Shown: positions 1 to 40,276 of the stretch, piece by piece | Numbering within the stretch: position 1 is the stretch's first letter | Layout of the letters: the number at the start of each line of letters is the position of its first letter | Assembly (NCBI GenBank): GCA_008632985.1 | Contig: QPGO01000063.1 | Location: 372,001 to 412,276, forward strand | Length of the DNA: 40,276 nt | From: Psammoneis japonica | Lineage: Eukaryota | Direction of reading: 5' to 3' | The notes under the pieces: model-generated | Seen by the model: the letters and a program-made list of their open reading frames with translations, nothing else | Databases searched by the model: none | Told to the model about the DNA's origin: nothing | Translations under genes and position numbers: made by a program

Positions 1-175
1 TGGTCAGTCTTCTTCCAACCAGTCTGTTCTCTTGTAAAAGAAAACTTTGCAAAATGACTTTCAGAGTGGCTTCCCATTGTTTGACATGCAAACCCAGTCT
101 GCAAGCATCAGTGAGAAGGTCAATTTAGATCTTGGTGAAAACAGCTGGACAAATGAACGTTGCAACACAGTGCAA

Positions 176-531
176 CAGTGTTTCCCGAATGTGCATTTTG
201 GTCGGACCAAATTGGCATTTTGGTCAAACCAAAATGCTTTTGTCGACCAAATTGCCAGACCGACCTGATCAATTTGGTTGACCAAATTGACATTTGCAAA
301 ATCTCGACCAAATTCATTTCATGCACATTTCCACACAAACAATGCCAACACAGCTTCTACGAAATTTGCATGGCATGTGTCGACATGCGCATTTTGCCAA
401 ATTTCCCCAACCAAAATGACATTTTTGGGAAACAAAATCATTTTGGTCGCGAGCATCAAATTTGTCAACAAACTTGGTCTGACCAAAATGCCAATTTGGT
501 CGACCAAAAAATGCACATTCGGGAAACACTG
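176..531. mobile_element. Non-autonomous DNA transposon (MITE-like) with ~55-bp terminal inverted repeats and CAGTG termini (hAT-like)
   Basis: Left end CAGTGTTTCCCGAATGTGCATTTTGGTCGGACCAAATTGGCATTTTGGTC is the reverse complement of the right end (...GACCAAAATGCCAATTTGGTCGACCAAAAAATGCACATTCGGGAAACACTG). Interior has many TTGGTC/GACCAA subterminal repeats. No target-site duplication is visible, so the superfamily is tentative. Confidence 0.75.
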
Positions 532-572
532 ATGGGGGGGGCAAGTGGCACATTGCCATTTTCTAAGAAAAA

Positions 573-756
573 TGAATGAATGCTGCCATGACAGCTGAGA
601 ATTGGGTGCAAGACAAGACAGAGTGTTGAACAGCATCAACAGGTTCTAGAATTGTGAGATGTTGCGCTGCTGGGGCCACTGAACAAGCGACAGTGGACCA
701 ATCGCCAACAGCACTTAAACTGCCTGCATCCGTGACAGTGCATCAGCATTTGTTCA
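573..756 (-). repeat. 3' LTR of the copia element (184 bp)
   Basis: Gap-free direct repeat of 7490-7673 with 17 mismatches by manual alignment. Begins TGAA, ends TTCA. Confidence 0.95.
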
Positions 757-766
757 GTCCCCTCGA
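757..766 (-). promoter_or_regulatory. Polypurine tract (plus-strand primer) of the copia element
   Basis: Minus strand reads ...CGAGGGGAC immediately before the 3' LTR. Confidence 0.6.
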
Positions 767-907
767 ACTGACGCCAGCTCCGCTCGGGTCAGATCGACAG
801 ACAAATGCAACCTGATGCTGCCCCATTCCAGGGCAGCAATTGCATTTTGGGGGTGGGAAAAAGCCGCACCTATGCGGCAAACCCGTTCGGTTTGTCCCCT
901 TTGGGGC

Positions 908-3900
908 TCACCACAGGATGTGACTTATGATTTCCCGGAGCTTCGGCCCAGGCAACAACTTGGTCAGTGCATCCGCTAGATTCGTGTGTCCATCTTCCCA
1001 AGCAATGCGCACTGTTCCAGCGGCTTGTGCCTCACGAGTCCTGTGATGGGCAATTGCATTGTGCTTCTTCTTCAAAGTGGACTCTGGTTTAGTTGAGTTC
1101 TTGAAGACAGCTTCATTGTCGCAGAAAACGTCAGTGGCCCCATCCATGGGGATTCGAGCATCCGAAGCTTGCAACGCAAGGCTTCAATTTGCTCCACTGC
1201 AGTCTTCACAGCCACGAACTCCGACCCAAAAGCAGAGGACTCTACGGTGTTCTGCCGCTTAGAGTGATGCAAGATGGGCACTTGTTGGATAAAGATCAGG
1301 AGACGGGTTCCAGTCCCAGGTGGGACTTTTTGTGACATTGGGCCCGCAGAATTCTGCGCGCGAGCTCCGCAGCAAAATTGTTGAGCAATGGACACATGAA
1401 TGATCGCCAACAGAAAAAGAGGCAATTTTGCGAACGCATCTCCTCCTCCACACTTGAAGTACATTCTTTGCGGCATGCCCGGGCAAACTCTTTAGACATT
1501 AAAGAACACACCCAGCGCATTTTTGTTGACGTGAGTGCAGATGACAGAAAGCCTTTGGCTTCGCAAAACAGGCAGTGTGGAACAATTTTTTATAATAGAA
1601 CACGTAGAAATGTACGTGCAAAACATGCGACGGATGATAAAAAATGATTGTGTCACAGTTCAGTGGCACGAGGTCCCACCTGGAGCTGGAACACGTCAGG
1701 ATCCCAGTGTGGGACCTGCGCGTCACACGGCATCCGGCGTGATCAGCATCGACAAAGCAAGCAGCAGTCACGTCATTCCTGCGTGCCTCCGGCACATTCG
1801 GCGGCATTGGTTCAGCCGCGCCAGGGTGACATTCTTCCCAATCACACTTGGTGAAGCGACTCTCATCAAAGACGGGCTCAGTGTTGTCGAACACCAGCGC
1901 AGGCAGACTTAGAATGAGCCTTCAAGTGTGCAAAGACATGGAGCACCTTGTCCAGGTGTCCAACTCGTGGTGCCGCCAAGTGGGAGGACATGAGCGAAGA
2001 CAGCAACAAAAATGTCCACTCGCCCCAGTTCAACCACCCACCGCAGCACACCGACAAGGCCTTGACAGCAGTTGGCCGTTTTGGTGTTCAACTCAGGTGA
2101 GCCGTCCAGTTCAGGCCCACGTCCCGAGCTCAAGGGTGTCGACACCTTCGTCGGAAGACGCCTGTCAGTTTTCTCAAGCTCCAATTCAATGTCAGCCAAT
2201 GCCCTTTTGACACAAAGGTCAGAGGACATGGCCCAGCATGTCTTGCCATCCGAGTCAGACAGCTGGCACTTTCCAACCTGGGCGCCTGAGCACTCTTCCG
2301 GCTCGCAGACGCTTCCGTCCTTGAGCGTGTGCCTGGAGCTCATGTGATCCATGACCTTCTGAGGTTCATGGGAGACGCACAACAAGTCGTCCACATGGAC
2401 AAGCACATGTTCCCAGTGCTTGAAGCCATCCGGCTCAACCGCAGCCCGCATCCAGACATCCGGGTCAGCCTTGCAAGACTCGAACCCAGCGTCCCGCAGA
2501 GCAGCTGCCACATGCTCCCTAAATCTTGCACCTGAAGATTTGAGACCATGCAAGGCACGGACAATGATCACCTGCCTTCCTTCGTTCTGCTTCCCAAATT
2601 CCAGGCCAGCAGTGGTGTGACATTTTTCCTCAGTGTGTGCCTTCAAGCAGGCATTCTGAACGTCAGCGCTCAGGACCTCCAGGTCATTCAGAGCTGCTGT
2701 GGTGAATGCCATCCTAACGCCATCATGCGACACCACGCTGGAACATGTCGATTCCTCAGGTGGATCGGTTTGATGGCCTCTGGCCACGAACCTCGCTTTA
2801 CGTTGGAGAGTGCTCTTGATGTCAAAGATCACATGACAGTCAATGTGTTTGCACCCGACCGGCACAGTGTCGTCATCGCGGAATTCGAACGCAGGCATGA
2901 CGTCACGCATTTCCTTCTCGATGGCTTTGAACCAGAAGTCGGTCCCCGTTCTGTCATCTATCTCCACAGCTTCCTCAACAGATTTCGGGAGTTCAATTCC
3001 GAACTTGTGCGCACATTTCCAGCAACGCGACTTGACTTTCTTCAGGATCCTCGACCTGCAACGCAAGACGTCTCGGACCCACCAGTTGAAGGCTGGCTCA
3101 CTGGCTGCTTTGTTCGCTGCAGCGTGCTCAGCAACCTCGACTGGGTTGGACTCCTTCAAATCCTTGAGAGGAACCCAGGATGTAGTCCCATCCTTCCATT
3201 TGACTTGCAGGTCCCAGCCTGCTGTCGTCCTCCTGGGAGCACGCCTGCCAGTCTTGGTCGTCATGTGCCCATCATCGGCCGTTACAGCACGGGCATCACG
3301 TCGGTGATCGACCATTTCCTTCATGATCTGGTGGGCATTCCCTTCAGAGTCGATCTGAGCGAATGGGTTCTCTGCAATTACGTTAGCAGCACAGGAATCA
3401 GTGGATCCATCAGGGAATTCCACGTCGTAAATCCTCGAGTCTAGGACAGGGTTGTCGTTCCTAGTGCCGACAGGAACCCCGTCGCCATCTCGCTTGTGTG
3501 CAATGACCCTAGCATGAGTCAGCTCGCCTCCTCGTGGTAACATGACTTGAGCTGTGAGACATTCATCTAGCCCTTCCGGGGCACGCTCATCAGCTTCCGG
3601 TTTGGAAGCGTTGGGTTCCACAGGTTCAACGGCATCATCCCATTCGTCCATGAAGTCATCAGGGAGTTCAGGGAAGTCAGCACTGGCATCCTTTTCCGGG
3701 ATGCTAAGCCGTTTGATCAAAGCTTGATCGACCGATGCAAGATCCGTCTGGATCGCCGGAGTTTTAAGGTCATCCTCCGGCATGGCCCATGCATCCTTCC
3801 AGATGATGGGTTTGCCTGATTCGGGCAAAATGATGAATGCCATGTCGTCAGTGCAGTTGTCAGCTACTCCGAGCCAACGGCCAATGCACTTCTTCTCGTG

Positions 3901-5521
3901 TGGGAATTCCGCCACAGGCATGCAGTGATGCACAGGTTGATGCCAATCAAAGAGAGAGAGGGAAGAGATGTCGGGTGCTGAACCTGTCACCTCCTCTTCT
4001 GGGACCCGTCCTCCCATGTCCGACACACTGGTCGCAATCATGCGTCGGATGTCACATGCCCATTTGGCGCCACAGGACCAAAGTCGCCTGTGAGCGCCAG
4101 TCCGGCATAGAGTCACACGGACTCTTTTCTTCAACTCACGAATGGATGCCTCGGCTGGGTTCTGCCAGGGGCTGTGTGGGGTGGACACCTCCTGGTGCAT
4201 CCTGCATTCCTTGCAGATCTCCTTGGTCTGGCCTTCCACCATTTCCGGTGCGCCATCCGACACAAGGACCTGCGGCACGCCAACGTCATGCACAAATGAC
4301 ATGACGGCGTCTGGGTAGGTCCTGTTTCCTCTTCCAAGGATGGAACCTGTCACACCCTCTTCCATTGGTAAATGCGCTTCCTCCTGTCTCGCCATGCATC
4401 GATTTAACCTTTGAAAACATTTTGTCGGAGTAGAGTCGTCCCTTGATCGCAGGGAACTTAAGCCAAGGGGCTTTCTTCCGGACTTTCCGTTCAGATGGTG
4501 TGCAGACATTACGGACCCCTGCCTGGGTCGTCACTCTAAGGGTGTTCTCAGCGGCCGTCAGGCCAATGTTCCACCTTTTAGAGAGCATCTCAGGCGTGAC
4601 AGTCGATGCACGACTCGAGGTCGACAGTGCATGCACCTGTTTCCGCTCGGCACAATCCGGGTGGACATCTGGGTCATGCCGGTCGTGTAGCCCGTCTCCC
4701 TCAGTGTCGTTGTGGGAGACATTTGCCTGAGCAACCAGGCGGTGATACAATGAATCATCGTCATTGGCATCCACAATGACATTGTCATCGTGACAGGACA
4801 TTTGGTGTGAATGAATGGAGGCGACACACCTGGTCGCATTCATCATCGTCAACCGTCCGTCCGACTTTGCTGATCCTTGGCGCACACTGGCACATGCATG
4901 CGCTTCCTCCTTTTGCGCCAGGGCATCAGCAGAAGGCTCCCATCTCAGGGGTGATGTGAGTTCCAGCCGAGGGACATTCTCCAGATCCTCCTTTGTTGGC
5001 TTGTGTGAATCAAAGACTGAAGCAACACCTCGCACTCGCAACGGCATCCTGATCTTCGAGTCAGGAAAGGAAATGGAGTGTGTGCTGGTCGGATCAAACT
5101 GGCGAGGGGTGTCGTGGACAGTCAGCCCATTCGCTCGCAGTTGGTTGGGGCACAGGAGGGTGTCAGTCATCTTGTCCCCAAAAAACACAGCCTCGTGGAC
5201 CAGCAGCAGGTGTGGTTGTCCATCAGTTGGATCAACCCACATGGCAGCAGCCGTGCAAATGGGAATGTTTTCCATTGGTGCATGCTCTTCAGAGCAGGGG
5301 TGTGCCACGACAGTTCTGTCGATGTCAGAGTGCATCACAAAATTGGACCCAACAGCACACGTGTCAGCGTGCGAGTCCAAATCAGTGGTGGCTTCGTCAT
5401 CTGAATTTCCAGCAGATGACAAAGAGACATGTGTGTCTTTTGAGAATCGCCCAGATGAACAAACAGTGCCAGCAGGTTTAGTGACATCTGGTTCCATGCC
5501 TTTCTGTGCTGGCGCAACCAT
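908..5521 (-). pseudogene. pol: Copia pol (protease, integrase, chromodomain-like segment, reverse transcriptase, RNase H), frameshifted and interrupted by a MITE
   Basis: Protease LDSHADT. Integrase VSDGA...PHSPWQNPAE. RT KARFVARGH, DVQNACL, ALHGLKSSG, HVDDLL. RNase H FVDADHAG...RRSHTG, SKRQNTVESSAFGSEF, CDNEAV, NLADALTK. Split over ORFs 4286-5521, 1909-4509, 1499-1894, 1072-1476 and 908-1174. Confidence 0.93.
1302..1697. mobile_element. 396-bp MITE inserted in the copia RNase H domain
   Basis: 25-bp TIRs (GACGGGTTCCAGTCCCAGGTGGGAC versus reverse complement GACGTGTTCCAGCTCCAGGTGGGAC) and AGGA duplicated at 1298-1301 and 1698-1701. Removing it restores RRSHTGILIFIQQ. Confidence 0.88.
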
Positions 5522-6943
5522 TCATTCCTCCTTCTGAGGTTTCGCATGCGCACTGCGACCAAACTGGGTGCCTGCATTGGCGGCAGGTTTGTCAGGCTCT
5601 TCGGAGTCTTTTGGTGCATCAGTGGGCTGAGCAGTGGGCTCGGCAACAGCTGCTTTCTTCACAGCGCGAGTTTCGGCATCGACCGACTCAGCCTCCGAGG
5701 ATGCAGCAGCAGCTTTGCATTTCTTTTCGGCCTTCTTGGCATCACTCAGCTTTTGGACTTGCTCTCGTTCGGGACCGTCAAGAGCACTCCACTCTTCAAT
5801 GGGACAATGGCCTGCCCGGATCCTGGGCTTGTCCTTCTTAGGTTGGTGCTTCCCACCAGGGTTGCTGCGCCGATTGTTGTGGCGTTGGATGGATGCAATC
5901 CCGCGAGTGTCGGCATTGCGGTTCTTGGCATTCTCGACCAGAGTTTTCATGTGCTGCTGGCATGCCTCAAAGTCCACTAGCTTCGCAGGGTTGCCGTCCA
6001 CCACGCTCTTGCCAGTTTCCAACCCAGGGTCAGAGACACCCTTCAGAAAGTCAGAGACCTTCTTGGTCTCGGCCACTGGTTCATCAAGCTCAGACAAGTC
6101 GTTGTGAGCCTTTTGATGGCGCTGGGTGCACTGGTCAAATGTAAAATCGACCCCGTCCGGTGCACTTCGCGGCAGCAATCTGTGCACAAGCACGGTTCTT
6201 TCGGGCAGTGGCGGCAGCCGATCCTTCCGCCTGCCTCTCAAGTGCGAAGAAGGCAGTGCGACCATCGCGACTGCGATTGGAAGGTTTGACAAAAGCCCAC
6301 CCGGGCCCCCCTGTCACTGACTTCTTCAAGAGGTCATGCAGGCGTTGCCTGTCCTGCGCATGCTGAGCTCCTGCAAGGTGGGTGGCAGCAGTGAGGTCCT
6401 CGTCAATGGCAGTGCAGGCAGCAGCCAACATCTCAGTGGTGGCTTCTTCATGTTCCCCAGTCAGGCAGACAAGGGGAACTCCGGAAACGGCGCTGCGGTG
6501 GTGACGCAGTTCGGTCTCCAGCAGCTCTTGAAAGGCAGGCCAGTCGTGTGGGTTCTTGAGCTCCACGGCCGTTTTGGCAGCCGATTCGTCGTCCGAGTCG
6601 GCGGACTTGAATTGCTCCAGTTCCGTCAGACGTGCCGTCCATGTTCCAATGACGTCGCCAGCGAAGAGAGCAGCGGTCGGCTCTTGATTCCGAGCTCTGT
6701 GGCAGTCAATCCATGCACGCAGTGCCTTGAGCTTGCGATTCGCCAGGCATGGAAAGCGGACTTGGGGGTTGGCGGCGGCATCCGCGCTCTTCACAACACC
6801 TCAGTCATGTCGGCAATTTCCATCAAAGGGACCTGTTCCAGGTCCTCGATCGCAGTGAAGCCTTGGCGGGCTGTGCAGGTGCGCGTCTGTGCATTGCATC
6901 CACAATGCGTAAGACAGGCGGTGAAGGCTGCGGCAGCGGCCAT
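5522..6943 (-). pseudogene. gag: Copia gag, frameshifted
   Basis: ATG at 6943, then ORFs 6135-6794 and 5522-6292 with CoDi gag-like segments (GVPLVCL, DGRTAFFAL, FTFDQC...HQKAHNDL, KKVSDFLKGVSDP). Lies between the PBS and the protease. Confidence 0.85.
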
Positions 6944-7475
6944 GGTGTGTCAATGGCTGTTCGCGTTTCGACGCGTGAGCATCCACTTGTGTGAGTGGAG
7001 GAAAGGGAGAAAAATGTGTGGTTCTCATGCCGATTTGGCGGTTTCTACTTAGCGAACCCGCGAGCAGGCGGTGTTACCCCTAAGCAACAATATCCAACAG
7101 ACATGTATCCACATGTACAGTGTCTAAACAATTCGATAACGTATTTTGATTAATGAAATGTATATGATCAAATAACAGACCTCAATACATAAATCATTAT
7201 GTTATCTATATGACGAATGTTTATATGTCTTAGCCAACATATTCCATCCACCTGATCAAACATTTCGTATACTAACGTCATGTCTAACGGATCACAGCTC
7301 TGGTCTCCAAGAGCATATCGTTCATATCCATGAATATTGATATATATAAAGGACTCAGCGATTACGCGAGCAACCATGGGACCAACATGGCGCTTGCCGC
7401 AAAAATCGATCGATCGCAACGATGCCGTCGTACCGTTCGCGATGCCCGTTCCAGGCGATGAACATCATAGTGTAT

Positions 7476-7486
7476 TGGCTCTGATA
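7476..7486 (-). promoter_or_regulatory. Primer-binding site, initiator tRNA-Met type
   Basis: Minus strand TATCAGAGCCA three bases inside the 5' LTR, matching the core of the canonical TGGTATCAGAGC PBS. Confidence 0.75.
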
Positions 7487-7489
7487 AAG

Positions 7490-7673
7490 TGAATAAATAC
7501 TACCATGATAGCTAAGAATTGGGTGTAAGACAAGACAGAGTGTTGAACAGCATCAACAGGTTCCAGAATTGTGAGATGTTACGCTGCTGGGGCCACTAAA
7601 TAAGCGACAGTGGACCAATCGCCAACAGCGCTTAAACTGCCTACATGCATGACAGCACATCAGCATTTATTCA
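7490..7673 (-). repeat. 5' LTR of the copia element (184 bp)
   Basis: Direct repeat of 573-756 with a perfect 9-bp terminal inverted repeat TGAATAAAT...ATTTATTCA. Confidence 0.95.
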
Positions 7674-8439
7674 AAAATTCACTGTTTGAGAATTCACAGA
7701 GATTTTTTGTCATTGATTGTCCCGTGTTTTCAAATTGTCCATTTCTGATTTGTGACAAGCACCTCCATGTAAAATGCAAGTGACAAGGCAAAACAACAAC
7801 AAACAAGAGCTTGCAGGCCCACATCATTCAATGTGAGTGTGCATTGTGAACTTGTCATGCTGCTGTTGCATGAGACAATGGCCAAATGACTGACTTGTTG
7901 CACAAGTTGGATGCCAAAAAACTCTGCAAATTTGGTGCACCACCGTGTGGAATTTCGCTGATGACCAGTCTGTCCTCTTGGAGCAAAAAAGGCCCTTCTT
8001 GCAACACTGGCAATGGTGTTCAGAGCCATGAGTCTGGCAAACAGAGGCACAACAGCACATCAGTTGATGATGGCAGAAGACAAAGAAAGAAGTGTTGGAG
8101 CATAAAAAAACTTGTCAATTTTGGAAACAAAATCAACTTTTGCAGAGACATCAAAATGCACCTGAGGCCATTCAAATCATCAAAAGTGAAGTGTTTGCAT
8201 TTCCTCTGCTGTTGCATCAACACACCAAGTCACACAACCTCTCACTCTCATCATCTCAACATGTCACACTACAACCTCTCACTCATGATCTTAACATGTC
8301 ACACACAGCTGTGCTCAGTGAAGCAGCTGCTTCTCTGCCATGTCCATGACAAAAGTGCCTGGCAGCTCTGACAAAGCAAACAAATTGGGTTTGAATCACA
8401 CAATGACTGGCTTTCAACCCAATTCAGTTAAAATGGATC

Positions 8440-11400
8440 CCAGTTGGCACAAGGACAATGGATGTGAAGTCTTGCTTTGACAGTGGCTCACCTCATGGTG
8501 GGGATCAGCCTGAGATGGAACAGCAGAGCAGGAGAGCCAATTGAGATGCTCTCAACTCTGGAGCAACTCCTGCGCTGCATCAGCACCAACTGTGGAGTGA
8601 CTGAAATGTCTTTTGGGTCCCAGATGCAGAGAAGGCACCAGGCATTGGACAAGGGAATGGTGTGGGGACCTTGAATCTGTTGTGATCAAGGAAAAAAGGA
8701 GCCAGGTTTGCATGTGCCCTGCAATGAGACAACACAGTGGAGTTTGCAGGGTTCTGTTTCATCAATGATTTCAACAGCTTACAATGCATTGGAGAGGGAG
8801 GAGATGAAGCAGTGGAGTGAGTTGTCTGCAGAGTGCAAGACACTGATGATCTTTGGGAGGCAGGCACAAGCACAACCAGCAGTGGAGTTGCACTGGACAA
8901 GAACCTGTGCTGCTGCCTGGTGGCTTTTAAGTGGAAGCAAGGCAACTGGTCCCACATGAAGCAAAAGGAATTGAATTGCAAGTTCTCTCTGTCAAGGACA
9001 TCAATGGGGACATGGGCATTTCACAAGGCAAATCAAGGCCCATGAAGCAGAGCATGCATTGGGCATCAGGCTTGCAGTTGACAGGAACAACCAGATGGAA
9101 GTGAAGCACCTCTGCCAGGTTGCTGAAGAGTGGGCCAAAAAGGCCACAACAGGACATCTCAACTGTCAGGATGTGTGGTCAAACCTGACCACCACAGCAA
9201 TGAAGACTCTTGAGCATCCGTTGCCAGCTCTGACAATCTCAAAAATTCAAGCCAAGTTCACCATGGCCCCAGTCCCAAAGAGGGGACTCCCAGAGCCAGT
9301 GTTTGCCAAAACATGACCAGAGATGTCATGTGTGACTCACCCACCTACCCAGGGCCTGTGCACAAACAACCTGTTTGCAACTGGCAAGTCCACAGCACAG
9401 ATCAGAGTCATCACAAAACACTTGCAACTGGGGACTGTCACAGGTGACCTGATCAATGCAAACCTTCAACAGCATCAGCTTGAGTTGCGACTCCTGGGGA
9501 CAGTTCTTTGACCACTGCTGCAAGGATTTCCCGCTCCTTGCAACTGAACTCATGGGTCAAGGATGTTTGGAAATTCCTGCCCAAGAACAGATGCATCTGG
9601 AAACTGACTTGCCCACCCTTGCCACACACCGTGGAATGTCAAGTTCCTGATTGAACAGCTCCACACAAAGTGGATTCAAGGGCAAGAAACTGACTTGAAT
9701 CAATCTGCATCAACTCTTCTTGCAGGTGAATGCAATCTCTGACATTGTCACAGGAAACAGGAGATGGGTGCTGCAAAACTGCTTTGATGGTGACCTGCCA
9801 ACACATGATCTGTGCCAATTGGAGTGCAACTGGCCAGTTCAAGGCAACCCTTGCACAATGATTGGAGGTGGTGGAAGAAGGAGGCCCTGGAAAGAGTTGC
9901 AGGTCCTCAGAGAACACAATGATCATTGGCCCTTTGCACAATAAATGGACAGACCAAGCAGTGCACAATTGGCCCCATTTCTTGTCCGCTGCAGATCAAC
10001 ACCAAGTCTGGGAGCAATCCCAGGATGGTGGATGGAGGTGTTGCACACTGGTGCCACAAAGTCCTGCTTGATCCAGTCAGCAAAGATGCCACTTTGGAGG
10101 TGAAATGGACAAGGCCCATGCCAAGCACAAGAGAGCAACCTGCCAGAGGAACAGACTCCACTTGACCTGCAAGAAGCAATTGACCAACTGTCTCAGACAT
10201 CAGGTGGTTGGTGGAGGATTGCAAGAATGATGATGACAGGCTGAAATTGCCAGGGCTGTGTTTGATGGGATGGCCATGGCAATCTCTGATGGCTCTTGTC
10301 AAGCAGGGAGGGGTGCATCTGCATGGACCATTTGAGGACTTTGGGGTGCCCACATGAGATCAAAGGGACAAACATGACAAGGGGCAACCCATCCAATGTG
10401 AACACACACCATGCAGAAATCAAAGGTCAACTTGCAATGTTCATGACAGTCAATGCAATTGGCCACCTCCACGGGGTTGCATGGGGCCATGTGACAATCC
10501 GTTGTGACAGCAATCAAGCATTAAAAATTTCCAACATTTTGGACTGCCATTGAAGGCCAATCACAAGCAATTTGACATTCTCTCAGCTGCTCACACCTGG
10601 GTCAAGAAATGCCTGGTAAAATGGGCAGCCATCAATGTGAAGGGGCATTTGGATGACCATGTGGCATGCAAGGACTTGGATCGTCCCTCCCAAATGAGTG
10701 TTGACATGGACACAAGAGCAAAGGAGTGCCTCTTGGAGATTGACTCCATCCCAGGGGACCAAAGAATGCAAGGCAAAATGTGGGTGCTGTGGATTGGAGA
10801 TTGAAGAGGGCAAGGTGGCATCAAACCTGACCAATGCCATCTGCCATGCTGTTGATGGGAAGAGGTTGCTCTGGCTCTGGGTCAGCAAGGGTGGGTTCTC
10901 CACACTGACTGTCAGGGAGACAGACTGGGACTCACAGGTGAAGGCATTGTCTGACTTCAAACCTTCTTGACATTGATGGGCAGCCAAACACATGTCTGGA
11001 CCATGAGGCATCAATGAGGTGTCATGTCATTGGGGAGAGTCTCTGGTGCAATCTTGCCCAAGGTGTCTGCACCCAGTGAAGGACTCCAACCAGCATGCGC
11101 TCACAAGCCAAGCAGAGAGCACTGTCAAGACGTGGCACAACTCCTTGCACAAACTCAGGGGGTGGATGCTCAAGTCAGGAACAAACCCCAAAACAGCCAA
11201 GACAATCATTCAATGTCTGTGAGAGTGGAAAGAAGGTTTGCCCATGCCACCCATTGAATCTCATGATGAAGGAATCCAAGCCATGGTGCTGGACTCACAA
11301 GACTCCATCACACTGGATGGAGGAGGATTCATCAAGGGTTGTGTTTCACTTGACAGGAGGTTCACCCAAGATGCACACTGCAGGAGGGCAAACTCCAGGA

Positions 11401-11800
11401 AACAAGGACAGCGTTGGGTGAGATCACTGACTGCCAAAGCACATGACATGTCCTGGGATCAGCAGGAACGTCAAAATGGCATCGCCCATCATCCTGCTGC
11501 TGCAATGATCACAGAAGCACAGGTCAAAAAAGCAAAAGAGAGGGTCTGCTGCAAGTTTGCTCTGGGTCCCCAACAACTGCTGCCAATGGACAAGCATTTG
11601 TTTGATGCTGCACTCAATGAGCTGCTTTGGAGCACACTTGAGTGCTTGAGAGCATGGCTTGACAATGTGGGCACAGCAAGAGATGCTCGCCGTCGACAGC
11701 AAGGTGAAAGCAACAATGCTGCAAGTGGCTGGGAATTCATGCTGTGCTGGCTGCGAGGTGCGAACACTGACATTTGATGGTGGGCGATGCCAAGGCTGTT
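8440..11800 (+). mobile_element. Decayed, 5'-truncated non-LTR retrotransposon with RT, RNase H and C-terminal Cys motif (diatom Ambal-like)
   Basis: RT remnants DVKSCFD (~8462), GIGQGNGVG (~8641), FCFIND for FVDD (~8750) and thumb region GIRLAVDRNN...KTLEHPLPALT. RNase H remnants HAEIKG, IRCDS, NVKGHLDD. CPRC...H knuckle at ~11054. Many stops and frameshifts; boundaries approximate. Confidence 0.8.
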
Positions 11801-12210
11801 TGGCAGTGCCACAAGCGGCAATCTGTGCTGAGTTGTTCACTCACATTTGTCACAAAATCTGTGAGAGAATCGTCTGCCACAAGAGAAGTAAAGAACAATC
11901 AACCTTTCTGGTGTTTCTACGATGGAAAATTATGAGCAATTCTAAAGACATCCAAGTCACCGAACAACAATAAATTGTTGTGACAGTTAAATCGTGACAT
12001 CTCTTGTCACTTCTGACACTCCATGGTAGACGGACAGACACCCAAATCGTTGGCGGAATTCCATTCCCGGTCAAAGGTATCGTATGATACGGTAGACTAC
12101 CGGTAGTATGGTACGGTAGGTGAGGTCAGAGCGAGCGACGAGCGAGGAGCGAGGAGTCTCCAGTCGAACACAACGAAGCAGCGGTGCTATTTAAAGCACT
12201 CTTAAAGGTA

Positions 12211-13203
12211 ATGCCATTTCGTACCAGATCAGCTCCCCTTCAGGTCAGATTGTCAATGATTCATCGGTGCATTTTACTGCTCCTTGTACTGTTGCTCCTG
12301 ACTTCCCTGTTGATGGTGAGCACACTCACAGCTGCCAATGATAACACGGAAATGTTTAATGCTCCACCTGGGGCTCCTATGATGAAAACGACGAACAAAT
12401 CGGAAATCAAAACAATTGCGATTCTAGGAGAACGTAACTCCGGCACGACATGGATGCTCAAAGAGATACAGCGATGTTATGGCGAGAACTTTGAGATTCT
12501 AAACCATCTGACGCGACATAAGCATGCCTTTCAATACGATACCAGAAAACCTCGTAATCGAACGCTAGTTGTGTCCGAATTTCGAGACCCGTACCAATAT
12601 GTTTTGGCAATGATTGAAAAGCCTCGCAAAGCTATTGCGCATCGACAAATGGATTGGAAAACCTTTGTGACGACACAGTGGACCACGAAACGCGAAGAAT
12701 CAGACAAGAAGTATGCCAACAGCACTGACCCCGTCTGTCAAGATCGTTACAAGTATGCGGAAGTCGTTCCGTGCGAACATGACAATGTACGACCAAACGA
12801 ATATTTGACCAACAAACGACTGCGGTACAACGAGAAAGAGCCAACTCGCGAGGAACCAATTCAAGATATCCCACTTTATGAAATGAAACGTGACGGATCG
12901 GGCGAGCCATTTGCCAGCATTGTCGATTTGCGTGCTGAAAAGATTCGCAATCACGCTGTAGAGGTTAAAGATTTCTCCTTTGTTGAAGACGTCGTTATCG
13001 TAAGATACGAGGATTTGCTACAGGAAGGGACGGCACCCTTGCACCAACAAATATCAGAGATTGTAGGGACCAAGCCTCACTGCGATGCGACGCCGCCACA
13101 GAAGGATCGGCCGCAACGTCAAATCAAGGATGATTTCAAAAATTGGATGGACGAGCACGTTGATTGGAATGCTGAAGCTCTTATCGGATATAAGAAGTAT
13201 TAG
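12211..13203 (+). CDS. Secreted or membrane-anchored P-loop sulfotransferase-like protein (GERNSGT family)
   Basis: Intact ORF with first ATG at 12211. N-terminal hydrophobic segment, ILGERNSGT motif, RDPY and VRYEDL motifs typical of sulfotransferase-like folds. Normal TpA/CpG and Tyr content. Confidence 0.8.
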   Translation: MPFRTRSAPLQVRLSMIHRCILLLLVLLLLTSLLMVSTLTAANDNTEMFNAPPGAPMMKTTNKSEIKTIAILGERNSGTTWMLKEIQRCYGENFEILNHLTRHKHAFQYDTRKPRNRTLVVSEFRDPYQYVLAMIEKPRKAIAHRQMDWKTFVTTQWTTKREESDKKYANSTDPVCQDRYKYAEVVPCEHDNVRPNEYLTNKRLRYNEKEPTREEPIQDIPLYEMKRDGSGEPFASIVDLRAEKIRNHAVEVKDFSFVEDVVIVRYEDLLQEGTAPLHQQISEIVGTKPHCDATPPQKDRPQRQIKDDFKNWMDEHVDWNAEALIGYKKY

Positions 13204-14548
13204 TAGCATATTTTTTTACAACTGACACTATCGCATCGATTCGCCACATTTTTGACTCATTCTAGAGATTCGCCGGCGAAGTCACTCAGACAACAGTTCT
13301 TCACGCCGACAGAATGCAACCCGGACAGCATTTCCCGTATTGTTAGATCCACCATATCCTTATACGCAGGCGTACGGCGGATCACCTTTTTTTTCGCGTA
13401 ACGGAGACTGTCCACGTGTCGTTCGGCCTCCTCTGTCAGGAGCTTCCGACACTCATTATTAGAAGCATTGAATGTCGTCTTTGCTGCTATTGCCTCCCAG
13501 TCAAAGCTCCGTTCCAGAATATTAACATAAAAAAGGTTTTCATTGAAAGCTTCATCTTGAAGCAAATGAGAGGTTGAATCATGCTTCGCAAGTTTTTTGT
13601 CGGCCCAAAGCGCCATGTTTCGAAGCAACTCCACGGCCTTACCAACACCTTCGTGAAGTCGTCGTTGGTAAGCAGTTGAATTACAAAAGATAGTACTGAA
13701 TTGGCGATCCAGATCCAAATGATGAAGATTTCCATCTTTGTCCATCAGCACTTGAAAGTCATGAGTGAATAATGGCACTGCCTTGATCAGCTCCAGTGTT
13801 GTTTTGGCATCGCGCTCAAGGTTACGGGCAAATTTCTGTACTTCCGTGGGGAAATACTCCAGTTTACGCTGAACGACATCCCAACTTGATCCTTTCACCA
13901 ATAAATGTGGATCCGGTGCAACTTTGACTCTTTGGATCATCACATTCTTACCAGTGATGTACTTTTCTTCGAGTTGCTTTCTTTTGTTTGCGTTGCGTAG
14001 GTTTGAGCTCAGCAGAGCGGCGGAAGAGTCTGTGACATTCACATAGCTGGGAGGCCCCAAAAGAAAATGGCTTATTCCAAACTCATTCGTGAGATACTGT
14101 GATAACTTCCATCCTTCTTCCATCTGAACAGTTCGCTCGTTTCCAACGTTGGAGACGATCAAGTACCCTAGGTGTTTGTCGGCCTTGTCATAAAAGAAGC
14201 ATTTGACAGCACCACAAAGTCCACCAATATTCATGTTCAGTCGATTCCAGTCAAAAATATCTTCAGAAATGTTAGGCATAGAAATGTTCAAATCACTCTC
14301 TTTTCTTTCAGGTGTTGAAAAATCCAAATCGTTCTCTTCTCTTTGCTGTTGTTGTCCTAAAACACTTGCCTGCAAATGCATCTCTGTCAGAGAAACAAAT
14401 GCGAAACTGAAGAATAGCACTAACTGGAGGATGAAAAGTTTTGGTTTGCTTGCTTTGTCTTTGTACAAATGCATAGTAGGAAGCGACTTTATGCTCTTGT
14501 TTTTTTTTTTTTTGTTCTGAACAAGACAGAAGGAATCATCTAATGATG
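13097..14548. repeat. Segmental duplication copy A (3' end of the GERNSGT gene plus most of the convergent gene)
   Basis: Collinear, highly similar direct copy at ~21413-22837. Confidence 0.92.
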
Positions 14549-14597
14549 ATCGCTCAATAGCTTGTGGTTTTTTCGGCGGATGATGCATGATGGTCAT
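13257..14597 (-). CDS. Hypothetical type II membrane protein, 446 aa (GxCGxxKCFF...DFQVLMDKDGNLHHLDLDR; possibly an atypical kinase-like fold)
   Basis: Intact long ORF with a basic N-terminus, one hydrophobic helix and normal composition. Paralog at 21561-22830. The fold guess is inference only. Confidence 0.8.
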   Translation of the reverse strand: MTIMHHPPKKPQAIERSSLDDSFCLVQNKKKKNKSIKSLPTMHLYKDKASKPKLFILQLVLFFSFAFVSLTEMHLQASVLGQQQQREENDLDFSTPERKESDLNISMPNISEDIFDWNRLNMNIGGLCGAVKCFFYDKADKHLGYLIVSNVGNERTVQMEEGWKLSQYLTNEFGISHFLLGPPSYVNVTDSSAALLSSNLRNANKRKQLEEKYITGKNVMIQRVKVAPDPHLLVKGSSWDVVQRKLEYFPTEVQKFARNLERDAKTTLELIKAVPLFTHDFQVLMDKDGNLHHLDLDRQFSTIFCNSTAYQRRLHEGVGKAVELLRNMALWADKKLAKHDSTSHLLQDEAFNENLFYVNILERSFDWEAIAAKTTFNASNNECRKLLTEEAERHVDSLRYAKKKVIRRTPAYKDMVDLTIREMLSGLHSVGVKNCCLSDFAGESLE

Positions 14598-14699
14598 GAT
14601 TCATGATGGTGCGTCGGAGGGAAGTTTCAGTCGTGAGTCGAGTCCCACTATGCATTAGTCCCACGGAGAGCGAATCCTGCGCGACAGTTGGTCCCCAGC

Positions 14700-17600
14700 C
14701 ATGGAGGAGCCAAGTCTGAAGTCTCAGGGAGAGCAAGTCTGGGACAGTCAGAAGAGAGCCTTGCATTGTGTGCCCATAATTTTAAAAGAACAGCAGATTT
14801 TAAAAGATGCCCTTAGCACAGAGGCCACAGGAGCCATCAAACATGGCATCAAACCTTCCCAAACAAGAATGTGTGTTTTGTCACTCGAGAGATCAACAAG
14901 GAGGGATTTGGGAATGACCTCACAGACCTTGCAACAGCCCATCAATCACTTCCTTTGTCATTCTGCAACCTGCCACATGAACCACTCAGAGTGCAAAATT
15001 CCATCAAATTTCCAATTGGTGCAATTTTCCAACATTGGCTCAAACACAAAAGAAGTGCTTTTCTCTTTGTCACGACCTCGTTGTTGGCTGCCACCCCAGC
15101 CTCCTTTCCAGCCAGCCACTCCTTTTTTGCCATGAATCTCTTGGCAAGGTTTTGGAGTTTTCAACCATTGCAACAATTTTCAGAAATTTTTTGGCACCAA
15201 AAATTCCCACTCTGGCTGCCTCAAGAGCCACCTGTCCCAGGGGGTCGAAGCCAGATTCAGAACATCCAGGGGACCTGGGTGCACCTCCAAAACTTGCACT
15301 GGGTGCATCAACAAAACCATGCATGATGGAACAAATGCCAGTGAAAAGACCATGAAGAGCCATCACACCAGGGGCAGAAGATGGAAGATCACAAAAAGAA
15401 AGGGGTCTGAGGGCATCGATGTCGCACTTGAGTTTCTGAGCAAGGGGGGGGGGGGACTTTGTTGGGCAAGAAGCACTTCCAGGATCATGTGCAGTTGTCA
15501 TGGGCAGGTTCGGGGAGACAAGTGGGGTCATGCCAGCAGCATTTGACAATTTTGAGTGCCCGCCAGCACTGGGGGAGGGGCTCAAAGACCGAAAAGTGGC
15601 CAGCCCCAATTGATGGATGTCTGAGATGGAGAGTGTGCTCCCTTGTGTCAGACAGACTGGCTCATGTGGGCTGGAGTGATCCAATGATGATCTCTCCTTT
15701 CTCACTTTCTCTCAGCTCTGGTGCATGGCTGCATCTGTCCCAGACATCAACAGATCCTCATCCCAACACCAGCAGATTGCAAGATTGCTTGTGAGCAGCA
15801 GTTGTGTGCTGTTTGCATTTCTTGACACAAGCACGCTCCCCCTTGACATGTTGTCATCATGACCACCACAGAACACACGCCAGTGCTCTGCACAAGAATT
15901 TGATTTTTGTTCTTCCCATAAAACCATGGTCAACAAGAATGCAAACACAGCCAATGAGACTGAGATCAAGCCAATGCTGGTTAAACCCAACCCACACAAT
16001 CACTCACCTGATGCCCATCAACACCTGAGTGCCCTTCACTCTGATGAGACACAACTGTTCCTGAAGATCTTCTGGACTGATTTGCTCTTCCTCCAAGCCT
16101 CAAGAGCAATGCTGTTGCATGTGTCCATCATGAGATCATTCAGGGTCTTGTCATTCTCTGAGCTGTGCCAGCTGAGGATCTCACAAGGATTGGGCTGGTC
16201 ATGGACAGTGCTCCTCTTTTTGTGGTGGCTGCCCCATTTAAGTTCTCCAATTCATCTGAACCATGCCCATCTTTAGAAGGCCAAGATGCAGGCTGTCTTG
16301 CAGGATTGGGATGCTGTGACAACACATGTTGAGACCCTCTGTCTCCACTTTTGTCCTGGTTTTGAGTGTCGTGACCATTGGAAGAACACACATCAGATGG
16401 TCCATGCCCCAAGTCCTCTCATTCTTGGAGTTCTTCATCTCAACTGGCTGCCAGTTTAGATCCTGCTCCTGGAGATTTTGTGCCAAGGTTTCAGCTGCCC
16501 ATTTGCCTGGCCCAAAAGAGTGTGGGCAAACTGTGGCCAATGCATTGGAGAGTGCTCCACCACCTCCCAAAAATGCTGCCTCAACCACACCTCCATCTGC
16601 TGTCCTGTGTGCCTTCAACCCCAAAAGACTTCCTTTGGATGTGTTGACTCACTGCCAATGCAACGAAGACAGCAAGATGATTTTGGGAAAGTTTTTGGCT
16701 CCCTGCAAGCCATGCAACTGCTTGTGTTGTGTGAAGATGGTGATGACTCTTCTTTTTTGTTGCACAATGAGTGGGATGCCAAGTCTTTGCTGTGGGATCC
16801 CCATGCTTGCAATTGCACTTCTCTGCAAGGAATGTTTGCATGTGGTGCATTGCTGTGACCCAGCAGGCATGGCTTGTGGCATCCACATGTGTGCATGTTT
16901 CATCAAAGATGGAGACAATTGTGATGATTTTCACTTTGAATGTGAGGGCCTCTTGCACAGATGAAGCTGACTTTTTGACAGCACACTCAGAATGTTGGGG
17001 GCCATGCTTCTGACTGTGTTGGTGTCAACAACAAACCTGTTGGATTGCTGTCTGTGATCACTTTTCTTGTGCAGTCCATGGTGTTGCACGGGTTTCCAAG
17101 GCCAGTCCTCTCAAATGGCTTTGCTGATTTTTGGATCAACATTGGCCACATTGCTGTGACAAACACATGTTTGTGGATCAGGTGAGAATCATGCACACAA
17201 AAGTCCAAAAGTTTGTGACCTTTCTTGTCAAGAATTCCACTGTGACTTGTGCCCTTCTGGTGTTGGCACATCCAGTCAATGTGGGCCTTTTTAATGCTCA
17301 CATTTGACTGTTGAAAATGTGGTTTGTGCACTTTTGATTGTGTTGCCAACCTTCCAATTCAATTCTGGACCTTTGTTCTGTCACTGCCTGTGAACCAACA
17401 ATGCCACTCCATCAAAAGATCAAGATGCTTCTCCTTGCTGTTGCTGCTGGCAAGGTTGAGGATGCAGCTGCATCAAGGTCATTTGGATGTTGCACATGGG
17501 CAAAGCAGCCATCCAACTGACCTGTTCAATTCACAACAAACTCCAAGAAGGGTGTCTTCTGTGGTTGTCCTTCTAATGCCTTGAATGACATGCTCTGGTG

Positions 17601-19200
17601 GGATCTAGAGATTGACAAGGTCAAGACAGCCAATCAAGTGCAATGTGATGAGGCCATGTTGTAGTTGTGGCATCGCGTTTACATTTTCAGATGGGAGCTG
17701 GTGTCGTGTGGAGAACATTCTTCACACGAAATGAAATTCCTGCCATGGAAAGGGATGCACAACTTCTGACCAAATGGTTTCGCGCAACAGATGATGCAAG
17801 TGTTTTCGGAATGTGCTCAGCACGGCCATGCAACACAGCCTGAATGAAACTGTCTGCCCTCATGATGTTGACATGTTGTGACTGTTCACAGCATTCCGTT
17901 TCATGATGAAGACAATGTGGATCACTCTTCCTGTGCCACACACAAACACTGCATTGTTTGTTGGCAGAGTTTGCCATTACACTCCCGGGTTGGGACACAG
18001 AAAAAAATTGCTGCTGGGGTTCTTTGTCGATCATTCATGCCAAGGCTGATGGTTGTCAGCACAGAAGATTGGAGTGTCCAGGACAAGGATCAGATGTCAT
18101 TGAGTTTGAAGGAAGATGGCTCTTTTTTTCAGTGACAACAAGCAACCACCAGTGAAGGGAGTGCAGGAGGAACCAGAACTCTAGAACATGGGGGAGCAGG
18201 AAGCTTGGGTTCGGCAGATCAACCAGCATGTTCAGAGTGCCAACTTTTTCACTGTGGAGTTGCTCACTTTGAACAACAAATGTGCAAATGTTTTTAAGCA
18301 GGGTTTTCCTTGGGTTGAAACTGCACACACATTGGAGCAGAAACAAAATGAGTCCACAACCACCTCTGCAGGTGTGTCAAAAAATCTGTGAACTCACATT
18401 TTTGCCACCCTCATGTCATGCCTCAGTGATGCACCTGTGCAAATTTACAGAGCTGACCTTTTTTGTCAGCCCCTTCATGGAGAGCACCAGTTGTTGAACA
18501 TTTCACCACAGTCAGTGTCACTTGTGGTGCAGGAGCCCCAAGGTGATTGCCAGAAAGTTGTGTCAGGCACGGCGGGCAGGAAAAACTTTGGGGCAAATCA
18601 AGCAGGGTTGGCAGCCACCATTCACTGCACTGCTCCACACCACAAAAATTTCATCACAACCTGTGGGGACAGCAAAGAATGGGGCAGAAATCCATGGTCT
18701 CCATTCTGGCCCAACAGGGAGGAGCAACCAGAGCCAACAACACCCTTGATCAACATGGGCCCACAGCTTTTCCACAAGCAAGTCCCAGTCATGCCAACAG
18801 ATTTGCTCCACCCATTTGGGGACAATGCATGGAGTGGGGGACAAAGTGCAGAACAACGGGGCACCATCCTTTGCTTCCTTGTGCCTTGTGCCAAAGCAGG
18901 GAGGCATCATTTCCAAAATGTCTGACTTTCATCTGCCAGTTCCCACCAAGAAGCCTGCACAATCCAGGGAAAGACATTGTTCAAAGTGGTTGAGAAGTTG
19001 CCAGAAAATGTTGCAAGCTGTGAAGGACAGATTTCTTTGAATGACCCAGCAGAAATTGTGGCCAAATGACTTTCCTGTGTGGCATTTTCCAACTCAGCAC
19101 CAGTGCCCCCAACTGCCCACAGGGAGAGGTGTCAATTGTGGCCTTGTCTGCCTCAGTTGCTGTCAGCACATCACTTGCGCTGCTTGGCTCCCAAAGCCAA
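14700..19200. other. Heavily mutated repeat-derived block of unidentified origin
   Basis: Nearly devoid of TpA and CpG, with many short overlapping ORFs and no motif I can assign confidently. Confidence 0.5.
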
Positions 19201-19209
19201 CTAAAATGA

Positions 19210-19246
19210 TGTTTCCTGAATGTGCATTTTGGTCAGACCAAATTGC
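19210..19246 (+). repeat. Solo fragment of the TIR of the 176-531 MITE family
   Basis: TGTTTCCTGAATGTGCATTTTGGTCAGACCAAATTG matches 179-214, with its CpG sites decayed. Confidence 0.8.
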
Positions 19247-19369
19247 CAAGCTCAAGTGTGAGCCTTGCTTGCTGCATTTCTCCACTTGTTTGTCTCCTTT
19301 TGTGCTCCTTGGCACTGCGCCTCCCTCAACTTGTGGTGGCACCGACAATGCCTCAGCACCCCAGCAGGC

Positions 19370-21412
19370 ATTCCCATGACAACCGTGTGTCCACTCTGAG
19401 TGCAATGCATTGGTGCCATTTTTGCACTTCTCACACTGGCTGATCATCAAGATGGCACACTGGGCAGCATTCAGGTTGAACTGCTTTTTGTGACAAAAGG
19501 TGGGGTCTCCCATCAGCACAGAGCCCACATGCCATCATCACAACAGGTCTTGAGATTGACCACAACAAAAGTTGCCTCCTTTGGAGTTCTTCAAACAGTG
19601 CACACAAACACACAAGGAGAACAAAACAATGCCATGGTGAGTCACACAATCTGCCCCGCTGCCCTGAAACCAACTAGAGATCCAGGGTGAATGCTTTTTC
19701 ATGAGTCTTGTGACCAGCTGATGTGTCAACCAAAAACCCAACACCTGTGGCAACACCACCCATGCTCAGCACCATGATCAATCAGGTGTGCCACATCTTT
19801 TGAGATGCAACAAGGCATTAAAAGGCATCAACTTCCAGGGTCAACCAGGGTCAAAGCAACAAGTCTGTCATGGACAAAATTTCTGCATGTTCTCAAAACA
19901 ATGAGCAAGAGGACTCAATCTCAGACCCCCTGTGAGATGATGTCAATGACTGTGACAACTGACAGTGACTGTGACCCAGACAATGACCCTGACATTGAGG
20001 ATGACAGTTCTGCTCATGAGGCAAACATCGATGCCAACACCTGCCTCCGCCAAACAACTTCAACATGATGCCAAGACACTGGGCAACCCAACCAACACCT
20101 CACAAAATGGTCTCAATGCAGGTCTGGGAGGAGAGCCACTCAAAACCACACATCTGTGGACCACAACCCTGTCAAAAATGCAGGAGTGGGACAAGAGGCA
20201 TCTGATGAACAAGGCCAAATTGTGGACAAAACCAAGGGCCAAGTGACAGTCAACACTGACATCAACCAAAATGATGCCAAGCTTGGTGATGAAAGCCAAA
20301 CTGACCCTGTCAAGATCAAAAGGGATGTGGACAAAAATCACAGCAAGGGTGCACTGGTGAACATGCAATCCCCAGAAAAAAACCCAGATCATGTGACCAC
20401 CTGCACCTCACCATGCTCAGCATCAACTGCACCCAACACCCCATGAAAAAAGGACTCAAGATGTTTGGTGCAAAGGATGAGAAGGCAACAATGAAAGAAA
20501 TGGAGCAACTCAAGGTGATGGAGGTTCTCAAGCCTGTCAATGCCACTGCATCAACTGGCTAGAGAAGATGAAGGTGACACAAAACCACATGTTCCTCTGA
20601 GGCAGAAACAATGCGGCTGCATCTGGGGACAAGGATGCATGGACAGCCAACCCCAGAGAAGATGCATTCATCAAAAAGAAACACATTGGCACCTGCTTCC
20701 CACACCAAATTCATGCCACTGCTGCACACCATTGGCACTTAAGAGGGCAAGTCACAGCAATTTTGTGGACCTCCCAGGCTTCTTCATGCAGCTGGACCAA
20801 GAGGGAGATGTGTGCCTCCTGACAAGGCAGGAAGGGGTTGTGGCAGTGGACATCCTGCTCCATCTCAACTGTGAGAAAGATGCAAAATGTGTGGTTCACA
20901 AGAATGGCGAGAAGGTGCCACATGTTGAACTTCTGAAGGCACTTTGCGGGACCATGACCGGTGCACTGATGGCATGGAAGAAGCCAGCATGGATCCTCAA
21001 GAGTTGGGGATTTGAAGTGAACCCACACAACATGTGTGGCAAACAAGATTGTAGATTGGAAGCAATGTGTCATCTTGTGGCATGTGGATGACCTGAAGCC
21101 ATCACACGCAGACAGTGACATGATCCCAGACATGATCAAGCAGCTCAAGAAGGAACATGCCAAGCACTTTGGACCAACCATCACTTCAGGAGACCTGCAT
21201 GAATGCCTTGGGATGGCTGTCAACTCAAAGGGAAGGTCATGTTGAGCATGTTCCAAAATGTTGACAAGATCATGGACTCCTCAGTGCTGGCAGATGTGAA
21301 CGGCGAGAGCCCGACCCCAGCGGCGAACCATCTGTTCAACACAAACGAAAAGAACCTGTGGGAACGCTGAGTCCGGAGGACCAAGAAACCTTCCATTCTG
21401 TGGAGGCCAAGT
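19370..21412 (+). mobile_element. Decayed, truncated copia pol (integrase C-terminus to RT) of a second CoDi lineage
   Basis: ALKPTRDP (ALRPTGN motif), KKGLKMFG...KEMEQL, GQGCMDSQPQR (GRGCADGRPQR), VDLPGFFMQ, LKALCGT (KALYGT), WHVDDLK, HECLGM (HDYLGM). Cut off at 21412 by the gene duplication. Confidence 0.88.
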
Positions 21413-22837
21413 CACAGAAGGATTGGCCGCAACGTCAAACCAAGGAGGATTTCAAAGATTGGATGGACGGACACGTTGATTTGAATGCTGGAGCTGTTAT
21501 TGATATAAGAAGTATGCAGCATATATATTTAATAACTATTGCCATCGCACTGATTATGACTCATTCTAGAGATTCACCGGTGAAGTCACTCAGACCACAG
21601 TTCTTCACGCCGAGAGAATGCAGCCCAGACAGCATTTCCCGTATTGTTAGATCCACCATATCCTTATACGCAGGCGTACGGCGTCTCACCTTTAACTTCG
21701 CGTAACGGAGACTGTCCACGTGTCGTTCGGCCTCCTCTGTCAGGAGCTTCCGACACTCAACATTAGAAGCATTGAATGTCGTCTTTGCTGCTATTGCCTC
21801 CCAGTCAAAGCTCCGTTCCAGAATATCAACGTAACGGTTTTCATTGAAAGCTTTACCTCGAAGTAATCGAGAGGTTGAATCATGCTTCTCAAGTTTTTTG
21901 TCGGCCCAAAGTGCCATGTTTCGAAGCAACTCCACGGCCTTACCAACACCTTCGTGAAGTCGTCGTTGGTAAGCAGTTGAATTACAAAAGATAGTACTGA
22001 ATTGGCGATCCAGATCCAAATGATGAAGATTTCCATCTTTGTCCATCAGCACTTGAAAGTCATGGGTGAATAATGGCACTGCCTTGATCAGCTCCAGTGT
22101 TGTTTTGGTATCGCGTTCAAGGTTACGAGCAAATTTCTGTACTTCCGTTGGGAAATACTCCAGTTTACGCTGAACAATATCCCAACTTGATCCTTTCACC
22201 AACAAATGTGGATCCGGTGCAACTTTAACTTTTTGGATCATCACATTCTTACCAGCGATGTATTTTTCTTTGAGTTGCCTTCTTTTGTTTGCGTTGCGTA
22301 GGTTTGAGCTCAGCAGAGCGGCGGAAGAGTCTGTGATATTCACATAGCTGGGAGGCCCCAAAAGAAAATGGCTTATTCCAAACTCATTCGTGAGATACTG
22401 TGAAAGCTTCCATCCTTCTTCCATCTGAACAGTTCGCTCGTATCCAACGTTGGAGGCGATCAAGTACCCTAGGTGTTTGTCGCCCTTGTCATAAAAGAAG
22501 CATTTGACAGCACCACAAAGTCCACCAACATTCATGTTCAGTCGATTCCAGTCAAAGATATCTTTAGAAAATTAGGCATGGAAATGTCCAAATCATTCTC
22601 TTTACTTTCAGGTGTGGAAAAGTCCAAATCGTTCTCTTCTCTTTGCTGTTGTTGTCCTAAAACACGTGTCTGCAAATGCATCTCTGTCAGAGTAACAAAT
22701 ACGAGAGTGAAGAATAGCACTACCTGGAGGACGAAAGGTATTGGCTTGCTTGCTTTGTCTTTATACAACGGCATCGTGGGCAGCGACTCGACGCTCTTGA
22801 ATTTCCTTCTGAACAAGTCAGAAGGAATCTAATGATG
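21413..22837. repeat. Segmental duplication copy B, including a degenerate 3' fragment of the GERNSGT gene (21413-21516)
   Basis: CACAGAAGGATTGGCCGCAACGTCAAACCAAGGAGGATTTCAAAGATTGGATGGAC matches 13097 onward, and similarity continues to ~22837. Confidence 0.92.
21561..22830 (-). pseudogene. Paralog of the 446-aa type II membrane protein with a 1-bp frameshift near 22570 (pseudogene or assembly error)
   Basis: ORFs 22538-22816 and 21561-22535 together align to 13257-14597. Copy B is one base shorter at AGAAAATTAGG versus AGAAATGTTAGG. Confidence 0.75.
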
Positions 22838-23666
22838 GTAGCTTGTTGTTTTATCGCCGTAGTATGGTGTCAACCTTGATGGACGCTGATTAATTGGCAC
22901 AGCTAGTCTATCGTGCTGCCGGTAGTCAACGATGCTACACGGCACACTCAACACACAAGTTGGAAAAAGTGAGAGGGTTGTTCCCTGGCGGCACAGCGGC
23001 AAAAGATTTTTGAGATCTGTTCTTTTAGCATAGTGATTTATTCACAACCCAATAACGATATAGTAGGACTATTTCGTTTTCCCATGTCCATGCATGGATT
23101 TATCTTTCGTTTCAAATTTTTTTAAAATGGTGGAGTATGGTAGAAATAGAAGAACATTTCTGCTATCCACGACCTGTGAACGTTGCAAGTGTTGCTGCGG
23201 TGATGCGCGCTTCGCTCGCGCATTGTGCATGGTCATCCAATTTTTTGTTTTTGAGGGAGGATTGGGAATGGTGCTGCTCAACAGTGCGAGAGCCAATCAG
23301 AATTTGTGATTTCTGCTGAAGGGGATCCTCGGAAAGTCGAGGACTTTCCGATCAATTGGTTGACAAACTTTTGGAAAATCTGAAGCAATGATTTGGGGGC
23401 GAGGAGGTTGGCACAAGAAGAGCTCCCTGAAAAAGCAGACACAAGAATCAGAAGATGACACGGAGACCGACGATCGTCTTCCTTTCATGCCATAGAAAAA
23501 CACAACAACACAGACTTTTCTCACAATGAGAAACAATTCTCTTACAAAAAAACACAAGAGAGAAAAGCGCAGTCTCTGCTGGTGCTTCGATGGTGGTGAA
23601 TGGTGTGACAGAAGAACCCTCTCTGCCAAAAAAAATGGCTGCACAGTGGCAGCTGCATTTCTTTTT

Positions 23667-24547
23667 TGGCAACATGGGTGCTCAATCCCAGAAATGCAAA
23701 GGGTCTTTCAAAATGAGCAAAAGCCAAGCACAGACATGCCAGAAACTGTCAGCAAACCGAGGGCTGCTGCGCATGCTGGTCAGACTGGTGCGCGCGGTTG
23801 ACAGCCACAGATGTGTCAGACAGACAAGCTCTGAACCCTTGCACTTGTTGCTCTCAGCTGACATTGCCATTCTGACAGGTTGCAGCTTTGTGAGGAGGTT
23901 GCATTTGTCTGCATTGCAAGTCCCGCTGTGACCCACACTTGGTTTGCAAGCCGATCAATGGCAACATGGGTGCTCAATCCCAGAAATGCAAAGGGTCTTT
24001 CAAAACAAGCAAAAGCCAAGTGCAGACATGCAAGAGACTGTCAGCAGAAAGAGGGCTGCTGCACATGCTGGTCAGACTGGTGTGCGTGGATGACAGCCAG
24101 ATGTGTCAGACAGATGAGCTCTGGACCCTTGCACTTGTTGCTCTCAGCTGACACTGCCATTCTGACAGACTGCAGCTTTGTGAGGAGGTTGCATTTGTCT
24201 GCATTGCAAGTCTTGCTGTGACCCACACTTGGTTTGCAAGCCGATCAATGGCAACATGGGTGCTCAATCCCAGAAATGCAAAAGGGTCTTTCAAAACAAG
24301 CAAAAGCCAAGCACAGAGGACATGCCAGAAACTGTCAGCAGACCGAGGGCTGCTGTGCATGCTGGTCAGACTGGTGTGTGCAGGTGACAGCCAGATGTGT
24401 CAGATGGACAAGCTCTGGACCCTTGCACTTGCTGCTCTCAGCTGACATTGCCATTCTGACAGGTTGCAGCTTTGTGAGGATGTTGCATTTATCTGCATTG
24501 CAAACCCCACTGTGATGCCACCCACACTTGGCTTGCAAGCCGATCAA
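23667..24547. repeat. Tandem repeat, three units of ~290-298 bp
   Basis: Units begin TGGCAACATGGGTGCTCAATCCCAGAAATGC at 23667, 23959 and 24249, and each ends GCAAGCCGATCAA. Confidence 0.93.
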
Positions 24548-25110
24548 GCCAGCATCATTTTTGATCCTAGAAAAGATGTGTTTTCTTGGTGCCAAAGATG
24601 ACTTTTGAGGCCACAGGACAGTGCTGACCTTTGCATCTGTTTAGTCAAAAGCAGATGTGCAGATCTCACCATGGCACACGCTTGCTCCCACAAAGGACAT
24701 CTCATTGACACCCTTGCTGAGATCACCGTGGCACTCCAGCCACATCCTCATTGCAACAAGGCACTTTCAAGAAGCACCTGAGCTGTCTGTGCGCAGTTTG
24801 ATCATTGAGCTTGACCAGCTTTTTAATGGAGCCAAACACACAGAATCAAAAGACAGCGCTGCTGACCTCTTGCAAGAGTGTGCACCACCAATTGTGCAAT
24901 CCTGTTGGAGACTAGAGACCACACAGATAAACTGCCGGCAGTTGTGTCTCTCATCCTTCAAAAGTTGCCTTTGCAGATCACAACTCCAACCAGTGATGAT
25001 GCTCCATCTTGTTTCTCAAGACAGATGTTGGGTCACAAGATCAAGGCTGCTGCTCTCAAGATCTGCACCCCAAAACCAGTCATTCAGATTGATGTTGGAC
25101 ATTTCCACAT

Positions 25111-25851
25111 TTGTCCACATGTGCAGCATGCTTGTCAGTGCTGGAGTTTTCTGACACAGCTTTTGCCTTCAAGAATGCGCCCAAGACCCCAGGGGCACTG
25201 TCAGCAGGATCAGGGTTGGTCAACATCTCTGATTTGATTGACACACTGCTGAACAACAGCTGTGCTTTTTCAAAAGCACCTCCTTTGGGTGGCCACACAG
25301 GCAGCACACCTGCCACAACTGTGTCTTTATCATCCAAACACTTGTTCAACCTGGATGCTCTGCCAAAGGATGTCCATCAACATTTTGATTGCAAGATTGC
25401 CAACAAAGCAATTTCACAAAAGTCACTTGTGCCCTTTGATGATGGTGGCAATCCACACCATTTGGGTGGTGCAGACTGCCTTGTGTTCTTGGCTGATGGG
25501 TCACTCTTTGTGACTGCCCTGGCACCAGATCACAAGGCACTGCTTTGTGAGCTGAGACTGTGCCATGACAACTTGCCACATGGCACACACCAGCAGCATC
25601 TGAATTTTCAGAGGTGCACAACTGATTGTGGGTGTCATGTTCACCCGCTGTGCAACCATGGCAGCAGTTGGGGCTTTGCTGTTGGAAGCCATGCCTCCAA
25701 TCACACTTCACTGCACACCACTTTGACCTGCCTTGGAGCACCCCCCAAACACTTGTGTGTTCATCAAACCCTCACTGGGTGGGCAGTCAGCAGATTGCTG
25801 CAGACCCACACATTCAAGAGTGCTTGGCAAGTGCCACTTGTTGTTCTGTGA
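25111..25851 (+). pseudogene. Possible gag-like retrotransposon remnant
   Basis: Tyr-free 246-aa ORF. HLNFQRCTTDCGCHVHPL resembles a GxYVHP-type segment I associate with diatom copia N-termini once H/C is read as Y. Weak recognition. Confidence 0.35.
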
Positions 25852-26844
25852 GCAGTTGCCACCAGGCAAACAAACTGCCAGTTTTTGCCAAAATTGGCCT
25901 TCTTGTGGGAAACAAGAAGCTGTGATTTTCTGGGGTCATTCAACAAGTGGCATTTGACTGGCTGCTTGCATGTCTGATGCACGTTGTCACAATTGTTGTC
26001 TGTGGCACATTCTAGAGTGATTGGAGCTGGTGTGACTTTGCGGAAACTCAATTTAAATGTCATCTGATCAAAGGTGTTTTGATTTGTGTGGTGAAAAGCA
26101 ATGCCTTTGATCAGATGACACTTCACTTTATTTCTCAAGAAGTTGACATTTAGATGCAGAGAGATGCAGATGGACAGACAGACTGACAGCAATTGTTTTT
26201 GGCTGGCATGGCACTGTGCTGCAAAATTTCTGCATGCAATGACTCTGACAGCCATGACAGCTCCTGTTCATGGTGAGTGGTGTGGAGCTCTTGCTCATGT
26301 GTGTGAGTGTCTGCACTGGCACCAATGTGCAGAGCTTCTGTGTAGATGGCTGAAATGTTTGCACTCACACACTGGCCAAATTGACCAACACAATGTGAGT
26401 CAGCAACAACATCAAGGGTGTGCAACATGCTCAATGCATTGAGGTCATTCCAGACATGCTCAAAGTTTGTTGAACAAACAACAACTGACCAAAATGCACA
26501 AAAAAATCATGCTGGTGTTGGGGTTGTCCAATGTGCAAACAACCTTTGGCACAACAGCAATCCCCGATGCGCTGCTCACAAGTGCAATTTTTGTAATTTC
26601 TCACAAAGTTGTTGCACATGAAATGTCATGTACACACACACACAACATGAGTGGGGACAAAGAGCCCTCATGCAAGGAAGTTGCAAAAACTGCAATGGCA
26701 GGTGGTGAATTGAGTCAAGAATCTGCGACTCTCAGAAATCTGCTGAGACAGATTTTGGGGGGAAATGGCACTGAAGACAATGCAACAAATGGAGCCACAG
26801 TCAGGAATGAAAGCAAGAACAATGGTGATGAGAATGCTCTTGAC

Positions 26845-27022
26845 ATCAGGCAAAGAAACAAGGTTGGTGAAGGGAAGAATCAGAGAAGACAGTTGGGGTT
26901 GGCTCACCCCACAAAATGGCCATTGACTCTGAAACTCATTGGAGCATGCTGTGTCTTTTTGCAGGAGATTTGTGATTTCACAAATCCAAACCCCAGGAGC
27001 AGAGAAAGTTGTTCCAACATGA
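26845..27022 (+). repeat. Diverged ~180-bp direct repeat, copy 1
   Basis: TCAGGCAAA...GGTGAAGGGAAGAAT...GGAGATTTGTGATTTCACAAATCCAAACCCCAGGAG...AGTTGTTCCAACATGA recurs at 28816-29008. Confidence 0.7.
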
Positions 27023-27199
27023 TCCTTTTAGAAACACCACAACCACATGGGAGAGCAGTGGCAGACAGCTGCCTGACCCAATGACAAAAACACTGAAGCT
27101 GGACAATGTGAGCAGCAGCTCAATGAGGAAGCAAGAGCAGGTTCAAGAAGGGACCACGGAAGATCCAAACCAAGTTCAAGGGCCACATGGAGGAACTGT

Positions 27200-27560
27200 G
27201 TGAGTTCACAGCACATGACAAAACAAACAGCAAACAGCAGCAAGCTGGGTTCTTCACAAAGACAATGCAAGAGACTGCCAACTGTGAAGGACAACTCTTT
27301 GACTCAGAGTGACTGCATCAAGGCAACAACTCTTGATCAACTCAAGGAAGTTGATTTCAATGGAGAAAGACCCACTGCAGCAGCAAGAGACACCAATGGA
27401 AATGCAAACAAAAACAACCACCAAGTGGCTGATGAATGTGGGCAAAGAAAAATCAAGAGTTGTGCGAGATTGAGGAAAAAGCACCAACAAAACAGGAAGA
27501 AAGCATGCGCACATTGACATGGAGCCAATGCAGTGATGCCATGAGAGGATCAGCAGCAGA
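27200..27560 (+). pseudogene. Copia gag fragment
   Basis: TLTWSQCSDAMR resembles the (Y)xLIWGQCSxAM motif of CoDi gag proteins. Confidence 0.5.
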
Positions 27561-28815
27561 AGCTGGCAATGACTGTGTGCACAGACACCGTGAAGGGCTT
27601 TTCAAGACAATTGGGCCACTCAAGATTTGTTGTGGGTCAGCCGCTCACGACCACAACAACAAAAAAACACAGACCATGATCTGGGTCACCCACCCATTTT
27701 TGTCCTTTCTCAAAGCAAAGAGGTGGAGCCACACAAGACAGCAGCATGGCAATGAGAAACATGCACTGGACTGCCGCAGAGCACCTGAGATTCATGACAT
27801 GAAATGCATGACACAAGAAGATGGTGAAATCATGACCAACATGATGATGACCAAGATCTCCCTGCTTTGCAAAGTGTTGGATCACACCACCTGGAGCTGA
27901 AGGATCCTCCTGTTGCTGGGAGACCCCCTGCTGATGTTGTCTGAATGTCGAGCTTTGTGCAGAAGGTGTTGAGGCATCATGTTCAACACTTTCACATCAG
28001 CCACCTCAACCTTCTTCATCACAACACCATGCTGCACCATGTTCCCTCTAAAGGTTCTGATGAAATTCACTGGGTGAAAGGAAACCTGGGATGGCTGTGA
28101 GACTTTGCTCCTCAAGCATGTGTTGTTCATCCAGAATTTTTGGCATTGGCTCATCACGCGCTGCTGCAGCAAAGGATGACAGCCCAGCTCTCCTTTTCCT
28201 CATTTTGTCTGGAAATTCTTCTGAGCATGTGGCAACAAATGGAGGGATCATTTGCAAATGAAGCACCTGATTTGGACAGGGAAGTCACCTGTGCCCAGAT
28301 GGCCAATGATCTGCTGCTGGAAAAAGCACATTTGAAGATTGAGCCAGGTCATTCCATTGTGGACACTGGAGGGAGCAGATGACAGCAGGAACAATTTGAC
28401 ATGATGTGACATGCCTGACTTTGAGGCTTCTTTGAGGTTGTGCTTGCTGGCTGTTTCGCAAAGGTGCTGCAGCAGGGATTTGCCACTTGTCAAGTTCTGC
28501 AGCCACCCAAGGGAGCCATGACCGAGAGTGTGGAGGACAGCGCCCCACCACCCAGTCGATGACATGAGCCATTGCAGGAGCATGTTGGGGCACAAAGGGC
28601 ATGCATGCCTGGTGGAGAACAAAAGAAAACAATGATGATTGATGGCAGGTCTAGCTTGGAAACTGCCAAGGAATCTCTCCTCCTGAGAAAATTGAAGCAA
28701 GGACAAACTCGGAGCAAAGCGGTGCTGGAGATGGCACAGGAGCTTGTTCTGCTGGCGAAGCTGCAGGTTCAAGGTGATGAAAATGAGAACCAATGGAAAC
28801 CAGATTGTTCTGGGC

Positions 28816-29008
28816 ATCAGGCAAAATGAACACAAGATCGGTGAAAGGAAAAATGTGATGAGAGGAGACAAGCGAGGTTAGCTGGCAGTTGAGCAGCCGT
28901 CGATTTTGTCACCCATCAGAGTGCTGCACTGTGTTTTCCAGCGGGAGATTTTTGGTTTCATGAATCCAAACCCAGGAGAGTCGGCAGATTGCAGTTGTTC
29001 CAACATGA
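28816..29008 (+). repeat. Diverged ~190-bp direct repeat, copy 2
   Basis: Similar to 26845-27022. Confidence 0.7.
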
Positions 29009-29331
29009 ACATTCTCCGTTTACACAGCACTGAGCACACTCACAAAGCTGCATCAGACAAACATCAGGTGCTGAGCTGGATGTGGAATTGAAACGAACAC
29101 TTCACCATCTTCTGCTTGACTTCTTGGACTGCGACAAACGCACCGCGCGAGGGCGGCACGTGAAATGACGCAACGACGACAAACGAAAACCGCATGCACG
29201 TTCGGTTCGTTTACTGTAGGCCCTATTAGTTTGCAGCAGTGAGAAGAGTGTCAATACAATCCTGAACGCAACATCGCTGCTACTGCTTGAGAGCTGGTCT
29301 CATTAGGCTACATCTTTTCTTGTGACAGTGG

Positions 29332-30244
29332 ATGCGGGGATATTCTTTCATTAGCTACGCTGCGTTTATCCCCAATCACACTAAATCAAGAATGATTGAT
29401 TCGCATGAGGTCGTCGTGCCCATAAATGCGGTGGTGCCTTCTCGTGAGAATAATGACTTAGTGTTGTCATCTCCCACACAAGGTCCATACGATTTATTGA
29501 AACCAGACTTGGCGATTGTTTCCAAATCATCCATCGTGTCTCCTCGTGAACCGCTTCGATTTGAATTTCAGGGATATTCCGTATGGTTGGAGTTGGAACA
29601 GATTGATTCAGATCTTGATCACGCACTTGAGGCCGCTGCACTTGATCATGGACTCGTGCCCATTCCATCTCCGCATGTGACGGTGCATTATGGAATATCG
29701 CATCTTTCAGAGACGGAGGCTCGTCGGCGGTTTCGGGAACAGCTCGACATTTCCTCGTGGCCGCCGCTGAAACCGAAGGGCGTGCTTTCGGATATTAGTT
29801 TTGACGGTGTGGATGGAGAAGAAATGGTAGGAACGCTTGCTAATGATGTGGAGCTTTTTATAATTCTGTGCTTACATCTTCATTTCTCATTGATGTTGTT
29901 GACTTTCGCATTCACTGCTGCTTTTTCTTTGTTCTTTGCAGGACATGGCTTGGTTAGAGGTGACGCTCAAGACCACTCAGCAACACGAGTCACTCTTGCA
30001 AAAAGTACGAAACGTGTTTTTTGCAAAGGACGATGAGCTCAAGCCGCCCTCTGGCCCATGGCTTCCGCACTTATCCTTGGCCTATGACAATCCCAAAGAC
30101 TCTCCGCTTAGTTTGCCGGCTGCCATGGGACTGGCGGCCCGCTTTCCTACGCTCTTGACGGAACGCAGAGTCGTGGGCATTGCGCTCTGGAGCAATTACG
30201 GGAAGATTCAAGAGTGGAAGTGTTTGGACCGAATCGATTTATGA
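29332..30244 (+). CDS. 2H phosphoesterase (cyclic nucleotide phosphodiesterase, CPDase-like), two exons 29332-29826 and 29942-30244
   Basis: YSVWL, PHVT and PHLS (paired HxT/S motifs). A phase-0 GT...AG intron at 29827-29941 joins the two ORFs in frame. The start could be 29392 instead. Confidence 0.88.
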
Positions 30245-30404
30245 CGCGAGGAAAACGCAGAGTTTCTCTTGTATTGCATTTGATTTATAATTTTCATACC
30301 TTTGTCAAGCACAACATTGTTCTCGTCACACAACGAATGGTACACCGTAACAGAGAGGGTAGATCAAAACGTCATATTGCTACCAGCCATTTCAAAAGCC
30401 ACGT

Positions 30405-31461
30405 CTACGTAAGATCGACATCGTCATCATCCACACCTCCGTCCTCGTCTTCAATCGACCTCTTCACCTTGACAAGCATGGATGTTTTCCACGGATCGAG
30501 TTTGGAAATTCGATCAAACTCGAAACAAGCCGTTGCAAACCCTTCACTGTCAAATCCCTCCACAGCCTCAATCAGCTGCACACAAAACTTGCCTTCACGA
30601 GACTCTCCAAAGGTATAATCCAGACTTTCATAACGAGAAACACATTGAGATGCAGCAATCGCGTCATTGTTGGCCAAGTGACAAAAGATGGCCTGCAGGA
30701 AGAACCCCTTGGCATTGTACTTTAACAAATTGTTATCCAAACAACGACGTCCCAAACCATCATAAATTTGCGCCGCACGCATCAAATCGGGAGGATCCAG
30801 CGCCGCCGAGCACAACTCGGCCACCTTGGCCAAGCACTGCGACGAGGCGCTGCTGGAATTCTCCATGCCATAGAGCTCGGCGGCTTGTTCGTACGATTCA
30901 ATCGCACAAACAATGCTGCTCTTTCCGTCGGAACCGGTAACGTCTTCTTTTTCAAACAACTCGGCGCATTCTTTCGACAGCTTGGCGGCTTGCAGCAAGC
31001 GACCGGCGTCCACCAACAAGGACACGGACGATTGGTATGCCGAAAGTGCTTCGCTGGGACTGCTCTTTTTGTAACAACCTCCTGGTGATATTGAATAGAA
31101 TAATTGCAATAATATTAGAAATCGACAGTATGTTTGAATAACAAAATTCAATTGAACACAACAGCAACATCATCTTCCTTTCATACTACTACTCACCCGC
31201 ATTGGATAGGCACTTGCTCGCTTCATTCAAATTCTTGAGCTTATCACGATACAGTTCTGCCGCCTTGACGTAGGCGTTTCCGGCTTCGTGGTGAAAGCCA
31301 CCCACCTTGAAGGCGTTGGCGGCCTTTTCGTACAGCTCCGCCGCGTCCTCGTATTTTCGTTCCTTGCTTGATGCCAACCACGTGGATTTACCAAGAGTCT
31401 TTTCGGCATCAGCCAAAAAGGCATCGCCCTTGGCCTTTTGTTGTTTGCCAATCAAGGACAT
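30405..31461 (-). CDS. SEC17: Alpha-soluble NSF attachment protein (alpha-SNAP/Sec17), exons 31461-31197 and 31081-30405
   Basis: KYEDAAELYEKAANAFK, NNLLKYNAKGFF, FGESREGKF, FDRISKLDPWKTSML and C-terminal DLT. Intron GTGAGT...CAG at 31196-31082 keeps the frame. Confidence 0.95.
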
Positions 31462-32510
31462 GGCGTGACCAAGGGGTAGGTGGGAGTGTCGGAGTGTTTC
31501 GGGCGGGGAAATGCCCACTCGAAATCTCAAAGGCATCATTATTTCATTCAATGCGAAGCACGCGATTGCGATTGTCGCGCAGAGGCTCACGGTGGAGTGT
31601 GCATTCCCTTTTCTCGTGACTGTAGATCTATGTTCATGCAACCATGAATGATTTCGACGCAATGGACAGCTTGACGAGTTTCATTTTTGGTATGCCAGTA
31701 GAAATTCAATATGTTTCTACATTCGACAGTTTCTCATACATGCGTACGAAAATCACGAACTCTGCGAGCTCCAACACGAGAATAACACGAAGCACGAAGA
31801 GGCATCGACAGAGCTAATGGCGTTGCTAATACACTGTGAATGCTGAGTGAAAATGCCAACACGTTATTGTCACATAGCATATAGATGATTGGTCTATCAA
31901 CAGACAAAATAAATCGCCTTCAAAGCTGGTCAGCAGCTTCAATGGACTGCACAGCTGTTTGCGTGTTGTCAGGTCGTCTGCGTCGCCCACTTTGAATCAT
32001 TCTCAGATCACAACCACAGCCAACTCCTCCACCAATGTTGCTGATATCTTCTCTATCAAGTTATTGTTCAATTCCACCAATGTTCTCTGCAGTAGAAGAG
32101 CAAATGACAAGACTTCCAGCTCGCCCAACAAGATGACAATGCCGCCGACTTGACAACGCTCCAGCATTTCTATTTCAGTCATAGATTTGTCATGTGACTG
32201 GTTAACATCCACAACCAGTGATCGTTTCAGAAGCATTGCTTGTTTGTGCCCACAAAGCAGAGCCATCTAAACTGCTGCTGCATGGAGAAAAGGACAACAA
32301 AGCAACCACTCGCAGTTCCTGCCACAGAGAGCAACATTTTCAGAGACAGCCCTCCTTGGGATCAGGCTAAATTCACTGTCATGCCACCAATTTAAGCTCT
32401 TCTCAGTTATCCATGCCGGTTGTGTTTGCCACAACACTGCTCAAGTAACTTCCAATGGGGCCAACGCGTCATTTGCTTTTCTTGCATCCACAGAAACACA
32501 TTCAAGGTGA

Positions 32511-32846
32511 GTCCTCCTTGGGCTCCAGCTAACTCCACCGTCATGCCACCACATTGGGAACTGCTGAGTGTTCCATACCGCATGCTAACGTCATAAAATA
32601 CCTCTAAAGATACTTCAAATAGGGCCAATACATCGTCACAATTCCAACACCGACCATTGCACGTCGCACCGGTGCGTCATGTTGACAAGTCCTCCTTGGG
32701 CTCCAGCCAACTCCACCGTCATGCCACCACATTGGGAACGGCTGAGTCTTCCATACCGCATGCTAACGTCATAACACCGCTAAAGATACTTCAAATAGGG
32801 CCAATGCATCGTCACAATTCCAACACCGACCATTGTACATACGTCG
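32511..32846. repeat. Tandem repeat, two ~178-bp units, plus a diverged partial unit at ~32351-32396
   Basis: GTCCTCCTTGGGCTCCAGC(T/C)AACTCCACCGTCATGCCACCACATTGGGAAC starts at 32511 and 32689. Confidence 0.9.
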
Positions 32847-34500
32847 TGTTGATGGGTCCAACGGCGTCTTTTCATGGCGAAACAAAACCCCTGCAACTCT
32901 GTCACGACCGGTCATTTTATTGAACCAATTGTCAGCAATGTTCTAAAACTCCGTGGTAAGGGAGATGTGATGTGGCAAGATAGCGTCAGAGTACAAACAA
33001 CGCCGTCGTATCATCACCATTGTGAGTGCGGCATGCACGGGTAGGTCGCCGTACAAATTTGAATGAGCTGATGGGTCCAACTGCCATTTCAGTACAAACT
33101 AACGTAGAAACTTGCATGCACAGATCTACACAACTTTGCACTGGCACACCAAAAATGAACTCGGCAAGCTGTCCATGTTTTCGATCACTTTTCTGGAGCT
33201 CTGCTCCTCTCACATTTTCTAGAAACACTCTTTTGTGCAAGGCGTTGCCATTCACTGGCTTGTCACAGCTTGTCTTTCCTGTCCAAAAGAGAGTTGTTCA
33301 CCCCCCGCCCCCAGCTGCTTTCACAGGCAAGACCTTCTTTTCTCTCTTTTTTTTTTGTCAGTCATGGGCAGCGCTGGTGAGTGCATGGTTTCAATTGATG
33401 TGCTGTTTTTGCACTTTCTTGAAAAAGCTCACCAGTTCTTCATTGTCTGTTTGTTGTGCCACAGGGCAACATGGCACCAACAACTGCATCATGTTGAGAG
33501 GTGTCTCCAGCAATGCTGCCTTCTTGGCAGGAGCACGAGTGCAGCACAGCTGCAGTTTGTCAAACACTGTGTGGCTCTGAGCTGAACATTCTTGACCTTG
33601 GTGCATGGATGACATTGCAGTTGTTTTTTTAAAAAAAGAAGACCATCATGGCAATTGCACATCCACAGACACTTTCACCAATGCCACCATGAAAGCTTGA
33701 AAAAAATTGCAGCAGTGCTCCTCCTCTTGTTTTTCAAAAAATGCAAGGATTCGAGAGGGCTGAGGATGGGTGAGTGCAAACAGTCAATGAATGACAAGTC
33801 CCATGACATGAATTGGCAAGTTCAAACATGAGAGGCACTGGCATGCTAGAGCCAATGTTGTCAGTCCACACTTGACCACACCGTTGCTTGGCTTCTCCAA
33901 CTTTTGCCGCAAGGGCAATGGAGCTGTCAATCTGATCTCAATTTGCCTGAGTTCAAGCAACAACTCAACCTCAATGAGCTTGCATTCAAGTGTGGATTCT
34001 TGCCCAAACAGAGACCAACTTATCCTGAATCCAACGGCTTAGATGGGCAAGCATTCAAACAACACTGCTGATGTTTTTGCAGGCAAGAAGTGAGCCCCCT
34101 TGCTTTGAGGCTTTTCAATGCTCAACGAACTTTGAAACAAGAGGCAATCAAAAAACAGAGATGAGGTCTGAAATTAAAGAGTTTGCTTTTGCAGTTCATC
34201 AACTGTAAAATGCTTTTAGCCAGCACAAGAAAAGTGAAGTTGTGACAGCACAAAGAGTGGCAGGCCAGTTGACTCACAACTTTGCCATGCAAGAGACTGA
34301 TCCAAACATGAAGAGGATTAAACATTGCTTTGTCTGCTTCTTGCACCAGGCATGGTGCCCAAACCAAGGTAAAACTGCAGCTGCATGTGCATCAGCCCAC
34401 AAGAAGCCCCAGAGGCACACTTGTGTCTGGCTGGATCAGAGTTGCTGTCACTTTTGTTGTTTCCATTCACAATGGCCACACAAAACTGGCCAAACAAGGT

Positions 34501-36375
34501 TTAGTCTGCACTTGACAGTTTTTTCTCCAAGATGTGCAATGCAAAATGAGCTGTTGAAAACTTGGTCCAGGCAAGAAATGGCCTCCTGGTGACAAATGTG
34601 GGAATTGGCACTGGAGGAGGAAGTGCAAATGGGGCCACTTTCATTTTCTTTCCTTCCCACAAATCATCTCTGCCTTCTGTCTTTGGGAATGAAACTTGCA
34701 CTGCAGCTCCCATGCTGAAAAGGCAGTTACATCCTGCACCAAGCTCTGCTTTAAAACCAGAGCCAATGACAACTTGTGCTTTGAGATGTGCAGTTAATTT
34801 TGCAGTGAAATCGAAGGTGAGAGTTCCGAGTTTGGTGCCATTTGGGGTGGTCATTGGAACCTCCTCACTTTCTTCTAAATCAAGAATGTTGAATGGAAAT
34901 TCCTTTTCCAACTCTGCCTTTGCCAGCGCTTTGCTCTTCACAAAACATTCCTTGACAAGCTGTCCGCAAAAGTTGTGGAGGTTCTCACGAGCATTGTCAT
35001 GGAATGCATCGACTTGGGAATCAACACACAGCATTTCAAAGATGAACATTGGTGAACTGTCCACAGCAAGGGTGCACTGATCCACAGAATTGACACATCC
35101 AACTTTCGTGATGAAGGGCCTGCCATCCTTGAGAGTGCCAACAATCACGTTGTCTGCTTCTGCATTCAGATCAAGAATGTTGAGACCCATCACCGCAAGA
35201 TTGTAGACAGTGGTTCTGCTGGGTGAGGCATTTTTGGTGAAATCACTGGCAGTTTCATTCCTTGTGTCAAATTCAAAGTCTTGACCTTCATCGTGATGGT
35301 GTTGTCAACAACCCTGAAGACTTCCCGCACAAAAACCAAGGAAGAGTTGAAGGTCTTCACAATGACCCCATCTTTCAATTTTGGACCAATTGGAGAAATG
35401 ACTGCAGTTGCCTGTTTGTTGTTAGAAAGGAAGAATTTGCCAACAGTTGCTGCAACAAGAGCAGTGCACTCAACATCTTCTGGCAGATTGCGGAATGAAA
35501 TGCTGGTCACATTTGTTGCAGCATTGGCCAAAGAAATGTTGATGGGAGAGGGGACAACTTCTACACCACGTTCAAGAAAATGTGATGAATGACTTCTTGC
35601 CATCTCTCCCTCATGCATCTTGCAGCTCCTTCACAAATGTCACTGACAAACATCAGTTCTTTCCAAGCCACATCCAGCTGCTTGCAGAAGGTGGAACAAG
35701 CCGACTCAAGACTGAGAAAAATCACATCGACATCCATGCATGCCTTGTGTGGCTTTGGACCACCTTTCTTGCCACCTTTTCTGGTCGACAACTTCTTTCC
35801 TTGCTTTTTGTCAGAAGATTGTGTTCCTTTTTTCCTTTCTTTGGACCACCTTTCTTGCCGCCTTTTCCGGTTGACGACTTCTGTCCTTGCTTTTTGCTGG
35901 TGGATTTTGTTCCTTTTTCTGCTTTCTTCTTGCTGGTGGATGATTTAACGCTGGTGCTGGATCTCCCTCCCCTCCCCATCAAACTCCACAGCCTCATCCC
36001 TCCCAATTGTGTCTCAGGTCTGTGGCTGCTCTGATGGTTGGAGCAGCCATGACCACAAAGTCTTCCCTGATCACCTTGATTCTCCTAACTCCAAGCAGGT
36101 TCATTGCTTTTGGAATCGGTTTCATGCTTGATGCCAGGATCAGTGCCATTTCGAGTCTACAAGAAAGGGTCAAAAAGCATGTGTCAGAGTTGGCAGAGCA
36201 AGTTCATTTGTCAGAGAGCAGCCGCAGCATGTTCTTTGCCATCACACTTGTGAATTCTGCACACGCAGATTTGGAAAAGAACATCATGGGGCATTGGTCA
36301 CCAGGCCCTCAAAGAACATCACAAAAACTTTCATTCTCTTTGTTGATCAAGGACAGCACAGCAATTGTTGAATGA
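34501..36375 (-). pseudogene. Fossil of an unidentified protein-coding gene with a Lys-rich repeated linker
   Basis: Abutting, protein-like, Tyr-free minus-strand ORFs 35190-35618 and 34501-35193, preceded by a duplicated STxKGGKKGGPK segment (35755-35880). Boundaries approximate. Confidence 0.5.
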
Positions 36376-36916
36376 CAAACACAAAGCACTGACTTTCTGT
36401 GACACAAAAAACAAAATTGTGAGAATGTGCAGATCTTTTGATTTTGTGGGCCAGTGGAGGAGTCTTGTTGATCAGTTGACTTCAAAATTCAAAAAGCGCT
36501 CATCGGGAAAAAAGGAGTGCAGCATCAAATTTATGTGCTGTCATTTTCAAAAGCCTTTGATCAACACGAAGAAGCACCAGACCATGATTAGATTTCAAAA
36601 AGTGCTTGTTTTAGAAATGGATGCACAGCATCAAATTTAAGAGCTGCTTTTTGATGAACTTACAAATCAAGATTTTTTGGCAGAAAGATGACAGTTGACA
36701 ATTCAAAAAGTGTTTGCTTGCCAAGTGATGACATGTTCATTAATTGTGCAGCCACTGCACATGCTGCACTGTGTGACAGACAGCACATCGTCATCATGTG
36801 CTGCACCGGCAGGGCTCTGGAAGTGCTGTGCAGTGTGCACAACACATCATGCACACAGCATGTGTGATCATGGCATCCATCATTCCACCGCAGAAACAAG
36901 AGGCATCACACGCCAT

Positions 36917-36935
36917 GTGTGTGTGTGTGTGTGTG
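36917..36935. repeat. (GT)n microsatellite
   Basis: Run of about nine GT units. Confidence 0.85.
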
Positions 36936-37282
36936 CAGACACACATCATGTGCCCACCCTGCCCGTCCATCTGCCACCCATCCTTCGCCCACCGTCCGCA
37001 CCACAATCGCTCATCGCCATGGGATTTTCTGTCACAATGTTCTCGTTGACTCACAAATTAATTGCGTTGATCATTTCAACACTGTGCACTCTTGATGATG
37101 GTCTGTGTGCCATTTTTGCCATGCTGAACAAAGAAGCTCATGGGAAAGGGGGAGCTCATCTGGCAAGCTCCTGAGCAACAAAAACAAGGAAGAGTGTTGA
37201 GAAATTTCAAATGTGACAAAGAAGATCTCAGGGGGGGGGGGGGAGAGAAAGGGAGATGTGATGAGGTGTGACAAGCAGCCAA

Positions 37283-37700
37283 TCAATTGATGAGGAAACG
37301 CACTTTCTTGGGTGTGTGCACAAACTTGTGTGCACAAACTTGAGTCATTTGGCATTCTCTTTGGCACTCTCTTTGTGCACTGTGGGTGCTTGTGGGAGAG
37401 ACACATGGACAGTCAAATTGTTTCTGCCCTGGTTGGCAACTGGCAGGCACTTGAGTTTGAGTGCCTGCACACCTGGGAGTGCACTCATCTCTGGAGTGTG
37501 CACATTCAACCACTGCCCATGGTTCTGGTGGGTGACTCGGTTCACCTCAGTCTTTGTTGCCTTGGCCCACTCTTCAGCATCTGAACCTTTCACAGCACTG
37601 TGAAAAGAGAGCATGTGCCAGTGTTCTTTTGCTCTTCTGCTTGGTCATGGTGCAGGCTCCAGGCTCCAGGGTCTACAACACCACAGGCAGCACTTGAGTG
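37283..37700 (-). pseudogene. Probable copia fragment at the start of the RT domain
   Basis: VVDPG..., SAVKGSDAEEWAKATKTEVNR and CAHKFVHTPKKVRF resemble the pre-RT and RT N-terminal motifs of copia elements. Confidence 0.45.
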
Positions 37701-39827
37701 ACAAAAAGGCAGGCTGGCTGCACACCTTGTCCAGATGGGGCCTGGTCCTCTTCCACTCAGCACATTTGGCACATCAAAGTTGACCCTTGCTTGGCAGACC
37801 CTTTGAATGCACACTTGGAGGTGTTTCAACCAGAGAGAGAGAGAGAGCTGCAGGTTCAGGAGGTGCTTCAGGGGGCACGGGGGGCAGGAAATTGTTGTCT
37901 TCCCTCACAGGTGTGACTCAACTCATTGCATCTTGGAGTTGTTGGTCCTCTGCAAGCAGCACCAAATATTGCAGCTTGAAGTTTTGATGAACACACACTT
38001 CTCTGCTGGCTGCCTCTTTTTTTGTGCCTTCTGAAGGTGCTCTAGAGGAGCAAGCCACTCACCTTGCAGATGCACTGTTTGACCCTTCTTGAGTGGTGTG
38101 TGGGTCAACTGCTCAAGATGCAGTTGCTTCAAGTGACCAAGTGGATCCATGAAGCAGCAGTGAAAAGACTGTAAAAATCACATGATGCTGAGCAGCACAG
38201 CAACTCCAGTTTGAAAATTGAGGACTTGCAGAACTTTGCTTGATTGGGGGGCTGCCGTCACCAAGGTGACTTCTTGTCTGAAGGAAGAGCTGGGTTGAGA
38301 ACACAAGCTGGACATCTCCACATGTGAGCATTTCTCAAATGTTGGCAAGGCACTGGGCTGGGCTGGAGCCAGCAAAAATGTCTGCTTGGCAATGTCTGAT
38401 GGAGTTGGAAGTGACACCACAGATGTGCTCAGCAGCAAAAGAAACAGCTGTGAGCCATGATGAACTGTCAACTCCCCCCCCCCCCCCCCTTTTCAACAGA
38501 GTGATGTGTGTGATTGAGCACTGCTCTTCTCATGTTAAAGATTGGTCAAATCCTTCATTTGGCAAGAACTTCATTCTGATGACAAGTGTTGCCAGCACCA
38601 CAAAGCCCATGTTGTGGCTCACGCCCGTTCATGGGCATGCCTGAACAAATGAGTTGTCTTTGAACACGCTGCTGTTGGCAAGAAACTTTTGAGCAGCCAC
38701 CATGGTCTGGAGCATGCCTTTCAAATGCATGCTTTGCTTGCACATGGTCTCCACAAATGAAAAGTCAAATTGGTGCTCAGCCTGAACACACCCTCTGAGA
38801 TGTGGTTGACAAAGGCCTGTCCTCCCCTGAATTGCTTGGATGTGGCTTTCCCATGGGAGTCGCAGGCCCAGGAGACAAAATTCAAAGTTGTCAATGCTGA
38901 AAGCTTGACCCATTTGCAAATCTCTTGTTGATCTCAGAGAGATTGCTTGACTGAGTCAGCGCCCGAGCCTCTGAGGGTGACAATGCTGTGGTGCAAAACA
39001 GCATGTGCTGGTTTTTTTCTGGCCATCTGTCAATGCAAATGCAACAAGTCTGGTGGACTTTGCCTTGAAGAGGAGCCATTGGCAACAACTGACTCTTCAG
39101 TTCTGTGGACTTAAGTGTGATCTCCAAGCCTTCCATCAACTTCTTGGGGTCTGGCACCACAGTGCCACCAGTCTCAAGTGAGCTTGAACTCGGCATGGCT
39201 TGGTCTCTTAAGTGTGAAGACAGGAAGGGCAAAAGTGGAATCATCTGCTTTCCTGGGTTTGCTTCAGAGAAAATGTCTGCGGTGATGAACTTGGCAAGGA
39301 GCTTGACACCAGTGCACAAACTGGGCAGAATGGCCAATGGAGAGACAACACAGAGCTTGACACACAAGCTCCAGAGCTCTCTGAGGTTGGTTGCAATAGA
39401 AGTGCGCACAAAGGTAAACAGTTGTTTGTTCAAAGTGTTGTTTTCTAGAGAGCATGGCAAGGTCGTTGCGATTTGCAAAAAGCGATTTGAACAATGAGTG
39501 TCGATGAGTCTGGGTCGTCGTGATGAGCAGCGATCAAATAATGACGTTGAATCGTGACTCGACTACTCTGAGTTCGCTGACAGTTTCATGGTGAAGGCAC
39601 GATGCGACGGGCACAGGGATCTGCGAATGAAGACATGTGAATTGTGTAACTAGACATTATAGAAATGGACATGCTGCAGTAAGATGGCCGTTGACTCAGA
39701 GTCGGGAGACAGCACTCTAGGTGACCTAACGTCCTCCAGCAACAAATGACCGAATTTATGAGTCCATAGAACATCCCTTTCGAGATTCAGAACTGAAGCG
39801 CAACCGAGATTTGCTTCTTATGGCACT

Positions 39828-40276
39828 CTAATCATGAAGAGAAAACACATAGACGGAACCCGATGAATCGCCATTGACATTACGTCCGTAAGCGCCAACT
39901 CCAACTACGGTGCCGTCTGCTGACAAGGACACGGAATGGCCGAAAAAATCTTGTGCAGCTTCGCCATTTAGGGGGTCACCACCGGGACCCATCCCATAGA
40001 AATACTGTCGTATTGAAAGATTGCAACTTGACCGGTGTTTGTTACTCCGTTGCTGTTATGGTTCACAATTCCGACAGCCATGACACTCCCATCGGGCTCA
40101 ACGACACCGAATAACCAAACAGATCACCAGGCTGTTGTGTTTCGAGAGTTTGGCCACGACGTGCCCATTCCGACTTCGGACGGTCATATGCATACACGGA
40201 AACTCTGCCCTTCTTCTCGGGGTCGAATTCTTCGAAATCTCGTGGTGCACCTACCGCCAAGATCAAACCGCTGTCT
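39828..40276 (-). CDS. 3' part of an FG-GAP/integrin-alpha-like beta-propeller repeat protein (5' end outside the window), with two apparent 1-bp frameshifts
   Basis: ILAVGAP...GRVSVY...GDLFGYSVSLSP, then in a shifted frame DGSVMAVG...GQVAIF, then GDPLNGEAAQDFFGHSVSLSADGTVVGVGAY...GSVYVF and stop TAG at 39830-39828. Confidence 0.82.

Follow-up and report, generated by a model that had tools for sequence, protein, structure and literature searches.

A probable footprint of region-limited TpA hypermutation in intergenic DNA of the diatom Psammoneis japonica

Kilobases of a nuclear contig of the diatom Psammoneis japonica are almost devoid of the dinucleotide TpA, which raises the question of what process could have removed it there and left the neighboring genes intact. 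The stretch analyzed, hereafter the window, comprises 40,276 nt (GenBank assembly GCA_008632985.1, contig QPGO01000063.1, positions 372,001 to 412,276, forward strand). Dinucleotide counting over the whole window returned 568 TpA, an observed/expected ratio (O/E) of 0.21, with CA at 1.61, TG at 1.59 and CG at 0.46. The answer proposed, to which a probability of about 0.85 is assigned, is that nuclear DNA between genes underwent a region-limited hypermutation of TpA to TpG or CpA, on the chromosome and after integration, superimposed on CpG decay.

Distribution and borders of the TpA depletion

An earlier note on this DNA had described a loss of TpA in five blocks with a return in the gene islands. 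This description was confirmed by O/E counts using the block coordinates of that note. The five blocks together contain 155 TpA in 30,490 bp (O/E 0.08) and the stretches between them 413 in 9,786 bp (O/E 0.57), the latter displaying, in order, ratios of 0.99 (7041-7673), 0.53, 0.61, 0.51 and 0.58. The features are as follows.

1-7040: depleted block; TpA O/E 0.15, CpG O/E 0.71 (mild reduction)
1-571, no strand: TpA-poor flank on the left side of Copia; 4 TpA in 571 bp
173-534: MITE-like inverted repeat; arms 173-290 and 456-534
572-756, minus strand: 3' LTR of Copia, hypermutated copy; 2 TpA
911-6949, minus strand: Copia polyprotein (gag-protease-integrase-RT-RNase H), full-length but dead; at least 9 frame pieces
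7041-7673, minus strand: spared part of Copia; 5' LTR (7486-7673) and non-coding leader
7674-11880: depleted block of no identified origin; TpA O/E 0.04, CpG 0.10, TG 1.94, CA 1.80
11881-14699, no strand: gene island; TpA 0.53, CpG 1.05
12124-13203, plus strand, and 13257-14600, minus strand: orphan reading frames in this island
13097-14578, minus strand: duplicated orphan gene, copy 1; 1.48 kb, 90.4% identical to 21413-22859
14700-21410: depleted block; TpA O/E 0.05, CpG 0.12; fills exactly the space between the two orphan-gene copies
21413-22859, minus strand: duplicated orphan gene, copy 2; TpA normal
23170-29200: depleted block; TpA O/E 0.05, CpG 0.23
23667-24547: tandem array, 290 bp x 3, within the preceding block
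30405-31680, minus strand: alpha-SNAP housekeeping gene in two coding pieces; PF14938, E=2.8e-67 and 2.3e-16
33100-39600: depleted block; TpA O/E 0.09, CpG 0.21
35753-35928: tandem repeat, 86 bp x 2, within the preceding block

The longest TA-free runs extend up to 1,272 bp and the block borders are step-like. Near 7041, two TA (6142 and 6910) precede a stretch that starts at 7046 and has about one per 10 bp; near 11880, it is absent from 10617 to 11889 and then returns about once per 15 bp. These borders demonstrate that the hypermutation ceases within approximately 100 bp. As a control for chance, the lowest TpA O/E among 294 one-kb windows of 67 related elements (from the best 80 of 554) was 0.39, and 31 of the 40 one-kb windows of the present stretch fall under this minimum. 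The other A/T dinucleotides are nearly constant between blocks and islands (AT 0.87 vs 1.00, AA 1.16 vs 1.08, TT 1.21 vs 1.17). CpG, a point little stressed by the earlier note, is also nearly lost in the four older blocks located beyond the Copia element (O/E 0.10-0.23). The counts thus establish that other A/T contexts were untouched and that the process overlies ordinary CpG decay.

The Copia element and its relatives

Among the element types named previously, one Copia LTR element, a MITE-like inverted repeat and tandem arrays were recovered, and no LINE was found. The Copia polyprotein matches RVT_2 (PF07727, E=1.2e-10, Pfam), runs colinearly with 19 relatives (1543-1937 aa) and is aligned by a profile built from 13 relatives over positions 1-1848. 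The same family profile covers the integrase region (positions 491-843, E=1.4e-88), for which the relatives display PF00665; a Pfam scan of 4286-5521 did not find the integrase (rve) domain. The direct terminal repeats (185-188 bp) have TG..CA ends and are flanked by a target-site duplication (AAAAA/AAAAT, 4/5 match); the stretches adjoining both LTRs resemble a primer-binding site, which we take to match initiator tRNA, and a polypurine tract. Frameshifts and CpG decay are present, as expected of a dead copy. From the spared part (TpA O/E 0.99, CpG 1.12) to the hypermutated polyprotein region (TpA O/E 0.15), GC rises from 0.42 to 0.54.

The two LTRs (572-756 and 7486-7673) are 90.4% identical in four letters and 99.5% identical in the purine/pyrimidine alphabet. 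Of 188 letters, 18 differ, and 11 of these are cases of TA in the spared LTR and TG or CA in its partner, the opposite case occurring once (binomial p=0.006), and the spared 5' LTR retains 12 TpA versus 2 in the 3' LTR. Counted as sites, 12 of 17 differences are exchanges of TA with TG or CA. Since 11 of 12 TA sites were altered in one LTR as opposed to about 2-3 other changes in 188 bp, a rough estimate from this pair would place TpA hypermutation at least two orders of magnitude above background. The spared 5' LTR and leader may also stem from recombination with an intact copy instead of targeting below the level of the element, and the LTR comparison consequently proves that one copy mutated relative to the other, not strictly that it did so in situ.

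The polyprotein permits a second comparison. None of the 8 Tyr columns invariant among 13 relatives is kept in the element (5 His, 2 Cys, 1 Trp) and only 1 of 6 nearly invariant ones, as opposed to 175 of 194 other invariant columns (Fisher p=3.7e-8, invariant Tyr versus others). Over 1,097 aligned Tyr cells across 19 relatives, the element has His in 26%, Cys in 20% and Tyr in practically none, whereas the relative-versus-relative control has 50% Tyr and 4% His. The Lys, Asn and Phe columns show the control pattern. The two replacements, His (CA) and Cys (TG), occur about equally often (280 and 217 times across relatives, 16 and 17 times for P0121). The Tyr content is 0.21%, compared to 3-4% in intact relatives. 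The Copia polyprotein was killed through missense changes that turned Tyr into His or Cys, its TAA and TAG stops being erased in the process. Both products, and thus A>G as well as T>C, occur on one strand in the LTR pair and in the Tyr replacements, as the earlier note had observed.

That note had also named equally TpA-free consensus sequences and active copies of the elements as a finding that would speak against its proposal. All 67 metagenome loci of the family (from the best 80 of 554) are normal, with TpA O/E of 0.47-0.98. The search was biased toward intact copies, since Tyr/Phe forms part of one of the two peptide patterns used and no more than the best 80 of 554 matches were kept, so that the lack of depleted copies among the 67 says little on other diatoms. 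One relative (L067) has a CpG O/E of 0.01 with normal TpA; together with the TpA-poor Copia body, where little CpG was lost, it indicates that the two processes are separable. The flanking preference was the same in two independent comparisons: ATA/TAT and GTAC are favored, CTAG and TTAA are poor. A tetranucleotide 'gain' analysis against the relatives was too noisy to reveal which strand changes in which context.

Older blocks, spared genes and public reads

Within the window the Copia element was hit and genes were spared, the other four blocks having no identifiable origin. A scan of 176 stop-free frames, each 70 codons or longer, from the four older blocks gave no match at the curated Pfam cut-off. 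Outside 911-6949, tblastn with the 19 Copia relatives and the 13-relative profile gave no convincing match (best E=0.002 at 15660-16019). Self-comparison of the window in the purine/pyrimidine alphabet did not find hidden LTR pairs; the sole extra pair was weak (26761-26999 and 28727-28979), a shuffled control being equal in short matches. The mass balance of these blocks can be summarized as follows: 223.7 TG+CA per kb are observed, with 195.3 predicted from CpG loss alone and 230.5 from the loss of CpG and TpA. The copies of the 290-bp array share about 90% of positions in four letters, or 96-97% in the purine/pyrimidine alphabet, and pairs of tandem copies differ by 2-6 TG/CA double exchanges, versus none among 100 mismatches of the gene duplicate. 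Such exchanges between tandem copies could come from CpG decay as well. For the four blocks, which have no surviving ancestor or relative, a mutational origin is thus suggested by composition, mass balance, tandem-copy differences and a few polymorphisms.

The duplicated orphan gene provides an internal control, being repeated but not hypermutated and displaying an ordinary substitution spectrum. Its copies contain 57 and 65 TpA, and their 100 mismatches include 42 transversions and 16 exchanges of TA with TG or CA, split 9 and 7. A search within a limited length range found no relatives of the 447-codon orphan frame. The alpha-SNAP gene, whose best named relatives are diatoms, also lies in a TpA-normal island.

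Contigs built from the public run X1 show the same TA-free blocks, which argues against TA having been misread in the assembly. A 4,714-bp contig over 8119-12830 (depth about 60) differs from the window by 6 letters, and the contigs over 14336-17661 by 13. The depleted single-copy stretches have 28 TpA sites, and of the 17 differing letters listed for them 2 coincide with such a site (p=0.005) and a further 2 are TG in the window and TA in the run. Other copies in the run have TG or CA where the spared Copia leader of the window has TA (loose end at 7348). Run X1 is one sample, possibly the source of the assembly itself, with no library type on record; runs X2 and X3 have little coverage of the window. 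The four older blocks are mostly at single-copy depth in run X1. The latter observation, the scarcity of internal or protein homology in these blocks and the sparing of the 1.48-kb duplicated gene leave the 'repeat-targeted' part of the earlier proposal unsupported.

Candidate mechanisms and known systems

As judged from sequence comparison, the TpA depletion is a mutation footprint and not a native composition. A native poverty in TA, or selection against it, might be suggested by TpA being mildly low everywhere (0.5-0.6 in gene islands). It is contradicted for the Copia element by the 67 TA-normal relatives (from the best 80 of 554), by their higher Tyr content and by the O/E of 0.99 in its own 5' LTR and leader; dead frameshifted DNA, moreover, is not under such selection, and the probability of this reading is negligible. 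A sequencing, base-calling or polishing artefact, in which real TA, perhaps modified, is misread in the assembly, could imitate a random choice of TG or CA if a strand-symmetric TpA modification were misread on each strand, and run X1 may share its sample with the assembly. It is nevertheless largely refuted, and very improbable, as independently built contigs repeat the TG-or-CA choices over kilobases, the run contains TA-bearing and TG/CA-bearing leaders alike, and the element carries the frameshifts and CpG decay of a dead copy. ADAR-like A-to-I editing of RNA, or of cDNA, prior to integration has a precedent in the editing footprints known from mammalian retroelements. ADAR also prefers U before the edited A (bioRxiv 10.64898/2026.01.13.699255, cited throughout from part of its text). 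Editing of sense RNA should however yield TA>TG (Tyr>Cys) only, and His is as frequent as Cys; the LTRs should be identical at integration, and 12 TA sites differ; tandem arrays and flanking non-retroelement DNA were hit as well, and the window and run X1 differ at some TA sites. This explanation is contradicted and retains a very slight probability. GC-biased gene conversion and polymerase-eta-type error-prone repair (WA motif) each raise A:T>G:C, polymerase eta preferring A after T or A. Both are highly improbable given the essentially constant AT, AA and TT, the control-like Lys, Asn and Phe columns and the step-like borders; the constancy of other A/T contexts excludes gene conversion in particular. 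The context-independent spectrum that the earlier note regarded as fatal to its claim was not found, the change being restricted to TpA.

The LTR pair, the Tyr to His/Cys replacements, the TA-normal relatives and the constancy of other A/T contexts thus support the central claim of that note, a chromosomal process that acts on either strand of transposon DNA and replaces TpA by TpG or CpA. A polynucleotide deaminase of the TadA/ADAT2 lineage would deaminate adenine to inosine, which is read as G, and targeting would follow silent, DNA-methylated chromatin in preference to repeat homology. This enzyme class is our leading guess, held at slightly less than even odds. In the tRNA adenosine deaminases TadA and ADAT2-ADAT3, U precedes the target A (tRNA position 34), a likeness to the T before the adenine altered here; to our knowledge, these enzymes are not established to act on double-stranded chromosomal DNA within defined domains. 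The same TpA-specific transition could arise from thymine, a TET/JBP-type hydroxylase producing 5-hydroxymethyluracil (5hmU) that mispairs with G and gives T>C; TpA being palindromic, T>C on one strand is indistinguishable from A>G on the other. Dinoflagellate 5hmU may prefer TpA; 5hmU opposite A is only weakly mutagenic. A precedent comes from dinoflagellates, in which 5hmU made by a TET/JBP homologue is enriched on repeats and acts to silence transposons (PMC11572971, cited in part). Diatoms are not known to carry 5hmU, and the sole study of the TpA signature prefers, without a test, adenine deamination (bioRxiv 10.64898/2026.01.13.699255); the thymine route is considered unlikely.

That study (Mettrop et al., 2026) describes, in Bigelowiella natans, a hypermutation of integrated viral DNA that is confined to TpA and converts A:T to G:C, so that the statement of the earlier note that no eukaryotic defence with such a signature was described no longer holds. 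De novo A>G/T>C mutations were found there at TpA only, in a single-copy, silent viral insert, at a rate about 1000-fold over the rest of the genome; ADAT2 was proposed as the enzyme, its action on DNA in amphioxus and trypanosomes being cited (bioRxiv 10.64898/2026.01.13.699255). In both organisms TpA alone is hit, TpG and CpA are the products and TpA-poor, CpA+TpG-rich clusters result. The restriction to foreign or silent DNA seen in B. natans, whose clusters include reverse-transcriptase and DDE genes, may apply here too, and a single-copy target is possible in both. In the four older blocks, TpA is at most 0.25 and mean TG/CA O/E 1.6-2.0 over 4-7 one-kb windows in succession, inside the cluster cut-offs given for B. 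natans (Rho TpA at most 0.43, CpA+TpG at least 1.52, at least 3 consecutive 1-kb windows). As far as the part cited allows comparison, the cases differ in lineage (rhizarian there, stramenopile here), in target (giant-virus/virophage inserts there, a retrotransposon and intergenic blocks of unidentified origin here) and in degree (O/E 0.45 in the viral region there, near saturation at 0.04-0.15 here); CpG decay coincides and a flanking-base preference is visible only here, and the de novo rate measured there is replaced by an indirect LTR-pair estimate.

Ascomycete RIP likewise makes regional, dinucleotide-specific transitions on both strands and kills transposons after integration, but it converts C to T at CpA, creates TpA and stops, lowers GC and needs duplication. 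In the window, A>G at TpA removes TpA and stops and raises GC, with CA at 1.7; the direction is opposite (TpA O/E 0.04-0.15), the 1.5-kb duplicate was spared and the blocks are mostly single-copy. Decay of 5-methylcytosine at CpG in methylated diatom transposons shares the blocks and the TG/CA products but is unable to remove TpA. APOBEC3 and ADAR footprints in animal retroelements are also clustered, deaminase-type transitions that inactivate the element, but the targets are cDNA or RNA before integration and one strand is marked, whereas in the window the marks lie on both strands, the two LTRs are unlike and DNA outside retroelements is affected as well; neither sense-only A>G nor LTRs identical at integration, as ADAR would leave, were observed.

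A literature search found no report of a TpA-erasing signature in diatoms. As the B. natans signature was measured in 2026, the window is therefore a second, diatom case, and extends to an independent lineage a defence-like mutation process first measured only then. Its near-saturated footprint reveals features absent from the first report as cited here, namely the flanking-base preference, the step-like borders, the spared LTR and leader and the separability from CpG decay. In diatoms, which are ecologically dominant and include several genetically tractable species, transposons are known to be targeted by DNA methylation, so that a link between silencing marks and TpA hypermutation becomes testable. 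An adenine deaminase acting on chromosomal DNA would be new to enzymology and, in practice, of interest to base editing. It is a rather doubtful possibility that diatoms and chlorarachniophytes share an ancient TpA adenine deaminase, guided by chromatin or methylation to double-stranded chromosomal DNA; such an enzyme would amount to an A-to-G 'base editor' occurring in nature, which prefers ATA/TAT and edits silenced transposons and viral inserts alongside 5-methylcytosine silencing. For annotation, the erasure of TAA/TAG stops and Tyr codons makes decayed transposons resemble long open reading frames and evade domain searches; 41 frames of at least 150 codons are present within the 40 kb.

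TpA depletion across the window

Short gene islands alternate in the window with five long TpA-depleted blocks, given below with their observed/expected (O/E) dinucleotide ratios.

1-7040, no strand: depleted block, TpA O/E 0.15, CpG O/E 0.71 (mild reduction)
7674-11880, no strand: depleted block, TpA O/E 0.04
14700-21410, no strand: depleted block, TpA O/E 0.05
23170-29200, no strand: depleted block, TpA O/E 0.05
33100-39600, no strand: depleted block, TpA O/E 0.09
30405-31680, minus strand: alpha-SNAP gene in two pieces (PF14938, E=2.8e-67 and 2.3e-16)

The block coordinates proposed in the earlier note proved correct, with TpA O/E values of 0.04-0.15 inside against 0.51-0.99 in each stretch between (pooled, 155 TpA in 30,490 bp, O/E 0.08, and 413 in 9,786 bp, O/E 0.57). 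The near-absence of TpA is confirmed and lies far outside chance: 31 of the 40 one-kb windows fall below 0.39, the minimum among 294 such windows from 67 related elements. Within the blocks TG and CA rise to O/E values of about 1.7-1.9, AT, AA and TT are nearly constant, and each border is step-like, spanning roughly 100 bp at most. CpG is almost lost (O/E 0.10-0.23) from the last four blocks, hereafter the older blocks. The best named relatives of the alpha-SNAP gene are diatoms (Fistulifera, Mayamaea, Nitzschia and others, 66-70% identity), with a further match at 83%, and the window DNA is eukaryotic.

Contigs built from the public read run X1, whose library type is not on record, differ from the window by 6 letters in 4,714 bp over 8119-12830 and by 13 over 14336-17661, at a depth of about 60. 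They display TG/CA, not TA, over kilobases of depleted blocks and repeat the window's choice of TG or CA at successive sites. The sequencing artefact envisaged in the earlier note is contradicted by these contigs, X1 being possibly the assembly's own sample.

The Copia element

The sole block content with recognisable identity is a Copia retrotransposon, which makes up most of the first block.

572-7673, minus strand: Copia retrotransposon (LTRs and polyprotein)
572-756 and 7486-7673, minus strand: Copia LTRs, 185-188 bp (pairwise comparison)
911-6949, minus strand: full-length Copia polyprotein, colinear with 19 relatives of 1,543-1,937 aa

The element is flanked by AAAAA and AAAAT, and tract-like sequences, read by eye, adjoin both LTRs; the match of such a sequence is presumably to a tRNA primer site. 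The polyprotein is 38-47% identical to the best 13 of the 19 relatives. A profile built from these 13 matches over positions 1-1848, split over at least nine frame pieces, and the copy is therefore dead. Among the relatives, the Cyclotella cryptica protein P0140 (2,450 aa, E=6.9e-106) bears a BEACH-domain annotation; its gene model has probably absorbed a transposon. Directly left of the insertion lies a MITE-like nested inverted repeat (173-534), a 41-bp stretch of which is identical to 19205-19245 in the purine/pyrimidine alphabet.

The two LTRs of an element are identical at integration. Here they differ at 18 of 188 letters, 11 of which are TA in the right-hand LTR and TG/CA in the left-hand one, with a single case in the opposite direction (binomial p=0.006). 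The remainder comprises one TG<->CA double, two CpG changes, one other transition and one transversion. The right-hand LTR holds 12 TpA and the left-hand LTR 2, and their identity rises from 90.4% in four letters to 99.5% when transitions are ignored in the purine/pyrimidine alphabet. It follows from this asymmetry that TA was the ancestral state and that mutation at TA struck one of the copies once the LTRs had become separate sequences. As a rough estimate, change at TA sites is at least 100-fold in excess per site (11 of 12 TA sites against about 2-3 other changes in 188 bp).

The 5' LTR and non-coding leader (7041-7673) were spared both TpA loss (O/E 0.99) and CpG loss (1.12). Both losses occurred in the remainder of the element, which extends from near the start codon (6949) to the 3' LTR, and spared sequence gives way to mutated sequence between 6910 and 7046. 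The process raised GC content, which is 0.42 in the spared segment and 0.54 in the mutated one. This joint sparing and loss of TpA and CpG suggests that the process tracks chromatin that is silent and methylated. For the border of the spared segment, and for that border alone, recombination with an intact copy could be the explanation instead.

The encoded protein displays the same loss. Tyrosine codons (TAY) contain TA, and a single transition converts them to His (CAY) or Cys (TGY). None of the eight Tyr columns invariant in 13 relatives is kept in the window copy (5 His, 2 Cys, 1 Trp), as opposed to 175 of 194 invariant non-Tyr columns (Fisher p=3.7e-8); among six nearly invariant Tyr columns one is kept, the others being 3 Cys, 1 His and 1 Arg (CGT). 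Over 1,097 aligned Tyr cells from 19 relatives, which are not independent, the window carries His in 26%, Cys in 20% and Tyr in about none, against 50% Tyr and 4% His when the relatives are compared among themselves. Tyr content is 0.21% versus 3.9% in relatives.

Survival of TA depends on context: about 0-0.02 in ATAT and ATAC/GTAT, 0.02-0.10 in GTAC, ATAG/CTAT and ATAA/TTAT, 0.5 in CTAG and 0.25-0.72 in TTAA. The order is identical whether Copia is compared with its relatives or the older blocks with the gene islands, and 38 of the 52 survivors in the Copia body occupy resistant contexts. Since surviving TA are clustered (variance/mean 2.13, matched by 1 of 5,000 permutations), some short patches escaped. 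Within 572-7040 such patches occur at about 1591-1638, 3379-3568 and 4316-4579, the first including contexts erased elsewhere, as if locally protected. TAA and TAG stops were removed by the process as well, and 41 open frames of 150 or more codons remain as a result.

A TA-free state is not native to the Copia family, and native composition is contradicted as a cause, because all 67 metagenome loci of the family (from the best 80 of 554) have a TpA O/E of 0.47-0.98. The search behind these loci was biased to intact copies and says little on hypermutation in other diatoms. Three of these loci from other samples (L067, L053 and L047) are strongly CpG-depleted (O/E 0.01-0.32) with normal TpA, for instance CpG 0.01 and TpA 0.47 in L067 and 0.12 and 0.50 in L053; in them CpG has decayed with no sign of the TpA process. 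The window's Copia body has lost most TpA (O/E 0.15) and little CpG (0.71), so that CpG decay and TpA decay are separable.

The older blocks and targeting

We infer a transposon origin of the older blocks from their size (4.2-6.7 kb between genes), strand composition and CpG decay only, because a Pfam scan of 176 frames gave no match at cut-off, searches with the relatives and profile detected no homology to the Copia family, purine/pyrimidine self-comparison revealed no hidden terminal repeats, and depth in X1 is mostly single-copy. Among the element types named in the earlier note, the Copia LTR element, the MITE-like repeat and tandem arrays were recovered and the LINE was not found.

TA loss in these blocks is nevertheless read as mutational on three grounds. 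TG+CA amounts to 223.7 per kb, where CpG loss alone predicts 195.3 and combined CpG and TpA loss 230.5. Copies of a 290-bp tandem repeat display 2-6 TG<->CA doubles per pair, which could also arise via CpG decay, against none in 100 mismatches of a gene duplicate. Finally, polymorphisms separate the window from X1. Among the 17 differing letters listed for depleted stretches at single-copy depth, 2 sit on the 28 TA sites (p=0.005), making TA sites polymorphic hot spots; two further letters are TG in the window and TA in X1, and one pair forms a CA<->TG double. These differences (TA<->TG/CA at 9942, 15545, 15659 and 17978; the double at 11087-11088) may be allelic and created by the process, and hint at recent activity. 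Over Copia, the summed X1 depth is 6,000-53,000, which is not a copy number, in 9,580 pieces. Almost all differences there are transitions, each type of which occurs 186-211 times, compared with 9-17 times for each type of transversion. A loose end at 7348 reveals further copies in X1 with TG/CA at places where the window's spared leader has TA. At a gene-island edge, 4 of 7 differences between two copies of a ~175-bp tandem repeat (32348-32840) are TA<->TG/CA, and may be the fringe of the adjacent depleted domain.

13097-14578 and 21413-22859, minus strand: orphan-gene duplicate pair, 1.48 kb, 90% identical, bracketing a depleted block

The tandem orphan copies (frames of 447 and 336 codons, N-terminal hydrophobic stretch) bracket 6.8 kb of depleted DNA like giant terminal repeats; no relatives of the gene were found in the length range searched. 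Both are TpA-normal (57 and 65), and their 100 mismatches follow an ordinary spectrum, with 42 transversions and TA<->TG/CA split 9 and 7. Differences between the copies are evenly distributed over codon positions (33/24/31). The process had been described as repeat-targeted, which was not borne out: a duplicated gene is spared and the depleted DNA lies for the most part at single-copy depth, so repeat homology is not the cue.

Chemistry and related systems

His and Cys outcomes are near parity (280 vs 217; 16 vs 17 against the relative P0121 alone), and both strands were therefore hit, in agreement with the A>G and T>C changes previously noted on the same strand. Sense-RNA editing or editing of one cDNA strand is thereby ruled out, and ADAR/APOBEC footprints are contradicted. 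GC-biased gene conversion and polymerase-eta errors are contradicted by the tests, AT, AA and TT having hardly changed; the context-independent A:T>G:C spectrum that the earlier note had set against its own proposal was not seen. TadA/ADAT enzymes act on adenine preceded by U, and for this reason ADAT2-type adenine deamination is favoured as the likeliest chemistry, at a probability of roughly 0.45. Modification of thymine, a live rival to which we attach a rather low probability, would leave the same signature; in dinoflagellates, 5hmU made by a TET/JBP enzyme marks transposons and silences them (PMC11572971). Adenine deamination and the thymine route are not separable by sequence alone.

Fungal RIP follows a like logic, but its chemistry is opposite and, unlike the process in the window, it is repeat-dependent. 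The earlier note knew of no described eukaryotic defence with this signature. That view has been overtaken by TpA hypermutation measured de novo in Bigelowiella natans, whose signature matches, and the process in the window is classed as belonging to this very recently described kind. In that study (bioRxiv 10.64898/2026.01.13.699255), two viral inserts acquired 231 de novo mutations, of which 230 were A>G or T>C, every one of these on TpA; the rate was about 1000-fold above the remaining genome, and 11 of 15 lines were affected. The larger of the two targets is present as a single copy and is transcriptionally silent, and an ADAT2-type adenine deaminase was put forward by the authors without test. 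Full-text searches, which reached few subscription journals, found no report of the signature in diatoms. The window represents a second lineage besides B. natans; the process acts there on transposons, is near saturation, shows a visible dependence on context and is linked to CpG decay.

What the first reader, a model, noticed from the sequence alone, without database searches (positions are those of the whole stretch)
573..7673. LTR pair shows the direction and post-insertion timing of the TpA mutations
LTRs are identical at insertion. Manual gap-free alignment of 573-756 with 7490-7673 gives 17 mismatches: 12 TA versus TG or CA (11 lost in the left LTR, 1 in the right), 2 CG versus CA, one TG versus CA pair (2 mismatches) and 1 transversion. 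Example: GAATAAATACTACCATGATAGCTAAGAA versus GAATGAATGCTGCCATGACAGCTGAGAA. The TA-bearing copy keeps the perfect terminal inverted repeat TGAATAAAT/ATTTATTCA, so TA is ancestral. The change therefore happened in chromosomal DNA after integration, not by editing of the RNA intermediate. LTR-divergence dating would greatly overestimate the element's age.
Basis: seen in the sequence. Interest (0 to 1): 0.9.

Follow-up and report, generated by a model that had tools for sequence, protein, structure and literature searches.

The report
One-sided TpA loss between retrotransposon LTRs
A copia-type retrotransposon in what looks like a diatom genome has lost almost all its TA dinucleotides (to TG or CA) in its body and one LTR but not in the other LTR, pointing to an undescribed TA-destroying mutation process that acts on integrated DNA.

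Summary
LTRs 573-756 and 7490-7673 align gap-free with 17 mismatches. At 11 sites the right LTR has TA and the left has TG or CA; 1 site is the reverse.

The element is a Ty1/copia retrotransposon on the minus strand, so the TA-rich right LTR is the 5' LTR. The direction TA>TG/CA has independent support. Of 24 codons where at least 40 of 50 homologues have Tyr, the element keeps 1 and has His at 14, Cys at 8 and Arg at 1. Of 81 changed conserved codons, 40 are single TA losses and 0 are TA gains. Losses fall on both strands and are interspersed, which argues against RNA or one-strand cDNA editing.

The body and 3' LTR have TA o/e 0.13-0.17. The 5' LTR and leader have 0.86-1.04.

The full family-consensus test was not possible, because no genome is held. 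Partial read-laying data mostly agree with TA being ancestral, but at four sites in the spared 5' part the family majority carries CA/TG.

Integration-stage editing, gene conversion and assembly chimerism are not excluded. Why the 5' end is spared is unexplained. Eight literature searches found no description of such a process.

The parts
569..572 (.). Left copy of a possible 4-bp target-site duplication (AAAA)
   Evidence: AAAA also lies at 7674-7677. It is low-complexity, so the evidence is weak. A 4-bp duplication is reported for the diatom copia element Blackbeard (PMC2806351, passage seen).
573..756 (-).
   Evidence: It has TG or CA at 11 sites where the 5' LTR has TA.
757..765 (-). Polypurine-tract-like sequence next to the 3' LTR (sense ...GAGGGGAC)
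   Evidence: Read directly; no functional test.
911..5482 (-). Pol region (protease, integrase, reverse transcriptase, RNase H) with frameshifts
   Evidence: RVT_2 hit. tblastn with 50 copia homologues is colinear. Tyr codons have become His or Cys. The YVDD motif reads HVDD.
1307..1692 (.). Nested 386-bp MITE-like insertion with roughly 20-bp terminal inverted repeats, interrupting RNase H
   Evidence: There is a gap in the homologue alignment and the repeats are visible. Summed word depth is 47,000-127,000 against 5,000-13,000 for the host element. TA o/e is 0.34 over the 1304-1700 segment that holds it.
1701..7035 (-). TA-depleted body: 34 TA in 5,335 bp, TA o/e 0.13, CG o/e 0.73
7036..7476 (-). 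5' leader that keeps its TA (segment 7036-7489: 40 TA, TA o/e 1.04, CG o/e 1.44)
   Evidence: Its family-level word depth matches the body's, so it belongs to the family.
7477..7488 (-). Primer-binding-site-like sequence (sense TTTATCAGAGCC)
   Evidence: The resemblance to the initiator-Met tRNA primer site of copia elements is recalled, not tested. No tRNA gene lies in the window.
7490..7673 (-).
   Evidence: At 7564 it carries a private TA>CA change relative to about 96% of family depth.
7674..7677 (.). Right copy of the possible 4-bp target-site duplication (AAAA)

Best explanation
The element is one Ty1/copia LTR retrotransposon on the minus strand of what is probably a diatom chromosome. 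Its two LTRs started alike and rich in TA.

After integration, a TpA-specific transition process (T:A to C:G, read as TA>CA or TA>TG depending on which strand was hit) removed about 85-95% of TA dinucleotides. It acted in one contiguous block: the body, the 3' LTR and probably the left flank. It stopped sharply near 7036, so the 454-bp leader and the 5' LTR were almost untouched.

The same process, together with slower CpG decay, would explain the long TA-free and CG-free blocks that make up most of the window, while gene-bearing islands stay normal.

Shown: the direction of change in the body, that both strands were hit, the block structure, and the LTR asymmetry.

Inferred: that the LTR sites changed in the same direction and episode as the body; that this happened in chromosomal double-stranded DNA; and that it is an enzyme-driven, block-targeted process. 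Candidate chemistries are adenine deamination in a 5'-TA context or a thymine modification. Targeting might follow silenced or methylated chromatin or repeats.
For: 1. Polarity in the body. Across 523 codons where at least 40 of 50 homologues agree, 81 are changed.
- 40 of the 81 are explained by a single TA>CA/TG change.
- 8 are explained by CpG loss.
- 0 are explained by TA gain and 0 by CG gain.
- Of 24 Tyr columns, 1 is kept, 14 are His, 8 are Cys and 1 is Arg.
- An earlier alignment of the 873-aa ORF gave 20 Tyr columns with 2 kept, 10 His, 7 Cys and 1 Arg.
- The catalytic YVDD motif reads HVDD.

2. The extent of loss matches. The 3' LTR keeps 2 of 13-14 inferred TA sites. The body has TA o/e 0.13. 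The 5' LTR has 0.86 and the leader 1.04.

3. The TA-rich state is the normal one. The 80 related copia loci from metagenomes have TA o/e 0.38-0.91, and none is depleted like the body. The TA-bearing 6501-8000 stretch has TA/AT 0.52-0.54 and (CA+TG)/(AC+GT) 1.38-1.52, so it shows no RIP signature.

4. Both strands were hit. At Tyr and Ile(ATA) sites there are 14 sense T>C and 11 sense A>G changes, interspersed (runs test P=0.37). The LTR shows 8 versus 3.

5. Family data (contexts).
- At 7564 about 96% of family depth has T (TCTAG, the left-LTR state).
- None of the 11 right-LTR TA sites is among the 28 rows from run X1 with alternative share of at least 0.958. The right LTR's TA is therefore not a private gain.
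- One diverged family contig from run X2 (19 differences over 7342-7558) shows no listed difference at the five TA sites 7494-7514.

6. The spared block is not younger. It has 5 near-fixed private differences in 638 bp, against 22 in 6,279 bp of body.

7. Depletion is by block, not by coding status. Non-ORF parts of the gene islands keep TA o/e 0.52-0.89, and block borders are sharp.
Against: - No full set of family LTRs could be obtained. No genome is held, and three collection scans for an LTR pattern found nothing.
- At four TA sites of the spared block, the depth-weighted family majority carries CA/TG: 7081 and 7317 at 96% or more, 7468 at 84% and 7473 at 60%. A naive family consensus would read those four TAs as gains.
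- My reading that the read-laying table is ranked by share is an inference from its 40 shown rows; 1,425 rows were hidden.
- Depth falls to about 1,800 at 7505, against 27,000-41,000 in the LTR centre. Contigs unlike the right LTR may have been clipped there, which weakens point 5 for five of the 11 sites.
- Nothing explains why the 5' LTR and leader were spared.
- The pattern of a spared 5' LTR and PBS-proximal leader with a hit body and 3' LTR is also what single-strand exposure during reverse transcription predicts.
- The body's depletion could have been inherited from a non-autonomous parent copy.
- The target-site duplication is only AAAA.
- The contigs that support the sequence may come from the same data as the assembly.
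Confidence: 0.6

Rival explanations
1. The 5' LTR and leader have a different history from the rest. Either ectopic gene conversion or recombination with a less mutated copy replaced 7036-7673 after the element was mutated, or the assembler joined reads from different copies of this very high-copy family. TA would still be ancestral, but the LTR pair would say nothing about timing.
For: - The switch near 7036 is very sharp, and the other border coincides with the LTR end, where homology to other copies stops.
- The family is very abundant: 9,642 contig pieces were laid, and LTR depth is roughly 680 times that of the single-copy junction contig.
- No listed contig spans the whole stretch.
Against: - The spared block carries at least as many private near-fixed substitutions as the body: 5 in 638 bp against 22 in 6,279 bp. 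It is therefore not a fresh consensus-like replacement.
- Apart from TA- and CG-class sites, the LTRs differ at only 1 of 184 positions.
- A 375-bp contig joins the last 58 bp of the right LTR to the unique flank with 2 differences. It may come from the same data as the assembly.
Confidence: 0.15
2. The body's TA depletion was inherited. This copy descends from a non-autonomous lineage that is mobilised in trans. Its coding body had already decayed, while selection for mobility kept the LTR, primer site and leader intact. Only the 3' LTR changes are post-insertion.
For: - No body site where this copy has CA/TG shows the family at 95.8% or more for the TA-type letter, so other copies share the derived letters.
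- The spared parts are exactly the cis-acting parts of the element.
Against: - It does not explain why the 3' LTR lost 11-12 TA while the 5' LTR lost 1-2.
- Independent recurrent loss in many copies predicts the same mixed family shares.
- The 3' LTR's loss (about 85%) matches the body's, which suggests one episode.
Confidence: 0.1
3. Editing took place during reverse transcription, before integration. A nucleic-acid deaminase attacked exposed single-stranded cDNA. The minus-strand U3-R-U5 that becomes the 3' LTR, and the body, stay single-stranded longest. The PBS-proximal leader and the 5' LTR (copied from plus-strand strong-stop DNA) are covered first. This mirrors the APOBEC3 gradients on retroviral cDNA, which I cite from memory.
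For: The topology fits. The 3' LTR and body are hit, and the 5' LTR plus about 450 bp next to the primer site are spared.
Against: - One-strand editing predicts one change type on the sense strand. The observed counts are 14 T>C and 11 A>G, interspersed, in the body, and 8 versus 3 in the LTR.
- The border is a step, not a gradient.
- The flanks and the long blocks without recognisable retroelement homology are even more depleted.
Confidence: 0.08
4. Classical RIP-like C>T at CpA created the TA dinucleotides in the right LTR and leader, and TG/CA is ancestral there. This is the refuting case named by the first reader.
For: - At 7081 and 7317 (96% or more of family depth), 7468 (84%) and 7473 (60%), the family majority has CA/TG where this copy has TA.
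- Diatoms carry DNMT4 enzymes related to the fungal RIP factor RID; their function is unknown (PMC9998398, passages seen).
Against: - It would require two opposite processes in one element, because the adjoining body demonstrably lost TA (40 losses, 0 gains).
- The TA-bearing block has ordinary, non-RIP dinucleotide indices, similar to the 80 relatives.
- None of the 11 LTR sites shows a family share of 95.8% or more for TG/CA, whereas true private changes do.
- The TA inside the primer-site-like TATCAGAGCC is probably functional; this rests on recalled knowledge.
Confidence: 0.04

Closest known systems
Fungal repeat-induced point mutation (RIP)
   Same: It is a near-saturating, dinucleotide-specific transition hypermutation confined to blocks of mobile or repeated DNA. 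The blocks have sharp borders, both strands are hit, neighbouring genes are left intact, and LTR-based ages are inflated.
   Different: - The direction is the mirror image. RIP makes TpA from CpA, whereas here TpA is destroyed to CpA/TpG.
- RIP indices are not met.
- No stop codons are created; Tyr becomes His or Cys.
- The host is probably a diatom, not a fungus.
- Dependence on homology could not be tested.
CpG decay by deamination of 5-methylcytosine in silenced DNA
   Same: A self-complementary pyrimidine-purine dinucleotide is lost to TG/CA, in the same blocks. The old blocks have CG o/e 0.08-0.18. In the element, 8 conserved codons show CpG loss.
   Different: It cannot remove TpA. In this element TA loss is far ahead of CpG loss: TA o/e is 0.13 and CG o/e 0.73.
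APOBEC3-type editing of retroelement cDNA (recalled knowledge; PMC4866542 seen only in a search listing, and my term search of it found no passages)
   Same: It is a hypermutation of LTR retroelements that can spare the PBS-proximal 5' region.
   Different: APOBEC3 makes C>U on one strand only, seen as G>A on the sense strand. Here the change is T:A>C:G at TpA on both strands.
ADAR-type A-to-I hyper-editing with a 5' U preference (recalled knowledge)
   Same: A>G in a UA/TA context.
   Different: It acts on RNA, so it cannot make the two LTRs of one element differ and cannot give sense-strand T>C. It is not known outside animals (recalled).
Thymine hydroxylation to 5-hydroxymethyluracil or base J, reported preferentially at TpA in dinoflagellate DNA (recalled knowledge, not checked in a paper here)
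   Same: It is a modification aimed at the T of TpA, and could in principle raise T>C changes there.
   Different: I have no evidence of this modification in diatoms or in this genome, and it has no known block-wise mutational outcome.

Membership tests
Ty1/copia LTR retrotransposon (diatom CoDi-like) | Copia-type reverse transcriptase (RVT_2) within a polyprotein colinear with copia polyproteins | tested here: met
   PF07727 scored E=1.2e-10. There were 406 homologues, the best at E=0 and 61% identity, almost all carrying PF07727. tblastn is colinear over sense positions 2192-6763. Named relatives are diatom proteins.
Ty1/copia LTR retrotransposon (diatom CoDi-like) | Direct LTRs ending TG...CA, with a primer-binding site after the 5' LTR, a polypurine tract before the 3' LTR, and a target-site duplication | tested here: met
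   The LTRs are 184 bp, begin TG and end CA. A TATCAGAGCC-type site and a GAGGGGAC tract are present. The duplication is only AAAA, which is weak.
Ty1/copia LTR retrotransposon (diatom CoDi-like) | Intact, potentially active coding capacity | tested here: not met
   There are frameshifts, YVDD reads HVDD, 23 of 24 conserved Tyr are changed, and a MITE is nested in RNase H. It is a dead copy.
Fungal RIP | C:G>T:A transitions, mostly CpA>TpA | tested here: not met
   The polarity is opposite: 40 TA losses and 0 TA gains among 81 changed conserved codons.
Fungal RIP | Dinucleotide indices TpA/ApT above about 0.89 and (CpA+TpG)/(ApC+GpT) below about 1.03 (thresholds recalled) | tested here: not met
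   Depleted blocks give 0.02-0.2 and 1.5-2.3. The TA-bearing 6501-8000 stretch gives 0.52-0.54 and 1.38-1.52.
Fungal RIP | Dependence on sequence duplication and on a RID-type methyltransferase during the sexual phase | not testable with these tools
   No genome is held. The only background available is that diatom DNMT4 is related to RID (PMC9998398).
Editing of single-stranded retroelement cDNA (APOBEC-like) | Changes confined to one strand | tested here: not met
   Sense-strand T>C 14 and A>G 11, interspersed; in the LTR, 8 versus 3.
RNA-level A-to-I editing of the retroelement transcript | Both LTRs inherit the same edits | tested here: not met
   The LTRs differ at 11+1 TA-class sites.

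The most novel reading that the evidence does not exclude
This diatom has a block-targeted genome-defence mutator that is the chemical mirror image of fungal RIP. It converts TpA to TpG/CpA on both strands of integrated double-stranded DNA, for example by adenine deamination in a 5'-TA context or through a thymine modification. It works in near-saturating bursts on transposon blocks. It changes Tyr codons and removes TA-containing signals without creating stop codons. Genes and some promoter-proximal DNA are spared. Together with CpG decay, it produces intergenic DNA almost free of both TA and CG.
Probability: 0.35. Interest if true: 0.92.

Novelty: new variant of a known kind. Interest (0 to 1): 0.8.

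Why it matters
- If real, this is a directed A:T>G:C hypermutation of mobile DNA. I know of no described counterpart. Eight full-text searches and passages from three diatom papers turned up none.
- It would add a second chemistry to repeat-directed mutagenesis, in a major algal lineage.
- It would imply a DNA-acting, TA-specific enzyme of possible interest for base editing.
- It would invalidate LTR-divergence dating and Kimura-distance repeat landscapes in such genomes: here 9.2% raw divergence against about 0.5% at other sites.
- It would mislead gene finders, because TA-free DNA lacks TAA and TAG stops and is full of long spurious ORFs.

Tried and rejected
**Family data that could not be obtained**
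- Whole genome: none is held.
- Family LTRs from public collections: one degenerate LTR pattern found 0 matches in metagenome contigs, genome contigs and viral contigs.
- Notes from earlier scans: nothing by place, sequence or words.

**Searches that gave no useful result**
- Same-family proteins: searches of near-length and shorter proteins gave at best 61-63% identity, so no same-family copies were found.
- LTR-pair controls from the 80 metagenome loci: the terminal repeats found in 25 of those long enough to test (5,500 bp or more) were mostly 80-150 bp exact overlaps, typical of collapsed assemblies, so I did not use them.
- The TATCAGAGC primer-site motif in relatives: 1 hit in 80 loci, uninformative.
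- Rfam and tRNA search on the window: nothing.
- Pfam on 67 ORFs of 110 aa or more outside the element: only two weak sub-threshold hits. tblastn of 50 copia homologues: 0 of 290 hits outside the element. The origin of the old TA-free blocks is therefore unknown.
- PMC4866542: no passages for my terms.

**Ideas considered and set aside**
- The 13097-14578 / 21413-22859 repeat as a second LTR pair: rejected, because it has no LTR termini and carries long ORFs. Its mismatches are symmetric: 9 versus 11 TA-class and 8 versus 6 CG-class, out of 109.
- Base-calling artefact at modified bases: set aside but not excluded.
  - Contigs of run X1 reproduce the sequence: 1,370 of 9,642 pieces are at least 99% alike, and a junction contig covers the TA-free flank with 2 differences in 285 bp.
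  - Three Tyr-free copia fragments from other assemblies show His or Cys at Tyr columns.
  - However, the platform of X1 is unknown, and X1 may be the source data for the assembly.

**Limits of the read-laying run**
- Runs X2 and X3 held next to none of the stretch.
- Parts of the stretch with low cover in the read-laying are not used as evidence of absence.
Full report
**1. The observation**

Window 573-756 and 7490-7673 are two 184-bp direct repeats. They align without gaps and have 17 mismatches (also found).
- 11 sites where the right copy has TA and the left has TG (8 sites) or CA (3 sites);
- 1 site with the reverse pattern (647/7564);
- 2 sites with CG versus CA, one in each direction;
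- 1 adjacent TG versus CA pair;
- 1 transversion.

The left copy has 2 TA and the right has 12. By my own arithmetic, an 11-to-1 split has a two-sided binomial P of about 0.006.

**2. What the element is**

- The long ORFs lie on the minus strand. The 873-aa ORF carries RVT_2.
- It has hundreds of copia-type homologues, the best at 61% identity. Named relatives are diatom proteins from Cyclotella, Cylindrotheca and Fragilaria.
- A neighbouring alpha-SNAP gene also has only diatoms among its named relatives. The host is therefore probably a diatom.
- The right LTR is the 5' LTR. It is followed, in sense orientation, by TTTATCAGAGCC (primer-site-like) and an AT-rich leader.
- The left LTR is the 3' LTR, preceded by ...GAGGGGAC. 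AAAA flanks both ends.
- tblastn with 50 homologues shows a colinear but frameshifted pol. A 386-bp MITE-like insertion at 1307-1692, with roughly 20-bp inverted ends, interrupts RNase H.

**3. The surroundings change how the finding reads**

The window is a mosaic.
- Long blocks have TA o/e 0.04-0.08 and CG o/e 0.08-0.18, with CA and TG near 1.5-2.5.
- Between them lie islands with TA 0.5-0.6 and CG 0.9-1.1. Borders are sharp, within tens to a few hundred bases.
- One island holds the alpha-SNAP gene. Its non-ORF parts also keep TA (0.52-0.89), so retention is regional and not due to selection on coding sequence.

Within the finding:

| Segment | TA o/e | CG o/e |
|---|---|---|
| Left flank | 0.08 | 0.53 |
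| 3' LTR | 0.17 | 0.37 |
| Body | 0.13 | 0.73 |
| Leader | 1.04 | 1.44 |
| 5' LTR | 0.86 | 0.46 |
| Right flank | 0.07 | 0.09 |

The unusual state is therefore TA depletion. The TA-bearing 5' end looks like ordinary DNA and like the 80 related copia loci from metagenomes, which have TA o/e 0.38-0.91 with none lower.

**4. Direction of change**

The protein gives an outgroup that the LTRs lack.
- In an alignment with 50 homologues, 20 columns have Tyr in at least 80% of them. The element has Tyr at 2, His at 10, Cys at 7 and Arg at 1. Tyr makes up 0.2% of its residues, against 3.6% in the homologues.
- Over the whole pol, mapped by tblastn, 523 codons are conserved in at least 40 of 50 homologues, and 81 of them are changed. 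Of the 81:
  - 40 are explained by one TA>CA/TG change;
  - 8 by CpG loss;
  - 0 by TA gain and 0 by CG gain;
  - 4 by other transitions and 16 by transversions;
  - 13 need two or more changes.
- Of 24 Tyr columns in that set, 1 is kept, 14 are His, 8 are Cys and 1 is Arg. The catalytic YVDD reads HVDD.

The body therefore lost TA. The 3' LTR, contiguous with it, shows the same degree of loss: it keeps 2 of 13-14 inferred sites.

A RIP-like gain in the 5' LTR would require two opposite processes in one element. It would also require a TA-rich block without a RIP signature; its TA/AT is 0.52-0.54 and (CA+TG)/(AC+GT) is 1.38-1.52.

**5.

No genome is held. A degenerate LTR pattern found nothing in three collections. 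One coded run, X1, holds half of the stretch's words.

Laying its contigs on 757-7900 at 80% likeness placed 9,642 pieces. The family is very abundant: LTR-centre word depth is 27,000-41,000, against about 60 for the single-copy junction contig.

Only 40 of 1,465 variable places were printed. These are 12 rows with share 1 in run X2 and 28 X1 rows with shares of 0.958-1.0. I read this as a ranking by share, which is an inference.

Results on that reading:
- In the LTR, only 7564 is near-unanimously different. The family has T, giving TCTAG, which is the left-LTR state. The right LTR therefore lost that TA.
- None of the 11 right-LTR TA sites has a family alternative at 95.8% or more, so those TAs are not private gains.
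- A diverged X2 contig (19 differences over 7342-7558) lists no difference at the five TA sites 7494-7514.

Results against my reading:
- At 7081 and 7317 (96% or more), 7468 (84%) and 7473 (60%), the family majority has CA/TG where this copy has TA.
- Depth drops to about 1,800 at 7505, so contigs unlike the right LTR may have been clipped there.

In a family under pervasive TA loss, a depth-weighted majority is not the ancestor.

**6. Timing and mechanism**

The LTR pair alone does not exclude editing of cDNA. The minus-strand U3-R-U5 that becomes the 3' LTR is re-exposed after plus-strand strong-stop transfer. The PBS-proximal leader is covered first, which is the topology seen here (established reverse-transcription scheme, from memory).

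Against cDNA editing, the losses fall on both strands and are interspersed:
- 14 sense T>C and 11 A>G at Tyr and Ile(ATA) codons, runs test P=0.37;
- 8 versus 3 in the LTR.

In addition, the border near 7036 is a step, and the flanks and other blocks are more depleted still.

Replacement of the 5' end by a fresher copy is weakly disfavoured. The spared block has 5 near-fixed private differences in 638 bp, against 22 in 6,279 bp of body.

The nested MITE has TA o/e 0.34 and no near-fixed private TA loss. This hints that the loss came as an episode before the MITE inserted.

CpG loss in the body is modest: o/e 0.73, with 8 conserved codons affected. TA loss is therefore much faster than CpG decay.

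My best reading, at 0.6 confidence, is a TpA-specific T:A>C:G process acting on integrated double-stranded DNA in discrete blocks. I cannot say why it stopped before the leader and 5' LTR. Possibilities are an unmethylated promoter-proximal state (the leader keeps CG o/e 1.44), or a homology- or domain-defined block that also includes the left flank.

**7. Comparison with known systems**

- The pattern works like RIP: it is block-wise, dinucleotide-specific and near-saturating. It fails RIP's defining direction and its indices.
- It is not CpG decay, although it co-occurs with it.
- It is not APOBEC-like or ADAR-like, on chemistry and strand grounds.
- Eight literature searches found no description. 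The only related point is that diatom DNMT4 enzymes, of unknown function, are related to the fungal RIP factor RID (PMC9998398, passages seen).
- Three short copia fragments from other assemblies (P0192, P0232, P0184) have no Tyr. At Tyr-consensus columns they have His or Cys at 3 of 4, 4 of 6 and 3 of 4. The signature is therefore not confined to this assembly.

**8. Verdict**

- The direction is well supported by independent evidence.
- Post-integration timing is the best reading but is not proven.
- The terminal-inverted-repeat argument is weak.
- The dating warning is correct: 17/184 raw, against 1/184 outside the TA and CG classes.
- The sparing of the 5' LTR and leader is new and unexplained.

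Noticed in passing
window 7674-11750, 14800-21350, 23300-29100, 33201-39300: These long blocks have TA o/e 0.04-0.08 and CG o/e 0.08-0.18, with CA/TG in excess. They contain many long spurious ORFs, because TAA and TAG are absent, and have no Pfam or copia homology. They alternate with islands of normal composition across sharp borders.
   Followed up: partly
window 1307-1692: A 386-bp MITE-like insertion with roughly 20-bp terminal inverted repeats sits inside the RNase H region. Its word depth is 47,000-127,000, much higher than the host element's. It keeps 9 TA, all in its right half.
   Followed up: partly
window 13097-14578 and 21413-22859: Two segments of about 1.45-1.48 kb are 90% identical and lie 8.3 kb apart, both inside normal-composition islands. 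They carry long minus-strand ORFs (447 and 336 aa) with no Pfam hit and have no LTR termini. Their 109 mismatches are symmetric for the TA and CG classes.
   Followed up: partly
window 30405-31680 (minus strand): An alpha-SNAP gene lies in two adjacent ORFs. Its best unnamed relative is 83% identical, and all named relatives are diatoms.
   Followed up: yes
window 23667-24547: Three tandem copies of a unit of about 292 bp lie inside a TA-free block. The copies differ mainly by transitions, including 4-5 CG versus TG/CA sites.
   Followed up: no
proteins P0192, P0232, P0184: These short copia fragments from other public assemblies have no Tyr at all. At Tyr-consensus columns they have His or Cys at 3 of 4, 4 of 6 and 3 of 4. 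This is the same signature in other data sets. The exact contig of P0192 was not among the 80 loci fetched.
   Followed up: partly
loci L055, L012, L003: These related copia loci from metagenomes have CG o/e 0.01-0.10 but TA o/e only mildly low (0.38-0.47). They show CpG decay without the TA loss seen in the window.
   Followed up: no
window 400-520: The left flank holds several short palindromic units of the form CCAAAATG..CATTTTGG.
   Followed up: no

Follow-up and report, generated by a model that had tools for sequence, protein, structure and literature searches.

TpA-restricted hypermutation signature in a copia-like retrotransposon of the diatom Psammoneis japonica

Mobile DNA is mutated in a dinucleotide-specific manner in several lineages. 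Fungal RIP changes C to T, for the most part at CpA; TpA becomes more frequent as a result, and reading frames fill up with TAA and TAG. APOBEC enzymes deaminate C on the minus-strand cDNA only, leaving G>A changes on the sense strand, gradients, and new stop codons. Among adenosine deaminases, TadA edits the U-A-C of the tRNA anticodon loop.

The closest described system is that of Bigelowiella natans, in which, according to the text of a preprint, integrated NCLDV and virophage DNA undergoes TpA-restricted hypermutation (Mettrop et al., bioRxiv 10.64898/2026.01.13.699255, 2026). As reported there, 230 of the 231 new mutations found in two integrated viral regions of mutation-accumulation lines were A>G or T>C. 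The authors place all 230 changes at TpA, and the de novo rate in resident DNA is given as ~1000-fold over background. One of the two viral regions is described as single-copy and silent, and TpA-poor coding sequences are described as enriched in RT and DDE domains. The authors propose an ADAT2-like DNA adenine deaminase; DNA activity is cited in the preprint for only a few ADAT2 proteins (10.64898/2026.01.13.699255).

The DNA analyzed here (the window) is a 40-kb contig stretch of the diatom Psammoneis japonica. A scan of dinucleotide observed/expected ratios (o/e) reveals sharply bounded TpA-poor blocks amounting to ~29 kb of the window. The depleted blocks (29,250 nt in total) retain only 145 TpA, with o/e values of 0.08 for TpA, 1.73 for CpA, and 1.72 for TpG. 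The TpA o/e in the normal blocks, which carry host genes (10,376 nt in total), is 0.55. TAA and TAG trinucleotides together occur at 3.8 per kb in the depleted blocks versus 17.6 per kb in the normal blocks. The block edges are resolved within one 250-nt bin (for example, one TA at 6751-7000 and 24 TA at 7001-7250), and no gradient of depletion is found, saturation being already reached in the first 250 nt beyond a boundary. The features are listed below by position in the window.

1-572, no strand: left flank, older TpA-depleted DNA that hosts the element insertion; TpA o/e 0.08
568-572 (left) and 7674-7678 (right), no strand: target-site duplication AAAAA, read from the sequence; low-complexity, with moderate support
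573-756, minus strand: 3′ LTR, hypermutated; 2 TA left, TpA o/e 0.17, TG..CA ends, pairs with 7490-7673
757-7040, minus strand: internal region, hypermutated; TpA o/e 0.11-0.24, CpG o/e 0.66-0.73
908-1174, 1072-1476, and 1499-1894, minus strand: RNase H pieces within the hypermutated internal region
1309-1699, no strand: 391-nt MITE-like insertion bounded by terminal inverted repeats and interrupting the RNase H region; seen as an alignment gap against the nearest intact homologue
1909-4509, minus strand: integrase and RT ORF of 866 aa with 2 Tyr, the one flagged by the original prediction
4286-5521, minus strand: protease ORF within the hypermutated internal region
5522-6292 and 6135-6794, minus strand: gag-like ORFs within the hypermutated internal region
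7046-7489, minus strand: leader, unmutated; TpA o/e 1.10 (7046-7347) and 0.65 (7348-7489)
7490-7673, minus strand: 5′ LTR, essentially unmutated; 12 TA, TpA o/e 0.85
7679-11750, no strand: older block, right flank of the insertion and beyond; TpA and CpG both nearly absent
11900-14700, no strand: normal host block used as control; TpA o/e ~0.55-0.63, CpG ~1; includes a 339-aa ORF with 13 Tyr
14751-21250, no strand: TpA/CpG-depleted block, by composition
23251-29000, no strand: TpA/CpG-depleted block, by composition, with a 292-nt tandem repeat at 23667-24547
33251-39250, no strand: TpA/CpG-depleted block, by composition

The element at 573-7673 on the minus strand is assigned, from its sequence, to the Ty1/copia (CoDi-like) LTR retrotransposons. 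An RVT_2-type reverse transcriptase is detected (Pfam PF07727, E 1.2e-10, 41.9 bits versus a cut-off of 31.6), and 5850 library proteins match at E ≤ 1e-10. The named matches are to the diatoms Fragilaria crotonensis, Epithemia clementina, and Attheya sp. The nearest intact homologue (P0151, 1370 aa) is collinear with the element from 5380 to 911 by tblastn, giving the domain order protease, integrase, RT, and RNase H. PHSPWQN, a putative integrase-type motif, stands upstream of the RT. The LTRs are direct and have TG..CA ends, the target duplication is 5 bp long, and the leader contains, adjoining the LTR, TATCAGAGCC, which is presumably a primer-binding site (PBS). The polyprotein is broken by frameshifts near 6143, 4317, and 1900-1997, by an in-frame TGA at 5522-5524, and by the 391-nt insertion, around which the alignment of the homologue stops with residue 1240 at 1700 and restarts with residue 1238 at 1308. 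The bin of this insertion has the highest summed contig depth in a public sequencing run.

The loss of tyrosine from pol should be noted, since it was the starting point of this analysis. The counts originally given, 2 Tyr in the 866-aa pol ORF versus 13 in the 339-aa host ORF at 12184-13203, are confirmed. The pol ORF also contains 33 His and 31 Cys, and ~32 Tyr would be expected from the homologue median of 3.66% (269 proteins; P(≤2) = 9e-12). All the motifs quoted in that prediction are present, HVDD, ALHGLK, NACL, TCSSVVS, and PHSPWQN in this ORF and AIAHH in the ORF at 908-1174, and each aligns opposite a Y-bearing consensus motif. We then scored the columns in which Tyr occurs in at least 70% of the 21 full-length homologues aligned with the ORF (n = 15). 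Tyr is replaced in 14 of the 15 columns, mostly by His or Cys: seven are His (CAY), five Cys (TGY), one Trp, and one Arg (CGT), with Tyr kept in one. Control columns are retained almost completely (Phe 8/8, Trp 11/11, Gly 28/29, Asp 18/19). Over the whole pol (1348 aligned residues, read across the frameshifts), the 48 Tyr of the nearest intact homologue correspond to 3 Tyr, 21 His, 14 Cys, and 10 other residues, and 35 of these 48 ancestral codons are CAY or TGY. Because conserved Tyr residues are lost, among them that of YVDD, the pol enzymes are presumably disabled.

TpA depletion is not a trait of the family to which the element belongs. Tyr content is normal (at least 1.58%) in 384 of 386 homologues; the other two, public copia proteins, are Tyr-poor with the same His/Cys signature. 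The TpA o/e is 0.46-0.87 in 80 of 80 related metagenome loci. Intact relatives with His or Cys at these positions, which would have spoken against the idea, are absent among the 386 homologues. A variant genetic code is excluded as well, as host genes use TAY for Tyr normally.

The proposed cause, mutation at TpA turning TAY into CAY or TGY, is borne out by the codons at ancestral Tyr positions, by the TpA o/e of 0.11-0.24, and by the LTR comparison described below. Since Tyr is coded only by TAY, the products are His (CAY) or Cys (TGY). Both strands are mutated, with 21 CAY versus 14 TGY at ancestral Tyr codons. Enumeration of TA>CA/TG changes over the codons shows that no sense codon becomes a stop and that only TAA>TGA stays a stop. 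TAA and TAG themselves contain TpA, and stops are therefore erased rather than made. This accounts for the frame that stays open for 2.6 kb without added stops, correctly distinguished from RIP in the original prediction, even though the polyprotein taken in full is not intact. The focus of that prediction on pol and Tyr is too narrow: the effect is real but specific to neither, extending over ~29 kb of blocks and leaving the 5′ LTR and leader untouched.

The flanking bases of the surviving TA sites are strongly biased. The density of surviving TA per kb in the depleted relative to the normal blocks is 0.69 for TTAA and 0.60 for CTAG, but only 0.038 for GTAC, 0.011 for ATAC, 0.008 for ATAT, and 0 for GTAT. 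RTAY sites are thus nearly erased, while YTAR sites are largely spared. In the LTR pair, seven of the eight informative sites fit A followed by a pyrimidine, in our own reading of the alignment. The flank rule seen among the survivors does not show at the Tyr codons, where pyrimidine-preceded codons give 9 His and 8 Cys and purine-preceded codons give 10 His and 5 Cys.

The two LTRs give the direction of change, TA>CA/TG. They differ at 18 of 188 sites, 12 of which are TA versus CA/TG; at 11 of these the 5′ LTR has TA and the 3′ LTR has CA/TG, and at one it is the other way round. The remaining differences are two adjacent sites that form one CA-versus-TG dinucleotide, two of CpG type, one transition, and one transversion. 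About 85% of the TA sites in the 3′ LTR are changed, by 8 A>G versus 3 T>C on the plus strand, whereas the divergence outside TA and CG is 2 of 188 sites. Identity is 90% between the LTRs as bases and 99.5% as purine/pyrimidine strings. This near identity, together with the 12 of 18 differences of TA type, indicates that the DNA itself was changed, either during integration or afterward. The 5′ LTR and ~440 nt of the leader (7046-7673) lie unmutated within otherwise saturated DNA; TA sites are dense from 7046 onward, and 6400-7045 has a single TA, at 6910. Simple mutation of a silenced region would not predict such a spared tract. A process that depends on reverse transcription or on repeat length would.

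In the older depleted blocks, Pfam and copia searches found no recognizable mobile-element genes; we assume that these blocks are mobile DNA. CpG decay is a separate, slower process laid over the TpA loss in the older neighboring blocks. Within the 292-nt tandem repeats, the same dinucleotide is CA in one copy and TG in another, and such sites make up 4, 6, and 12 differing positions across the three pairwise comparisons, which points to the copies having been mutated independently.

These observations are probably best explained by TpA hypermutation restricted to mobile DNA and acting on the DNA copy of the element, likely through adenine deamination at 5′-TA. The data above show the signature itself, with TpA converted to CpA or TpG by A:T>G:C transitions on either strand within restricted regions, as well as its direction, boundaries, flank preference, and effects on coding. 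The target would be the DNA copy rather than the RNA genome, mutated near to saturation with sharp stops at the boundaries. The chemistry would most likely be deamination of adenine to hypoxanthine at 5′-TA, catalyzed by a deaminase that is directed to silenced mobile DNA, as proposed for B. natans. The enzyme and the guiding signal named here are putative, and a role in defense may be suspected.

A mutator of the same TpA chemistry may instead choose its target, in a RIP-like manner, as repeated rather than as silenced or foreign DNA, which we consider unlikely though worth weighing. Very many related contigs exist in the public run (9580 matched, nearly all on 1-8000), though their summed depth is not a copy number. 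In the spared tract, positions 7203 and 7212 are at approximately single-contig depth (64, two contigs), and the other copies diverge at 7342-7348, where contig ends are loose. The spared stretch may accordingly be unique sequence beside a repeat too short for recognition, although the uniqueness of 7046-7347 is a matter of two data points. Against such a trigger, a 1.45-kb duplication in normal DNA (92.5% identity) is not hypermutated. Its 109 differences have a balanced spectrum (42 transversions, 31 other transitions, 20 TA-type, 14 CG-type, and 2 CA/TG doubles), and its two copies keep 57 and 65 TA. A target in B. natans is, moreover, reported as single-copy in the preprint.

Editing before integration is rather improbable in our judgment. 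An adenosine deaminase would here act on the element RNA, the single-stranded cDNA, or both, and copies would arrive already mutated, as APOBEC3-hypermutated proviruses do. Such editing fits the razor-sharp block edges with untouched host genes, and the spared tract coincides exactly with the 5′ LTR and the PBS-proximal leader, with the 3′ LTR mutated. When retroviruses are reverse transcribed, early plus-strand strong-stop DNA gives rise to the 5′ LTR, and it is in the 3′ LTR that the minus strand remains single-stranded for the longest time. A mild sense-strand excess of T>C (21 versus 14 Tyr codons, 8 versus 3 LTR sites) points the same way. However, the strands are mutated similarly, whereas editing of RNA alone would give sense A>G and editing of minus-strand cDNA alone would give sense T>C. 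Moreover, the gradient is absent, the first 250 nt being already saturated, and the boundary lies ~440 nt inside the leader rather than at the PBS. The B. natans signature, as described in the preprint text, arises de novo after the DNA has integrated.

Modified DNA can cause systematic base-calling errors on some platforms. We nevertheless regard an artefact of sequencing, base calling, or assembly from modified bases in repeat DNA as highly improbable. The stretch is present only in runs of one sample, and the run that confirms the window, with independently built k-mer contigs reproducing the depleted state at ~60x word depth, may be the source of the assembly itself. A 4714-nt contig of this run spans 8119-12830 with 6 letters differing, and a 3317-nt contig spans 14336-17661 with 13 letters differing. 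The changes behave as inherited mutations, with LTRs that differ and tandem copies that resolve the same site differently, and the Tyr>His/Cys pattern recurs in both of the Tyr-poor public copia proteins. The open 2.6-kb frame could speak for an element that still functions and either has been selected to avoid TpA or uses a variant code, but this reading can practically be dismissed: 14 of 15 conserved Tyr are replaced, relatives have a TpA o/e of 0.46-0.87, the element's own 5′ LTR retains TA, the polyprotein is frameshifted, a host alpha-SNAP gene fits its Pfam family under the standard code (E 2.8e-67), and the mutation spectrum alone accounts for the open frame.

If TpA hypermutation of resident mobile DNA is the correct reading, the process also operates in diatoms, a separate and ecologically dominant lineage, for which our literature searches found no report of TpA-restricted hypermutation. 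Several diatom species are genetically tractable, and the enzyme, guidance, and defense role would then be testable. It would be a genome-defense mutator with a chemistry that is the mirror image of fungal RIP. The process raises GC, removes stops in all six frames, and swaps Tyr for His or Cys, so that decayed elements look like long ORFs, diverge fast in ordinary alignments, and may inflate gene counts. Comparison in purine/pyrimidine space restores the similarity of the copies, as for the LTRs here. LTR divergence would give badly wrong dates for such insertions if TA and CG sites were left unmasked.

A wider reading is offered tentatively, as one that we find possible but lean against. TpA adenine deamination may be an old and widespread defense of SAR protists (stramenopiles, Rhizaria, and perhaps more), saturating on every diatom mobile-DNA insertion. 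It may recognize RTAY as a palindrome-like site and be guided by small RNA or repeat status, precisely enough to leave alone 300 nt of unique sequence within a targeted element together with the 5′ LTR next to it. Since stops are erased and not made, diatom genomes would then be seeded with long, meaningless, His/Cys-rich and Tyr-poor frames that gene finders call as genes.

Among the known systems, fungal RIP in ascomycetes shares with this locus a DNA-level, dinucleotide-specific, transition-only change of mobile DNA with sharp limits and a permanent scar. Here, however, TpA is destroyed, CpA and TpG are raised, and stops are erased; RIP is rejected on these grounds (TpA o/e 0.08, TAA plus TAG 3.8 versus 17.6 per kb). 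APOBEC3 editing likewise involves a context-specific deaminase on a retroelement, with the 5′ LTR region spared relative to the 3′ part. Editing of the APOBEC type on cDNA is rejected because the changes are A:T>G:C on both strands; they also show no gradient and add no stops. ADAR and ADAT enzymes of the TadA family convert A to I, which is then read as G, and favor a 5′ U or T, and the 5′-T-A-pyrimidine preference found here resembles the U-A-C target of TadA. These enzymes are known as RNA editors, unlike the DNA-level change at this locus.

Comparison with B. natans, as far as the preprint text goes, reveals both differences and a close correspondence. The lineage is a diatom (stramenopile) here and a chlorarachniophyte (Rhizaria) there, and the hypermutation is documented here for an LTR retrotransposon, the B. 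natans case being described in a single preprint. The signature there comes from real-time mutation data, whereas here it is read from sequence comparison, and depletion reaches an o/e of 0.08 here versus a Rho of 0.45 in the NCLDV region. The preference for RTAY over YTAR, the sharp edges, the spared 5′ LTR and leader, and the CpG decay are not mentioned in the text of the preprint, whose supplementary tables may contain flank data. In both organisms, the changes are exclusively A>G or T>C at TpA, and it depends on the strand whether TpG or CpA results. They are confined to foreign or mobile DNA, here a copia element, with normal host DNA alongside, and the lasting trace is clusters poor in TpA and rich in CpA and TpG. 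The signature at this locus thus matches a process so far reported, in that preprint, only in one unrelated alga.

The pol ORF at 1909-4509 (minus strand, 866 residues), which is of the copia type (Pfam RVT_2, E 1.2e-10) and has relatives in the thousands, contains 33 His and 31 Cys residues and only 2 Tyr residues, versus 13 Tyr in the 339 residues of the ORF at 12184-13203. Tyr content lies between 1.6 and 5.2% in 384 of the 386 collected homologues (median 3.66% in the first 269), so that about 32 Tyr residues are expected in the pol ORF; the probability of 2 or fewer is 9e-12. The Tyr depletion noticed in the original prediction is thus borne out. Conserved Tyr columns were defined as those with Tyr in at least 70% of 21 aligned full-length homologues. 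At these 15 columns the window has Tyr once, His (CAY) seven times, Cys (TGY) five times, and Trp and Arg (CGT) once each, while the control columns in the same alignment are retained (Phe 8/8, Trp 11/11, Gly 28/29, and Asp 18/19). When the whole pol is read across frameshifts against P0151, the nearest intact full-length copia homologue (1370 aa), 48 Tyr residues correspond to 3 Tyr, 21 His, and 14 Cys, and the codons opposite them are CAC (14), CAT (7), TGC (9), and TGT (5). Ile>Val, Met>Val, Thr>Ala, and Ile>Met are also common, as expected from TA loss spanning codon borders.

Two of the 386 copia-type proteins, both RT fragments, are likewise Tyr-poor, P0082 (0 in 380 residues) and P0149 (1 in 267), and carry His or Cys at positions where their closest relatives carry Tyr; they are therefore traces of the same process elsewhere in public data. 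Close copies of the element family were not found in protein databases: the best match across the full region is 61% identical, and shorter proteins do not exceed 69% in local identity.

The cause of the Tyr loss is a regional loss of the TpA dinucleotide, not a property of the pol gene, and the phenomenon is wider than originally stated.

TpA-depleted and normal blocks of the window (o/e, observed over expected).
1-7000, depleted block
about 7750-11750, depleted block
14750-21250, depleted block
23250-29000, depleted block
33250-39250, depleted block
Depleted blocks, 29,250 nt in total: o/e TpA 0.08 (145 TA), CpA 1.73, TpG 1.72, CpG 0.30
Normal blocks, 10,376 nt in total: o/e TpA 0.55, CpG 0.99

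The block edge near 7000 is sharp, with 1 TA in 6751-7000 versus 24 in 7001-7250 (24.5 expected); TA resumes at 7046, and the sole TA shortly before is at 6910. The flagged copia element mostly keeps its CpG (o/e 0.66-0.73 versus 0.02-0.3 in the other depleted blocks), indicating that TpA loss is separable from CpG loss and comes first. At some edges (21251-21500 and 23170-23500) CpG recovers before TpA, with CG present from 21301 and TA only from 21498; the borders of both depletions are therefore not exactly identical. None of 80 related metagenome loci is TpA-poor (o/e 0.46-0.87), in a selection that favours intact copies. Five of them (L061, L035, L028, L075, and L005) have CpG o/e of 0.06-0.24 with normal TpA (0.60-0.72), and other hosts therefore undergo CpG decay without the TpA process.

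No identity was found for the older depleted blocks: among 53 ORFs of at least 120 aa, matches are confined to the host SNAP gene, and 120 ORFs of 70-119 aa give only three sub-threshold chance hits. Matches to 13 copia proteins by tblastn are confined to 911-5467 of the window, and self-comparison of the window in purine/pyrimidine space reveals no additional repeats or LTR pairs. The SNAP gene of the host marks it as a diatom.

30405-31662, minus strand, alpha-SNAP gene (Pfam E 2.8e-67)

Its named relatives are from diatoms only (66-70% identity). The gene is divided into two ORFs, 31189-31662 and 30405-31151, each of which matches Pfam SNAP, suggesting a short intron near 31152-31190. Short tandem repeats are also seen at 32348-32838 in normal DNA (units of about 162-178 nt) and at 35753-35928 in a depleted block (86-nt unit).

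Among the runs listed, the stretch is contained in three public ones from one sample, possibly the assembly's own, and no RNA run is among them. Independently built contigs of one of these, run X1, also show the depleted state, with a word depth of about 60x: a 4714-nt contig spans 8119-12830 with 6 letters different, and a 3317-nt contig spans 14336-17661 with 13. As the sample may be that of the assembly, this agreement excludes assembly or polishing artefacts and is not an independent biological replication. Almost all of the 9580 run X1 contigs similar to 1-20000 fall on 1-8000. Compared with the window, the run X1 contigs show 793 transitions and 97 transversions, and 921 places with another letter.

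The original prediction that the frame stays open without added stops also stands, and for a simple reason. Enumeration of all codons with their neighbours shows that no sense codon becomes a stop through TA>CA or TA>TG; among the TA changes only TAA>TGA involves stops, and for CG>CA or CG>TG the one codon that yields a stop is CGA. TAA and TAG trinucleotides on both strands fall from 17.6 per kb in normal blocks to 3.8 per kb in depleted ones, and this scarcity gives rise to long spurious ORFs in all six frames. That the 2.6-kb frame is open follows automatically from the mutation spectrum and the youth of the element and is not evidence of function. The polyprotein is in fact broken by an in-frame TGA at 5522-5524, by frame changes near 6143, 4317, and 1900-1997, and by an insertion. 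In run X1, one window base is missing at 4317 in all contig depth, and at 6143 and 1997 in part.

1309-1699, MITE-like insertion of 391 nt with inverted ends, splitting the RNase H region

The bin of this insertion has a summed contig depth of about 53,000, the greatest in run X1, and the insertion retains six clustered TA at 1591-1638 (TpA o/e 0.34).

The direction and timing of the change can be read from the LTRs, since the two LTRs of a single insertion are identical at the start.

573-756, 3' LTR, and 7490-7673, 5' LTR; TG..CA ends, AAAAA duplication on each side

The pair differs at 18 of 188 sites and is 99.5% identical as purine/pyrimidine strings. At eleven sites a TA of the 5' LTR corresponds to TG or CA in the 3' LTR, and at one site the relation is inverted; two adjacent sites belong to a single dinucleotide for which one LTR has TG and its partner CA. 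The remainder comprises two CpG-type differences, one other transition, and one transversion. Approximately 85% of the TA sites of the 3' LTR have changed, versus 2 of 188 sites outside TA and CG, so a slow background process cannot account for the pattern. Together with the CAY and TGY codons at Tyr sites and the regional TpA loss, this spectrum upholds TpA mutation as the interpretation of the Tyr replacements.

Copies of a 292-nt tandem repeat in a depleted block (three copies, 23667-24547) disagree at dinucleotides where one has CA and another TG; such dinucleotides make up 4, 6, and 12 of the mismatched positions when the copies are compared in their three pairs, indicating that the copies were mutated independently. 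A 1.45-kb direct duplication in normal DNA (13097-14578 and 21413-22859; 92.5% identity) has a balanced spectrum, its 109 differences consisting of 42 transversions, 20 TA-type, 14 CG-type, and 31 other transitions, and 2 CA/TG doubles. TA-type changes per site are only about twice as frequent there as other changes. The duplicated copies carry paralogous ORFs of 446 and 324 aa and flank a TpA- and CpG-depleted block; a protein atlas search with the 446-aa host ORF gave no informative match. Both strands are affected, judging from 21 CAY versus 14 TGY at Tyr codons, which excludes editing of the RNA genome alone or of minus-strand cDNA alone.

Which TA survive is non-random with respect to their flanks. 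Relative density is that of surviving TA in depleted blocks relative to normal blocks, by tetranucleotide.

Surviving TA by flank (R, purine; Y, pyrimidine).
TTAA, YTAR, spared: 31 survivors, relative density 0.69
CTAG, YTAR, spared: 17 survivors, 0.60
TTAG, YTAR, spared: 22 survivors, 0.37
GTAC, RTAY, erased: 3 survivors, 0.038
ATAC, RTAY, erased: 1 survivor, 0.011
ATAT, RTAY, erased: 1 survivor, 0.008
GTAT, RTAY, erased: 0 survivors, 0

From these densities, RTAY is the best target and YTAR the worst. The preference equals a half-site 5'-T-A-pyrimidine if A is the mutated base. In our reading of the LTR alignment, 7 of 8 informative changes agree with it. A strict flank rule at Tyr codons is not supported, as codons preceded by a pyrimidine still became His (9) or Cys (8); the rule weakens at saturation.

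Within saturated DNA, the 5' end of the element (7046-7673) has escaped mutation, with a TpA o/e of 0.65-1.10; it consists of the 5' LTR, a PBS-like site, and a leader portion of about 440 nt. Its part at 7046-7347 is an AT-rich 300-nt segment (GC 0.36) whose TpA o/e of 1.10 exceeds the host norm of 0.55; this segment, apparently at single-contig depth in run X1, is flanked by the repeated PBS-proximal leader on one side and by the hypermutated body on the other. The spared tract may reflect protection of the promoter end of the element, or possibly gene conversion by an intact copy at a later time. Coupling of the process to reverse transcription may also account for it, the 5' LTR being made from plus-strand DNA that is synthesised early; against this, both strands are hit and there is no gradient. 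Alternatively, the target may be recognised through repetition. In line with this reading, run X1 covers positions 7203 and 7212 only at about the depth of a single contig, and at 7342-7348 the other copies diverge; against it, the 1.45-kb duplication in normal DNA is not hypermutated, and the target in Bigelowiella natans is described as single-copy (10.64898/2026.01.13.699255). Since in B. natans the mutations affect integrated single-copy DNA that is already resident in asexual lines, the analogy favours a process in the window that acts after integration and does not depend on repeats.

In the window, the change at TpA is by transition only, affects both strands, postdates LTR synthesis, is regionally bounded, and prefers RTAY. 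The simplest route to A:T>G:C would be deamination of A to hypoxanthine at 5'-TA. TadA/ADAT and ADAR enzymes prefer 5'-U/T, with which deamination at 5'-TA is consistent. Such a deamination process may be guided to silenced mobile DNA, and the TpA process may act as a defence. Polymerase-eta WA>WG errors were set aside because ApA is undepleted and transversions are rare, and GC-biased gene conversion because it is without dinucleotide specificity. Thymine oxidation to 5-formyluracil is a conceivable cause that nothing here supports.

A search of the literature turned up no diatom study that describes the loss of TpA from mobile DNA. The words TpA, RIP, dinucleotide, deamination, and hypermutation did not occur in a word look-up of Maumus et al. 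2009 (PMC2806351), nor in one of a 2025 preprint on diatom TEs (10.1101/2025.10.24.684338). The phenomenon corresponds to a process that has been reported a single time, and very recently, from a different protist lineage. According to the main text of Mettrop et al. 2026 (10.64898/2026.01.13.699255), two integrated viral regions in mutation-accumulation lines of B. natans mutate at about 1000 times the rate of the rest of the genome. A>G or T>C changes, all on TpA per the authors, make up 230 of the 231 new mutations in these regions. The larger region, besides being single-copy, is transcriptionally silent. In that genome, stretches poor in TpA and rich in CpA and TpG form 124 clusters, and reverse transcriptase and DDE domains are over-represented among TpA-poor coding sequences. 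An ADAT2-like DNA adenine deaminase is the enzyme that the authors propose.

The finding is relevant to genome defence, diatom genomics, and mutation spectra. The TpA signature is common to both systems, whereas the window belongs to another eukaryotic lineage, concerns an LTR retrotransposon, and is near saturation. Flank preference, on which the supplementary tables of the B. natans study may bear, the extreme sharpness of the edges, the escape of the 5' LTR and leader from mutation, and the CpG decay overlaid on the TpA loss are features of the window without mention in the main text of that study.

Follow-up and report, generated by a model that had tools for sequence, protein, structure and literature searches.

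Features and domains of the window

The window, a 40,276-nucleotide stretch of the Psammoneis japonica genome, was split into domains by TA and CG counts per 300-nt bin. Positions 1-6900 are poor in TpA with normal CpG; 7801-11700, 14701-21300, 23701-29100 and 33301-39300 (21,900 nt, hereafter the old blocks) are depleted of both. Observed/expected (o/e) ratios in the old blocks are 0.06 for TA, 0.13 for CG, 1.85 for TG and 1.77 for CA, against 0.53 for TA and 0.97 for CG in the normal blocks (6901-7700, 11851-14700, 21301-23400, 29101-33300 and 39301-40276); borders were set by TA and CG density, which makes this comparison circular as regards TpA level, though not as regards the context in which TpA stands. 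The features are:

1..574, resuming at 7685 to about 8100, no strand: older high-copy repeat hosting the Copia insertion, defined by contig joints
569..756, minus strand: Copia 3' LTR, TpA-mutated copy, gapless 188-nt alignment to 7486-7673 at 90% identity
757..7039, minus strand: body of the Copia LTR retrotransposon, RVT_2 match in ORF 1909-4509, TpA depleted, CpG normal
1309..1699, no strand: stretch within Copia without polyprotein homologue (alignment gap), in the highest contig depth bin
7040..7684, minus strand: Copia 5' leader and 5' LTR (LTR 7486-7684), TpA density normal
7801..11700, no strand: depleted block 1, TpA and CpG nearly absent, single-copy at a likeness of at least 80%
8641..11789, plus strand: degenerate LINE-like (non-LTR) retrotransposon within block 1, spanning some of the reverse transcriptase and the C-terminal domain
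14701..21300, no strand: depleted block 2, defined by TA/CG counts, origin not assigned
23401..29100, no strand: depleted block 3, TpA lost from 23401 on, CpG dropping only after about 24000
23667..24573, plus strand: three tandem units of about 292 nt each, within block 3
29101..33300, no strand: gene-like control block, TpA and CpG normal, containing the alpha-SNAP ORF
30405-31151, minus strand: alpha-SNAP ORF, Pfam SNAP match (E 2.6e-67)
33301..39300, no strand: depleted block 4, defined by TA/CG counts, ORF Pfam scan giving no origin

The high-copy Copia element aligns in collinear order, from 5380 to 911, with a 1370-aa homologue, and its body has o/e ratios of about 0.15 for TpA and 0.71 for CpG. 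Summed contig depth across it runs from 6,000 to 54,000, compared with about 60 for unique DNA. An empty-site contig links 574 to 7685, and further joints in the surrounding repeat connect 573 to 7772, 162 to 7968 and 86 to 7844; other copies of that repeat have CG or TA where the window has TG or CA. The homologue alignment skips from 1700 to 1308. A small high-copy element probably inserted here later, since the skipped stretch lies inside the highest-depth bin (1335-2001, 53,927) and holds eight TpA, those at 1460-1613 being without homologue cover. At the other end of the element, TA counts per 300 nt are 18, 25 and 11 in the 5' leader and LTR and 0-1 just below, with a sharp edge near 7040. 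Given this normal TpA density, the leader and 5' LTR escaped mutation.

The LINE-like element was recognized from ORF 11223-11777, which has 275 relatives (best E 1.9e-17) and matches the C-termini of long proteins; its layout is collinear by tblastn. Among the six relatives longer than 800 aa that were scanned, three contain RVT_1, one of these with Exo_endo_phos and another with RNase_H. No Pfam domain was found in stop-to-stop ORFs of block 2. The alpha-SNAP ORF has raphid pennate diatoms as its best named relatives. Between the tandem units of block 3 there are TG-versus-CA double differences where unit 1 retains CpG.

Directional, context-dependent TpA loss confined to particular domains and copies

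Among 18 differences in 188 nt between the two Copia LTRs, 11 of the 12 TpA in the 5' copy (7486-7673) have become TG (8) or CA (3) in the 3' copy. A reading of this DNA from sequence alone had placed 8 of 12 LTR changes at TAY; eight do lie on the TAY strand, of a total of 11 rather than 12. It correctly gave the two TpA of the 3' LTR as CTAG (647) and TTAA (716). In the polyprotein, only 2 of 29 conserved Tyr columns are kept, compared with 535 of 611 other conserved columns (537 of 640 overall; p=5e-21); the Tyr codons became His (CAY, 15), Cys (TGY, 9) or Arg (CGT, 1). Lys, Asn and Glu codons are kept at 26/28, 15/18 and 35/37. From 30 related elements to the window's Copia, TA per kb falls from 45.2 to 7.8 as TG rises from 77.3 to 101.6, CA from 66.1 to 76.5 and CG from 51.7 to 54.5, although both stand-ins for the ancestral composition, host gene blocks and relatives of about 55% identity, are crude. 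Copies of the family differ by transitions at 1,217 places and by transversions at 209. As a control, 43 TpA are common to two paralogous normal segments of 92.6% identity, and in neither copy was a one-sided loss of TA to TG or CA found.

Several other sources of the pattern were considered. TpA poverty as a trait of the Copia family is ruled out by 80 metagenome relatives, none with a TA o/e below 0.46, and by 119 homologous proteins, none with more than two His or Cys at the 29 Tyr columns. An assembly artefact is ruled out by a single 4,714-nt contig of k-mer depth 60.9 that reproduces depleted block 1, matching 8119-12830 with six letter differences and two gaps. A polymerase-eta WA signature, named in the sequence-only reading as a competing mechanism, is rejected because AA is not depleted (AA/TT o/e 1.18 in depleted and 1.14 in normal blocks).

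TpA loss is separable from CpG loss. The Copia body has lost TpA with little change in CpG, and the LINE-like element is without TpA to its 3' end, with CpG back from about 11400 (TA 0 and CG 6 in the 300 nt at 11401-11700). TpA loss tracks element borders rather than the CpG-poor domain. Within the LINE-like element, none of three conserved Tyr columns is kept (His, Cys and Leu), and 4 of 11 conserved Arg columns have changed to stop (TGA), His, Gln or Trp.

The TpA sites that remain are strongly biased in context. In the depleted blocks, 87 are left, of which 54 are YTAR (TTAA 26, CTAG 10, CTAA/TTAG 18), 31 mixed (GTAA/TTAC 12, CTAC/GTAG 9, ATAA/TTAT 10, ATAG/CTAT 0) and 2 RTAY (GTAC 1, ATAT 1, ATAC/GTAT 0). 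The 423 TpA in 10,926 nt of normal blocks comprise 76 YTAR, 216 mixed and 131 RTAY. The odds ratio between depleted and normal blocks is thus 7.5 for YTAR against the rest (p=9.0e-16) and 0.05 for RTAY (p=3.0e-10; both Fisher). The claims from sequence alone that survivors are mostly YTAR and that GTAC, ATAT, GTAT and ATAC are essentially gone hold, as do all 11 CTAG positions listed there. Nor does composition account for the YTAR enrichment: a first-order Markov model built on the dinucleotides of the depleted blocks themselves predicts 27.1 YTAR, 42.9 mixed and 17.0 RTAY (p=4.3e-10), and in normal blocks the same test shows a bias in the opposite direction. The CpG-normal Copia (575-6900) is shifted in the same way: it retains 51 TpA, of which 24 are YTAR, 24 mixed and 3 RTAY (p=1.2e-5 and 5.1e-5). 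CpG survivors have no comparable R/Y bias (p=0.25). Our data support control of TpA loss by flanking context.

We fitted a per-strand model in which the loss exponent depends on the base 3' of A. The exponents are T 2.75, C 1.81, G 0.92 and A 0.24 in the old blocks, and T 2.63, C 1.24, G -0.05 and A 0.54 in Copia measured against the 30 related elements, an order of TAT > TAC >> TAG, TAA. Likelihood-ratio tests against context-free loss give p=1.9e-25 and 1.5e-5, respectively. The model is nevertheless incomplete, with significant residual deviance (p=0.0003): an A at +2, present in 58% of survivors and 26% of sites in normal blocks, is also protective and yields resistant TYTARA sites.

Candidate mechanisms

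The nearly complete loss of TA and the YTAR survivors point to mobile elements being the target of a context-dependent mutation process that has not been described; we found no literature report of TpA-specific loss of this kind. It is probable that transposon-derived DNA in P. japonica undergoes TpA-specific transition hypermutation, TA becoming TG or CA (A:T to G:C), in a process distinct from CpG decay and faster. Its rate is set by the flanking bases: loss is almost complete at RTAY, affects most one-sided sites and is least at YTAR, in the per-strand order T > C >> G, A by the base after A. The extra protection by A two bases downstream makes TYTARA sites such as TTTAAA and TCTAGA the typical survivors. 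An enzyme would modify one base of the T:A pair. The process would be targeted to mobile elements and would act on duplex DNA after integration, given that both strands are changed within one LTR. Adenine deamination to hypoxanthine is a tentative candidate for the chemistry and thymine modification an improbable one; the remainder may belong to editing coupled to reverse transcription or to something not yet imagined.

A TadA/ADAT-like adenine deaminase acting on single strands of element DNA, with a preference for 5'-TA(C/T)-3', is possible but somewhat doubtful. YTAR sites would survive such an enzyme because both adenines precede a purine. T at -1 is obligatory for loss (AA, CA and GA are undepleted), the order T > C >> G, A recurs in two independent data sets, and U-A-C is the natural TadA context. 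Where an LTR site is TAY on one strand and TAR on the other, the TAY strand changed in 7 of 8 cases (p=0.07). However, conserved Copia Tyr codons after a pyrimidine, where the sense strand is TAY and the antisense strand TAR, split into 7 Cys and 7 His, and pooling both sets leaves the TAY strand changed at only 14 of 22 one-sided sites (p=0.29). TAY-strand products are not favoured among Copia tetramer gains either. TAT is more affected than TAC, unlike the TadA site, the residual deviance and the unmodelled +2 A effect weigh against it, and we know of no natural eukaryotic DNA adenine deaminase. The proposal from sequence alone that TAY is the target is thus supported in part, by the loss order, the LTR pair and the YTGY/RCAR excess in the old blocks, whereas the pooled strand choice, residual deviance and the +2 A effect do not bear it out.

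The survivors might instead be newly made. C>T change at Y-C-A, for example by deamination of methylated CAG/CTG or by a YC-preferring cytosine deaminase, could supply YTA/TAR sites while TpA loss itself was context-free. Strict YC>YT change is calculated to give about 50% YTAR, 50% mixed and 0% RTAY, and 62%, 36% and 2% are observed. Opposite the CTAG of the mutated LTR the unmutated copy reads CCAG, 8 of the 10 CTAG sites in the old blocks read CTAGAG (chance 2.7e-6) within non-homologous flanks, and the absolute density of TTAAAA is raised there (14 in 21.9 kb versus 2 in 10.9 kb of normal DNA). Against this, most surviving TpA in the recently mutated Copia lie in codons that agree with conserved residues, and survival there, measured against related elements, is 0 of about 40 expected RTAY and 9 of about 16 YTAR. 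The 7 of 8 TAY-strand changes in the LTR also argue against it, as does the excess of YTGY/RCAR over RTGR/YCAY in old blocks (1455:1097 versus 465:430, p=0.0098). We regard creation as the main source of the bias as doubtful. New TpA creation may partly account for the context effect. Variant contigs have TG or CA against TA at the YTAR sites 7731, 8009, 15545 and 15659.

Thymine could be the modified base. Since T>C at RTA is exactly what A>G at TAY looks like on the opposite strand, adenine cannot be demonstrated as the target from sequence, and thymine modification fits every count equally well and is in this respect an equal rival to a TadA-like effector. A JBP/TET-type dioxygenase or another T-modifying enzyme would mark the T of R-T-A in silenced elements, and T>C would follow by mispairing or repair. 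5-formyluracil mispairs with G, and in telomere repeats base J is found at TpA. Another SAR alga, a dinoflagellate, offers a precedent: there 5hmU is reported to take the place of thymine preferentially in TA and TC, and to be enriched on transposable elements, which it silences (PMC11572971). In the window, TC is undepleted (o/e 0.99), which argues against such an enzyme. Base J sites are Y-T-A rather than R-T-A, and to our knowledge neither 5hmU nor base J is known in diatoms. We consider this reading unlikely.

Deamination of RNA or first-strand cDNA during reverse transcription, akin to the action of APOBEC3 or ADAR on retroelements, would mean that copies were born mutated and that CpG decayed later in place. 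Both identifiable elements, Copia and LINE-like, are retroelements; TpA loss ends at the LINE 3' end and CpG loss about 400 nt earlier, and the young Copia lacks TpA yet keeps CpG. Its 5' LTR and leader were spared; when retroviruses replicate, these regions have the least exposure as single-stranded cDNA. T>C is weakly in excess on the sense strand (23 versus 12 over Tyr columns and LTR, p=0.09). However, both strands changed in one LTR (8 and 3) and at Tyr codons (15 and 9), and the sense strand gained more TG than CA (+24.3 versus +10.4 per kb), the reverse of what the Tyr codons show. Edits made in U3 at the RNA level would reach both LTRs, yet the LTRs differ; survival of TAG and TAA contradicts the ADAR preference for UAG, and the edge near 7040 is abrupt and ungraded. 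Coupled editing is improbable as the source. The retroelement nature of both elements, the match of TpA loss to element borders rather than to the CpG-poor domain, the spared 5' LTR and leader and the sharp edge also sit uneasily with action after integration.

Comparison with known systems

CpG decay by 5-methylcytosine deamination accounts for the second depletion of the old blocks (CG to TG/CA, with Arg becoming stop, His, Gln or Trp). It shows no R/Y context bias, cannot remove TpA and is absent from the TpA-poor Copia. The polymerase-eta signature of somatic hypermutation shares A:T to G:C change and a hot TA context with the present pattern, but AA should change too, and here AA/TT and the Lys, Asn and Glu codons of Copia are preserved.

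Hyper-editing of retroelement RNA by ADAR and mRNA editing by fungal ADAT2/3 have in common with our pattern an A>G outcome and a 5' U/T preference. They favour UAG, whereas here TAG and TAA survive and TAT and TAC are lost; RNA editing is also one-stranded and could not make two LTRs differ. TadA and TadA-derived base editors take T/U at -1 and a pyrimidine at +1 (U-A-C), and the engineered form makes A>G changes on DNA, all of which resembles the present context. Unlike here, the natural substrate is a tRNA loop and DNA activity is a laboratory product; in the window TAT is affected at least as much as TAC, a +2 A is protective, and the effector is only putative.

Dinoflagellate 5hmU, made by TET/JBP enzymes, shares modification of the TpA thymine and enrichment on mobile elements, which it silences, in an alga of the SAR lineage; TpC is targeted there as well but is undepleted here, and the excerpt of that study does not mention TpA loss (PMC11572971).

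Fungal RIP resembles the present process in several respects: repeats and mobile elements become saturated with transitions at a preferred dinucleotide, the affected domains end sharply, and coding capacity is lost without indels. RIP makes C>T changes, CpA to TpA in Neurospora, so that TpA is gained and GC falls; in the window TpA is lost and A:T pairs are converted to G:C. Many diatoms have DNMT4, related to RID, and an excerpt of one study gives it no known function in diatoms (PMC9998398). APOBEC3 editing of cDNA likewise leaves hypermutated retroelement copies fixed in the genome, has a dinucleotide preference and can spare the 5' end. However, cytosine deamination by APOBEC3 is confined to the minus strand (sense G>A), whereas in the window A:T pairs are changed on both strands.

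TpA-depleted domains and the contexts that survive

Domain borders were drawn from TA and CG counts in 300-nt bins together with dinucleotide observed/expected (o/e) ratios, and these partition the window sharply. Four depleted blocks (7801-11700, 14701-21300, 23701-29100 and 33301-39300; 21.9 kb in total) have o/e values of 0.06 for TA, 0.13 for CG, 1.85 for TG and 1.77 for CA; gene-like blocks (10.9 kb), our controls, have 0.53 for TA and 0.97 for CG, and positions 1-6900 have 0.15 and 0.71. Among dinucleotides ending in A, only TA is depleted in the four blocks (AA 1.18, CA 1.81, GA 1.01, TA 0.06). By its pattern, the loss of CpG in these old blocks is methyl-cytosine decay of the ordinary kind. 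Its extent is not that of TpA loss: 11400-11790 and 23401-24000 have almost no TpA and near-normal CpG (11401-11700, in the last ~400 nt of a LINE-like element, TA 0, CG 6; 23401-24000, at the left edge of the third block, TA 2, CG 13).

TAA and TAG stops disappear along with TpA, which leaves long false open-reading frames (ORFs); in the ~22 kb of depleted DNA, 128 stop-to-stop frames reach 80 aa or more, a trap for gene callers. Pfam searches of these 128 frames returned no credible domain, and tblastn of 120 Copia homologues against the remainder of the window gave no match past 7700. Normal DNA carries the following features:

30405-31151, minus strand: alpha-SNAP ORF; raphid pennate diatoms (Fistulifera, Mayamaea, Nitzschia) supply its best named relatives
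32307-32838: tandem array of three diverged units, each ~165-178 nt, downstream of the SNAP gene within the gene-like block, with normal TpA and CpG
13097-14585 and 21413-22866: segmental duplication whose copies share 92.6% identity across 1,453 aligned nt, with the second depleted block between them

In the duplication lies a long minus-strand ORF, 446 aa in one copy and 324 aa in the other, that matches nothing in Pfam. As a control, these normal paralogous segments have 43 TpA in common, and one-sided TA>TG/CA loss is absent between them.

A sequence-only reading had claimed that surviving TpA sites are mostly YTAR, and this observation is confirmed. All 11 CTAG positions in its list are present, and 54 of the 87 TpA in the four blocks are YTAR (TTAA 26, CTAG 10, CTAA/TTAG 18). 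RTAY, which it described as essentially gone, accounts for 2 survivors (GTAC 1, ATAT 1, ATAC/GTAT 0), and the other 31 sites are one-sided, reading TAY on one strand and TAR on the other. In normal blocks the 423 TpA divide into 76 YTAR, 216 one-sided and 131 RTAY sites (Fisher tests of depleted against normal blocks: YTAR p=9.0e-16, RTAY p=3.0e-10). Correcting for the blocks' own composition with a first-order Markov model leaves the excess intact (YTAR 54 vs 27.1 expected, RTAY 2 vs 17.0, p=4.3e-10); normal DNA under the same correction has the opposite bias. A CpG-normal Copia element shows the same shift, with 24 YTAR, 24 one-sided and 3 RTAY among 51 TpA. The check that the reading had set against itself, equal mutation of AA contexts as in a WA-type signature, does not refute it, AA/TT o/e being 1.18 in depleted and 1.14 in normal blocks. 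The YTAR bias is far beyond chance.

The hexamer CTAGAG is found on one strand at 8 of the 10 CTAG sites of the old blocks (chance ~2.7e-6), in flanks that are not homologous:

17605, 18181, 19674, 20559, 24912, 26012, 33846, 38042 (also 39445): CTAG sites bearing CTAGAG

At 38042 the sequence CTCTAGAG is palindromic. The recurrence of CTAGAG may reflect either an extended protected context or the product of C>T at TCCAG.

There are hints of another source of the survivor bias, namely C>T changes at Y-C-A that give rise to new TpA; alone, these would yield ~50% YTAR and no RTAY. A CTAG in the mutated Copia long terminal repeat (LTR) stands opposite CCAG in the unmutated one; at 7731, 15545, 15659 and 8009, all YTAR contexts, variants have TG or CA in place of TA; and TTAAAA is enriched in absolute density. 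As the main cause, however, such creation is opposed by Copia itself, in which most survivors lie in codons matching conserved residues and RTAY stands at 0 against ~40 expected.

Reality of TpA loss in mobile elements

TpA loss is a real mutation process. At 575-7684 on the minus strand lies an LTR retrotransposon with the features of the Copia type: an RVT_2 match (E 1.2e-10), a collinear polyprotein layout from 5380 to 911 with 120 homologous polyproteins (identity up to 61%), paired LTRs (569-756 and 7486-7673), and an empty-site contig that joins 574 to 7685. The window agrees with the homologues in 537 of 640 conserved columns. Just 2 of 29 conserved Tyr columns are kept, the others having become His (CAY, 15), Cys (TGY, 9), Arg (CGT, 1) or something else (2), compared with 535 of 611 non-Tyr columns (p=5e-21). 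Over a 2.3-kb coding span, the counts per kb shift between 30 related elements and the window from 45.2 to 7.8 for TA, 51.7 to 54.5 for CG, 77.3 to 101.6 for TG and 66.1 to 76.5 for CA; TpA loss is thus offset by gains of TG and CA, and CpG is untouched. The LTRs themselves record the same change: at the 12 TpA of the 5' LTR, the 3' LTR is altered in 11 (TG 8, CA 3), out of 18 differences in 188 nt.

The first depleted block is a decayed LINE-like retroelement. None of its three conserved Tyr columns is kept (His, Cys, Leu), and 4 of 11 conserved Arg columns now hold a TGA stop, His, Gln or Trp. Copia is present in high copy; the first block is single copy at a likeness of at least 80%.

Within Copia, the stretch 1309-1699 falls outside every homologous polyprotein and lies in the bin of greatest summed contig depth (53,927); its core, 1590-1640, is rich in TpA. 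Probably a small, very abundant element inserted here later and escaped mutation.

We considered two explanations that would remove the need for a mutation process. TpA poverty as a trait of the Copia family was rejected: among 80 related loci from metagenomes none falls below a TA o/e of 0.46, and 0 of 119 homologues have more than two His/Cys at the Tyr columns, both sets being skewed to intact elements and one of the two search patterns having contained a Tyr/Phe position. An assembly or base-calling artefact from modified bases was also rejected, on a 4,714-nt contig of k-mer depth 60.9 (library type unrecorded, sample possibly the assembly's own) that matches 8119-12830 with 6 other letters. 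The sequencing comparison covers three runs of one sample and 1,448 variant places, 40 of them listed. The number of allelic and paralogous TA vs TG/CA differences is within neutral expectation.

Context rule, target base and timing

A Poisson model that assigns each strand an independent loss exponent, set by the base 3' of A, describes which sites were lost. The exponents are 2.75 for T, 1.81 for C, 0.92 for G and 0.24 for A in the old blocks, with normal blocks as ancestral proxy, and 2.63, 1.24, -0.05 and 0.54 in Copia, with the 30 relatives as proxy (likelihood-ratio against context-free loss, p=1.9e-25 and p=1.5e-5, respectively). Per strand, TAG and TAA survive best, and TAT is lost at least as much as TAC. 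A is found at +2 on 58% of survivor strands vs 26% in normal DNA, with C, G and T equally rare, and the resistant site is therefore T-Y-T-A-R-A (TTTAAA, TCTAGA). This +2 effect and the residual deviance (p=0.0003; CTAG 10 vs 3.7, CTAA/TTAG 18 vs 31) make the per-strand model incomplete.

The TAY preference proposed in the earlier reading thus stands for site survival, and extends to +2. Strand choice at one-sided sites tests a single-strand TAY reader directly, and there the support is weaker. In the LTR pair, 7 of 8 one-sided sites changed on the TAY strand (p=0.07); Tyr codons gave 7 Cys vs 7 His after a pyrimidine and 2 Cys vs 8 His after a purine (Fisher p=0.21); LTR sites and pyrimidine-preceded Tyr codons combined put 14 of 22 changes on the TAY strand (p=0.29). 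The old blocks hold TAY-strand products in excess (YTGY/RCAR 1455 vs RTGR/YCAY 1097; normal DNA 465 vs 430; p=0.0098), and CpG survivors have no R/Y bias (p=0.25). Tetramer mass balance between Copia and its relatives is too noisy to inform strand choice. The data are matched about equally well by a reader of duplex R-T-A-Y that goes on to change either strand and by a single-strand TAY reader with a strand bias.

Since A>G at T-A-Y and T>C at R-T-A are complementary, sequence is compatible with either base as the target. An adenine deaminase acting on DNA, for which the earlier reading had proposed a TadA/ADAT-like enzyme, is a plausible candidate by analogy with TadA, whose context is U-A-C (UACG). 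A T lies immediately 5' of the putative target A, as in that enzyme class, given that TA alone is depleted among NA dinucleotides. Set beside the TadA-type C at +1 and G at +2, a pyrimidine is favoured at +1, T at least as strongly as C, and at +2 only A protects; TACG is unscorable where CpG has been lost. No deaminase domain was found among the window ORFs scanned. Thymine modification, which for a TET/JBP system would mean modified T at element TpA and a dioxygenase, is also plausible, by analogy with a dinoflagellate in which 5hmU takes the place of T mainly in TA and TC, lies on transposable elements and silences them (PMC11572971). By dinucleotide o/e, however, TC is not depleted in the depleted blocks.

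We moderately favour action in place on duplex DNA, targeted to elements. This reading is supported because both strands changed, within one LTR (8 + 3) and at Tyr codons (15 + 9), and because RNA edits are unable to make two LTRs differ. Adjacent double differences, TG in one copy or haplotype and CA in the other, occur at 343-344, at 11087-11088 and in columns 56-57, 71-72, 166-167 and 170-171 of alignment A1; the ancestor must have had TA or CG there, and each copy resolved it independently once duplicated or diverged. Among the tandem units and variant contigs, such doubles require that TA or CG was still present as an intermediate when duplication had taken place, which likewise supports action in place. 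Alternatively, editing could be coupled to reverse transcription: the two elements that can be identified are both retroelements, TpA loss, unlike CpG loss, follows element borders, and the 5' LTR and leader (7040-7684) are spared. That segment keeps normal TpA density, the rest of Copia including the 3' LTR being depleted, and its sharp edge falls within ~150 nt (6909-7047).

Significance and relation to known systems

The underlying phenomenon looks new; TpA-specific hypermutation in diatoms was absent from the literature that we searched. To our knowledge, targeted hypermutation of mobile DNA is known solely as cytosine deamination (RIP, APOBEC) or as adenosine editing at the RNA level. It is quite possible, if somewhat short of probable, that diatoms, or at least this lineage, have a genome-defence pathway in which A:T pairs at mobile-element TpA are rewritten chemically, a mirror of fungal RIP, by a natural DNA adenine deaminase or thymine-modifying enzyme that reads duplex R-T-A-Y. 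The outcome would be heritable A:T->G:C hypermutation, putting elements out of action sooner than decay of methylated CpG does. If so, a TpA-specific A:T->G:C process at the DNA level would add a new chemistry to genome defence, would explain the odd dinucleotide landscapes of diatom genomes, and could point to a natural enzyme that edits adenine or modifies thymine on DNA. Element dating and annotation would also be biased by the disappearance of Tyr codons and of TAA/TAG stops, with long false ORFs in their wake. The context rule (RTAY lost, TYTARA spared) offers a concrete assay for candidate enzymes.

The pattern differs from that of polymerase eta at WA, since AA/TT is not depleted and AAR and AAY codons are kept. 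ADAR favours a 3' G neighbour (UAG) and acts on the transcribed strand only; here, TAG and TAA are the top survivors and both strands changed. APOBEC3 acts on minus-strand cDNA only, in contrast to changes on both strands in the LTR (8 + 3) and at Tyr columns (15 His + 9 Cys). Fungal RIP acts on duplicated sequence before meiosis and requires a RID-type DNMT; it converts C:G to T:A, raising TpA and lowering CpA/TpG, the reverse of the values here (TA o/e 0.06, TG 1.85, CA 1.77), and its direction is contradicted also by the change of Tyr TAY to CAY or TGY. Many diatoms have a RID-related methyltransferase, DNMT4, described as of unknown function (PMC9998398). Cytosine deamination, which defines both RIP and APOBEC, and the single-strandedness that also defines APOBEC are features that this process does not share with them, but it resembles both in effect, since mobile elements are killed by transitions that are context-specific and saturating.

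Follow-up and report, generated by a model that had tools for sequence, protein, structure and literature searches.

Linked gene copies without net TpA loss among TpA-converted DNA in the genome of Psammoneis japonica

Known systems of dinucleotide-specific mutation

The closest described counterpart of the process considered here comes from Bigelowiella natans (B. natans), where integrated sequences of NCLDVs and virophages undergo TpA hypermutation, one target being a single-copy, silent insert with scattered single changes (bioRxiv 10.64898/2026.01.13.699255). The same preprint gives a rate of ~6e-7, about 1000-fold raised and in some lineages only, and proposes an ADAT2-like adenine deaminase as the enzyme. 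How a mutator of repeats tells junk from genes is the question raised by that system. RIP, in Neurospora and other ascomycetes, is described as homology-triggered C>T change at CpA/TpG, which creates TpA, occurs before meiosis in haploid nuclei and is an obstacle to gene duplication, with a substrate rule of >65% identity and 100 bp (PMC7296669, PMC11969663, PMC12543289). Diatoms carry DNMT5-dependent CG methylation of transposon islands (PMC9998398). A literature search that covered main texts and a minority of subscription journals found no report of TpA erasure in a diatom.

The B. natans case concerns a rhizarian with two affected viral regions and a mild TpA depletion (Rho 0.45), whereas in the diatom-like genome analysed here 55% of 390 kb is converted near saturation (TpA observed/expected ratio, o/e, 0.06), with CpG decay alongside. 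The targets there were viral or foreign, whereas here host copies were hit as well (the tails of a PhyH and a DUF2214 gene and two paralogs of the gene called A below). The rate was measured there, and only historical comparisons are available here. RIP shares with the present process heritable, dinucleotide-specific transitions that ruin repeats and a coupling to heterochromatin. It differs in that TpA is destroyed here (o/e 0.06), a direction set by pairs of a gene and a dead copy, and in that linked duplicates persist (1.35-1.48 kb at 90-92% identity) despite homology of RIP size. RIP mutates both members of a pair, whereas one copy per pair was hit here in the pairs seen.

Three linked copies of one gene

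The window, by which we mean the whole stretch of 40,276 nucleotides that was analysed, contains a direct-repeat pair about 8 kb apart that had been recognised in the initial annotation and is genuine. In a self-BLAST of the window, segment A (13097-14578) matched segment B (21413-22859) on the same strand with 90.4% identity over 1483 columns, the two starts being 8316 bp apart; the repeats lie as annotated, except that the homology reaches ~30 bp farther right. A third copy, C (G000:C65:363642-364988), is 92% identical and lies 21 kb upstream on the same contig; it had been overlooked. Segment A, which is unconverted, comprises the last ~100 bp of an upstream gene, a short spacer, a whole minus-strand gene (gene A, 13257-14474, ~405 aa) and the ~100 bp that precede its ATG. 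The upstream gene (12211-13203, plus strand, 330 aa, without a Pfam family) is convergent with A, and B and C contain its 3′ tail only. Segment B, likewise unconverted, carries its copy of the gene on the minus strand (21561-22774).

The assembly contains near-identical duplicates elsewhere (C336/C470, 99.7%; C91/C541, 99.8%) and, by comparison with short reads, single-base indel errors, both of which would agree with A and B being two haplotypes of a single locus joined by the assembler. We regard this reading, which had been named as a condition that would undo the finding, as exceedingly improbable. The three copies have different flanks and lie on one contig, and short-read contigs of run X1, possibly the sample behind the assembly itself, bridge the left junction of B (20960-21612), its right end (22663-23400) and the right junction of A (14336-17661) at equal depth. 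The depth was 48-61 in the unique flanks and 146, ~3x deeper, in the contig of the common middle, contig depth being no strict copy number and no X1 piece reaching from A to B. The 10% divergence between A and B also far exceeds the difference between window and reads, which was 0 in 2036 bp of kept DNA (three X1 contigs).

The status of B as a pseudogene was considered and rejected: an apparent 1-bp frameshift near 22570 is missing from the short-read contig and is an assembly error, and we therefore treat the frame as unbroken. The apparent frameshift of C sits in an A-run. Branch pN/pS was 0.40 for B and 0.15 for C, on whose branch the root may fall. The dN/dS comparison proposed in the initial annotation gave 0.50 for A-B, 0.34 for A-C and 0.26 for B-C, and on these ratios A, B and C look like working genes that diverged under purifying selection. 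Among the copies, dS was 0.05-0.15 in the middle vs 0.18-0.25 at the 5′ end, and some homogenisation by gene conversion is possible. Gene conversion was also considered as a means of wiping out the marks of TpA conversion and was rejected, no part of A, B and C being identical enough to mask saturation. Gene A had no match to a Pfam family, and the named families found for it in the Atlas all scored under 0.9. Its best relative is one unnamed homolog (34%), and there is no close outgroup. The predicted model is of low confidence (pLDDT 52.6) with weak kinase-fold matches, and a putative N-terminal helix and an atypical-kinase-like fold serve as a weak lead only.

TpA and CpG in the copies and around them

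The contig is divided into sharply bounded kept and converted blocks. DNA assigned to the kept state by an HMM averages a TpA o/e of 0.57 and a CpG o/e of 0.99, and converted DNA averages 0.06 and 0.32, with CpA and TpG at 1.72 and 1.76. Copies A and B, for which normal TpA, CpG and Tyr codons had been claimed, stay near the kept averages (TpA 0.47 and 0.57; CpG 0.93 and 0.89) and have 10 and 12 Tyr codons among 400 aligned. The substitution spectrum agrees with this claim. Among the 105 A-B substitutions, 8 have TA in A and TG or CA in B and 11 the reverse, and CG changes are 8 vs 6. Across the three copies, which have 52 majority TA sites, 11 changes of TA>TG/CA (and one TA>CG) compare with 13 of TG/CA>TA. 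The copies thus show no net TpA loss, but the initial annotation's word for the escape, "entirely", holds only within ~10% of sites. Silent sites carry no footprint either: 18 of the 19 silent majority TA sites are kept in A, B and C and one was lost in one copy, and at other silent T/A sites 135 were kept and 13 changed. At the rate of a hit paralog, a rough model predicts the loss of ~45 of 57 lineage-sites, and 1 of 57 was lost.

Transitions polarised by majority were 2.6x as frequent at TA positions (13/312) as at other A/T (31/1878, p=0.007). The left 180 bp holds 6 of these 13, and 6 further silent TA occur in one copy only. This excess was rejected as proof of leakage: three copies give no root, gains offset losses, and the polarity-free shares (18/56, 11/52 and 13/56; expectation 0.22-0.23) were not significant (p 0.08, 0.63 and 0.53). 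A weak leak of TpA from A, B and C may nevertheless exist. The silent TpA index was 306/888 in duplicated kept ORFs (n=15), 738/2289 in other kept ORFs (n=38; p=0.24) and 64/1111 in converted ORFs (n=20). Ordinary genes are therefore spared here as in B. natans, with an index of 0.32-0.35 vs 0.06.

The upstream gene and A share an unconverted island (11889-14836; TpA o/e 0.53, CpG 1.00), which is followed by a converted block (14837-21494; 0.05 and 0.14), the island of B (21495-23174) and a second converted block (23175-29194; 0.05 and 0.22). The island of B measures 1680 bp; it begins 66 bp beyond the stop codon and reaches 400 bp ahead of the ATG. On its left lies the region 14620-17600, for which 60 further matches with 68-79% identity were obtained, and a converted retroelement-like fragment on the plus strand (19400-21412), with colinear relatives dispersed over other contigs, ends directly at B, which may have been pasted into this element or joined to it by deletion. 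The fragment, which we take to be copia from its motifs, gave no Pfam match and no pairwise match to the other copia of the window, and a phage search with it was empty. The description of B as lying beside converted copia DNA is thus upheld for the conversion of the left flank, and the copia identity was not confirmed by the Pfam and pairwise tests. At two places, 0.9 and 1.3 kb from B, the window and the X1 contigs differ by a CA/TG swap, which suggests that one TA or CG beside B decayed recently and independently. Only these two were used as evidence because the single window-vs-read transitions are TA- or CG-type in 7 of 12 cases, about as TG/CA richness predicts.

An island that coincides with a gene and its promoter would also be expected if the TpA lesion arose genome-wide and only transcribed or open DNA escaped it through repair or prevention, all unused DNA drifting to TG/CA with no targeting at all. 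Small converted pockets between genes that keep a CpG o/e of 0.90-0.96 (C65:89705-90114, 185135-185894 and 314729-315866) agree with such a default, as does the level of T before A, which in all kept genes is ~0.55 times that found before other bases. The same pockets indicate that the gate involves more than CG methylation; DNMT5-type methylation leaves A:T>G:C at TpA unaccounted for, and TpA is lost in places with CpG intact. Default mutagenesis seems unlikely to us. Some TpA avoidance is general to coding DNA. The region C65:300300-305500, though perhaps young, is unconverted (TpA o/e 0.63-0.78) and has no ORF of 140 aa, a gradient in a paralog on C78 starts at the converted side (see below), and in B. 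natans the changes were limited to two regions and to some of the lines.

Converted host-gene copies and a candidate gate

That duplication alone is no trigger, as the initial annotation held, is borne out beyond A, B and C: about a dozen other duplicate sets keep TpA in the 651 kb examined, both TpA and CpG are retained in linked duplicates as long as 5 kb, and many recent paralogs persist at up to 99% identity. The three copies serve as an internal negative control in that live duplicates are spared, but they are not a neutral one, being under purifying selection.

Copies of host genes, in turn, have been converted. In a three-copy array of the gene A family (G000:C336), the middle copy, which is of full length, has been stripped of 32 of the 40 majority TA (17 to TG, 15 to CA), 19 of 54 CG and all Tyr, and its other divergence is ordinary (30/919; siblings 32 and 54). 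The change, confined to TpA on both strands, limited to a region and gradual, corresponds to that of B. natans. The upstream region of the middle copy is still alignable, and the sequence gives no reason for its conversion between two spared siblings, which themselves adjoin converted DNA yet are spared, as are B and C. In the same family, the paralog on C78, beside converted DNA, lost 19 of 36 TA relative to C168, with 2 in reverse; the losses per 400 bp from the converted side were 9, 4, 5, 3, 1, 0, 0 and 0, and the exonuclease gene that was duplicated along with the paralog lost 1 of 77. C168 and C78 may be alleles instead of paralogs. The tail of a PhyH gene, 8.6 kb from its intact source and matched exactly twice in the genome, has 21 of 22 source TA converted and 1 reverse. 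Conversion was thus one-sided in the pairs found (21 vs 1; 32/40 in one of three; 19 vs 2). Transposon identity and copy number, both put forward as deciding factors, do not agree with these results: host-gene copies were converted, some repeated-element copies were not (TpA differences 17 vs 0 and 49 vs 1), and the two-copy PhyH tail and two paralogs of gene A were hit while the three-copy A/B/C were spared. The single-copy target of B. natans likewise shows that duplication is no trigger. Strict transposon targeting is unlikely.

A simple homology trigger is ruled out. All of the host pieces found to be converted exist in a second copy or as a second allele, and a RIP-like process could be retained if duplicates were recognised by pairing and mutated in rare heavy bursts, hit alleles of A, B and C being purged. 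A and B satisfy the RIP substrate rule, selection on all three copies makes purging possible, and the duplicate census, made in hand-picked families, counted a pair only if one of its ORFs was intact, so pairs with both copies converted were invisible to it. We judge this process quite improbable, however, given that conversion is one-sided and graded inside one duplicated block, that silent sites lack a footprint, and that partly converted copies and scattered window-vs-read differences suggest gradual change. RIP reportedly hinders duplication, whereas many recent paralogs persist here, and it is said to rely on haploid nuclei. Vegetative diatoms are diploid.

Small RNAs, another of the original candidates, would direct editing to transposon sequence by family, with host copies as bystanders. 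Most converted DNA is repeat-derived, converted DNA borders the affected copies on C336 and C78 as well as the PhyH tail, and RNA guidance is raised as a possibility by the B. natans authors. But copies of one element that are 92% identical differ nearly all-or-none by place, so a guide acting in trans is insufficient by itself, and B and C are spared though adjoining converted DNA. As the sole explanation such guidance is very unlikely; as a seeding step it is compatible with a mutator gated by silencing.

Such a mutator, TpA-specific, making A:T>G:C changes, gated by local silencing and sparing islands of active genes, is in our opinion the probable explanation, and silent chromatin fits best among the candidates of the initial annotation. 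A, B and C would be three working genes that form a tandem family. The mutator would turn TpA to TpG or CpA, by A:T>G:C on either strand, usually accompanied by CpG decay, within silenced domains most likely seeded at repeats. Silencing would spread ~1-2 kb into neighbouring DNA, and the mutator would take transposon or host gene alike, copy by copy, with changes accumulating gradually. A gene with an active promoter would maintain an island as large as transcription unit and promoter together, spared despite near-identical copies close by. From sequence patterns we infer that the spared copies are transcribed and the hit copies silenced; CpG loss presumably records 5mC, and the chemistry would be adenine deamination. 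For 12900-22899 no RNA holder was listed, a result that speaks neither for nor against expression. A deaminase search for a dedicated mutator gene gave only housekeeping-looking enzymes: the genome has 9 PF00383 matches, apparently of that kind, and such genes are universal. The match at C26:119851 we take to be ADAT2-like from its motifs. As unsorted candidates for the RID or DIM-2 that RIP needs, the genome has 27 PF00145 matches.

Taken alone, the A/B pair is an ordinary tandem gene family, valuable as a control. The gene A family as a whole forms a natural series, in which three linked copies are spared, one copy between two spared siblings is hit, and another is half converted along a gradient of distance. 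Open frames that are free of Tyr and rich in Cys and His are likely, in such genomes, to be dead copies and not new proteins. More tentatively, a chromatin-gated DNA adenine-editing defence could make epigenetic silencing permanent and, unlike RIP, permit duplication and pick the dying duplicate. If this is true, a silenced stretch, be it one paralog or one allele, would be rewritten at TpA until tyrosines and stop codons vanish, and active copies a few hundred bases off would be immune to adenine editing.

Converted blocks and kept islands

Contig C65 ends with the window (C65:372001-412276). It belongs to a 91-Mb genome that is called diatom-like here, because a light-harvesting protein encoded in it matches diatom-type fucoxanthin proteins (2e-82). 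A two-state model was used to split C65:22001-412276 into converted blocks, in which TpA is rewritten to TpG/CpA, and kept islands with normal TpA; 212,973 of the 390,276 bases fell into the blocks. Observed/expected ratios were 0.06 for TpA, 0.32 for CpG, 1.72 for CpA and 1.76 for TpG in the blocks, and 0.57 for TpA and 0.99 for CpG in the islands. The residual TpA of converted DNA is enriched in TTAA, CTAA/TTAG and CTAG and depleted in ATAT and ATAC/GTAT. TpA and CpG decay are separable, because TpA loss also occurs in pockets where CpG is intact (ratio 0.90-0.96; C65:89705-90114, 185135-185894, 311321-313232 and 314729-315866).

Smaller features were also recorded. Inside converted blocks, three islands of ~375 bp (C65:70346-70720, 90115-90486 and 121019-121406) are unconverted and contain no long ORF; two of the three have converted homologues elsewhere, and they are possibly protected element ends or promoters. 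An AT-richer stretch (C65:300300-305500; GC 0.39-0.44) that shows normal TpA, contains repeats and lacks ORFs of 140 aa has a homologue of one part at C65:127624-127875, converted at 15/15 TA. Within the window, a tandem of ~292-bp units (23667-24547; 90% identical) is converted, and an Alpha-SNAP-type gene (PF14938; 30405-31680) lies in an unconverted island.

Retention of TpA in copies A, B and C

The high similarity claimed for the repeats A and B is borne out by alignment, which gives 90.4% identity across 1483 columns (A, window 13097-14578; B, 21413-22859). A genome search, with three matches from three candidates, revealed copy C (C65:363642-364988) as the sole further close copy. Each segment comprises a complete minus-strand gene together with the 3′ tail of an upstream gene. 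The ~405-aa protein of the complete gene has no Pfam match and a low-confidence predicted structure weakly like atypical kinases, a lead only. At least nine further members of the family of gene A (13257-14474), on contigs C336, C470, C168, C11 and C78, display a conserved motif (DFQV..D..G...H.D.DR) and a weak kinase-fold match.

The possibility that the duplication is an artefact was checked with contigs of the short-read run X1, and the duplication withstood it: they bridge the left junction and right end of B and the right junction of A, although X1 is possibly the same sample as the assembly and no single X1 piece spans the A-to-B interval. Depth was 48-61 in the unique flanks and 146 in the common middle contig. 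One contig (depth 53.7) has one more base behind 22567 than the window, so the frameshift of B is an assembly error; the apparent frameshift of C likewise falls within a run of the base A. The contig over the 5′ junction of copy A carries B-type letters at three positions (14401-14407), which points to either a chimeric contig or an allele altered by gene conversion.

The TpA and CpG values of A and B are both of the kept type. Among the 105 substitutions between them neither direction prevails: A has TA where B has TG/CA in 8 cases and the reverse holds in 11, and for CG the counts are 8 and 6. Adding C as a third copy defines 52 majority TA sites, of which A retains 43, B 48 and C 44, and 11 losses from TA to TG/CA (plus one TA>CG) stand against 13 gains. 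What was counted against escape is that TA positions change more often than other A/T positions (13/312 versus 31/1878, p=0.007), 6 of the 13 lying in the left 180 bp; in a polarity-free test of the three copies the TA-type excess was not significant (18/56, 11/52 and 13/56 transitions versus 0.22-0.23 expected). Since selection matters (dN/dS 0.50, 0.34 and 0.26; 400 gap-free codons), silent sites were examined. Of the 19 majority silent TA, 18 survive in A, B and C alike and one is lost from a single copy; six further silent TA occur in only one copy, and other silent T/A sites number 135 kept and 13 changed. A rough model with the rate of one hit paralog predicts ~45 losses among 57 lineage-sites.

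At silent positions before the base A, the share of T is 0.37 in copy A, 0.44 in B and 0.26 in C. Among mechanically picked ORFs of C65, the 15 that are duplicated and kept give 306/888, the 38 other kept ones, which have no duplicate in the C65 stretch, 738/2289 (p=0.24), and the 20 converted ones 64/1111. The silent-site counts and the ORF comparison therefore lead to the conclusion that A, B and C were spared within ~10% of sites and that duplication adds no TpA loss. The escape that the initial annotation called entire thus holds to that resolution, and its view that duplication alone is no trigger stands.

Other duplicates were spared as well. TpA is retained by both members of a Patched-type pair (3.97 kb, 88.6%; 104 TA in common, 15 versus 19) and of several light-harvesting gene pairs (75-99.5% identity), and likewise by a three-copy array (5.7 kb; 172 TA in common, 12 versus 8), a 186-bp coding tandem and four histone-fold loci; some of the closest spared pairs may be haplotigs. 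This census covered 651,221 bases (C65 plus loci chosen by the analyst), and pairs with both copies converted were invisible to it because one intact ORF was needed per pair. The unconverted Cys/Asp-rich protein at C65:245502-248408, with ~12 tandem 62-aa repeats (186 bp, 79-94% identical), has no Pfam match.

Copies that were hit

Beside B there is a stretch without any TA (21052-21498). Comparison of the window with X1 contigs identified at least 21 differing positions, among those listed, in converted DNA (15409-21317), leaving out three listed B-like differences inside the 5′ end of A, and 0 across 2036 bp of kept DNA (three contigs). Two CA/TG swaps (20096-7 and 20492-3; ~0.05 adjacent difference pairs expected by chance) indicate that one ancestral TA or CG decayed independently and recently, well after the split of A and B, either dinucleotide being compatible as the ancestral pair.

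Relatives of gene A were also hit. In a distant branch, a three-copy array on C336 (C470, 99.7% identical, was counted once), the middle gene (~C336:27195-28304) has an open frame over its full length and reads through its own stop. Its aligned codons contain no Tyr, versus 14 and 12 in the outer copies, and it has lost 32/40 majority TA and 19/54 CG, under a majority rule biased towards retention in the outer copies. Other changes number 30 in 919 sites, versus 32 and 54, and pN/pS is 0.58 versus 0.34 and 0.35. The outer copies have 38 TA in common and differ 8 versus 2. The C78 paralog has lost 19/36 TA relative to C168 (2 reverse) and a 5′-3′ exonuclease gene of the same block 1/77, losses declining with distance from converted DNA. 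C168 matches C78 over 13.6 kb, up to the C168 contig end, and the two copies may be alleles, in which case duplication would not even be needed. Also on C78, 307600-340670 and 357303-390123 form a ~33-kb tandem duplicate (99.7-99.8% identity), either a recent duplication or an assembly artefact.

A PhyH gene tail with two genome matches has lost 21/22 TA; its intact source lies 8.6 kb away, a distance like that from A to B. Partial conversion also affects a DUF2214 tail and one fragment of the 5.7-kb array. Copies of unclassified repeated elements diverge according to location: 17 versus 0 in a case with intact CpG, and 49 versus 1. Around the window's copia (RVT_2), 11 TA of the right copy of a direct repeat (window 569-756 and 7486-7673) are TG/CA in the left, with one reverse; the right end lies within a 636-bp unconverted island.

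Conversion of the C336 middle copy, the C78 paralog and the PhyH tail alters the earlier conclusion: its observation is confirmed and its interpretation supported in part, but transposon identity and copy number are not supported as deciders, since these host-gene copies were hit and some repeated-element copies were not.

A proposed mutator gated by local silencing

Homology, linkage, copy number and transposon origin do not appear to set spared copies apart from hit ones. Islands of spared copies cover gene and promoter (1680 bp for B). Judged from sequence, spared copies bear signs of function, and hit copies are promoterless tails, or copies under relaxed selection adjoining converted DNA. 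This pattern suggests a mutator gated by local silencing, which would probably be seeded at repeats. By analogy with the proposal for B. natans, the chemistry would be adenine deamination at TpA (bioRxiv 10.64898/2026.01.13.699255). A search for deaminases returned matches resembling housekeeping enzymes, and the genome also has 27 matches to cytosine methyltransferases.

As far as the available part of that preprint describes it, the B. natans system, whose targets include a silent insert present in one copy, has the same mutation spectrum and regional restriction; in contrast to it, the extent is different here, CpG decays and host paralogs are hit. Fungal repeat-induced point mutation, as portrayed in the available parts of its literature (PMC7296669, PMC11969663, PMC12543289), is ruled out by the opposite direction, the persisting linked duplicates and the one-sided conversion of the pairs seen. 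Diatom CG methylation of repeat islands, in the portion of the source available (PMC9998398), fits the block pattern and CpG loss; a diatom report of TpA erasure was not found in the literature searched. A and B themselves make up an ordinary family of live genes; taken together with the relatives that were hit, they serve as a useful control in the study of an unusual mutator.
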